The notes under the pieces: model-generated
What the model was told of the DNA's origin: nothing
The model's database searches: none
Seen by the model: the letters and a program-made list of their open reading frames with translations, nothing else
From: Bugula neritina
Taxonomy: Eukaryota; Animalia; Bryozoa
Assembly (NCBI GenBank): GCA_964035545.1
Contig: OZ037772.1
Span: 7,052,889-7,116,888, forward strand
Length of the DNA: 64,000 bases
Reading direction: 5' to 3'
Made by a program: the position numbers and the translations under genes
Shown: positions 1 to 64,000 of the stretch, in pieces
Position numbering within the stretch: the first letter of the stretch is position 1
Layout: each line of letters opens with the position of its first letter

Positions 1-226
1 AATATGTCATGCAATCTGGCTAACTTTCTGGCATGTTTTTTTGAAAACTTGTTTATAGTAGATTTCCACATTGCCTTATTTCATGAATGTTTTTTGCTTT
101 GAGAAGGCTAATAATCTTATCATGATATGATTTGCCATTAGGCAATTTTTTGTTATAAAGAGAACAAGGATTTTATATTGAAATACTTCCAGAAAATAAT
201 TCCATATATAGAATGACTGTACCCAC

Positions 227-2844
227 CATCTCATCTCTAACTCTTTCTATCTCTGCTGTCATGACTCCACATTTCTCTTCCTGAACATCCAACTCTCTCC
301 ACGCCTTCTTGTCCAGAGAATACACTTCATCTATTTTTTGTGAAACTCTCTCCAGTTTACCTCTGAGATACTCATTCACTTCCACTTTCAGGGATGTAAG
401 AGACTTGAAGTCATGTTGACCTCCATCTACAATGTACATCAAAATCTTACCACAACATTCTTTATTCCTGACTGTATATGAAAAGCTATCATATACGCTA
501 TTTTTTGATAAAAGTACACTTTATAAGTGTACTTTTGAGATATGATGTTCAGCATAGCTTGGATAATATACAGTATTAGGGTTGTATTGTACTCAAAACA
601 CTTTAAATAGTAAAGTAATGTATGCCTTAACTGGAAAGAGTAAACAAAACAACTGACTTCCAAATACATTTTTTTCAAGAAAAAAGAAAAAACATTATAG
701 AACAATCGTTTTGCCTTTTTGAAATACTTTTTTTTAATCTTAGCCATTTACAAAATAAAGAAGAAAAAATATGTTTCAAATTCCTTATTTTTAGAAGGCC
801 AAAACTAGTGCTACTCAGAAAGTGTGAAGTGTTATAATGAATATCTCCATTGTGTTATCCACAAAATGCCAACTAAGCCTATATGGCACCACTAAACATA
901 CCAAGAACGCCTTCATGATGACAATGACCAGAAGCCTTAGCTACTTTTAAAACTCTGGCAAAATTTTCTTGTGCATCATAGGAAATATAATATGCTTTTA
1001 GTAAATGCTTGACTATTTTCAAGTACAGATATTACAGACATAATTTCTTATAACTCAACCACCTTTACCAGCTTTTTAAAAGTCATCATTATTAATTTAT
1101 TAAAATTCAATGTGAAGTAGTTAAAGTAACTGAAGAACATCACATGTGTTATAGTCAGCTCATGAGTACAGCTGGTGATACTGTAAGAAGGAGCAATTAG
1201 CGCTTCAACTTCTGTGGTTTCTTAACAACTGATCATTAACAGGTAATCTACAATAATTAACTTTCCTCTAATAGTTGGTATAACTTATAAGTTACTACAA
1301 TATTACCTGTACAATCTTCTTCATCAATCTCACATTCAAAGCAGATCAGTTTATCACACTTCTTGCAAGCTCTCACCAAAACTTCTTTATGGTGTTCACA
1401 TGTTGGTTTATTGAAGTTTGTTGGTGAGCTCTTGTAGACATCAATACTCACTACTTTGTGAGAATCCCCAAGAAATGTCTTATGAACCTATAGTAGTTTT
1501 TGTGAAAATCAATATAAATAACATATTCACATTGGCAAACTTATCAAAGAATCAAATTTCTTCACGCAGATATAATATATACTTCAGCATTTGTACTATA
1601 TAACATATTGTAGATTTCATTTAATGATTTTGTCTATAAAGCAAGTAGAACCATTACCATTAATATTGTAAATAAATCAATTTGGAGATGCAGTAGTTGA
1701 ACTATACCTGTTGATGTTGAGTACAGAACATAACTTCACACTTTACACAGTAGCATGTAGCTATTTGACCTTGACATCCATCAGCTGTGCAGTACAGAGT
1801 ACCAGAGTCACCAGAGTCTATGGTAACCTTTGGTAGACCTTCAATCTCCAGTGAGTCGTAAACTTTCCTGTAACATATTATTGAGTTTAACAATACAGCT
1901 TTTGGACAGTTGTGTGTGCATGTACAGGTCACTTTATATATCATGTTTTGGAAGTAACAGCCCATCCTATAATCACTTGTTGACGGTAATTGTTTAAAAT
2001 GGAAATTTCTGACAAGGTACGTTACTTCAAATCACTCAATATAATTATACAAATCAATCGGAGACAATTGGGTAGAGTAATTGGATAAATTTCAATAGAG
2101 CATAACTATTTTTAATCAGGACTTAAATCAGATACTTTTATATCATTTTTTCAACTACTGCATCTCTCTTCAGGAAATCCCAAAATTAGACTGCAGCGTC
2201 TCGTAACATCAGCTATATATAGAGTTGAAGAGTCACTTATCTTTAATTATGTTTCAACTTGTTAATGGTTATTTATCTGCTGCAATTCACTTGTCGGGTT
2301 TGTAATTTATCCGAATAAAGTAATTATTATAATATATTTTATTTAAACACACAAGAATTTATCTCTCAGGAATAAAATCACCAAAACTAGCAGTTAACTT
2401 TTAGCAAAACTCTTCGTAAAAAAAACAAAAACTTTAAAAACCTAACTCCGTAGTTAATCTTAAACAAACACAAAACAAATTTGAAAAATTAGTGTGACAC
2501 AGCAAAATTGAATTTAATAAGACTTTCTATAAAAAAGACATCTAATGAATATTATTGCAGTTAAACAAACTTGTTTTTTTTTCTTAGCTAACACAACCAG
2601 CAACGTTTTTTCGATTTTTTTTATTTTGGAGTTGTCCACGTTCACTTTAGAATATTGTGTAGATTATACTTTTTACTCACCCACAAGTAGGGCAGGTCAC
2701 AGTTTTATGTTTACTGTAATGTCCTTGGATACAACTCAAACAGAATACATGCTGACAAGGCAGCTCTCTTGGATCTCTCATATCATCCCTCCTAGAGACA
2801 CAATAACCACACTCATACCATTCGGGTAATTGCTGGGCAGCCAT
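227..2844 (-). CDS. TRIM-family gene A (RING, B-box1, B-box2, first coiled-coil exon); 3' part lies outside the window
   Basis: Exons 2844-2681 (MAAQQLPEWYECGYC..CQHVFCLSC..CPTC, C3HC4 RING), 1867-1708 (B-box1), 1487-1307 (B-box2), 426-227 (coiled coil). GT-AG sites and phases 2/0/1/0 match the paralogs. Confidence 0.9.
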
Positions 2845-3043
2845 CTTTCTTAATTTCTGACCTATAACAACAAAACACTCAATTTTTTAAACAGCTTGCA
2901 CGCTCTTATGTTGTCATATCATTGTGTAAATTATATAAACATAAAAGTCATATTACTTTACAAAGTATTTAAACTTTATGCTATTTCAAGTCAGTAAAAC
3001 GTAACTCAAACTATCAGTAACTAATTAAAAATTTAAAACTCAC

Positions 3044-3260
3044 CTTTTCAGGTTTTAAATTAAAATTACAGGTATAGTTAGTACGTGATTATACTAAAGC
3101 AGTTGACTGTGAAATGAATTTATGACAAAGTGCAGTAAGCAGTTTTTTTATCAGTGTAGCCTCTGTTCTTAGTTAATCTTTATTCAGATGCTAAACCATA
3201 AACTAAAACTAGTTAACTAATCAAACATTTGTTTGTATTTAGGCTATATAGAAAGTTCCC
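3044..3260 (-). promoter_or_regulatory. Putative promoter and non-coding leader exon of gene A
   Basis: AAG|GTGAGT donor at 3044/3043 and acceptor at 2862-2864 before the ATG. kB-like GGGAACTTTC at 3251-3260. The IRF-like position is degenerate (agtaagcAGTTTTTT at 3141). Confidence 0.45.
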
Positions 3261-3519
3261 AGTCTACAAATCAGATAAACTTAGTATGTTTACATTGCTA
3301 TAGTTAGTTATCAGTTGATCACCTCATCATCTGATGGGAGCAAAGGGTAAAATATATAAGCAACAATTTTCGTTATCTCATATGTAGCATTTGTTCCTTA
3401 TGTAAATTACATACACTACTTCTTATCAATTTATCCAGGTAAACCTTATAAAACTGCTACATTTGAGAGTTCTGAGGCTAAAGTAGAAACTGATAACTTT
3501 GTATCATTAAGCTAGGGCT

Positions 3520-5960
<2,441 letters not shown>

Positions 5961-7234
5961 TTTCATCAACATAAATCAATCAAATATACTAAAGCAAAAA
6001 TTAAAAAGTTTTGAAGCACAATTCAAATAATTTTAATTCTTCAACTAAAAAAATGGCTGCAAAAAATAAAATATAAAAAAATTGTTATAACACAATGTGA
6101 TAACGAAATTTAAAAAAAGGTGATAGTTTATTGGTTTGTTCAACAAACTTTGTATTTTTATTGCTTACTAGCAAAAATTAGTTTTATCTACTCATTATTT
6201 AAGTTTGAATAACTAAAATTTTAATACACACAGAAGCAGCTAAGGTAAAACACTCAAATAATTAATGATCAATAATTAATCAAACTGCTGTAATGATAAC
6301 CACCAAAACAGCAATTAGATAGCCTTAAGACATAATTCATCAGTGATTGTGCAAATGAAATAATTTGCAGAGTTGAAGTCTAATTTCATAGAATGTTTGT
6401 TTGTTCATCATCATTCTATACTAGTTTTCATTTTTCTTTCAATGAACATATATATTTTTCAAAATACAAATCGATATAAGTAGGTTCAACATTTATGAGT
6501 TGCAGGCATCATTGTAAAAATTGAATGGCATGAAGATTTTAAAAAAGTTATGTGATTCAGCATCTCAATATAATATAATAAATTTTTGAGAAAAAAAGCA
6601 AATTCAGTAAAAAGATCTGGAAAACATGAACCATAGCCTACAATCTTACCCCGGCGGTAATTGTATAGCATGGAGAGTCCTATAGCCAGCCTAAATCATA
6701 CAGAATGTGTAGATAAGGTCTCAGACAACAGATGAAGTTTTTCCTAATGCTTTGTAAATATCGTAAAACTATTTTCTGGAGTTTTTGAAAAAGACCAAAT
6801 TCGAATCTAATAATTTAAATGCCAAGTTTAATACTATATTACCATTTATATAGTTGTTACAAAAATGACTCAGGATTTGCTATTAAACATAACATTGTTT
6901 TAAAATGTACTATTTTATTTTATTGCTTACATAGATTTCTCTTAGCCTAGAGATCGATGTCTTCTTTTAATAGAAAAAATTCAAGAGTCATTATAGTCAT
7001 TATTATTTAAGAGTCAATTAGTCATTTACTGCTGGAATTATATGCTTTAATGTCTTTTCGCAGAGCGGCTCAAGCAAACCCAGTTTCTATTGCTACAGAT
7101 TTCAGTTCATTTGCTATACTTACATATAAATTGTGCATTCAAAATGTGAGTATATTTACATATAATTTGTGAAGTGTGAGTATAAACATCCTTTTGTTTA
7201 TTGAACTTGATTTGTTGTATTTCTTGTCTTTCTG

Positions 7235-7285
<51 letters not shown>

Positions 7286-7372
7286 AACACTTCTAAGTTA
7301 TGACACAACTCCTCATTATTGTCAGAAAAAAATTCATTCAAATGCTATTAACATATAGGAAAGTAATAATTG

Positions 7373-7452
<80 letters not shown>

Positions 7453-7513
7453 ATATATATGTATGTATATGTATGTATATATATATGTATATATATATAT
7501 ATGTATATATATG

Positions 7514-7604
<91 letters not shown>

Positions 7605-7709
7605 ATATTTATATATATAAAGCAATTATTACTTTCCTATATGTTAATAGCATTTGAATGAATTTTTTTCTGACAATAATGATGAATTGTGTCATAACTT
7701 AGAAGTGTT
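7286..7709. repeat. Inverted repeat with ~91-bp arms around an (AT)n core
   Basis: 7286-7376 is the reverse complement of 7619-7709 with about two mismatches; the spacer is interrupted (AT)n. Confidence 0.95.
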
Positions 7710-8239
7710 ACACTAATTTTCAACATAATTAAGCTGTTATTTATTATGTTAGTAGAAATATTAATTCATAAACAACAAATAGTTTTGCAATCGTGAGGAG
7801 TTTATTAGGATATAATATTTTCTTGACATAGTATAAATCACAAGCAAATGATGAAACATTTTAGGCATTGCAATATGGACATATACTCCTGGTGTAATAT
7901 TATAAAACAAGTTTGGTAATAAAAGAATCTTTAAAATGTTTAGTAATTATAAGTATTACAATATGTTGCATTAAGATATGCATATACACTTATAGGCATT
8001 ACGAATTTATAGCGATACATGAAATATATAAGATGTAATAATGATACTACATTTATTTTTTATATAATACTAAACATGTTATTTTAGTTAAAGGGCAAAA
8101 GCTTTTAAGAAGCTACATAAACAGATGTGCAGTTTTATGACAAGATGGAAATATTTTTAAAGTACTATATATGAGTCAAATAACCAACGTGCAATAATCA
8201 GCAATCAACAGCTAGTTCAATTGACAACTTCAAACATGT

Positions 8240-11200
8240 TCAGGTTGTTAATTTGAAAAGATACAGCTTTTTGTCATTCCAACCAGGTACAGCCAGTATT
8301 CCATCTCTGATACTCGGTTCTCCGGCAAATACAGTTGGTAACTTATCATGAGTCAGTGTCTTGAAAAGAGCACCTGTTTAATAAAAGCATAAAATACAGT
8401 GGTAATGATGTTGAATTACACTAAGTTTTATCCAGCAAAATAAAAACATCTGCTACATTATAGCAATACTCTAGGAACCAGGAATTATATTATTCATTCA
8501 ATGAAAGTTTGATATGTTACATAAAAAGAGTATTGAGTACACTTGCGCCACTAATTTTTATACTATAGTAATTATTGATTTCAGCAAAATTAGTGTTTTT
8601 TCCGACTTAAGTTTGGCTCAAAGCTCATATCTAATACACTTTAATTTATCCATCTCTTGTATTCAGGGGTTCTCACTTGTTTCTACATATTTTATCTATA
8701 ATACCTGCATAATATATCCTAATTGAATTTTATTACAAACCGTACCTGATGGAGAAATGATGTGAAGGGATTTCAAGCCTTTTCCAGAAACATAGATGAA
8801 ACCAGTAGAGTCTGCACAGACACTGTATCCATCTGTTACACCATCAAATCTCCATACTGTAGTCAGCTCACCGTTCTTTACTTTGTACTTCGTCAGTTTC
8901 CCTCCACTCACTCCTAGCAGATGACTATCTGGTAGAAAGTGTAGACCAAATGGATACACATTAGGATGAACAGTCTCTGTCTGTTTAGTGATGAAGTCAT
9001 AGATGATCAGCTGTTTAGTATCTGGATTCTTTACCACCACATGTCTGTCGGAGACTGCCATTACTGCTGGTACACCAAGACCTGTTCTATCAAACTGAAA
9101 CAGTTGTTGTCTCTTTGTGATGTCACCAGTTAAACACATCTCTACCTTAGATATGTCACCTTCTCTGTGTAGAATGAAGACATTCTGAGGAGTTTCAATC
9201 ACTCCTGTTACTCTCTTCTCACTTTTACTGTATTCACTCAGCTCATTACCATCTCTACTCAGTAACTGTATTCCATTATGAGTACCTATGAGTATGTCAC
9301 CATCTTGTCTGTGATTGGCTGAGTAACAGCAATCATCTATCTCATGTTCAGATATGAATGTCAGTGAAGAAGGAACTGTTACTAGACTGATGTTCAGCAG
9401 TCTACTTGCGTCCTCACCTTCAATATATGATGTAAAACTGGTCATTTATGTATGTATGCATCTGACAAGTCATTCTTATGCAAAATAATGTTGCAAGCTT
9501 ATTTTAAATTTATTAAGTAGACTAGCAACTTTGAAAATAATAGTTTAACCTAGTTTTTACAGCATGCTTTTCAAATTATTATTCAAATTGAAAGCCGTCT
9601 ACAGTTTTGGTATTATCAACATTTATAAAAAATTTAAAACATCACTGTCTCATTGTTATAATATATTGTGGTTTTATATTATCATTGTCATATAGCAGTA
9701 ACTCAGTTAAATTTATAATAATCTGTATCTGTTTTTGGTTACATTGACAAAGAAGATTTTGTTCATAAAAAGAAAATATTGCAGATGTTATGACTGCTAG
9801 TTTTCAGCAAAAGATTCTAACATAGAGGTTGACCAAGAATGAAACAATTGTATTCCATATCACATGTGCTCATGCAGCAACAACACTTCACTGTTGTACT
9901 CTATATCCCAAGATATGATGTATACTCAAGTATTATTGAACACTAGTGTAATAAGCACATTTTCATCAAGTGATATTGGTTTACTATATAAAATGCCTAG
10001 CAGATCACACACACTGCACTTAGGTTGTTATTCTAACATGTCTTTAGGAGTTAAGTAATTTTTCCTTAAGTGAGCAGTTAATTTATTTGATAAGCTTCGC
10101 TTGTATATAGTTGCAGTTAGTAAATATCAAGTGCTTTGTTGAATATTATTTACATGCATAAGTTTTGCATTAAAACTTTTGAGCTGCAAACATTCTGAGC
10201 AATGACTATTTAACTTAATTGAGATCATTATTCAAATATCTGCAGGCTATATTATATATGCATACACTATAGTCTAATGTTTTGAACTATTTATGTTTAA
10301 ATTAATCTTTAGACAACTACTCTATAAATTCATTAAATTATTTTGCATATTTTATAGTCTTCGTATAATAAACCACAAGTAAAATATATTATATTCTCAT
10401 TGTAAAGGTGTAGTAGCAATCACTTTGTATACTTGGGCTCTCTCAGGCCTTGTGGTTGACAAGGATTATCTTTTTTTGCAACCAATTTTATACTGAGATA
10501 CCCTAATCAAAAATCTCACATTTATATCAATTGTAAATATAGAGTGTCAGCTGCAGGAAACCAAAAGTTAGTAGAAAATAAATTTTTACTCTTTATTTTT
10601 GGTTGCATAAATTCCTGTAATTTATATTTTATTTTTCATACACTAATATTTAAACCATCTGAATTTATAATTTTTATCCAAATTTTCTTAATGTAGACTT
10701 TATCAAACATAATTTATTTAGGTTTTACGACCTATTATAGATCTGAAAGACTTTAAACATCTAGAATAAAGAGCGGTGAAACAACTCTATACAGCACACT
10801 GACACATTCATGTATATTCTAGTGCAACTATGATTTTATATAAAAACAACCAAAATCTTATATTATTGGCTGATTTTGAAATAGTTGCAAGACAATAAAA
10901 AAGAAAATCCTGTAGCTGTGTCTGTCCTAACAGATTTTGATAACAGGAACTGAAACTATGCTGAGGTTACAATAACTAGCTAATTGTTCCCAGTCTACAC
11001 AGAGTTTTTGAATTGATAATTATTAATTTGTATTACCATTTTTGCTATATAGTCTATTCAGTAAATTACTGTGCAGGACCTGCCAGAATATGGAAGGAGA
11101 GAAATAAAATATAATTCACTAACAATATGCTTTATAACTTTATGACTTCATTAAAGAATTTTGAAATGAAGCAGATTTGCATAGCATACCTCTTATTTTT

Positions 11201-13990
11201 ATTTGAAAAAAAAAAACCTTTATATACCTCAGAATGGCAAAATAATAGTTTTCTGTGTTGACAGCACTTACCTGTCTGTATCAGAGTTGGTGGATCAGCA
11301 AGTTCACAATCATCAAGTTTATCCGCATCATGTCTCTCCAGCTCTTCTGTTATTCTCTTCTTCTGTCTGATCTTCTCAGTCACATGACCATCTTTTAGAA
11401 GACCAGTTAACTCAGCTTGAGTTTTTTTCAACCCATCTTCTTTTGTCATCAGCTTGGTGTGAAAGCCTTCAACCTTAGCTGTCATTTTTGCTTTGTGGTT
11501 TATAACTTTGTCTATCATCTCTTGACTCTCTTCTCTTATTCTTTGTATCTAAAATTGAGAATCAATTTTTTCACCATTTCTTGTCAGCTAGTTTCCAGAA
11601 CACTGAGCAAAGGATTCAATGTTGACAATAACCATTATATTATTGTCTCACAAATATATAAAGCATGAAGCTTCATATAGAGATTTGTAAATAGTGAATG
11701 CAACTATATTTGAAAGTGTCATGCAATCTGATCAAATTTCTGGCATGTTTATTGAAAACTTGTTTAGTAGATTTCAACATTGCCTAATTTCATGCATGCT
11801 TTTTTGCTCTGAGAAGGCTAATAATCTTATCATAATATGATTTGCCATTAGGTTATTCTTTGTTATGAAAAGAACATTTTTTTTTTCCTATTGAAATACT
11901 TTGAGAAAATAATTCCATAGAATGACTGTACCCACCATCTCATCTCTAACTCTTTCTATCTCTGCTGCCATGACTCCACATTTCTCTTCCTGAACATCCA
12001 AATCTCTCCATGCCTTCTTGTCCTGGGAATACACTTCATCTATCTTCTGTGATACTTTCTCTAGTTTACCTCTAAGATATTCATTTACTTCAACTTTCAG
12101 GGATGTGAGAGACTTGAAGTCATGTTGACCTCCATCTAAAATGTACAGCAATATCTTATCACAGCGTTATTTAATAATGACTGTATATATGAAAAGCTAT
12201 ATCTTACTCTATTTTTGACCAAAGTACATATGGTGTGATCTTGAAATAGAATTTTTGTCTTAGCTTGGATAATATGCACAGTGTTAGAGTTGTATATTGT
12301 ACCTTCCACACTGTAAATAATAAAGTGATGTCTTGAATAGAAAAAGTAAGCAAAACAATTGACTTCAAAATGTGTTCTTTTTAAAACAAAGAAAAACACC
12401 AGCACAATGTTTTATCTTTTTGAAATACTTATTTTTAATTTTAGCCATTTACAAAAAAAAGGAGAAAGAATATTTTTTCAATTCCTCATTTTCTGGAAGC
12501 CAAAACTAGTGCTACTCAGAAATTGTGAAGTGTTATAATGAACATCTCCATTGTGTTATCCACAAAATATGAAATATACCTCTATGGCACCACTAAACAT
12601 ATAGCTTTCCTTTCCATCATAATAATGACCAGAAGCTCTAACTACTTTTGAAACTCTGGCAGAATTTGCTCTTGCGTCATAAAAGTTCTCATATGCTCTA
12701 AGTAAATACTTGACTATTTTTTAAGTACAGATAATACAGAAATTTCCTATATATAACCCAACTATAGGTATTCTTGTCAGCTTTTTAAAATTCATCATTA
12801 TTTTATTAATATCCAATGTGAAGTAGTTAAAGGAACAAATTTTCACATGTGTTATAGTCAGCACAACAAATACAGCTAGTGATACTGTAAGAAGAACCAA
12901 ATTGCACTTCAACTTCTGTGGTTTATTAACAACTGCTCATTTACAGGTAATTTAGAGTAATTAACTTTCCTCTAATAGTTAGCAAGTTACTACAATATTA
13001 CCTGTACAGTCGTATCCGTCAATCTCACACTCAAAGCAGATCAGCTTATCACATTTCTTACAAGCTCTCACTAGAACCTCTTGATGATGTTCACATGTTG
13101 GTTTATCATAAGTAGCAGGTGATCTCTTGTAGACATCAATGTCCACTATTTTGTGAGAATCTCCATGAAGTTTGTTATGTACCTACAGAAAAAATTTTTA
13201 AACTGTTATGCCTGCATTATCCTAAACTAATTCTAATATTGTACATGAGCTATTTTAGATTTGAAGTAGTAAGAATATATACCTGCTGATGTTGAGTACA
13301 GAACATAACTTCACAGTTCACACAGTAACATGTAGCTATTTGACCTTGACATTCATGAGCTGTACAGTACAGAGTACCAGAATCACCAGTTTCTATGGTA
13401 ACCTTTGGTAAACCTTCAATCTCCAGTGATGCATACACTTCCCTGCAACATATTACTGAGTTAACTATAATACAGATTTTGAACAGTTGTGTGTGCAAGT
13501 CACTTCATGTATATAATATCTCGAAACTAACAGCAATCCTATAATCACTTGTTGACTCTGATTTGTTTGAAATGGGATTTTCTGATAAGGTACAATATTT
13601 CAAATTACTCAATGTAATTAAACAACTCACTCAGGGATATTTGGGTGTAGTAATTTCAAAAACTTTCAATAGAGCACAACTTTTTGTATTAAACTTTTAT
13701 CAGAGACTTCTCTCGTTTTTTCAAATACTGCTCCTGTACCCCTCCATACAGGTGCTTGGAAGATTATAGTATAACTTGTAATATATGAGCTATATATAAA
13801 ATGTGTAGGTTATACATAGTACTCACCCACAAGTAGGGCAGGTTACAGTTTTATGTTTACTGTAATGTCCTTGAATACAACTCAAACAGAATACATGCTG
13901 ACAAGGCAGCTCTCTTGGATCTCTTATATAATCCCTCTTAGAGACACAATAACCACACTCATACCATTCTGGTAGTTGCTCGGCAGCCAT
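8240..13990 (-). CDS. TRIM-family gene B, complete (~595 aa): RING, B-box1, B-box2, coiled coil, NHL/SGL-like beta-propeller
   Basis: Exons 13990-13827, 13442-13283, 13182-13002, 12135-11936, 11548-11272, 9417-8746, 8373-8240 (TGA). Total 1788 nt, all GT-AG, consistent phases. Confidence 0.92.
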
Positions 13991-14292
13991 CTTTAATTGC
14001 TTTATGAATCAAAAAGTTTGGGTAACTTTATAAGGTATAAAGACATTTGGTATTAAAGCGTTTATATACCATTACTTGTACAAAATACCAAGGCAACTGT
14101 GTTTATAACAAGTTGTAAAATTTGTTTATTAAAACAACCTTAAAGCACCTAACTTTTTATCATGAGAAAATCAAGCTCAGCAACTATAATAATCATACTA
14201 TAATAGTAACTATTATGCATTTTCTAATATTTATCATTAGGTTCTAGAGATCAGTTATATTTGGTTTTATTCTACATATTTCTAGCACTCAC

Positions 14293-14511
14293 CTTTATCC
14301 CTCTTGGTTGGTCCTGTTTGTAGTCAAGTTTGAAATCAAACCATTGCAGTTCCCTAACTGTCTAGTAAGCAGTTTCATTTTCTCAATGTTTTTGTAGCCT
14401 CCCTTCCAAACATTATATAGCTTCTTTGGATGATCGTATTACGCTTTATCGGGGTATGGTAAGAGTGATTATATTAATCTTTTATAATTGGACTAAATAG
14501 GGAATTTCCCC
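14293..14511 (-). promoter_or_regulatory. Putative leader exon and promoter of gene B with consensus ISRE and NF-kB site
   Basis: GTGAGT donor at 14292-14287. AGTTTCATTTTCTC at 14371-14384 matches the ISRE consensus AGTTTCNNTTTCNY. GGGAATTTCCC at 14500-14510 matches the kB consensus. Confidence 0.62.
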
Positions 14512-16607
14512 ATTCTAAAATTATTGTTCTTAAATTCAATGCGCAATCAAGGCTATATTGTTTTAATAAGCAAACCATGTTTATAGTTTAAATCATAATA
14601 AAATGTATTCAATAGAGAGAATACCAGCCACCTTTGTTCTGTTTTGTAAAAGGAACAGTTTGAATAACAGTCTGCATAACTCGATAGATCTGTAGATAAT
14701 ATATATCAATAACTGAATATAACATATATTTAGTTTAACATTGCTCAAAACTTAGTTACCCAATCAATAAGAATGTACACAAAGAGTTTCAGTTGTTAGC
14801 AACGTAGCACGTCACCTTTTCAAATATGATTGAATAAAATACTCTGCAAAACTTCCGTAGTATGTGCGTTGTAGCTCTATTAAAGTCGTTGCAGTAAAAG
14901 CGCATGGTGGTTTTATACTTTATAGCAAGGCTATTAGTATATTGACAGAATTCCTATCTATGCACCTGGCTAAGCTAGTTTTTTTTAAACTCAGGCTGAC
15001 TGCAGTATTCTAAGCAGTATTGAATAAAGTTTTGGCAGTGCCATCTATAATCAAATAGCTCATTTGTTTCATATGTAATGAGTCCCAAAACATGGCAATG
15101 ACTTTTTTACCCCACTATTACCAACAACTAGGTTCAAGGTCACTCCAGGGTCAGGGTATCAGCGCCTGGTAACCTTTGGCGAAATGGAGACATCTTAGCA
15201 ATAAATAACACACTTAGGGCGCTTTCGGATTCCCTACGCGTAGCCTACTGGGTCCACGAGGATATTTGAAAAAAATTATCCATACTTTGCATTAGCAAAC
15301 TCTCTCCCCCCATTCTATTGGTATAAAATTGAATAACTCTTAGTCATGAAAATCTATAATTTTGTTACCTGCTGATATAATTTGAATTGGTCAGTTGCTG
15401 GTGTCTCCACAGCAACTGAAACGTCTAAGCACTGCAGTGTCTATAGTATTTCTAGTCTAGATAAAAAATGTTATTGCAATCTAGTACAGTAGATTGTGGT
15501 GTATTATAATTAGAGGAAATGTTACAAAGTTTATCTAAAACAAGCTCAGGTTTCTCCGCAGATTTTGTATGTTTAATTTTTCTCTTAGAATAAAGAAGGT
15601 TTTTTAAGGGTTTATCAGAGTCCGCAAGAAATAAAACTACAAGGTCTAAAATGATATAATGATACTTTCGCTATGTTCATCAAAGTTATAGCTTCTAAAT
15701 ATGTTATCATCCAAATTTTTTTCTTGTTGCATGCGAGTAATAAATTAATTTATTAATAGATGAGCTCCACTTTAGCAAACAAATGTTTTGTAATGTCATG
15801 GGACAATGAAAGCTTCGGTATAGGTTTGCAATAAACATATAAACACAAATATATTTTACTTTGTTGAATATAAAATGTTTTTTGAATAAGTTAAATCAAA
15901 ACATTACTAAAATATTATTAAGATGAGTCGTGTGGATTAAAATATACTTTTTATAATAAAGAGGTGCTTCTGTAGCAAAATTATTGTTACCCCTGGGCAT
16001 CTAAGGTAACTGAGTTTTGTGTTTTCTAAAGTATGTTATAAGAAACAAAATCAAACATTATATTCAAAGTTGTAGTAGTTGTTTAGATAGATATATCAAT
16101 TGTATGTATTTAACATAATGGCAAATTTCCAGATAAAAAATAATACTCTTTGAGTTGCTAAAACTTTTCAAAAACCTAAAAGAAAAATTCTTATATAACA
16201 GAAATAATAAGCTGACTGTCAACCATTCATGGCTCGGTGCCTCGACTAGCTATAGTGCTATTGCGCCATAGGCCCTGTCATTTTGTTTATTTTTTCTCAA
16301 TTAATTTTTTTCCCTACTGCACGTAATAAAAACAAACAAACAAACAAACAAACAAACAAACATAAAATTAGCATCTCTGCAGACAATGTTATAGGTCCTA
16401 ATCAAACTTTCTCATGACGAAACTAAAATCAATTAGTTTGACAGCATATGCATTGTAAGTTTGATGATATTGTCATAATTTTTTTGACAAATGATACCAA
16501 ATCAAAAAGAAATGATTTTACATATATATAAGATGAGTAAAACTATATATACTAGTTAAAAGTTTATATGTTATGTTATATAATATATAATTCTGCAGTT
16601 TATACCA

Positions 16608-17430
16608 TCAGTTCTCCTCATACTGCACTTCAAACAGACACAGCTTCTGATCACTCCAACAAGGTACAGCTAATATTCCATCTTGAAAACTGATTACTCC
16701 AACTAACTCTGGCAATTTGTCATGGACCAGCTTTTTGAGTAAAGTACCTGTAAAATACAGAGAATATATTTTTCAGGTTGCGTAAGCCATGCAGTGGTCT
16801 AAGCATTTCTGTAATTTTTAAACCCAATTTTTCATTATGATAGCTTCTTCATGTTTTGACTTGCTGCAGAGATTTTGTTTGATACTGTGGTTATTTTTAT
16901 GTTGAGGACATGAATCAAAGGTAGAGGTGGATTCTTGATTTTGCTTAAAATAAATATTTTTATATGAAAAATATCACCAACTCTGTAGCATGTTGAGTTA
17001 TCTGAATGACTTCAAATTAGTATGAGAGAGTAAATTACCCTCAGGTGAGATGATGTAAATGGCTTTGAAACCATCTGTTGCACCAACGTAGATGAGACCA
17101 TTAGAATCTGTACAGACACTGTAACCATCTGTTACACCATCACATGTCCAGACAGCAGTCAGCATTCCATTCTCTACTTTGTACTTTATCAGTTTATATC
17201 CATCAACTTCTAGCAGATGACCATCTGGTAGAAAGTGTAGACCAACTGGATACACATCAGGATGAATATTCTCTGTCTGTTTAGTGATGAAGTCATAGAT
17301 GATCAGCTGATTAGTATCTGGATGATTCACCACAACATATCTGTCAGAGACTGCCATTCCTGCTACACCAAGACCTGTTCTATCAAACTGAAACAGTTGT
17401 TTTCTCTTTGTGATGTCACCAGCTAAACAC
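16608..17430 (-). pseudogene. Orphan propeller cassette C': 5'-truncated exon 6 and intact terminal exon 7
   Basis: Propeller homology 17430-17039 ends abruptly in a CCA-rich tract with no homologous acceptor; donor intact. Exon 7 at 16747-16608 reads GTLLKKLVHDKLPELVG..FEVQYEEN*. Confidence 0.8.
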
Positions 17431-18532
17431 CACCACCACCGCTACCGCCACTGCCACCACCAATGCAACCAATTTAATCAATGCAACCACCAGCTACATA
17501 AAATGATGTACTGCACTATTATAGCACAAGCACTTATAACAAATGCTGCAAAGCATCTTACGTTAAAATATTATGGCTATACTTCATAGATTGAAAATAT
17601 ATTTATGTGAAAAGTAGTTGAGTACTGTATAGTATTAGAGCTAATAATTCAGATAATATTTATTTTTCCTGAAGTTATCTGCCCCTGCATACTCAGAATA
17701 TTTGTTTCTGTTGTGCTGTTATCACTTTTTCGTCAGCTATAGTTTAATCAGTTTATCTTGTCTTTGAACTTGTGCACTCCAACGATATTCTAGTAAAGCA
17801 CATGCTGCAAACCACCGAGGTCAAAGTGCATACATATAAGTTGTTTTTTCCAATATGCTTAAACCAAGTATCATTAAACAGAACTGTGATGTTTAGATAA
17901 TGATGATATTTATAAGTAAAAAGCTAAAGAAAGTTTAAAAAATTGTTCGATATATAATTCAGAAGAAAATCCCATATATAGAGTTGTGGCTCTATTTCAC
18001 TAATGACATGCAAAGACAATTTAGTTTTTATTGATTCCATAATTTGTGTAGAAACATGTCAACAGTCAATATTGCTAATAAGTTAGTTATTTGAAATCCA
18101 AAAATAAAACTTCCAACATTTGTGAAAAAATGATGAAACTAGCATTCTATGTTAAAAGTCGCCAGCAAACAGAGCAACCAGTTCATTATATTATATGGTC
18201 TATTGTGAGTGACAGCATAATATGTTTTTGCAGATGAAAAACGCATTTTATGTCTACAATTTTAAGCCCTGCGGTGAGCATATAAAACTAAAGCAGAAAC
18301 AAAAGTGGTATTCCGTATTTATATAAATGCTACAGAAAATAACTAGCAAATTAAAAAAAACAATATATTAGCGTTGTTAGATACATACTTTTTGTAAAAA
18401 TTTTGCTTCAACATTATTGGTTAATATATAAAATAACCAGTTGCATTGTTCTAAAATTTGGCTACAATTAGAAATAATTAAATATGTATTTGTTGCATTT
18501 TGGTTGTCAATCATCTTTTGTTATCAATTTCA

Positions 18533-21500
18533 TTATTTTGTATTTATTTTAAACAGACGCAGCATATTCTCACTCCAACAAGGTACAGCTAACATGTCAT
18601 CTTTCACACTGATAGCTCCAACAACCTTTGGTAGTTTGTCATGAATCAGTTTTCTGAGCAGTTTACCTACAAAACAATATTAATAATTTTGTTTTCGATA
18701 GCTGTTTCATGGCATGATTCATCTAATACAAACTAGGTCAAAGAGTCAGCCATCATAAAGTGCAGTAAATATAAGTATGTGCGGTTTTAAGAGAAATGTC
18801 ATATGTAATACATACGCTCTTACTTCCTCACAAATATACATATAAAGGAGTAATACTATGTGATAATTTTAAAAAAAAATTATGTATCAATTATCATATG
18901 ATCGGCCACTCAGCGTACTCTACATTAATCTCAGCAATATTTCCACAAAATTTTTTTATTTGCTTCATAAGTAAAATAAGAGCTGAAACTGATAGCAAAA
19001 AACATCAACATAATTATGTGGTATAAAATGGATAGTCTATACCTATACAAATGAGTGAGTGAATACAGAGGTGGCATGCAAAAAGTAGGGAGGGATATTT
19101 TACTGCAGCTTTAATTATATATTATATAATAGTATAAATTCAATGCAATAATTTTCAAAACATAATCTTACCCATTGGAGAGATAATGTAGCATGTTTTT
19201 ATGTTGTCTGCGAAAACATAGATGAGACCATCAGAATCTGCACAGACACTGTAACCATCTGTTACATCATCACATGTCCAGACTGTAGTCAGCTCTCCAT
19301 TCTCTACTTTGTACTTCATGAGTTTGTCTCCACCAGCTCCTAGCAGATGACCATCTGGTAGAAAGTGTAGACCAACTGGATACACATTAGGATGAATAGT
19401 CTCTGTATGTTTAGTGATGAAGTCATAGATGATCAGCTGTGTGGTATCTGGATGACTTGCCACAACATATCTGTCAGAGACTGCCATTACTGCTACACCA
19501 AGACCTGTTCTATCAAACTGAAACAGTTGTTGTCTCTTTGTGATGTCACCAGTTAAACACATCTCTACCTTAGATATGTCACCTTCTCTGTGTAGAATGA
19601 AGACATTCTGAGGAGTCTCAATCACTCCTGTTACTCTCTTCTCACTTGTACTGTATTCACTCAGCTCATTACCATCTCTACTCAATAACTCTATTCTATT
19701 AGCAGTACCTATGAGTATGTCACCATCTTGTCTGTGATGAGCTACCACACACTGACCATCTGTCTCATGTTCAGATATGAATGTCAGTGAAGAAGGAAAT
19801 GTTACTAGACTGACATTCAACAGTCTACTTGTGTTTTGACCTGTAAAATGCTATATAGTGTTAATCACTTAATATGTTTATTAGAAATCAATTTTTATTA
19901 GAAAGTATATTTTATTTTTTCAAAAATGTTTCCTGATTTTATGATGGTTAGAATAAATCTATAAATAAGAAAATGAGATAATCATCTGATGTAATTGCTA
20001 CAAAAGTTGTACATTTTTGCTTATATATGCTTGTAATTATTAAAGATTAAATACATGTGTGTACATGCATATAATGTGCATGTCAGGTATATGCGTATGT
20101 ACTGCAGTATGTATTTATGTATGTGTTTAAATGTGTGTGTGCGTGTGCACTTCGTATAATATAGTAATGCATATAATGGTTTGGCAGGAGATATTAAGTT
20201 AAAACGCTGCTCGTCATATACAACGAAAAAATAATAATTTATTGATACTGTAATTTTTTAACTTCAATAAACAAACTGCAAAGTGAATTATCGACATGAT
20301 TTAAAGTAAAAGTTATTGTCATGCAGTAGAGGCTACACATGGAATGTAATGACTAACAGTTGTAGGTCTCTAGCAGCTTCTTTGAGAAATAATTATGGTC
20401 TTTCAGCATATATAGTGTGCGAATATAATTTGCTGCTCAATGCAGCATATAATTGTATGTAGGTAGTGATATAAAATACATATTACTTCATCGTTTATAA
20501 TGTACCATAATAATATTTGGTAAGTCATCATTTTGAGAGAGCCAACTAACTGGCAGATGTTCTCTAATTGTTATAGTCAAGATATTTTCGAAAATAAAAA
20601 CTTCACAAACCTGTATTAATTACAGTTGGTGGATCAATAAGTTCACAATCATCCAGTTTTTCTGCATCATGTCTGTTCATCTCTTCTGTTATTCTCTTCT
20701 TCTGTCTGATCTTCTCAGTCACATGACCATCTTTCAGCAGACGATGTACCTCAGCTTGTGTCTTCTCCAACCCATCTTTCTTCAGCATCAGCTTGTTGTA
20801 GAAATCTTCCACTTGATTGGTCACCTTAGCCTTGTGGTTTATAACTCTGTCAATCAGCTCTTGACTCTCATTAGTTAGTCTTTGGATCTAAAATGTTGCT
20901 GCTGTGTAAACAAGATATGCATTTCAAAAAACAATTTAATTGGTTTATATGTTTATATGAACGAATTTTGACTTAATTACATTTTCAGCTTGTTTTAAAG
21001 CTCAGACTTTATATCGCAAACTTTGATCATTTCAAAGAAAAGTTCTTTAATCGCAGAAAATTTTAATTTTCAGTGAGAAATGATTCTTTTAATATTTATA
21101 CAGGTCTTTCTGTCTAATTTGAAAATATTTAGCAAAAATACAAAATCTCTGGAGATGAAATGTTCAATTTGAATTTATACATTTCTGGATTAGTTTCTAC
21201 TGAAGGGTTTATTGAGAAAGTTTGTTTGGGTTCAGTGAAGATACTTTTTTTTCACCCACAAAACTTCCATTTTAGTTTATTGGCTAACAATGAATAGTTT
21301 TTTAGTTGTCACAAATAAATTCTGCATTCTAGTATATGTATGAAGCATTTATTCCTGTATTTTATAAGTGTTGCTGTCTAATTTTAGAATATAGTATCAT
21401 GGTAATCAATTTTCAAGAACAAATCACCATTAATTGTTATATATTAAAAAGATGCAAAATATACTATTACAAATAATTTATTATCACTTTGTTTAGTAAG

Positions 21501-23743
21501 CCAAACTTGTGTGAAGTTTTATATAGCTATTACGGATTTCAAAGACCTAATAAGAATATATATAAATATGCAAGATAGCGATATTAAATTTATTACACAT
21601 TGTTAATGTTGACCTAAATTTTTTTCTAAAGTTTAATCATTTGAGGATACGTACACTTTCAAAAATGTTGGTGTTTTAAAAATGAATCACAAAAAGAAAC
21701 TACAACTACACAGGATAGTTAAGGGCATCCTCACTAAGAATATCATAAATTTCTCCCAAAATGTAGTTTAGGTTCTTGAATAATACTACTCTGCGGGTGG
21801 CATGCGTGTTGCCTACTTGCAATTGTTTAGCCTAAGATCAAACTACAACCAATAAGCAGCAACCTTCATTAGGGCTGCGTTATCTATCAACATTCCATTA
21901 TAGGAGCTACATAAACAAAGTACCAAGCAAGCTATTCATTATAGCCTGCCAGCTAGCAAGCCTGTAATTAGCATGTACGCGCCAATATCTTCTCATCCCT
22001 ACGTGCTCATTGAAGCGTGAAGCACTGCGCGCTGCTAATTTACTATGAAAAAATATGGCATTTTCAGTGTATAAATCACCAATTTGTGGGCAATCTAGAA
22101 GAGTTATTGGAAAAAGAAAAAAACTTACCCTGGAGAAATATCTCAGGATTCCAGCAGTGCAATTTTCATTCAGATATCATGCTTTGCTGCTGAGATATTT
22201 TACTGGTACTGAAAAGTCAGCTTTTCAGGCAAAATTGGCCAAAATTGGGCAGTTTTTTGTCTATAACTTTGCAAAAAAAATTAAAATTGAAATTTCCAAA
22301 AAAGTTACCCTGGAGAAAAAGAAGATCTACAGCATAGTTTTTAAATTTTGACTCTAGCACAATTAGGTGAGATTTTATTTTACTGGTACTGAATTCTTAT
22401 ATGATTACAATGCAAACCTCAGCAAGGCAGTTGCAGCTAAAAAGTTGCCCTTAACTATCCTGTGTAACCACTCACCATCTCATCTCTAACTGTCTCTATC
22501 TCTTTTATAACATCTGAACATTTCTGTTCTTGATCATCAAGATCATTCCAAACTTTCTTGTCCAAAGAACTTATCTTGGTAATCTTTTCAGCAATTACTT
22601 TCAGCTGACTGGAAAAGTAGGTGTTCACCTCTTCTTTCAGTGATGTGAGAGATTTAAAATCATGTTTTTCTTGATCTAGAAAAAGAAATATAATGCTGAA
22701 TGTATAGTAATCAATCAGAAACTGAATGCCAAAATTTACATACAAACAGCAAACAAAGCTCATCACCCTATATATACTGCATTTCCATTTTTAGTATTTT
22801 TGACACCCAGCAAAACGTAAAAGGAAAGTGTCTAGTATAAATTTCCATCACTAACTTGCGAACATCTTAAGTAATTGATTATTCATTTAAGTATAACTGT
22901 AAAGTAAATTATTTAAGAGCAGTTTGGCTGGAGCTAGGGCTTATCAAACCTGAATCATAAATTTGTCAAATAGTCTTGTAAATCTACACAACAACAGCAT
23001 GAGCTCATAGGAAGTTTTCACAAAATACTGTTAAATTGAAAGATAAACTGCATTGCTAACACAATTTGTTTTTAGCTGCACTACACACTTAATGTTCATC
23101 TACAGATCAGTAAATGACAAAAAATCTGGCAGCTTTAGCTTTATAATGATTTTAGCTTATTAAGATAAGCTGCAAAAACTATAATATAGCAATTTTGTTA
23201 TTTATTTTAAGTGAAATTACTCTGTATTTTAACCATGGAGCAATACTTTTAATTTTATTTTTCTGTTTTATATGTGAACACTATGTTACATACTTGTGCA
23301 GTCATATCCGTCAATCTCACACTCAAAGCAGATCAGTTTGTCACATTTCTTACAAGCTCTCACGAGAACCTCTTGATGATGTTCACATGTTGGTTTATCA
23401 TAGCTAGCAGGTGATCTCTTGTAGACATCAATGTCCACTTCTTTGTGAGACTCACCATAAATTAGTTTGTGTGCCTAAAATTGAAAAAAACTTTGTTGGA
23501 ATCTAACATGAATAGGTAACCACATAACTCCAATATTTTTATTTGAAGCAGCATCAAAAGTGGGAAATTAAAAAAATGTAAAAGAAAGTTGACACACAAT
23601 GCACATATACATATATAATTGCACAAATGTCTCCACATATACATGCTCTTGTGCATTTGCATGTGTTTGTGCATGTGTGTGTGCATGTGTGTAGCAATTG
23701 TGTATAATTCACATACTATATAGGTGTGTGTGCGTGTGTGTAT

Positions 23744-23774
<31 letters not shown>

Positions 23775-23805
23775 CATGTGTGCGTGTCTGTGCGTGTGTG
23801 TGTGT

Positions 23806-23859
<54 letters not shown>

Positions 23860-24680
23860 ATGTGTGTGTGTGCGCATGTGTGTGTAGCTTTTGAGTGTAA
23901 CATCTAAAAAAATTTTTATAAAGGTGCTCGTATACATCATTTTACCTGTTGATGTTGAAAACAAAACCGGTATTTACAGGTAACACAGTATCGCACTGCG
24001 GCCTGGCCTTGACATCCATGAGCTGTACAGTAGAGAGTACTAGAGTCACCAGTTTCAATAGAAACCTTCGGTAATTCTTCAAACTCCAGTGAGCCATACA
24101 CTTCTCTGTAATAATTTTATTACAGCCCATTTTTCCAGTTTAATTCATGACAATCCATATAACGTGAAAAATTCCAAAAGAAATATACAAATGACTTCTA
24201 GGCTGGACTTGAATACATGACCACCATTAGCAATAAAATTATAGAAATTATTGCTATCAGCATGGCTTTAAAATTGAATAATTTCTTTTATTAGCAATGA
24301 ATATGAAAAGCTTAGAACCACCATTATTTGTGAAGCTTTTGCCGCATTACATCTTTTGAGATGACAATACATGTAATTATTATTAATAAAGATGAGCTTG
24401 CAGAGTATCTATAGCACATTCATAATAACTTCAGGAGGCTTTAGAAAATTTAAAATAATTCTTTGGATAAACTTAGAAAATATCATTCTAGTATACGTTG
24501 GATAATTTCTACTCACCCACAAGTAGGACAGGTCACAGTTCTATGTTTACTGTAATGTCCTTGAATACAACTCAAACAGAATACATGCAGACAAGGCAGC
24601 TCTCTGGGATCTCTCATGTCATCCCTCCTAGTGACACAATAACCACACTCATACCATGGTGGGAGTTGCTGGGCAGCCAT
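18533..24680 (-). CDS. TRIM-family gene C, complete (~594 aa)
   Basis: Exons 24680-24517, 24105-23946, 23474-23294, 22675-22476, 20887-20611, 19840-19172, 18666-18533 (TAA). Total 1785 nt, GT-AG, same phases as B. Confidence 0.92.
21709..22464 (+). mobile_element. Non-autonomous TIR transposon (MITE) with CACAGGATAGTTAAGGGCA termini, copy 1
   Basis: 19-bp TIRs and TA duplication. The empty site is visible in gene D intron 4 (gtgagtggtTAgttgtag, ~29704-29721). Confidence 0.92.
23724..23885. repeat. (TG)n microsatellite in intron 2 of gene C
   Basis: Seen directly; paralogous tracts at 28712-28818 and 60549-60712. Confidence 0.96.
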
Positions 24681-24776
24681 CTTGAAGTTTCAACATAAAA
24701 CAAGTTTTATTATGTTGGGGAAAATTATGAGGAGAGATGTACAGTTTTTGCCAGGCATAAGGAGAAAAATAATCAT

Positions 24777-25180
<404 letters not shown>

Positions 25181-25588
25181 ACCCCTAAGCACATGCTAGC
25201 ACACGCATGCACAAAATTACTAATTTCCAAGCATATATAAATTACGAAATAAACAATTATAGATACAGAAATAAATATCTCATAGAACATATTAACTCAC
25301 CATATCTAACACCACACACAATGCTAAAATAGCCTATATACTAAAATAGTTGATAGAAGCTGCCGTGACTTGTCAAATTTACGCAAGTATTAAAAACAGA
25401 GCAAAATCTATTTATTGTGCTTGCTAAACTATAAAGTTTATACATTTCTAGCAGCAAACTAATTAAGCATGCAAAGTTTTTATTATAATGAATAAGCAAC
25501 TAGAAAAACTCAACTGCCAATTTACTACTACACTACCACACCATTTAGTATTTATTAATATGAAACAGAGTAAAGAAGATATGCTTTT

Positions 25589-28031
25589 ACTCACTAGTAA
25601 ATGTAGTAGCTAAAGTTATAGGTGGTTACACTGGAGCAGTAAGTAGTGAAGTAATACAGTGTTTAGTAGGTCAGTATATTAGAGTAGTAAGTAGTGAAGT
25701 AAGCAAAAGGCAGGGAGAGTGACAGGCAGTTTCGCTTGATTGATTCAATGGCATGTGCTCTGAGCATAACCGTAATGTATATGTTAGTACCGCTATAACA
25801 ATATGAGAATATATTACGGAAGAATTATAGGGGATTCCCCCAGGCTGAACATACATTGAAACTGATTTGTGTTTTACATCAACATCCAAAACAGGAAAAT
25901 TACTACTATTAGTATACTATTCTATGAATGTATTTAAACTTCAAACCAATGTAATAATTGAGATACCGATCTACACTGCAAATGAATAATTGATAAGTTT
26001 TAAATTCCCAGCTTTTCATATTCAAAAGCAGTGCATTATTTATCAGTATTTTTATACCAAAACAGAAAATAGTAACATATAATATAGCAAATGTATGTTA
26101 CCTATGCTATCCATATCATAAAACAGTCATGACACACAATTCAGTGCAGGAAAATTGTGTGAGAAAGTTAGTAAATAGAGAAATGAATAATGACATTTAC
26201 CAGCAAGTGACTGCAATAATAATGAGTAACTATAGTACAGGTTCAACTCAGAGAGAATGAGCATGGAATGTCTCTGTAGAGTCTAAGATGACCATTGTTA
26301 TATAATCTAAAGGCATCACTTTTTCTATGGACACACAATAATACCTAAAAACACTGAGTCTAGTTGCTGGATCTCAGATCACAGGTAAGCCAATACATGC
26401 TAATTCACAATCCATCAAAATGGATATCATTCTAGAAAAGGCAACAAAGCACATCGAAGTACAATATGGCAGAAAGAACTATCAAATAATTAGCAACCTA
26501 CATGTTTACATTTTATTACAATGAGCATATACAAAATATGGGCCAGAAACAAAAACTATTTGCTAAAACTTGTTTGTAGCTCTAACTTATCGCCAAGATA
26601 AAGATATAGCAGAATGAACTAGCCTTTACAAACCTTTTCAATTGGTGATGTAGTATGTAGTGTTTAGTTATACTAGAGTAGTAAGTAGTGAAGTAATACA
26701 GTAGTTAGTAGGTCAGTATACTAAAGTAGTAAGCAGTTAAGTGAGCAAAGGGCAGGGGGGGTCACAGGCAGTTTCATTTCAGCATTTTCATAGCCTTTGC
26801 TCATTTGCAACCCATATATAAAGACTACACAGTCAGCTATTGATATTTATAAAAAATCATGGTTTCTACTCACCTTTGTATGCAATAATTCAGTAGTTAT
26901 AGTAGGTGGTTGAACTGAAGCAATAAGTAGTGAAGGGAGGCAGTAGTTAGTAGGTGAGTATGCTAGAGCAGTAAGTAGTTAAGTGAGCAAAGGGCAGGGG
27001 GAGTAACAGGCAGTTTCATTTTACTGATTCCATAGCATGTGCTCTGAGCATAACTACATTAGTTGCACTACAACATGAGGGTAGATTACAAAATAACTAT
27101 AGGGGATTCCTCAGGCTAGACAGGCATTGAAACTGATTTGCAATTTGATAACATTCAGCATTCACAAAAAGGAGAATTACTGCTATTAGCATAATATTCT
27201 ATGAACGTAAATGAACCTTAAACTAATGTAATGATTGAGATACTGATCCACAGTGCAAATAAATAATTGATAAGTTTTGAATTCACAGGTTCCCATGTTC
27301 AAAAACGGTGCGCAATTTGTTTGTATTTTTATACAAAAACAGACAATAATTCACCATATCATGTAGCAAACACATGATCTATATGCTATCCATATTATAA
27401 AGCATTCGTGACACACAATGCAGTGCAAGAAAGTTGGGTAAAAGAGCTTACAAATAGATAAATGAATAACGACGTCTGCCAGCAAATGACTACGATAATT
27501 ATGTGTATAATTACAGTAGAGGTTCAACTCAGCGAGAGTGAGCATGAAATATCACCAGGGTGATAATATTTATGCAATTTCTAAAAGCGCATTACTTTTT
27601 ATGGACATTCAATATAACCTAAAAATATCCATCTGTATAAATACTGGTTGAAGCTAGTTGCTGAATCTTACATCACAGCTACGCCAATACATGCTAATTC
27701 ACAATCTATCAAAATGGATTTAATCTTAGAAAAAGCAACGAAACACATTGAGTTACAATATGAGAAAAATAACTTTTTTATCAAATATATAGCACCCTAC
27801 ATGGTTATGCTTTAATACTTAACGAGCATGCAAAATATGTGCCAGCAACAAAAAAGAGTTTCTAAAATTTGTTTGTAGCTCTAACTTATAGCCAAAGTAA
27901 AAGTATATAGCAGACTAAATTGGTCTTCACTCACCTTTTCATTTAGTGATGTAGTAGGTAGAGTGTAGTTATACTAGCGGAGCAGTGTGTAGAGCTGTAA
28001 ACAGAATGAAGTTTCATTTCATCCTACCAAT
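25589..28031 (-). promoter_or_regulatory. Array of four putative promoter/leader-exon modules upstream of gene C
   Basis: Donors next to 25595, 26634 (weak GTTTGT), 26874 and 27935. IRF-type AGTTTC motifs at 25728, 26770, 27012 and 28010. kB-like GGGGATTCCCC at 25830 and GGGGATTCCTC at 27102. ~25590-26700 and ~26870-27990 are diverged tandem duplicates. Confidence 0.58.
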
Positions 28032-28711
28032 CATTTTATATACCCATTGTATATTGTATAATGTGATCAAAGTTCAATTCATCATAATGTTAACATAATA
28101 GGCGTGTAAAAGGTCATGTTTTTGGAACACAGCTTTTTATCATCTATAAACAAATTCCCAAACCTTACAATTACACTTGTGTCATGTGCAAAAACAAAAT
28201 ACATATTAACCGCAGTGAAAATTATATCTACTGTACATCCTTCTTAGTGTAATCTCTGGAATATCATATGCCTATACTCCTGGGTTGTAACAATTATTAT
28301 TTCTCCAACATATTAACTAAGTTGGTGTCAGTTCATTTGTGAAACTGGGTGAGAGGCTCTCTCAAGCAGTTATGTAGTATATACTGTTATATGTTAAGTA
28401 CTTTGATTACTTGGATTAGTTTCCAAGTGCTTATACATTCTCTATCAGAGACAAGCTACCATAATGTATGGTTGGTGAGGCCCTGCTGATATAAAAGTCA
28501 GAGTCGATTGTTCTATATATTTCAAAACTACATGTACACTAAACTAGCAATACTATAAAAAATTTCACAGCTCTTTAGAATATGTAATGTCTACATCTTA
28601 CTCTCTTTATAATAACACAATTGTAGCCAAACTGCTATCAAACTTTCCACTGGTTTATTTATGTAAACTCAAGTTTTTGCATGGTTTACATAGATGTTAC
28701 ACTCAAAAGCT

Positions 28712-28737
28712 ACACACACATGCGCACACACACACAT

Positions 28738-28818
<81 letters not shown>
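28712..28818. repeat. (CA)n microsatellite fused to the truncated exon 3 of gene D
   Basis: Seen directly. Confidence 0.95.
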
Positions 28819-28821
<3 letters not shown>

Positions 28822-31800
28822 GTGAGAGGTTGTAAGAAATGTGATAAACTGATCTGCTTTGAGTGTGAGATTGACGGATATGACTGCACAAGTATGTAAC
28901 ATAGTGTTCACATATAAAACAGAAAAATAAAATTAAAAGTATTGCTCCATGGTTAAAATACAGAGTAATTTCACTTAAAATAAATAACAAAATTGCTATA
29001 TTATAGTTTTTGCAGCTTATCTTAATAAGCTAAAATCATTATAAAGCTAAAGCTGCCAGATTTTTTGTCATTTACTGATCTGTAGATGAACATTAAGTGT
29101 GTAGTGCAGCTAAAAACAAATTGTGTTAGCAATGCAGTTTATCTTTCAATTTAACAGTATTTTGTGAAAACTTCCTATGAGCTCATGCTGTTGTTGTGTA
29201 GATTTACAAGACTATTTGACAAATTTATGATTCAGGTCTAATAAGCCCTTTAGCCAAACTGCTCATTAATAATTTACTTTACAGTTATACTTAAATGAAT
29301 AATCAATTACTTAAGATGTTTGCAAGTGAGTGATGGAAATTTATACTAGACACTTTCCTTTTACGTTTTGCTGGGAGTCAAAAATACTAAAAATGGAAAT
29401 GCAGTATATATAGGGTGATGGGCTTTGTTTGTTATTTGTATGTAAATTTTGGCATTCAGTTTCTGATTGATTACTACATTCAGCATTATATTTCTTTTTA
29501 TAGATCAAGAAAAACATGATTTTAAATCTCTCACATCACTGAAAGAAAAGGTGAACACCTACTTTTCCAGTCAGCTGCAAGTAATTGCTGAAGAGATTAC
29601 TAAGATATGTACTTTGGACAAGAAAGTTTGGAATGATCTTGATGATCAAGAAGAGAAATGTTCCGATGTTATAAGAAAGATCGAGACAGTTAGAGATGAG
29701 ATGGTGAGTGGTTAGTTGTAGTTTCTTTTTGTGATGCATTTTTAAAACACCAAAATTTTTGAAAGTGTACGTATCCTCAAATGATTGAACTTTAGAAAAA
29801 AATTTAGGTCAACACTAACAATGTGTAATAAATTTAATATCGTTATCTTGCATATTTATATATATTCTCATTAGGTCTATAAAATCCGTAATAGCTATAT
29901 ACAACTTCACACAAGTTTCGCTTAAAAAACAAAGTGATAATAAAGTATTTGTAATAGTATATTTTGCATATTTTTAATATATAACAATTAATGTTGATAT
30001 GTTCTTGAAAATTGATTACCATATGATACTATATTCTAAAATTAGAGAGCAACACTTATAAAATACAGGAATAAATGCTTCATACATATACTAGAATGCA
30101 GAATTTATTTGTGGCAACTAAAAAACTATTCATTGTTAGCCAATAAACTAAATTGAAAGTTTTGTGAGTGAAAAGAAAAGTATCTTCAGTGGACCCAAAC
30201 AAACTTTTCTCAATAAACCCTTCAGTAGAAACTGATCCAGATATGTAAAAATTCAAATTGAACATTTCATCTCCAGAGATTTTGCATTTTTGCTAAATAT
30301 TTTCGAATTAGACAGGAAGACTTGTCTAAATATTAAAAGAATCATTTTTCACTGAAAATTAAAACTTTCTGCGATTAACAAACTTTTCTTTGAACTGATC
30401 AAAGTTTGCCATATAAAGTCTGAGCTTGAAAACAAGCTGAAAACGTAATCAAGTCAAAATGAGTTCATATAAACATATAAACCAATTAAATTGTTTTTTG
30501 AAATGCATATCTTGTTTACACAGCAGCAACATTTTAGATCCAAAGACTAACTAATGAGAGTCAAGAGCTGATTGACAGAGTTATAAACCACAAGGCTAAG
30601 GTGACCAATCAGGTGGAAGATTTCTACAACAAGCTGATGCTGAAAAAAGATGGGTTGGAGAAGACACAAGCTGAGGTGCATCATCTGCTGAAAAATGGTC
30701 ATGTGACTGAGAAGATCAGGCAGAAGAAGAGAGTAACAGAAGAGATGAACAGACATGATGCAGATAGACTAGATAACTGTGAACTTGTTGATCCGCCAAC
30801 TGTAATAAATACAGGTTTGTGAAGTTTTTATTAGAAAATATATTGGCTATAACAATCAGAGAACATCCGCCAATTAGTTGGCTCTCTCAAAATAACTTAA
30901 CAAATATTATTATGGTACATTATAAACGATAAAGTAGTATGTATTTTATATCACTACCTACATACAATTTTATGCTGTGAGCAGCAAATTATATTTGCAC
31001 ACTATATATATATGCTGGAAGATCATAATTATTTCTCAAAGAAGCTGCTAGAGACCTACAACTGTTAGTCAATACATTCCATGTGTAGCCTCTACTGCAA
31101 GACAATAACTTTTACTTTAAATCATGTTGATAACTCACTTAACAGTTTGTTTATTGAAGTTAAAAAATTACAGTATCAATAAATGATTATTCTTTCGTTG
31201 TACACAGGATAGTTAAGGGCATCCTCATTAAGAATATCATAAATTTCTCTCAAAATGTAGTTCAGGTTCTTAAATAATATTGCTCTGCGGGTGGCATGCG
31301 TGTTGCCTACTTGCAATTGTTTAGCCTAAGATTAAACTACAACCAATAAGCAGCAACCTACATTAGGGCTGCGTTATCTATCAACATTCTATTATGGGTG
31401 CTACATAAAGAAAGTACAAAGCGAGCCATTCATTATAACCTGCCAGCTATAAGCAAGCCTGTCATTATTATGTACGCGCCAATATCTTCTCATCCCTACG
31501 TGCTTATTGAAGCGTGAAGTGCTGCGCGCTGCTAGTTTCTTATGAAAAAATATGGCATTTTCAGTGTATAAATCACCAATTTATGAGCAATCTAGCAGAG
31601 TTATTGGAAAAAGAAAAAACTTGCACTGGAGAAATATCTCAGGATTCCAGCAGTGTAATTTTTATTCAGATATCATCTTTTGCTGCTGAGATATTTTACT
31701 GGTACTGAAAAGTCAGGTTTTCTGGTAAAATTGGCCAAAATTGGGCATTTTTTTGTCTATAACTTTGCAAAAAATAATGAAAATTGAAATTTCCAAAAAA

Positions 31801-33494
31801 GTTGCACTGGGAAAAAAAAGAAGATCTATAACATAGTTTTTAAATTTTGACTCTAGCACAATTAAGTGAGATTTTATTTTACTAGCACTGAATTCTTATA
31901 TGATCACAATGCAACCTCAGCAAGGCAGTTGCAGCTAAAAGGTTGCCCTTAACTCTCTTGTGTATATGACGAGAAGCGTTTTACCTTAATATCTCCTGCA
32001 AAACCACTATATGCATTAGTATATTATACAAAGTGCACATACGCACACACACATTTAAACACATACATAAATACATACTGCAGTACATACACATATACCT
32101 GACATGCATATTATATGCATGTACACACACAGGTTAGACATATATGTATAATTATAATCCGTATTAATTACAGGCATATATAAGCAAAAATGTACAAAAT
32201 TTGTAGCAATTACATCACATGATTATTTCATTTTCTTATTTATAGACTTATTCTAACCATCATAACATCAGGAAACATTTTTGAAAAGATAAAATAAACT
32301 TTCTAATAAAAATTGATTTCTAATAAACATATTAAATGATAAACACTATATATCTTTTACAGGTCAAAACACAAGTAGACTGTTGAATGTCAGTCTAGTA
32401 ACAGTTCCTTCTTCACTGACATTCATATCTGAATATGAGACAGATGGTTGGTGTGTGGTAGCTCATCACAGACAAGATGGTGACATACTCATAGGTACTG
32501 ATAATGGAATACAGTTACTGAGTAGAGATGGTAATGAGCTGAGTGAATACAGTACAAGTGAGAAGGTAGTAACAGGAGTGATTGAGACCCCTCAAAATGC
32601 ATTCATTCTACACAGAGAAGGTGACATATCTAAGGTAGAGATGTGTTTAGCTGGTGACATAACAAAGAGACAACAGCTGTTTCAGTTTGATAGAACAAGT
32701 GCTATTGCAGCATTAATGGCAGTTTCTGACAGATATGTTGTGGTGAATCATCCAGATACTGAACAGCTGATCATCTATGACTTCATCACTAAACAGAAAG
32801 AGACTATTCATCCTGATGTGTATCCATTTGGTCTACACTTTCTACCAGATGGTCATCTGCTAGGAACTGGTGGAGGTGAACTGATAAAGTACAAAGTAGG
32901 GAATGGAGAGCTGACTACAGTCTGGACATGTGAAGATTTAACAAGTGGATACAGTATTTGTACTGATTCTAATGGTCTCATCTATGTTTCTGGTTGGAAC
33001 TTGAAGTCGCTTTACATCATTTCTCCATCAGGTACGGTTGCTCAAGCATGTGTATATTGTGAGTAGAAAACTCGAAATATATTTTTATAGTTCATCAGAG
33101 GTGTTAGAAATGTCTAAGAATATTAGCAAAGCATATATTGAAAGTCTTTGAAATACTGTTTTCTGCTGCATCAAATTACTGTCTCCATAATATAGTCACA
33201 TTGCTGGAATCTAATTTTGAGTATCCCCACATTTTTTCAAATAATTTACAAACCTTGTCTATAAATTATGAAGTAAATTGAGTGCATTTTGATAATTTTT
33301 TTATAAACCTTCTAGCTTACTTCATTCCCAATGCAGTGTATATTTTTAAATAATAAACAGGTGTTCTTCTCAAGACACTGACTCATGATAAGTTACCATC
33401 TCTATTTGCTGGAGTACCGAGTATCAGAGATGGAATACTGGCTGTACCTGGTTGGGAAGATGAGAAGTTCTATCTTTTTAAAATAGAAACCTAA
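28819..33494 (+). pseudogene. 5'-truncated TRIM paralog D (no RING or B-box1, partial B-box2; intact coiled-coil and propeller exons)
   Basis: Exon 3 remnant 28819-28891. Open exons 29504-29703, 30538-30814, 32363-33031, 33361-33494 (TAA). Homology to gene C (inverted) starts at ~28691; no RING exon between 28031 and 28691. Confidence 0.78.
31203..31962 (+). mobile_element. CACAG-ended MITE, copy 2
   Basis: Same TIRs (right one degenerate), TA duplication. Empty site in gene F intron 5 (ttcgttgTAtatgacg, ~63483-63498) and in gene C. Confidence 0.9.
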
Positions 33495-34459
33495 GCAATG
33501 TGCTAAGCCTATGTTGGACTTGATTGTTAATATATGGGTTCCACATTTTACATTTCCATTCTATTGTTCAACATTTGGATTCAATGGGATAATATTTTGT
33601 TCCTATATAACTATAATATATTCTAAATGAATTGACTTTTCACAAGTCTGACGACACTTTTTTTAAACAAGCCATATATATGGATGTGATTTTATAAACT
33701 CTGCAGCAGCCACAGAAACCACTTTAAGTATGATTCTTACTATTAGTACAAATCCTGATAAACCCATATTCAATACTATCTAAGTAATTGTGCTTGTGAG
33801 ATTGCTTTAAATTATATTCAGGTTCAGCTTAATCAGAGTTGGTTACCAGAATAATTATTACTTTATTATATAATTTTTGCATATATATTATGTTATATAA
33901 CTATATTAAACTAAAACTGGGAAGTTGCCTGTTTGTAGCATAACATTGAAGCATGTACACATATTATATTATATTAATAATAAAAATTACACTATATAAC
34001 AGTCTATTATACTATATAACAGTCTATTTGTTATAATTATTTACTTTTCAAACAAAGTTGAAACTTTCTCACAAAAAATGTTTAAACACTCAATGAAATT
34101 TAACAAAAAATAAAAAACATCAGTTTAAAACTAGATATGTGACGATTTTTTGTTTTAACTGAGCTAGCTAAAACTATAGTATGTGTTTGCAAATAGTTCT
34201 TGTTTTAACGTATAGTAGATAGAGAATGTCTGCAACTGTCTATTGCTGCATGCGAATAAGAAATTTATAAAAAATTTCTAAAAAACTGCTATAGACCTAA
34301 AACTGTCAGTCAATGCATTCTATGTGAAGCTTCCATTGCATGAGAATAACCTTTACTTTAAACCATGTTGATTACTCGCTTAACGGTTTGTTTATCGAAG
34401 TTAAGAAATTGCATTATCAATAGATTATTATTCTTTCGTGCATTACTATGTTATACTAT

Positions 34460-35040
34460 CACACACACACACACACACACACGCACACACACGCACACAC
34501 ACGCACACACACGCACACACACGCACACACACGCACACACACGCACACACACGCACACACACGCACACACACGCACACACACGCACACACACGCACACAC
34601 ACGCACACACACGCACACACACGCACACACACGCACACACACGCACACACACGCACACACACGCACACACACGCACACACACGCACACACACGCACACAC
34701 ACGCACACACACGCACACACACGCACACACACGCACACACACGCACACACACGCACACACACGCACACACACGCACACACACGCACACACACGCACACAC
34801 ACGCACACACACGCACACACACGCACACACACGCATTTATACGCATTTATACGCATTTATACGCATTTATACGCATTTATACGCATTTATACGCATTTAT
34901 ACGCATTTATACGCATTTATACGCATTTATACACATGTATACACATTTATACACATTTATACACATTTATACACATTTATACACATTTATACACATTTAT
35001 ACACATTTATACACATTTATACACATTTATACACATTTAT
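34460..35040. repeat. 10-bp minisatellite grading ACGCACACAC > ACGCATTTAT > ACACATTTAT
   Basis: Seen directly. Confidence 0.96.
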
Positions 35041-35493
35041 ACACGTACACACATTTATACATATACACACATTTATGCATATAATACACACATTTATGCA
35101 TATAATACACACATTTATACATGTAGTGAAATTAGCGCTAGTTTGCTAAGCTATTTTAGCTACACCAAAAAAAGCTTTCTACAGCACAGCCAGTGCTAAC
35201 TCTGGCATATGGCAATAGTTGGTGCTAGTGAACTGGTGTAATTTTAAGAGAGCAAAATTTGAGTAAGTTATTTACATTAATTATATTGTTTCCTTTTTTG
35301 TTTATTGTTTATTTATGTTTATCCTGATCATGTAAGTTTGGATTGCAATAATTGTAGTCTTGACAATGTCAATAGGATGTCATTAGAAGTCAATGAGATC
35401 AACCAATGTATATTAGAATAAAACGTAATAAAGGACATCAGTGAAGAGTTAATGCTCAACTCAAAGCCTAGTTCACTACAATACATATAATAA

Positions 35494-35745
35494 ACATTTA
35501 TACATATACACACATTTATACATATACACACATTTATACATATACACACATTTATACATATACACACATTTATACATATACACACATTTATACATATACA
35601 CACATTTATACATATACACACATTTATACATATACACACATTTATACATATACACACATTTATACATATACACACATTTATACTAATACACACATTTATA
35701 CATATACACACATTTATACATATACACACATTTATACATATATAC
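35494..35745. repeat. 18-bp minisatellite (ACACATTTATACATATAC)n
   Basis: Seen directly. Confidence 0.93.
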
Positions 35746-35989
35746 ACACACCTATATACTGTGTATATCAACATACATTATAATCTTTAGTAATTGCATG
35801 CATATAATATAAGGGAAAATGTACAACATTTACAGCAATTCCAGGAGTTTATCACCTAATCTTTTTAGTTATAGGTTTATGTCAATTATTATAAAATCAG
35901 AAAACATTTTTGAACAAATAAATGGTTTCTAATAAAATTTTATTTCTAATAAACATACTAAATGAATAACACTACATATCATATTACAG

Positions 35990-37126
35990 GTCAAAACACA
36001 AGTAGACTACTGAATGTCAGTCTAGTAACAGTTCCTTCTTTACTGACATTCATATCTGAACATGAGACAAGTGGGTCATGTTACTCAGCCAATCACAGGC
36101 AAGATGGTGACATACTCATAAGTACTGTTAATGGAATACAGTTACTGAGTAGAGATGATAATGAGCTGAGTGAATACAGTACAAGTGAGAAGATAGTAAC
36201 AGCGGTAATTGAAACTCCTCAGAATGTCTTCATTCTACACAGAGAAGGTGAGGTAGATAAGGTAGACATGTGTTTAGCTGGTGACATCACAAAGAAACTA
36301 CAACTGTTTCAGTTTGATAGAACAGGTTATGGCGCAACAGTAATGGCAGTCTCTGACAGACATGTTGTGGTGAATCATCCAGATACTGAACAGCTGATCA
36401 TCTATGACTTCATCACTAAACAGACAGCGAATATTCATCCTGATGCCTTGCCACTTGGTCTACACTTTCTACCAGATGGTCATCTGCTAGAAGCTGGTGG
36501 AGATAAACTGATAAAGTACAAAGTAGAGAATGGAATGCTGACTGCTGTCTGGGCATGTGATGGTGTAACAGGTGGATACAGTGTCTGTGCAGATTCCAAT
36601 ATTCTCATCTATGTTTCTGGATTGAACTTGAAGTCCCTTCACATTATTTCTCCATCAGGTACGGTTGCTTAAGCATGTGTATGTTGTGAGTAGAAAACTT
36701 CAAATATATTTTTAAAATTCATCAAAAGTGTTAGAAATGTTGAAAAATATTACCAAAGCATATATTGAGAGTTTTTTGAAATACTGTTTTATAGCTGCTG
36801 CATCAAATTACTGTGTCCATAATATAGTCACACTGCTGGAATCTAAGTTTGTGTATCCCCACATTTTTTCATATAATTCACAAACCTTGTCTATAAATTA
36901 TGAAGTAAATTGAGTGCATTTTGATAATCTTTTTATAAACCTTCTAGCTTACTTTGTTCCCAATGCAGTGTATATTTTTAAATATTAAACAGGTGTTCTT
37001 CTCAAGACACTGACTCATGATAAGTTACCATCTCTATTTGCTGGAGTACCAAGTATCAGAGATGGAATACTGGCTGTACCTGGTTGGGATGAGAAGAAGT
37101 TGTATCTTTTTAAAATAGAAACCTAA
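35990..37126 (+). CDS. Duplicated intact propeller cassette D' (exons 6 and 7 only)
   Basis: Exons 35990-36658 (669 nt, open, AG/GT intact) and 36993-37126 (TAA). No upstream RBCC exons of its own. Flanks ~34276-37890 repeat ~31030-34275. Confidence 0.8.
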
Positions 37127-38176
37127 GTAATGTGCTAAGCAAATGTTAAACTTGGTTGTTAATATGCTCTATATTTTACATTTTTATTCATATTGTTCAA
37201 AATTTGAATTTAACGGCATAATTGGTTGCTCTTATAACTATATATTCTGAATGATTTGGCTTTTCACAAGTCTAATGACATTTTTTAAACATTCCCTATG
37301 AGTGTATTTTTATTAACTCTGCAAGCAGTGAGAAACATTTTTAATACGATTCTTGCCACAAATACTTACCATTTTTTGACTGATAACGACACATTCAATA
37401 ATATCTAATCGTTATATTTGCCATATTGCCTTTTATGGTTAGTTGAGCCTAATCAGAGTCAGTTACCAGAATAATTATGTCTTCAATACATCCCTTTTGC
37501 AAATGTCATATTATATTATATAACTAAACTATTATGCAAAAGTTGCTTGTTTAGCATAACATGGAAGCATGTACTGCACATATTATATTTTATTATTAAT
37601 AAAAAAGTCATGTTGTTATATTATATATAGCGTTTATAATAATTTACTTCCCAACTGAAGTTGAAGGTTTTTTCACAAAATCTTTTTTAAATATTTGATG
37701 AAATGTAATAAGAAATAAAACACAAAAGCTACATATGTTGCCATTAATTGTTTTTATCACGCTAGCTAAAGCTATAGTATGTGTTTGCAAATAGTACTTG
37801 TTTTACCTTATGTAGTAGATAGAATGTTTGCAACTGTTTATTGCTGCATGCAAATATTTTTATTTGAATTCATAAAAGAAATTTATAAAAAATATATCAT
37901 TTCAATACATGCTTATATTTAAACATGAAATACTAACCGTTTTATAATCTATAATATATATGATTGCATACAACTAAATTAATCAATAATGAACTGGCAT
38001 AGAAGTTTTTTTAAAATAATAACCAATCGATAAAAAGTGATAGGTTACTAATATGGAATGATACAGTATAAAGTTTGATGCTATTTATATAACATATCAC
38101 ACAAAGAACACTAAGTAATTATCATTATGTTATATACAATTGCATTTATAACTTCATAAACTGCATAACTTAATAA

Positions 38177-38178
<2 letters not shown>

Positions 38179-38261
<83 letters not shown>
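38179..38261. repeat. (AT)n microsatellite
   Basis: Seen directly. Confidence 0.97.
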
Positions 38262-38264
<3 letters not shown>

Positions 38265-39190
38265 GCTGTGCGCAGCTAGCATAGAAGCTGAGTCTTGCCA
38301 ATTACACCAACCCAACTTTCCCATTATCAATATGGATGTTATTGATTAACAATGATACAAAGGACAGAGACTCTAACAAGAGAAATGAACCTGCATTTAA
38401 CTGAACTTTTCTTTTCTATCAATTGACATATTGCATTGTATTTGATATAATATAGGTTAAGATGCATGTTCTAATAAAGTGAATTGATGAGGCCTCAATA
38501 GTCAATAGCTAGTACAAGTTCAACCTTAAACAACCCACTAACTTAGCAGAGTAGATTCTATACATGCAAGCACAAACTATATATAAAATTACCGAATTTT
38601 GAAAGCCACACCAAGAGAACACTTAATTAACTTAGTTGGAGTAATAATTGTAGGTATGCAGAGTAGTTTGAAGCCACATGCAGCTTAAATTATTATGATT
38701 ACAAAAATTCATGCTAGTACCAACAATGGTCTCAACACTCATTGTAACGCTCACAATAGTCTATATACATGTATTTGCTATGACAAACAATAATTCAATA
38801 CAGATACTTTCAGCAAAAGCAATTCTGAATGGCAAGCAGAGAATTTCTCATTCAGACTGAATGATGGCTTTATACAAATCAAGTTTATTGTCGTAGATGC
38901 TTTTTTAATAAGAACCTAACAATATTGCAAGTGCAAAGGCTACAATGCTATTACAAAAATAAAACTGCTTGATTTCTCCTAGACTACTTTCAATGAATGC
39001 CTGCTCAATAAATCAATATTATGTATTATAGTATGAGATTCTAAGCCAGCTTCATGATGATCAAAGCTAGACTTGATCAAAATATAGATTTTGGCACATT
39101 GTGGAGTGAAGCATTCAATAAAGTCAAAGACTACGTAAATATTATTAAGAAACATAAGAGTCTTCTAAAAGATAAAGGGTATACGTTGAT

Positions 39191-39357
39191 AAAATGAAAC
39201 TGACTGCCATTTTATATAATGTACAATATATGCAAGTTACTCCTTCAACTGTTTTCTGCTCCAGTATAGCTACATACCATTTACTGTATCACTCCACTGT
39301 TTACTACTCTAGTATAACTATAAATTAAATACTGTTTTCATTGAAAGAGTGGTGAGT
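39191..39357 (+). promoter_or_regulatory. Putative promoter and leader exon of gene E
   Basis: AAAATGAAACT at 39191-39201, leader-family motif (ctctagtataacta), G|GTGAGT donor at 39351/39352. Confidence 0.55.
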
Positions 39358-39653
39358 TTAAACTTAAAAATGATTTCTTTTTTATATTCTAGTTCATTTC
39401 TTGTAAAATTTAGCTTTAAACTTATATTTATGCTCTGGTGATGAGCTATTCATACGTTTTTCCTACAGATTGTCTATTTTAATGTTGATATTTAATTTTT
39501 GATTTAGTTTTATAAAACTATATAAATAATTCTCACATCAACTATATAACAGAAAACAATGATGTGTATCTTTTGCAGTCTATATAGCTTGCTTGTTTCC
39601 TCTCCAAAATTCTAAAGCTACTCATCTATACTTGAAACTAAAATGTAATCAAG

Positions 39654-42600
39654 ATGGCTGCCTGGCAACTACCAGAATGGTATGAGTGTGGTTATTGTGT
39701 CTCTAAGAGGGATGACATGAGAGATCCAAGAGAGCTGCCTTGTCACCATGTATTCTGTTTGAGTTGTATTCAAGGACATTACAGTAAACATAGAACTGTG
39801 ACTTGCCCTATTAAAACTTGTGGGTAAGTACTATGTATATACTGATAATGTCTCTAAAGTATTTATGTCATAGTCATACTAATAACAAAAAAGTTTTTAA
39901 TTGTTTTCGCAAAACTGTGTTAAACTTGAGCTATACTTTGCAAAAGGCTAAAATCTACTACCAAAAACATATAAGATTTAATTTTTCAGTGACATAGCAA
40001 ATTCAATTTGTTTATACAGGTCAGAAAAATTTATTTACTAGATTTTCTTTTCAAATATCCACATTAATCAATTTTAGAGAAGTGTATGACTCACTAGAGT
40101 TTGAAGGTTTACCAAAGGTTACCGTAGCAACTGGTGATTTTAGCACTATGTACTGTACTGCTCGTGGATGTCAAGGTCAAATAGCTACATGTTATTGTGT
40201 GACATGCAAAGACAAGTTCTGTTCTCAGCATCAGCAGGTAAGATAATATTCTTACTTTACCCCATTTTATATATATAGGGCGCAGAAGAAATAGTATTTA
40301 AAAACTATTTATAGTGCACTTTGATAAAATATTTGAAGTTATGTTTATAATTTTGTAACAATGTTGAGCGGCCATGTTTAAACTTGAAGTCTGAAAGATA
40401 ACAGCAAATAAAAAAAGTTTTAACAATACAGTTTTTCATTTCCCATTTGACCTTTATAACAAAACATTGTTTACATAGAGAATTACTCTTGACCGTTGTT
40501 TCAAAACTTATATATAACTGACTAAATTTTTCAATATTCAATTCAGAGAATTTTTTTCTCTTCCAAATGTATACGAGTTATATTTTAACAATAAGAAAAG
40601 TTATGGTTGAGTCCATCAAACAGCATTTCTACTGCTCATATCTTTATTCAAATTCTTTGCATATCAGCTGAAACAAGTATCTTTTAGATGAAGTTTGTTT
40701 TTTTAATTTTAAATGAAATGTTTAGCTTCTGCAGCATATGATGCTTTAAGAGGTTTGAAGCAGAATACATCTTTGACAGGATTTGTTCTATTATTGAACG
40801 TGCACTAAGTTATAGTAAGTCATTGACCGCACATGACAATTATGCAGTGCAAATTATACAACACACCTAATGTGTCAAGTGACCACATAAGTATAGCACA
40901 GGCGTTTAAAAAAAATCTGGTTTCTAACATCGCTACTAAAATTACTTCAAAAAATGTTATCTTATCATTCTAGGCACACAAAACACTGCACAATGATGTT
41001 CACAAAGTGGTAGACATTGATTCCTACAAGAGATCACCTGCTAGTTATGATAAGCCGACTTGTGAACATCATCAAGAAGTTCTAGTAAGAGCTTGTCAGA
41101 AATGTGACAGACTGATTTGCTTTGAGTGTGAGATTGATGGAGAAGACTGCACAGGTAATATTGTAGTAACTTACCAACCATTAGAGAAAAGTTAATTATT
41201 GTAAATTACCTGTTAAAGACTGCACAGGTAATATTTGGTAATTCACTGTTGAAAAATTGTTTCTAAAAACACTTCTTACAGAGGTGTGTCACTACATTCC
41301 CATAACTTCGAATGGATCCATACGTGTGCTTAGATGTATGCATTTGTGATTGCAGTTTGTATTAACTTATGGTTGTGGCATCATTAGGTGCAGCTGTTTT
41401 CAAACTATGCAAAAAAATTAATTTGCATAATGTGAAGCCTAAGATTGCAGTAATGCTTTAAACCACTCAGTTATCCTTTGTTTTCTAATAATAATATGAT
41501 AAGTTTTCACATGATCTTGTAGACACAAAATGATCAACAATTTAGTGCTTAAAGTAAAGATGGTTTTACTTATCTTTTAAGATTAGCCAGTCATTTTATG
41601 TATCCATGTATATAGTTTTCAAAATATTAAACAATTATTTTATGTATATTCATTGATCAAATTACTCTTAATCACTTGAACAAGGCTCATACACTGTCAT
41701 TTTATAATTAAATAATAATTTCCAGTTTCAACTTCTGACTGAACAAAAACTAATTCAACACTTGAGATTCTATATTGTTGTTAATTGGTTATAGCAAGTG
41801 TGGAGTTTATTCTAAACTATAATGTACATGCAATGGGCTACGCAAATGTATGATTAAACAAAAAATTAGTAAACGTATAACAGATAACTGCTGCCCGATC
41901 TTAATTTAATGAAATAATAATTAATGACATAAAACCTATTGTGACTTACAATTTAAATTACTTCAGTACCCTGGAAAAGTTTATATTGAATCTTGTCTCA
42001 ATAGAAGGTCAAATTATTGTATGATCAATAAATCTGCGTTAATAGCAGAGAAATATTTTATTTTGGTGCTTACCGAAAACAAACTTTGCTTGGTGAAACT
42101 TACATATGTTCAACACCTTAGACTGTTTTGAAACACTGCATTATGTAATCAAATCAAAATTTTAGATCAAGAGGGACATGATTTTAAATCTCTTACATCA
42201 CTGAGAGAAAAAGTCAATACTTACCTCGCGAGTCAGCTCAGTGTAATTGTTGAAAAGATTACCAAGATATGTACTTTGGACAAAAAGGTGTGGAATGATC
42301 TTGATGATCAAGAAGAAAAATGTTCAGACGTTATAAGAGAGATAGAGACAATTAGAGATGAAATGGTGAGTTTGTTATTTAACTGCCTTTTGAAATATCA
42401 TTGCTTGTTTTAAGTGTCATCACAATCATCACAATATTATTTACAATATTCAATTAGTTAGTATTGAAAGTGCCTGGAAACCACAACCATCATCATAATT
42501 ATTTTCATGTTTATGAGAGCATAAACAAACTAGTTGTATAGTAATTGTATAAATTAAATTATGGTTTGTTCAAAAAAGAAAATATTTGAAGACATGCAGA

Positions 42601-45600
42601 GTATGTAATATCACATTCGTTTTTTTATTTTGAGAGTAATAAGCAAAGGAATTATTTTTCAATTCGTTTCTGTGTTAAGCATCTTTTACAGAAAATCAGA
42701 AGTTACTTTTTTACAAGTGCTATAGATAAAATACATTTAAGTTATTTAAGGTTCAAATATTCTTTAACATGACAGCTATATAATATTCTTATCTGAGCTT
42801 TTAATGTTTATATATAGAGCTCAAAAATTTTGATTTTAGATCCAAAGAATAATCAATGAGAGCCAAGAACTGATTGGCAGAGTTATCAATCACAAAGAAG
42901 AAGTGACCAATCAGGTGGAAAATTTCTACAACGAGCTGATGCTGAAGAAAGATGGGTTGGAGAAAACACAAGCTGAGGTGCATTGTCTGCTGAAAAATGG
43001 TCATGTGACTGAGAAGATCAGAGAAAAGAAGAAAATTGCCAGAGAGGTGGAAAGGCATGATGTAGAAGATCTGGGTGATTGTAATCTCACTGATCTACCA
43101 ACCTTATTAGAAACAGGTTTGTGATGTTTTCATTTGACAATCAAAAAACATCTGCCGATTAGTCGGTTCTTTCAAAAAACGATTTGCAAAATATTTTCTG
43201 TCTTTCTCTCATTCTTTCAGTCAGTTGATACAAATGTGAATGTTTTACAACTGGTCTTGAGTTTGGTTGCAGCTCTTCACGCAACTCTGTTGTCAGTGGT
43301 CTGTTTCCAGGAACTCAAGTTGATTGATCTCTAGTTCATATTGCTCTCAGCAACATCTTTAAGCTTGAGTCTAGGTTGCCCTCTATTCCTTTTGCCATCG
43401 TTCAGCTGAGAGTAGAGCAATTTTCTTAGTAGCCAGCTATCTTCCTTCCTGTGCACATGGCTTACCAATTTTAGGTTATTTTCAAAAATAATGTCAGCCA
43501 TGCTTGGCAAGTTGTGACATCTTAGTATTTCTTCATTCCTAACTTTTTCATACCATTTTATAGCAAATGTCTCTAATTTGCCGCATCATGAAAGCGCTTA
43601 GCTTCTTCACTTGTATCCTGTATATTGTCCGTATTTCTGCTCTATACAGCAGACCTGAGAGCGCCATGAAGTGTTCTGTAGACTTTACACTTCATCCTTA
43701 TGGATACACGTCTGCTGTTCCGAAGTCTCTGCTGCAATTTTCCGTAAGCCACACTTGCTTTGCCCAGTCTGTTCGGCAGCTCTTTATCTATTCTTGCCGT
43801 ACAGGAAACAGTGCTTCCTAGATTAGTTCAAGTACAGCTGGTTCATCATCTATTTTATTAACCTCAGGTTTATATGGAGAGTGAATAAGTTTGATTGGTT
43901 GGTACATGCATCTACCTTCTATAAATGTTGATTTTTTATATTAGTACCTATACATACAATATCTTATGTGAGCAGTGAAATACATTTACACACTGTATAA
44001 GCTGAAAGATCATTTAGCTATTTCTCTAAAAAGCTGCTATAGACCCACAACTGTTAGTCATTACATTTTATGTGTAGCCACCACTGCAAGACAACAGATT
44101 TTATTTTAAATCATGATGGTAACTCACTTAACGGTTTGTTTATTGAAGTTGAAAAATTAAATTATAAATAAATTATTATTCTTCCTTTGTATGACAAGCA
44201 CCATAGTCATGCAGTCTGTTAATTTAATACTTTATAACAAACCTTTACATGTATTACTATGATGTACTATATATGTGCACACATATCACACATATATACA
44301 TGCATACACACATACATATAATATTATACTGTATATACATAAATACATAACAAGCATATATACATGTATGCATCTTATATTCACATATAACACACATAAA
44401 TTGCACATATGAACATATAATATGATAATTATAGGAGTTACAGACATATAATATAAGCAAAAATGTACAAAACTTATAGAAATTGCATCAGATACCCATC
44501 TAATTTTCTTAGTTTTAGGTTTTTGGTAACTATATCATAAAATCAGGAAAAGTTTTTGAGCAAACAAATGCTTTCTATAATAAAAAATTATTTCTAATGA
44601 ACAAACTAAATTATTTACTCTATATATCATCTTACAGGTCAAAACACAAGTAGACTGCTGAACATCAGTCTGGTAACAGTTCCTTCTTCACTGACATTCA
44701 TATATGAACATGAGACAAGTGATTGGTGTTACTCAGCCAATCACAGACAAGATGGTGACATACTCATAGGTATTGAAAAAGGAATACAGTTACTGAGTAG
44801 AGATGGTAATGAGCTCAGTGAATACAGTACAAGTGAGAAGAGAGTAACAGGACTAATTGAGACTCCTCAGAATGTCTTCATTCTACACAGACAAAGTGAC
44901 ATAGATAAAGTAGACATGTGTTTAGCTGGTGACATCACAAAGAGACAACAACTGTTTCAGTTTGATAGAACAGGTAACATTGGACCAGTACTGGCAGCCT
45001 CTGACAGACATGTTGTGGTGACTCATCCAGATACTGAACAGCTGATCATCTATGATTTCATCACTAAACAGACAGAGACTATTCATCCTGATGTGCATCT
45101 ACTTGGTCTACACTTTCTACCAGATGGTCATCTGCTAGGAGTTGGTAGAGGTAAACTGATAAAGTACAAAGTAGAGAATGGAAAGCTGACTACAGTCTGG
45201 ACATGTGATGGTGTAACAAGTGGATACAGTGTCTGTACAGACTCTAGTGGTCTCATCTATGTTTTTGCAGACAACATAAAAACATGCTATATTATATCTC
45301 CAATGGGTAAGAATCTGCTTTAAAAATCATTTTCTTGAATTTATACTGTTACATAATACTTAATTAAAGCTTTAGTAAAATATCTATCCCTACTTTCTGC
45401 ATACCACTTCTGTATTTACTCACTCATTTGTATAGATAAAGACTATCCATTATATACCACACAATTATGTTGGTGATTTTGCTATCAGTTTTAGCTCTTT
45501 TTTTACTCATGGAACAAATAAAAAAAATTTATGTACATATGGCTGAGATTCCTGCAGAGTATGCCGAGTGGCCAATCATATGATAATTAATATATAATTT

Positions 45601-45892
45601 TTTTTTTTAAATTATCACATAGTATTACTCTTTTATGTGCATACAATTGTGAGAAAATCAAGAGCGTATGAACATGTATGAATTATCTCTTAAAACTGCA
45701 TATACTTACATTTACTACAGTTTATGATACCCGACTCTTTGAACTATCTTGTATTGTTTTGTAGGTATACGACTCAAAAAATTGGTTAATGACAAACTAC
45801 CAAAGATTGTTGGAGCTATCAGTGTAAAAGATGACATACTAGCTGTACCTTGTTGGAGTGAGAATATGCTGCGTTTGTTTAGAACAAATTAA
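39654..45892 (+). CDS. TRIM-family gene E, complete (~594 aa)
   Basis: Exons 39654-39823, 40078-40237, 40974-41154, 42166-42365, 42840-43116, 44638-45306, 45765-45892 (TAA). Total 1785 nt, GT-AG. Confidence 0.92.
43197..43925 (-). mobile_element. 3' fragment of an RTE-like LINE in intron 5 of gene E
   Basis: Minus-strand LYSQLNDGKRNRGQPRLKLKD..W..R resembles the RTE ORF C-terminus. Segment absent from paralogous introns. Ends approximate. Confidence 0.7.
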
Positions 45893-46829
45893 AAAGCAGA
45901 ACAAAAATTGACTGACAAACAAAATTCATCAATTAAATTTATATTTGATTTTTTCTAATTGTAATTATGCTATAGATTTTAAAACAAAACAGTTGACTTG
46001 TTATATATATTAATTAACAATGCTGAAGCAATTATGTTATTATAAGATTTTTATAAAGCATGTCAAACTTGTTTGATTTTATAGTAATTTCAAATGGGAC
46101 GTGTATGTAAACTTTGAATACTATATTGTGTCTTCAAGTTTGTAATTGTATACTCATAACAGTGTTTACAAATAAAGGCATTTTAGATATGTTTTTTTGT
46201 AAAGTGTTAAAAAATTACAGCATAATAATGGATTGGTTGGTCTGTTTGCAGAAAACTTTCAACATAGAATGCTAGATTGCATTTTTGTGAAACAGTTCAA
46301 AAACGTTATGTTTTCGATTTGCAGATAACTAAATTATTATAGCAATTACAACTGATGGCATGTTATTTTTATAAAGATTTGACCCAATAAAGATTAATTA
46401 TTATTGTTGCATTTCAAATTATTGAAATGAAAGTTATAACTGTATATACCAATTGCTTTATCAACTTTTTACAGCCTTTTGCATCATACTGTAAACAGTA
46501 TACAGTTATCTTCTGTGATCGATACTTCATTTAGGCAGATGGGAAAATAAGGTTTTATGTATGCATTTTGATCTCTGTGGTGTTTTACTAGAAGGTTGTT
46601 CCAATGCTCAAAGTTAATCTAGCTTACCCAAGGTCATAAACAAGACAAACTGATTGAACCATGTATAGTGATGAAATATTTTAGCATAACAGTACATCAA
46701 AAACAAATAATCTAAGCACGCAGCGGCAGAAAACTGTAGCCAATCGAATAATATTTCATTTAACGTATAATAGTATTTTACAGTACTCAATAAATACTTT
46801 TCACATCACTGCATAATTTAAAAGGAAAA

Positions 46830-47586
<757 letters not shown>

Positions 47587-47724
47587 ATATTTTATGCATA
47601 CTCAGTTTAGATGCATATTTAACCTAAGGAACTCACACATTTGAAATTCCTTTGTAATCAGAGGTTAAGTTGTAGCACACTATATTTACATAATTATGAT
47701 AAGAACAAAGGCTATAGAACTGAC

Positions 47725-47883
47725 AAAATGAAACTTCCTGTTACTCCCCCTGCTCTTCGCTCACTTAACTGCTTACTGCTCTATTATAAGCATCTACTAA
47801 CTACCCACTGCATCAGTTCACCACTTACTGCTCCAGTATAATCACCTATTATAGCTACTGCATCATTGCATACAAAGGTGAGT
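47725..47883 (+). promoter_or_regulatory. Promoter/leader module (duplicate at 51561-51719)
   Basis: AAAATGAAACT followed by a leader homologous to 26874-27010 and an AAG|GTGAGT donor at 47877/47878. Confidence 0.55.
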
Positions 47884-48012
47884 ATAAACCATATTTTATT
47901 TACAGTGCCAATAGCTTACTCTGTAGTCTATATGCAGTTTGAAAATAGTCACTGTGTGTCTGTCTGTGCTAACATGTACACATGTGGCTTCTTTCTCTCT
48001 ATCTTTCTGTAT

Positions 48013-48256
<244 letters not shown>

Positions 48257-48662
48257 TAACATATTCTGCAGCTTACACTCAGAGAGATTTAGATATATTG
48301 CTAACCAGTTAATATGTTTAATTCTGCTTTTTTCGTAACGAAACAAGTATTATAGCTAAGATCCAGGGAAATTATTTATAGAAACTAAAAAGCAGTGTTT
48401 GAAAAACTGGTGACCCTATCCACTGCTAATGTTGAAAGGTCAACAGCAATGTAGGTTCTGTATATGTATATAAGTGTGACCTATTCTAATGTCAGAGTGC
48501 ATTGTAATATAATCACGTTACAAAATACAAAGGCCATAAAATGATTGGGAGGATGAAATGAAACTTCATTCTGTTTACTGCTCTACTTGCTACTCTGCTA
48601 GTATAACTACATGTACATCCTAACTACAGCAGCACATGACTACTTGCTCTAACTCTAGTATT

Positions 48663-50211
48663 GTAATGGCATAGGGAATGTATGCCCTTCATTCATCTGG
48701 CACATAAACACTTACATGCAAAGCTTAAGTGTATTATAGTCATATAGGTATCATAACATTCCCTTCGTAATGCTCGAGCTAACATTGTAAAATACCACAC
48801 TTTCTGCAGTAGTGGCGCAGGGTTCCCACCGTCGGAACATACCGGCCAATCCAAAGACAGCCTCTCCTTATAAGGCGGGCCTCACAGACGTCCTGACTCA
48901 TTTTACATTTTTAGACGTGTTATAGAGCTCACTACTGTATTGAATATCTTTGTTATATATTTCTTCATATTGATGTAGTCTTTTATAATTAGTGTTTCAA
49001 ATATATCTATTCATTCAACCATAACAACTACTCGGTTCTCTCCAGCAAACCTCGAATAAAGGTTATGCTGTAGCAGTGCAAACACCGAATATAATCCATA
49101 CTGGTAGTAATCCGCAAAACTAGAAAAGTGGTGGCAGCGGTGAGATAATTATGTGTAGATACAACTGCTACTAGTCTGTTTGGAAAGATGATTATAGATG
49201 GCTAAAGCTGGACAATAAAGTGCCAAAAGAGAACCTGTCAGTGGAGAAACAGAACCGCCCGCAAAACCGACAAAGACTGCAAGCCCTTTTGAAGGTGAGC
49301 CCAAAACTTTTGAGAGTCAGAATAATCTGATACTGCAGGTGAGGAGGCAGATAGCGAAATGTCTGGTGAGAGACACTTTCTGAAAGCTCCCGTCTCTAAT
49401 GTTAGTGAAGCTGTAGAGCAATTTCTTCAAGAGTTTAGCAACTTGGTGACTGTCTCTAAGTGGCCACCTAGGACTGTACTCTTACAACTGTGGTTGAGAA
49501 TCACTGTTCACAGCATTTTTGCTGCCCTATGAGCCCAATTTGGCATATCAGCTATTGACACTAGGGTTTGCTGTCAAGGGTTGTGACGCAAACCGTGCAC
49601 ACCATTGCAAAAGCAGGCAGCCACGGTCAAACTGTTGGCACAAACCGCACATAGCGAATTGTCACCGACAAACCGAGAGCGTTACAACTCTGATGCCGCT
49701 GTGCAATCATTGGGCGACCTAAAACTCCACCACCAATTCCTGGCAAAAAGAGGCAAAGCAAGGTGAGGGAAGGTGAGGCTTATTTGCAGGCTAAACAGTT
49801 GCACAAGAGACGTATGAGCTCTCATCAGATTGGGACGAAGTTACGGCCCACCCGAGTCCGAACTGACCACTCACGTAGCCGTAACTGCATGCCCTTTTTT
49901 AGCTGCTGAACCAGCTTACATGGTGGAGGTAGCAAAATAATTAGTGGTGGGACTTGCACAGTTCTAGAAGGCTGGCCTGCTCAGAGACTTAAGAGATCGA
50001 AGCAGACTTTGCCTTTGGATGGGTTACTGCATGTTGAGAATGAGGTAGTTGCAGACGTCTTCGCAGGGAGTGTCTGCAAGTCTTGCAACAAGATTTAAGC
50101 CACCTCAGCCCAAAGCTTCATTTGCCAGTTGGGGGCCAGAGGTAAATCACTGGGTAAGGGAAAGCTATTTAAAATCCCCAAGGATGTCACGAGCGCCCCC
50201 AATCAAATGGC
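48663..50211 (+). mobile_element. Duplicated 5' LTR, PBS and decayed gag-like region of the Gypsy element
   Basis: Copy of 52443-53992 within the tandem duplication; PBS TGGTGGCAGCGGTGAGAT at 49130. Confidence 0.85.
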
Positions 50212-50608
50212 AGTTATAACTGTATATACCAATTGCTTTATCAACTTTTTACAGCCTTTTGCATCATACTACTGTAAACAGTATACAGTTATCTTCTGTG
50301 ATCGATACTTCATTTAGGCAGATGGGAAAATAAGGTTTTATGTATGCATTTTGATCTCTGTGGTGTTTTACTAGAAGGTTGTTCCAATGCTCAAAGTTAA
50401 TCTAGCTTACCCAAGGTCATAAACAAGACAAACTGATTGAACCATGTATAGTGATGAAATATTTTAGCATAACAGTACATCAAAAACAAATAATCTAAGC
50501 ACGCAGCGGCAGAAAACTGTAGCCAATCGAATAATATTTCATTTAACGTATAATAGTATTTTACAGTACTCAATAAATACTTTTCACATGCATAATTTAA
50601 AAGGAAAA

Positions 50609-50810
<202 letters not shown>

Positions 50811-50922
50811 TAATTTACACCTACAAACCTATATAACAATACAGCCACTGCTATGTTTTCGTTACGTTTTACCTTGTGTTTAGCATTTTGATTTTCTTAA
50901 TGTAAAAATTTAAATTCGTCAA

Positions 50923-50973
50923 TATTGTGCCTGAGGAGTGCCGAAGAGGCATGAAACTATTAGTAGTACAATA
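50923..50973 (+). ncRNA. Minimal type I hammerhead ribozyme, duplicate copy
   Basis: Same sequence as 47082-47132. Confidence 0.75.
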
Positions 50974-51095
50974 AATCAATATCTATATAATTAAATTGCT
51001 CTTTTCCTCAATAATATAATTGCTCATTATTATACACATAATAATTTGAGCACTTTTTTATCCGCTGTTTTTTAAAAATCTCACGATACAATTAT

Positions 51096-51177
<82 letters not shown>

Positions 51178-51212
51178 TATGTATATATATATATACACAC
51201 ATATATATATAT

Positions 51213-51422
<210 letters not shown>

Positions 51423-51848
51423 ATATTTTATGCATACTCAGTTTAGATGCATATTTAACCTAAGGAACTCACACATTTGAAATTCCTTTGTAATCAGAGG
51501 TTAAGTTGTAGCACACTATATTTACATAATTATGATAAGAACAAAGGCTATAGAACTGACAAAATGAAACTTCCTGTTACTCCCCCTGCTCTTCGCTCAC
51601 TTAACTGCTTACTGCTCTATTATAAGCATCTACTAACTACCCACTGCATCAGTTCACCACTTACTGCTCCAGTATAATCACCTATTATAGCTACTGCATC
51701 ATTGCATACAAAGGTGAGTATAAACCATATTTTATTTACAGTGCCAATAGCTTACTCTGTAGTCTATATGCAGTTTGAAAATAGTCACTGTGTGTCTGTC
51801 TGTGCTAACATGTACACATGTGGCTTCTTTCTCTCTATCTTTCTGTAT

Positions 51849-52034
<186 letters not shown>

Positions 52035-55000
52035 TAACATATTCTGCAGCTTACACTCAGAGAGATTTAGATATATTGCTAACCAGTTAATATGTTTAAT
52101 TCTGCTTTTTTCGTAACGAAACAAGTATTATAGCTAAGATCCAGGGAAATTATTTATAGAAACTAAAAAGCAGTGTTTGAAAAACTGGTGGTGACCCTAT
52201 CCACTGCTAATGTTGAAAGGTCAACAGCAATGTAGGTTCTGTATATGTATATAAGTGTGACCTATTCTAATGTCAGAGTGCATTGTAATATAATCACGTT
52301 ACAAAATACAAAGGCCATAAAATGATTGGGAGGATGAAATGAAACTTCATTCTGTTTACTGCTCTACTTGCTACTCTGCTAGTATAACTACATGTACATC
52401 CTAACTACAGCAGCACATGACTACTTGCTCTAACTCTAGTATTGTAATGGCATAGGGAATGTATGCCCTTCATTCATCTGGCACATAAACACTTACATGC
52501 AAAGCTTAAGTGTATTATAGTCATATAGGTATCATAACATTCCCTTCGTAATGCTCGAGCTAACATTGTAAAATACCACACTTTCTGCAGTAGTGGCGCA
52601 GGGTTCCCACCGTCGGAACATACCGGCCAATCCAAAGACAGCCTCTCCTTATAAGGCGGGCCTCACAGACGTCCTGACTCATTTTACATTTTTAGACGTG
52701 TTATAGAGCTCACTACTGTATTGAATATCTTTGTTATATATTTCTTCATATTGATGTAGTCTTTTATAATTAGTGTTTCAAATATATCTATTCATTCAAC
52801 CATAACAACTACTCGGTTCTCTCCAGCAAACCTCGAATAAAGGTTATGCTGTAGCAGTGCAAACACCGAATATAATCCATACTGGTAGTAATCCGCAAAA
52901 CTAGAAAAGTGGTGGCAGCGGTGAGATAATTATGTGTAGATACAACTGCTACTAGTCTGTTTGGAAAGATGATTATAGATGGCTAAAGCTGGACAATAAA
53001 GTGCCAAAAGAGAACCTGTCAGTGGAGAAACAGAACCGCCCGCAAAACCGACAAAGACTGCAAGCCCTTTTGAAGGTGAGCCCAAAACTTTTGAGAGTCA
53101 GAATAATCTGATACTGCAGGTGAGGAGGCAGATAGCGAAATGTCTGGTGAGAGACACTTTCTGAAAGCTCCCGTCTCTAATGTTAGTGAAGCTGTAGAGC
53201 AATTTCTTCAAGAGTTTAGCAACTTGGTGACTGTCTCTAAGTGGCCACCTAGGACTGTACTCTTACAACTGTGGTTGAGAATCACTGTTCACAGCATTTT
53301 TGCTGCCCTATGAGCCCAATTTGGCATATCAGCTATTGACACTAGGGTTTGCTGTCAAGGGTTGTGACGCAAACCGTGCACACCATTGCAAAAGCAGGCA
53401 GCCACGGTCAAACTGTTGGCACAAACCGCACATAGCGAATTGTCACCGACAAACCGAGAGCGTTACAACTCTGATGCCGCTGTGCAATCATTGGGCGACC
53501 TAAAACTCCACCACCAATTCCTGGCAAAAAGAGGCAAAGCAAGGTGAGGGAAGGTGAGGCTTATTTGCAGGCTAAACAGTTGCACAAGAGACGTATGAGC
53601 TCTCATCAGATTGGGACGAAGTTACGGCCCACCCGAGTCCGAACTGACCACTCACGTAGCCGTAACTGCATGCCCTTTTTTAGCTGCTGAACCAGCTTAC
53701 ATGGTGGAGGTAGCAAAATAATTAGTGGTGGGACTTGCACAGTTCTAGAAGGCTGGCCTGCTCAGAGACTTAAGAGATCGAAGCAGACTTTGCCTTTGGA
53801 TGGGTTACTGCATGTTGAGAATGAGGTAGTTGCAGACGTCTTCGCAGGGAGTGTCTGCAAGTCTTGCAACAAGATTTAAGCCACCTCAGCCCAAAGCTTC
53901 ATTTGCCAGTTGGGGGCCAGAGGTAAATCACTGGGTAAGGGAAAGCTATTTAAAATCCCCAAGGATGTCACGAGCGCCCCCAATCAAATGGCAGGTGCCA
54001 AGGAGGACTGGCAAGCCGTATGACAGGCCTGTTGCTATACTCAGCCTGGCCACGTCAGAAAAATTTTAACGGACTGAAAATTGAGTGGTCTGATAAAGAG
54101 GTCAGGCAGGACCATAAGTTTGCAAATGTGCCTCTGCAACCTCTGAGACCATCTCGTAGCCGTCGGACGCAGGCCTCGCCCAAACTCAAGGCTCCAGAAG
54201 TGTTACATTTAGAGGTCGAGAGCACTTAGAGAATTAAAGTACAACTCTATGGCAGCAGCCATTTCTTGCTAGACAAAATAGCGGGCAGAGCTGCTACCAT
54301 CCTGCTGGATTCAGGATGTACTACGAACCTTTTGAGACGCCGACTCTTCGACACACTCAGCATAAAAGACCAGGCGGCCTGGGAATTATGGCATGTTCGC
54401 GGACAGGTCATTGATTTTTTGGCATCAATGAGCTTGCTGGTAGAATTCGATATTAGGCAATTAGTAAGGCATTTATCGTCAGCCAGCTCAAGGAAGACGC
54501 TATCCTTGGGAGGAATGCGGGAATAACAGGGAACGCCTGATAATGGTGCAGTTACTTAGTGAGGACAAAGACGTGTTCAGCAGGGGGCACCATGACGTGG
54601 GCTTGACCAAGACTATCCATCATGAAATTCCTCTGGCTGCGAAAATGGTCCCAATCCAGCAAGCTAGCTGCGGGTTGGGCTGGGAGAGGGCGAAGGAGGT
54701 GAGCCGGTAAGTCCACAACCTTCCAGACCGTGACCTGATAGAGCCTGCCCACGGAAGACGCATGTGAGCTGGCAATTTTGTGTGGATTACCACAGGTTGA
54801 ACAGCGTTACCATACAGGACACATGTCCCTTCCTGTATTGATGAGTCCCTAGACACTCTGACCGGTAGCAAGTACTTCAGTACGCTAGAATTGCTGAGCG
54901 GGCACGTGCAGGTGCCTCTCAGTCCTGATGCTCAGGACAAGACCGAGTTCATCACCAGTGATGGGCTCTAGAAATGGAAATTGTTACCATTTGGGTTCAC

Positions 55001-55674
55001 CTCAGCTCCGGCAGTGTTTTAAAGACTCATGGAGTAGGTTCTCAGTGAGCTGCACTGGGAAACCTTGCTCATCTACCTTGATGACTCCATCATGATCTCC
55101 CCAGACTTTACGACTCACTTCAGCGATTTGTGAGAAGTTTCCGAGAGGCTTCAAGGAGCCGGTCTAAAACTGAAACTTTCCAAGTGCGCTCTGTTACAGC
55201 TGGAGGTTAAATAACTGGGCTATGTTGTTGGCCAAGACAGCGTAGCTACCGACCGCGATAAGGTGCGGGCAGTGGAAAACTGGGCTACCCCTCAGTATCT
55301 CACAGGACTACATCTTTTCCTGGGGCTAGTAGGTACCACCGGCAGTGCATACTGGACTCTGTGGAGATAGCGCAGCCCTTAAATTGGCTAAACACAATGG
55401 GGGCCTACTGGCAACCGCTGTCCACTCGCCAGGACATTGTATTTGATTGTTTGCAAAGCGACAACATAAAGCAAGGTGGAAGTCGCCACAGTGAGCCACT
55501 GCGGGCGTTGTGGGAGTTGTGCGACCAACAGAAAATTATTTTCTATGCAAAGGTGAAATAATGGGGGGGAGTAATTATACCTATAACACAATGGTCACAC
55601 CACTTGCAGCAACCAAGCTGCCCAGCCTTTTCATGTTCAACAGTCGATAGAACTAGATGTTCGCTGACTGTTAA

Positions 55675-56365
55675 CCCTTACGCGATCAATGGACCATACA
55701 TGTCCTTGAAAGCGACACTATCCACAGATCAATGGACGATATATGGTCTTTTACGTATACAAACAATAGCGCTTACTTCAAACCTCTAGTTTTCAACTGA
55801 ATAGCCTAAAAGTTTTTGTAATTAATGTTGATGGTGCAGCTTAGTAATTTTGAGATAATTATAGCCAATAAATTGTATTAAAAAGAATAGCTACCAAGCC
55901 AGCTATTTGCTTTTCAAGTTTTTGCCTGAATTTCAAAATTGTCGGTAAAATTTTATGCTACTTTCAAATGCAACAAACTGCTATCAACTTATATAGAGCC
56001 AGTTTATTTTATTCAGAATAAAGTTAGAAGAACATCTAAAGAGATAGAAGTGTTGAAATCACAATATTTTGAATCATATTCTAAATTTATTTTATCATTT
56101 TGAATATTCAATTTTTAAATGGCGGGTTTGAGCGGTCAAATTAAAATGACTGATTTTAGTTAGAGTTTCGATCTCCTGTCACTTTTAAAAGTTTTTTATA
56201 ATAGAAAATACACTTAAAATTATAATACCCAGTTCATTCAAGGCCAAAATTCAGTGTAACTTTTCAATAATGAAATTGAAACTTACTCAAAATTTGCTAA
56301 CACATTTTGCGATAAACTCAAACGAGCCATAAAATTACGCAACTTCAAAGTTGATCGCGAAAGGG
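55675..56365. mobile_element. piggyBac-like non-autonomous element nested in the Gypsy element
   Basis: TTAA|CCCTTACGCGATCAA ... TTGATCGCGAAAGGG inverted termini; right TTAA is degenerate (AGAA); AT-rich interior. Confidence 0.55.
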
Positions 56366-57009
56366 AGAAAATAATAATTATTTTTAATTATTCAAGTATA
56401 AATTTAAATGCTGGTATTGGAGGTAAAACACTCAAATTAAGTTGTTCTATAATTATAAAGACTGATCTGATGTCAGTGCAGTTCGACTCAGTCAATCAGT
56501 TTGAGTTAGACTTAGTGAAGACTTTGACAACCGACATTGACAAAAAGAACTTGGTAATGACCTATAATCTATTAGATCAAAATTTGGAATCCATAACTCT
56601 CTGTCAGTCTAAGCAGTTGTCAACAGTCTCGTGAGTGCCATAAAAAAGAATAAGTGATTCGTAGACTGGTAAAAGTTGTGAATCACGTGCTTTAGGATAT
56701 GAAAATCCCAGTAGAACTACTCCTGATTAGGCTTTTTTAATTCCACTCCACCTGCAACGGCGGGCGCTTTGTCTTCACTGGAGATGACCTAAGATGACAA
56801 GCTTGTACCCAAGACACAGCCGTTACCCTCGGTAGATAGCCAACATATTTTCAGAGACTGCATGCTGCCAACACCACTTAATTATCAGGTTGAATGGACT
56901 TTGCTCTCAACACGTAAAGACAACATTGGTACATTGGGAAGTTCAAATAACATAGGCGGCCATCAATGTCAATAAAAATTCACTACCAACCGTCGCCGGA
57001 GATATTATG

Positions 57010-57765
57010 CACAGGATAGTTAAGGGCATCCTCACTAAGAATATCATAAATTTCTCTCAAAATGTAGTTCAGGTTCTTGAATAATATTGCTCTGCTGGTG
57101 GCATGCGTGTTGCCTACTTGTAATTGTTTAGCCTAAGTTTAAACTACAATCAATAAGCAGCAACCTTCGTTAGGGCTGCGTAATCTATCAACATTCCATT
57201 ATGGGTGCTACATAAACAAAGTACAAAGCGAGCTATTCATTACAGCCTGCCAGCTAGCAAGCCTGTATTTATTATGTAGGCGCCAATATCTTCTCATCCC
57301 TACGTGCTCAGTGAAGCGTGAAGTGCTGCGCGCTGCTAGTTTCTTATGAGAAAATATGGCATTTTCAGTGTATAAATCACCAATTTATGAGCAATCTAGC
57401 AGAGTTACTGAAAAAAGAAAAAAATTTACACTGGAGAAATATCTCAGGATTCTAGCAGTGCAATTTTTATTCAGATATCATGCTTTGCTGCTGAGATATT
57501 TTACTGGTACTGAAAAGTCAGCTTTTCAGGCAAAATTGGCCAAAATTGGGCAGTTTTTTGTCTATAACTTTGCAAAAAAAATGAAAATTGAAAATTCCAA
57601 AAATGTTACACTGGAGAAAAAGAAGATCTACAACATAGTTTTTAAATTTTGACTCTAGCACAATTCAGTGAGATTTTATTTTACTGGTACTGAATTCTTG
57701 TATGATTACAATGCAAACCTCAGCAAGGCAGTTGCAGCTAAAAGGTTGCCCTTAACTATCCTGTG
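57010..57765 (+). mobile_element. CACAG-ended MITE, copy 3, nested in the Gypsy element
   Basis: Same TIRs, flanked by a TG duplication. Confidence 0.92.
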
Positions 57766-58841
57766 TGTTCTCTTACACTAGATAACCACGTTCTGTCCTT
57801 GCAGAAAACTCAGCTATATCGTGATTATTTTTGCCGTCACCAGATGACAATGAAATGTTACCTGGGTTATCTCTTTGAAATAAATGCCTCTACTTTAAAC
57901 CAGTTCTTTGAACTCATCCACTCTCTTGTCTAACATCAAGGCAAACTGTCCCAGCCCACCAAAGGTTTCCCCTCCTCTGCCCATCATGGCTGGCTCCTTG
58001 CCTATCATCGAAAACATAGCCTCCTGCTCATCCTTCAGCCGGAGACCACCTGTGTCATAGTCAGACGCCTCAACCCAGCTGAAAATGTCAGGTCCTTACA
58101 CTTCGACAAACTACGGCCAGGCCTGCAAAGAAGAAAAAGAGACACTCTTTTCTTTCAACCACCCCAGCTTGTCTAGTACCATACACAACCTAGGTCTTAG
58201 AGCAAAGTATCTACAGACTCAAGAGTAAAATGAACCAGCTGACCTTCCCCGCTGCTGGCTGTCACTACTGAGCTAACCAGTGTCAAAGATGCCCTTGCCA
58301 GCCATGAGCGTAAGAATCGACAATCTTGACAGGGAAGATAATTGTAGCCTGTGTTCTTCCAGCAGACCATATATGTTGCTTAAGGTAATGTTACCGTAAC
58401 TCTTGTTCAGACAATAAGTAGTGATGCCTACCTCTACAGAATTAGTCTCGGTGCCTAGTTTAACTATATATGCATTGCAGTGAATTTATGATCAGTGTTT
58501 AAAATAAATCTATTCATTCAACCATTACAACAACTCGGTTCTCTCTAACAAACCTTCTATAAAGGTTATGCTCCAGTAGTGCAAACACAAAATATAATCC
58601 ACACTGGTAGGAGCCCGCAAAACTACCACAGTATAACTAAGCACTAACTGCTGCATCACTAAAATAAAAGGTGAGAAAAGACCAATTTATTACGCTATAG
58701 TTTACCCTGGCTACAAGTTAGAGCTACAAACTAGTTTTAGCAACTTTTTTTTATTTCTGGCACGTATTTTGTATGATAATTATATTAAAACGTAAACATG
58801 CAGATTGCTAAGTATTTGATAAGAAAAGTTATAAAACAGAT

Positions 58842-59007
58842 AAAATGAAACTGGTTGTCACTCCCCGCGCCATTTGTTCACTTAGCTACGCGCTACTCCA
58901 GTATAACCATCTACTGTAGCTATACAGCACCACTTCACTACTTACTGCTCTATAGCACATGTAGCTACTTAATAGATATTGCATCATTTCATATAACAAA
59001 GGTGGGT
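58842..59007 (+). promoter_or_regulatory. Proximal promoter and leader exon of gene F
   Basis: AAAATGAAACT at 58842-58852, leader-family sequence, AAG|GTGGGT donor at 59001/59002. Confidence 0.55.
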
Positions 59008-59544
59008 AAAGATCATATTTTTCTTTACTATTTTTATATTATCGGATACTAATTAATACAGTAGAATAGCAGTTAATTTTGGTGGTTGCATATTAACTCT
59101 AATAAAAAATTTGCTTCTTTTATAAGTTTGGTGTAAGAAATTTATACACTTTATAGGTCAACTGGTAGAAAAAATATTATGCTTTGTGTTGTTCGATGAA
59201 CTTGAAAAATCTTGTAGCCTTTATAAATTGTCTTAGTTTATCACCTTTTTCAGCATTGCATCTAGTTTTAGGAATGGTGAATCAGTGAGTTCTTTTTCTT
59301 TTGTGGCATTCTTCTGTAGATTAATCTGGAGACTACATGTGCTTGTAAAATTGTCAATATCTGTCTGCTTGCACTATAGCAAGTGCATGGGTGGTTATTT
59401 GTATGTCTGTGTAAACATACATTTGTTTGTACAATTTGTACAGACCGTACCAAAACCATCATTCTTACACTATTACAGAAAAATGATGTTCCCTTTCCCT
59501 CTATATTTCATCTTTTATGCTCCTTCTGTTTCTCTCCCTCTTGT

Positions 59545-59685
<141 letters not shown>

Positions 59686-59755
59686 CAAAAACTATAAACT
59701 TTGCCTCATAATTTTCCCAAACATAATAACAATTGTTTTATTTTGCAAATTCAAG

Positions 59756-64000
<4,245 letters not shown>

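What the first reader, a model, noticed from the sequence alone, without database searches (positions are those of the whole stretch)
8746..45306. Hypervariable patches on a constant framework in the propeller exon
Exon 6 of B/C/D/D'/E differs at the same short positions. After the conserved E(H/Y)E: IDDCCYSAN, TDGQCVVAH, TDGWCVVAH, TSGSCYSAN, TSDWCYSAN (F: TNGQCMSAH). After FDRT: GLGVPAV, GLGVAV, SAIAAL, GYGATV, GNIGPV. After HP: NVYPF, NVYPV, DVYPF, DALPL, DVHLL. After HLL: GVSGG, GAGGD, GTGGG, EAGGD, GVGRG. After IYV: SGKGL, FADNI, SGWNL, SGLNL, FADNI. Framework segments (HRQDGDILI, QLIIYDFITK, GLHFLPD) are invariant. The spacing suggests loops on one propeller face, the usual ligand face in NHL domains (inference).
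Basis: partly seen in the sequence, partly recalled or inferred. Interest (0 to 1): 0.82.

Follow-up and report, generated by a model that had tools for sequence, protein, structure and literature searches.

The report
Variable-faced propeller TRIM ligase gene array
A tandem array of at least 34 ubiquitin-ligase genes in an invertebrate (probably bryozoan) genome keeps the body of a six-bladed propeller domain almost identical but gives every copy a different set of loops on the ligand-binding face, much as antiviral TRIM gene families do in vertebrates with a different domain.

Summary

- **Gene type.** The genes encode RING, B-box, coiled-coil and a divergent NHL-type six-bladed beta-propeller. 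Exon 6 gives blades 1-5 and a 44-aa exon 7 most of blade 6.
- **Family size.** The genome holds at least 34 intact exon-6 copies across about 600 kb.
- **Where variation sits.** It lies in the bd-ba and bb-bc loops, the top face: 1.1-1.4 bits against 0.4-0.55 elsewhere, p=2e-6. All 34 top-face signatures differ. A second cluster of 10 copies varies in the same loops.
- **Excess of amino-acid change.**
  - M2a beats M1a with one tree (2dlnL 279), with 5 partition trees (87) and with 10 (39).
  - All six folded sites with P>0.95 lie in top loops.
  - Top loops taken as a class give omega about 1.3.
  - A test that lets synonymous rates vary between sites is only borderline (p=0.06).
- **Gene conversion.** It is pervasive (PHI z=-9.4). 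Exon 6 is homogenised relative to its introns.
- **Function.** Immune recognition is inference only.

A first-stage note (s1-444292) describes something similar 4.9 Mb away in this genome. I rate this a new variant of a known kind.

The parts
8746..9417 (-). Gene B exon 6 (propeller blades 1-5), phase 1-1, intact
   Evidence: tblastn and translation; splice sites; exon-only cover by RNA-labelled run X1
8240..8373 (-). Gene B exon 7 (strand d of blade 5 plus strands a-c of blade 6, and the stop), type I
   Evidence: tblastx and acceptor AAACAG|GT
11270..11485 (-). Gene B coiled-coil exon
   Evidence: RNA contigs and a CT..AC joint
12985..13149 (-). Gene B B-box exon
   Evidence: Pfam zf-B_box 25.0 bits, cutoff 24.1
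13826..13996 (-). Gene B RING exon
   Evidence: Pfam zf-RING_2 33.1 bits, cutoff 27.3
17031..17429 (-). Orphan truncated exon-6 copy (blades 3-5 only); an exon 7 follows near 16600-16750
19172..19840 (-). Gene C exon 6
18530..18666 (-). Gene C exon 7, type II
20606..24686 (-). Gene C upstream exons: coiled coil 20606-20824, B-box 23292-23438, RING 24516-24686
30601..30819 (+). Gene D coiled-coil exon. Only a B-box fragment (28819-28890) and no RING exon were found upstream
32363..33031 (+). Gene D exon 6, the copy that was modelled. Hot codons, with residue numbers counted from 32365: 29 (32449), 46 (32500), 68 (32566), 113 (32701), 128 (32746), 155 (32827), 171 (32875), 194 (32944), 211-215 (32995-33009)
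33361..33494 (+). Gene D exon 7, type I
35990..36658 (+). D' exon 6: a second intact cassette with no RING, B-box or coiled-coil exons of its own
36993..37126 (+). D' exon 7, type I
39648..43121 (+). Gene E upstream exons: RING 39648-39824 (two extra codons in the last Cys pair), B-box 41007-41192, coiled coil 42903-43121
44638..45306 (+). Gene E exon 6
45765..45892 (+). Gene E exon 7, type II (coordinates converted from locus L017)
59750..64000 (+). Gene F: RING 59750-59920, B-box 61020-61169, coiled coil 62900-63118, exon 6 from 63883 running off the window
1284..2847 (-). Gene A: RING 2680-2847 and B-box 1284-1454; the rest lies left of the window

Best explanation
The window is a slice of a large tandem array of TRIM-type E3 ubiquitin-ligase genes. 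Each gene encodes a RING, a B-box, a coiled coil and a divergent NHL-type six-bladed beta-propeller. A 669-nt phase 1-1 exon gives blades 1-5, and a 44-aa last exon gives most of blade 6. The N-terminal strand of exon 6 closes the ring.

Among paralogues the scaffold (strands and bottom-face turns) is nearly constant. Two things keep it so: purifying selection, and frequent short-tract gene conversion confined to the exon.

The loops of the top face (bd-ba and bb-bc) differ in every copy. A few positions there have changed residue repeatedly and faster than synonymous sites. These are above all the residue just before strand a and the bb-bc turn.

The most likely working model follows. Each paralogue is a ligase whose propeller top face recognises a different ligand. 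The array is then a germline-encoded repertoire of recognition modules coupled to ubiquitination. The top loops are acidic rather than basic, so protein ligands are more likely than RNA.

Shown: the anatomy, the fold, the placement of variability, the conversion, that members of the family appear to be transcribed, and the raised omega on the top face. Inferred: ligand binding by that face, and a role in recognising fast-evolving targets such as pathogens or mobile elements.
For: **Architecture.**
- RING and B-box pass Pfam thresholds.
- The exon order is repeated in six genes.
- The nearest named proteins are bryozoan 'TRIM25-like'.

**Fold.**
- pLDDT is 93.9 for exon 6 and 95.4 for the complete domain of a homologue, which has 6x4 strands.
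- Six-bladed YWTD, NHL, Pizza and PknD structures tie at Z 18.3-19.5.
- The family profile hits the TRIM3, TRIM2, Thin, TRIM71 and Brat NHL domains at E from 5e-20 to 6e-8. The match to TRIM3 runs repeat by repeat.

**Functional genes.**
- All 34 copies are open and keep their splice sites.
- Run X1 covers exons only and shows GT..AG-type joints.
- dN/dS is 0.22 for the RING, 0.12 for the B-box and 0.39 for the coiled-coil exon.

**Face-specific variability.**
- Entropy is higher in top loops.
- There are 34 distinct top-face signatures in 34 copies. Top loops have 14-27 variants each (bb-bc of blade 2 only 7), bottom loops 3-13.
- Exon 7 follows the same rule.
- A second cluster of 10 copies shows the same pattern. 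Per-site entropy correlates between clusters at rho=0.43, p=2e-10.

**Selection.**
- M1a versus M2a gives 2dlnL of 279 with one tree, 87 with 5 trees and 39 with 10 trees. M8a versus M8 gives 82.
- The codon code reproduces the iqtree M0 likelihood.
- The P>0.95 sites 29, 46, 68, 113, 155 and 212 are all in top loops.
- Top loops taken as an a-priori class give beta/alpha of 1.3 (LRT 5.4). Bottom loops give about 0.35 and strands 0.45.

**Conversion.**
- PHI gives z=-9.4.
- The nearest paralogue changes in almost every fifth of the exon.
- Four-fold sites differ by 10%, flanking introns by 38-48%.
Against: - With site-specific synonymous rates allowed, support for any beta>alpha class is borderline (2dlnL 10.7, parametric p=0.059).
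- Most hot sites are not individually significant.
- The tree-free dN/dS for top loops is 1.32, with a 95% interval of 0.88-2.12.
- At the 12 hottest codons, pS (0.45) is as high as pN (0.46) by Nei-Gojobori counting.
- In the second cluster, M2a is not significant once trees are partitioned.
- No window copy reaches Pfam's NHL threshold.
- I had no model coordinates, so 'top face' rests on strand order and on homology to NHL repeats, not on measured exposure.
- No ligand or expression response is known.
- The RNA evidence is from contigs of a run only guessed to be RNA. It cannot be assigned to single paralogues.
Confidence: 0.68

Rival explanations
1. Relaxed constraint only. The top-face loops are structurally free and drift neutrally (omega about 1). 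The bottom-face turns are tight D/N-G turns that the fold needs. No adaptive diversification and no ligand repertoire is involved.
For: - Pooled top-loop omega is only 1.3, and the tree-free interval includes 1.
- The dual-rate test gives p=0.059.
- The bottom loops are xDG/NG turns.
- The second cluster is not significant after partitioning.
Against: - M2a and M8 find a class with omega of 2.6-5, even with 5 or 10 separate trees.
- Sites 29 and 46 carry 6 and 11 residues, with beta about 10 against alpha about 2.5-3 and posterior probability rounding to 1.0.
- The hot site is the homologous position, just before strand a, in four of five blades.
- Drift alone does not explain why all 34 copies stay intact, nor why they differ on this face while the surrounding codons are being homogenised.
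Confidence: 0.2
2. Mosaic-age artefact. Gene conversion keeps resetting the scaffold to a young age, while the patches are old sequence that conversion has not overwritten. The apparent excess of amino-acid change would then reflect older coalescence rather than repeated substitution.
For: - Recombination signal is strong and the nearest neighbour changes along the exon.
- Exon four-fold divergence is 0.10, against intron divergence of 0.38-0.48.
- Hot codons have pS of 0.45, close to the intron level.
Against: - The islands are one to three codons wide. Codons within two positions of them have background pS (0.16 against 0.14), which is far shorter than plausible conversion tracts.
- Top loops as a whole have dS of 0.22, not intron-like.
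- Keeping such islands against conversion would itself need selection for diversity.
- The high pS at hot codons is expected from multi-step codon paths when 6-11 residues alternate (inference).
Confidence: 0.1
3. Decaying duplicates. The copies are pseudogenes or exon relics, and the variation is decay.
For: - Truncated copy at 17031-17429, and cassette D' without upstream exons.
- Two copies of the second cluster carry a stop.
Against: - There are no stops in any of the 34 copies of 223 codons, and all keep AG/GT splice sites.
- The scaffold has omega of 0.35-0.5.
- Exon-only cover in run X1.
Confidence: 0.02

Closest known systems
Fish multigene TRIM families (finTRIM/ftr, btr, trim35/hltr) and primate TRIM5/TRIM22 (class IV, B30.2)
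   Same: - The RING-B-box-coiled-coil ligase is duplicated into tandem multigene arrays.
- The C-terminal recognition domain shows hypervariable loops and positive selection under M1a/M2a and M7/M8, with recombination between copies (PMC3137616).
- The effector half is conserved.
   Different: - The recognition domain here is a six-bladed NHL-type propeller, not a B30.2/PRY-SPRY sandwich.
- The host is an invertebrate, and the closest named relatives are bryozoan.
- No antiviral or other function has been shown.
Canonical TRIM-NHL proteins (Brat, Mei-P26, Thin/TRIM32, TRIM2, TRIM3, TRIM71/LIN-41)
   Same: - Same domain order.
- Six-bladed propeller with Z 18.3-19 to the Brat, Thin, Mei-P26, TRIM2 and TRIM71 NHL domains.
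- The family profile matches TRIM3 NHL repeats one by one.
- The top face, formed by the bd-ba and bb-bc loops, is the ligand face (PMC4015489).
   Different: - Canonical members are single-copy, slowly evolving developmental regulators with a basic, RNA-binding top face.
- Here there are at least 34 and at least 10 copies in two clusters.
- The top loops are net acidic (mean -2, range -7 to +4).
- No filamin domain was seen in the domains I found.
- The window copies do not reach Pfam's NHL threshold.
Concerted evolution with diversified binding sites, as in MHC and other receptor arrays (from general knowledge)
   Same: Exon-limited gene conversion shuffles and homogenises copies while ligand-contact codons stay diverse.
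   Different: Here the comparison is between paralogues of one haploid assembly. Allelic polymorphism was not examined.

Membership tests
TRIM / RBCC E3 ligases | N-terminal RING finger | tested here: met
   zf-RING_2 33.1 bits (cutoff 27.3) and zf-C3HC4 31 bits (cutoff 21) for gene B; similar for gene F
TRIM / RBCC E3 ligases | B-box zinc finger after the RING | tested here: met
   zf-B_box 25.7 and 25.0 bits, cutoff 24.1, for genes E and B
TRIM / RBCC E3 ligases | Coiled coil after the B-box | tested here: inconclusive
   A conserved charged, heptad-like exon lies between the B-box and the propeller in five genes. There was no Pfam hit, and no coiled-coil predictor was run.
NHL-repeat propeller (Pfam PF01436; TRIM class VII) | Six-bladed beta-propeller of four-stranded blades | tested here: met
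   AF2 gives five blades in exon 6 and 24 strands in six blades for the complete homologous domain. Six-bladed NHL and YWTD structures come top at Z 18.3-19.5.
NHL-repeat propeller (Pfam PF01436; TRIM class VII) | Match to the Pfam NHL repeat model at its gathering score | tested here: not met
   No NHL hit for any window copy. Only 5 of 83 family members match NHL, the best at E 1.7e-5, and 4 match WD40.
NHL-repeat propeller (Pfam PF01436; TRIM class VII) | Sequence homology to solved TRIM-NHL domains | tested here: met
   The family profile hits TRIM3 at 5.5e-20, TRIM2 at 1.5e-15, Thin at 2.3e-14, TRIM71 at 3e-14 and Brat at 6e-8. It aligns to five successive NHL repeats of TRIM3. A repetitive bacterial WD40 protein scores higher (6.6e-29), so the signal is partly a generic propeller-repeat signal.
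NHL-repeat propeller (Pfam PF01436; TRIM class VII) | Electropositive top surface, as reported for TRIM-NHL RNA binders (PMC4015489) | tested here: not met
   Net charge of top-loop residues averages -2 (range -7 to +4) and that of the exon-6 fold averages -7. This is a crude residue count, not a surface potential.
Class IV TRIM (finTRIM / TRIM5-like) | C-terminal B30.2 (PRY-SPRY) domain | tested here: not met
   No SPRY or PRY hit was found, and the C-terminal domain is a propeller. The array works like these families but is not a member.
WD40 propellers | WD40 repeat signature and a fold of usually seven blades | tested here: not met
   No Pfam WD40 hit for the window copies. The domain has six blades. 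WD40 structures fall below the NHL and YWTD structures in the Z-ranked second look.

The most novel reading that the evidence does not exclude
This may be a lophotrochozoan counterpart of the vertebrate antiviral TRIM arrays, built on an NHL-type propeller instead of B30.2. On this reading, dozens of intracellular ligases each carry a unique top-face specificity. Exon-limited gene conversion keeps the scaffold uniform and shuffles loop variants, and spare exon-6/7 cassettes (D', the orphan copies) serve as alternative terminal exons or conversion donors. That would be an independently evolved, germline-diversified recognition system in a colonial animal. Its targets might be viruses, mobile elements such as the Polintons noted nearby by a first-stage note I did not check, symbionts, or allorecognition cues.
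Probability: 0.3. Interest if true: 0.75.

Novelty: new variant of a known kind. Interest (0 to 1): 0.6.

Why it matters
Expanded, fast-evolving TRIM families are a hallmark of vertebrate intrinsic immunity. In every described case that I found, the diversified module is the B30.2 domain.

Here the same evolutionary logic appears on a different fold and in a phylum whose immunity is almost unstudied. The logic is a conserved ligase half, tandem amplification, and a recognition surface diversified at homologous loop positions.

The case gives concrete, testable residues: one or two per blade on one face. It also offers a natural panel of at least 34 scaffold-identical, surface-different propellers for ligand discovery or binder engineering.

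It is also a clean example of exon-limited concerted evolution coexisting with maintained surface diversity.

Tried and rejected
**Searches that gave nothing decisive**
- Single-sequence searches of exon 6 found nothing significant in Pfam or among PDB sequences. A family profile was needed.
- Foldseek alone could not separate NHL from WD40 or Kelch. The Z-ranked second look could.
- Four literature searches found no description of a hypervariable NHL-type TRIM array or of bryozoan TRIM expansions. The library is partial, so this is not proof of absence.

**Steps I could not take**
- The spliced exon 6+7 protein of the window has no reference, so I did not fold it. I folded exon 6 alone and the complete domain of a Watersipora homologue instead.
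- Model coordinates are not returned, so I could not map solvent exposure or distances.

**Selection tests that fell short**
- Tree-free Nei-Gojobori dN/dS on structure-defined top loops gave 1.32, with an interval that includes 1.
- Per-site tests with free synonymous rates reached p<0.05 only at residues 2, 9, 46, 128, 170 and 182.
- The dual-rate mixture test gave p=0.059 against 50 simulations.
- In the second cluster, M2a was not significant with partitioned trees.

**RNA evidence**
- Only assembled contigs were available, from a run merely guessed to be RNA. Many contigs are 90-95% alike, so they are paralogues. This suggests the family is transcribed and spliced, but says nothing about which copy or how much.
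- Read laying was given 5951 letters.

**Side look**
- ORFs in the G+C-richer stretch at 47-52 kb have no Pfam hit. The stretch is a 3.78-kb direct duplication full of microsatellites.


Full report
**1. What is there**

The window is G000:C8:7052889-7116888 of a 216-Mb eukaryotic assembly with about 32% G+C.

tblastn with one propeller ORF finds seven copies in the window:
- B 8735-9445(-)
- a truncated copy at 17031-17429(-)
- C 19164-19862(-)
- D 32356-33042(+)
- D' 35962-36669(+)
- E 44625-45308(+)
- F from 63873(+), cut by the window end

[quoted passage not shown] They also belong to a gene A that runs off the left edge. D has only a B-box fragment and the coiled-coil exon. D' has no upstream exons of its own. 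RING and B-box pass Pfam's thresholds.

Alignment of the exon edges shows a conserved acceptor (ACAG|GT) and donor (G|GTAxG), both in phase 1. So the ORF ends seen by eye are intron read-through.

A further 44-aa exon lies 320-500 nt downstream of every copy. It comes in two sequence types. Type II travels with the ..KTCYIISPMG end of exon 6.

**2. Size of the family**

The assembly holds at least 34 intact exon-6 copies, 70-86% identical, on C8 between 6.63 and 7.21 Mb. A second cluster of about 12 copies at 9.31-9.42 Mb is 47-58% identical, and there are a few more distant copies.

All 34 main-array copies are open over their full length and keep AG/GT splice sites.

Outside this genome, the exhaustive protein search gives 80 clusters at E<1e-10. 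Most of these are single-exon ORFs from unannotated contigs. The only named ones are Watersipora subatra (Bryozoa) proteins, among them 'E3 ubiquitin/ISG15 ligase TRIM25-like', about 33% identical and with the same RING-B-box-propeller order. That the host is a bryozoan is an inference from this and from the run labels.

**3. Fold and family**

Single sequences hit nothing significant in Pfam or among PDB sequences.

AlphaFold2 with an 83-row alignment models exon 6 of D at pLDDT 93.9 as five four-stranded blades. The complete domain of the Watersipora homologue models at pLDDT 95.4 with 24 strands. That is six blades, the N-terminal strand closing blade 6.

Foldseek returns propellers of all kinds, with the Thin NHL domain first. 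The Z-ranked second look puts six-bladed YWTD, Pizza, PknD and the Brat, Thin, Mei-P26, TRIM2 and TRIM71 NHL domains together at Z 18.3-19.5.

A profile of the family hits TRIM3 (5.5e-20), TRIM2, Thin, TRIM71 and Brat NHL domains. It aligns to five successive NHL repeats of TRIM3. This fixes which strand is a, b and c. A repetitive bacterial WD40 protein scores higher still, and a few family members touch Pfam WD40 as well as NHL.

I therefore call it a divergent NHL-type propeller. It meets the NHL definition at profile and fold level but not at Pfam's threshold.

**4. Where the variation lies**

Using the model's strands, I classed residues 18-222 of exon 6 as strands, bd-ba and bb-bc loops, or ba-bb and bc-bd loops. 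The Brat paper defines the first pair of loops as the top surface and the second as the bottom (PMC4015489).

| Class | Mean entropy over 34 copies (bits) |
|---|---|
| bd-ba loops (top) | 1.13 |
| bb-bc loops (top) | 1.37 |
| ba-bb loops (bottom) | 0.39 |
| bc-bd loops (bottom) | 0.55 |
| strands | 0.42-0.52 |

- Top versus bottom loops gives p=1.9e-6.
- Entropy is periodic with a peak at lag 41 residues (p=0.008).
- All 34 copies have a unique top-face signature.
- Top loops have 14-27 distinct variants each, with bb-bc of blade 2 at only 7. Bottom loops have 3-13, mostly one dominant form.
- Exon 7 obeys the same rule. PSIRDGILAVPGW is invariant, while the residues after KLP and after GW vary.
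- In the independent second cluster the same loops are the variable ones (top versus bottom p=0.003). Per-site entropy correlates between the clusters at rho=0.43, p=2e-10.

Because alternate loops of a beta-meander lie on one side, 'one face' does not depend on how the strands are named.

**5. Is there an excess of amino-acid change?**

Whole-exon pairwise dN/dS is about 0.66. For comparison it is 0.22 for the RING, 0.12 for the B-box and 0.39 for the coiled-coil exon.

I wrote a Goldman-Yang site-model likelihood. It reproduces iqtree's M0 likelihood exactly at -7702.34.

| Trees | Comparison | 2dlnL | Selected class |
|---|---|---|---|
| one tree | M1a vs M2a | 279 | omega 4.9, 7% of sites |
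| five partition trees | M1a vs M2a | 87 | omega 2.9, 9% of sites |
| five partition trees | M8a vs M8 | 82 | omega 2.6, 13% of sites |
| ten partition trees | M1a vs M2a | 39 | omega 5, sites 29 and 46 |

Sites with P>0.95 under the five-tree M2a are residues 2, 29, 46, 68, 113, 155 and 212. The six that lie in the fold are all in top loops, against none of 161 other sites (Fisher p=7e-5). Residues 29, 68, 155 and 194 are the position immediately before strand a in blades 1, 2, 4 and 5. Residue 194 reaches only P=0.82.

Taking top loops as a class defined by structure rather than by variability:
- the tree-free estimate is 1.32 (0.88-2.12), against 0.49 for bottom loops and 0.51 for strands;
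- the likelihood estimate is beta/alpha=1.3 (LRT 5.4), against 0.35 and 0.45.

The weak side of the case:
- With site-specific synonymous rates, only residues 2, 9, 46, 128, 170 and 182 reach p<0.05 singly.
- A grid mixture gives 2dlnL of 10.7 for any beta>alpha mass, with posteriors above 0.9 at 2, 29, 46, 155 and 182.
- Against 50 simulations under the fitted null, this is p=0.059.
- Nei-Gojobori counting at the 12 hottest codons gives pS 0.45, about equal to pN 0.46. Multi-step codon paths inflate pS there (inference).

My reading is that face-specific acceleration is certain. Omega>1 is likely at a handful of sites. Much of the rest of the top face is near neutral.

**6. Gene conversion**

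The PHI test is far outside its permutations (z=-9.4). Giving each fifth of the exon its own tree raises the M0 likelihood by about 1200 units. For nearly every window copy, the nearest paralogue is a different gene in each 132-nt fifth.

Four-fold sites of exon 6 differ by 10% on average, whereas the 60-160 nt of intron on either side differ by 38-48%, close to saturation for this composition. Synonymous divergence is also higher in the B-box (0.55) and coiled-coil (0.34) exons than in exon 6 (0.18-0.20), though that rests on five genes.

The 'constant framework' is thus partly a product of exon-limited concerted evolution. This agrees with a first-stage note on a neighbouring window (s1-446013).

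The hot islands are only one to three codons wide, and codons within two positions have background pS. This argues that they are renewed by substitution rather than merely spared by conversion.

**7. Expression**

One run labelled 'METAGENOMIC RNA-Seq, symbiont metagenome' covers the exons of the gene B region and none of its introns. It shows joints with CT..AC ends, which are GT..AG on the gene's strand. A second run, not on record as RNA, covers exons and introns alike, as DNA would.

These are contigs, many of them 90-95% alike. They suggest the family is transcribed and spliced, but say nothing about which copies or at what level.

**8. How it most likely works**

- Shown: a ligase half under purifying selection is joined to a propeller whose top face differs in every paralogue.
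- Known: the top face is the ligand surface of NHL propellers, binding RNA in Brat and the protein Pumilio in earlier genetics (PMC4015489).
- Inferred: each paralogue recognises a different ligand and ubiquitinates it or a bound partner.
- The top loops are net acidic (mean -2), unlike the basic RNA-binding face of canonical TRIM-NHL proteins. Protein ligands therefore seem more likely.
- An immune or other non-self recognition role is proposed only by analogy with finTRIM, btr, trim35 and TRIM5. In those, tandem TRIM arrays show positive selection in B30.2 loops and recombination between copies (PMC3137616).

**9. Novelty**

I found no description of a diversified NHL-type TRIM array or of bryozoan TRIM expansions in four full-text searches.

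The kind is known: tandem TRIM arrays with a diversified recognition domain. The fold of the diversified module, the phylum, and the combination with exon-limited homogenisation are new. I therefore rate it a new variant of a known kind.

Noticed in passing
window 32363-37126: Two complete exon-6 + exon-7 cassettes (D and D') lie in tandem behind a single coiled-coil exon. They are separated by a long (CA)n-type microsatellite at 34365-35199. Both exons are phase 1-1 and intact, so mutually exclusive use is possible.
   Followed up: partly
window 16600-17429 (-): An orphan truncated exon 6 (blades 3-5 only) with its own exon 7 lies between genes B and C. The genome search shows similar truncated copies at G000:C8:7017712-7018107 and 7004486-7004836.
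   Followed up: partly
exon 7 of all copies (e.g. window 33361-33494 versus 18530-18666): Exon 7 is dimorphic. Type I (22 copies) and type II (10 copies) are only about 45-55% identical. Type II is linked to the ..KTCYIISPMG/K end of exon 6. This looks like an old 3' haplotype block that recombines with different 5' parts.
   Followed up: partly
window 39648-39824 (+): The RING exon of gene E has two extra codons inside the last Cys pair (CPIKTC instead of CPTC). This may impair zinc binding.
   Followed up: no
window 28819-28890 (+): Gene D keeps only a fragment of the B-box exon, and no RING exon was found upstream. D may be a 5'-truncated gene or may use distant exons.
   Followed up: no
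window 46482-52488: A direct duplication of about 3.78 kb (46482-48707 versus 50265-52488, 99-100% identical in the blocks compared), full of short tandem repeats. Its ORFs have no Pfam match.
   Followed up: partly
window 24649-25290 and 59400-59700: Long (TC)n/(GA)n microsatellites lie immediately upstream of the RING exons of genes C and F.
   Followed up: no
G000:C8:9309000-9416838; C7:8122034-8148368; C9:488142-488822; C2:26505782-26530387: Further clusters of the same propeller exon at lower identity (27-58%). Two copies in the C8 9.3-Mb cluster carry one in-frame TAG each.
   Followed up: partly
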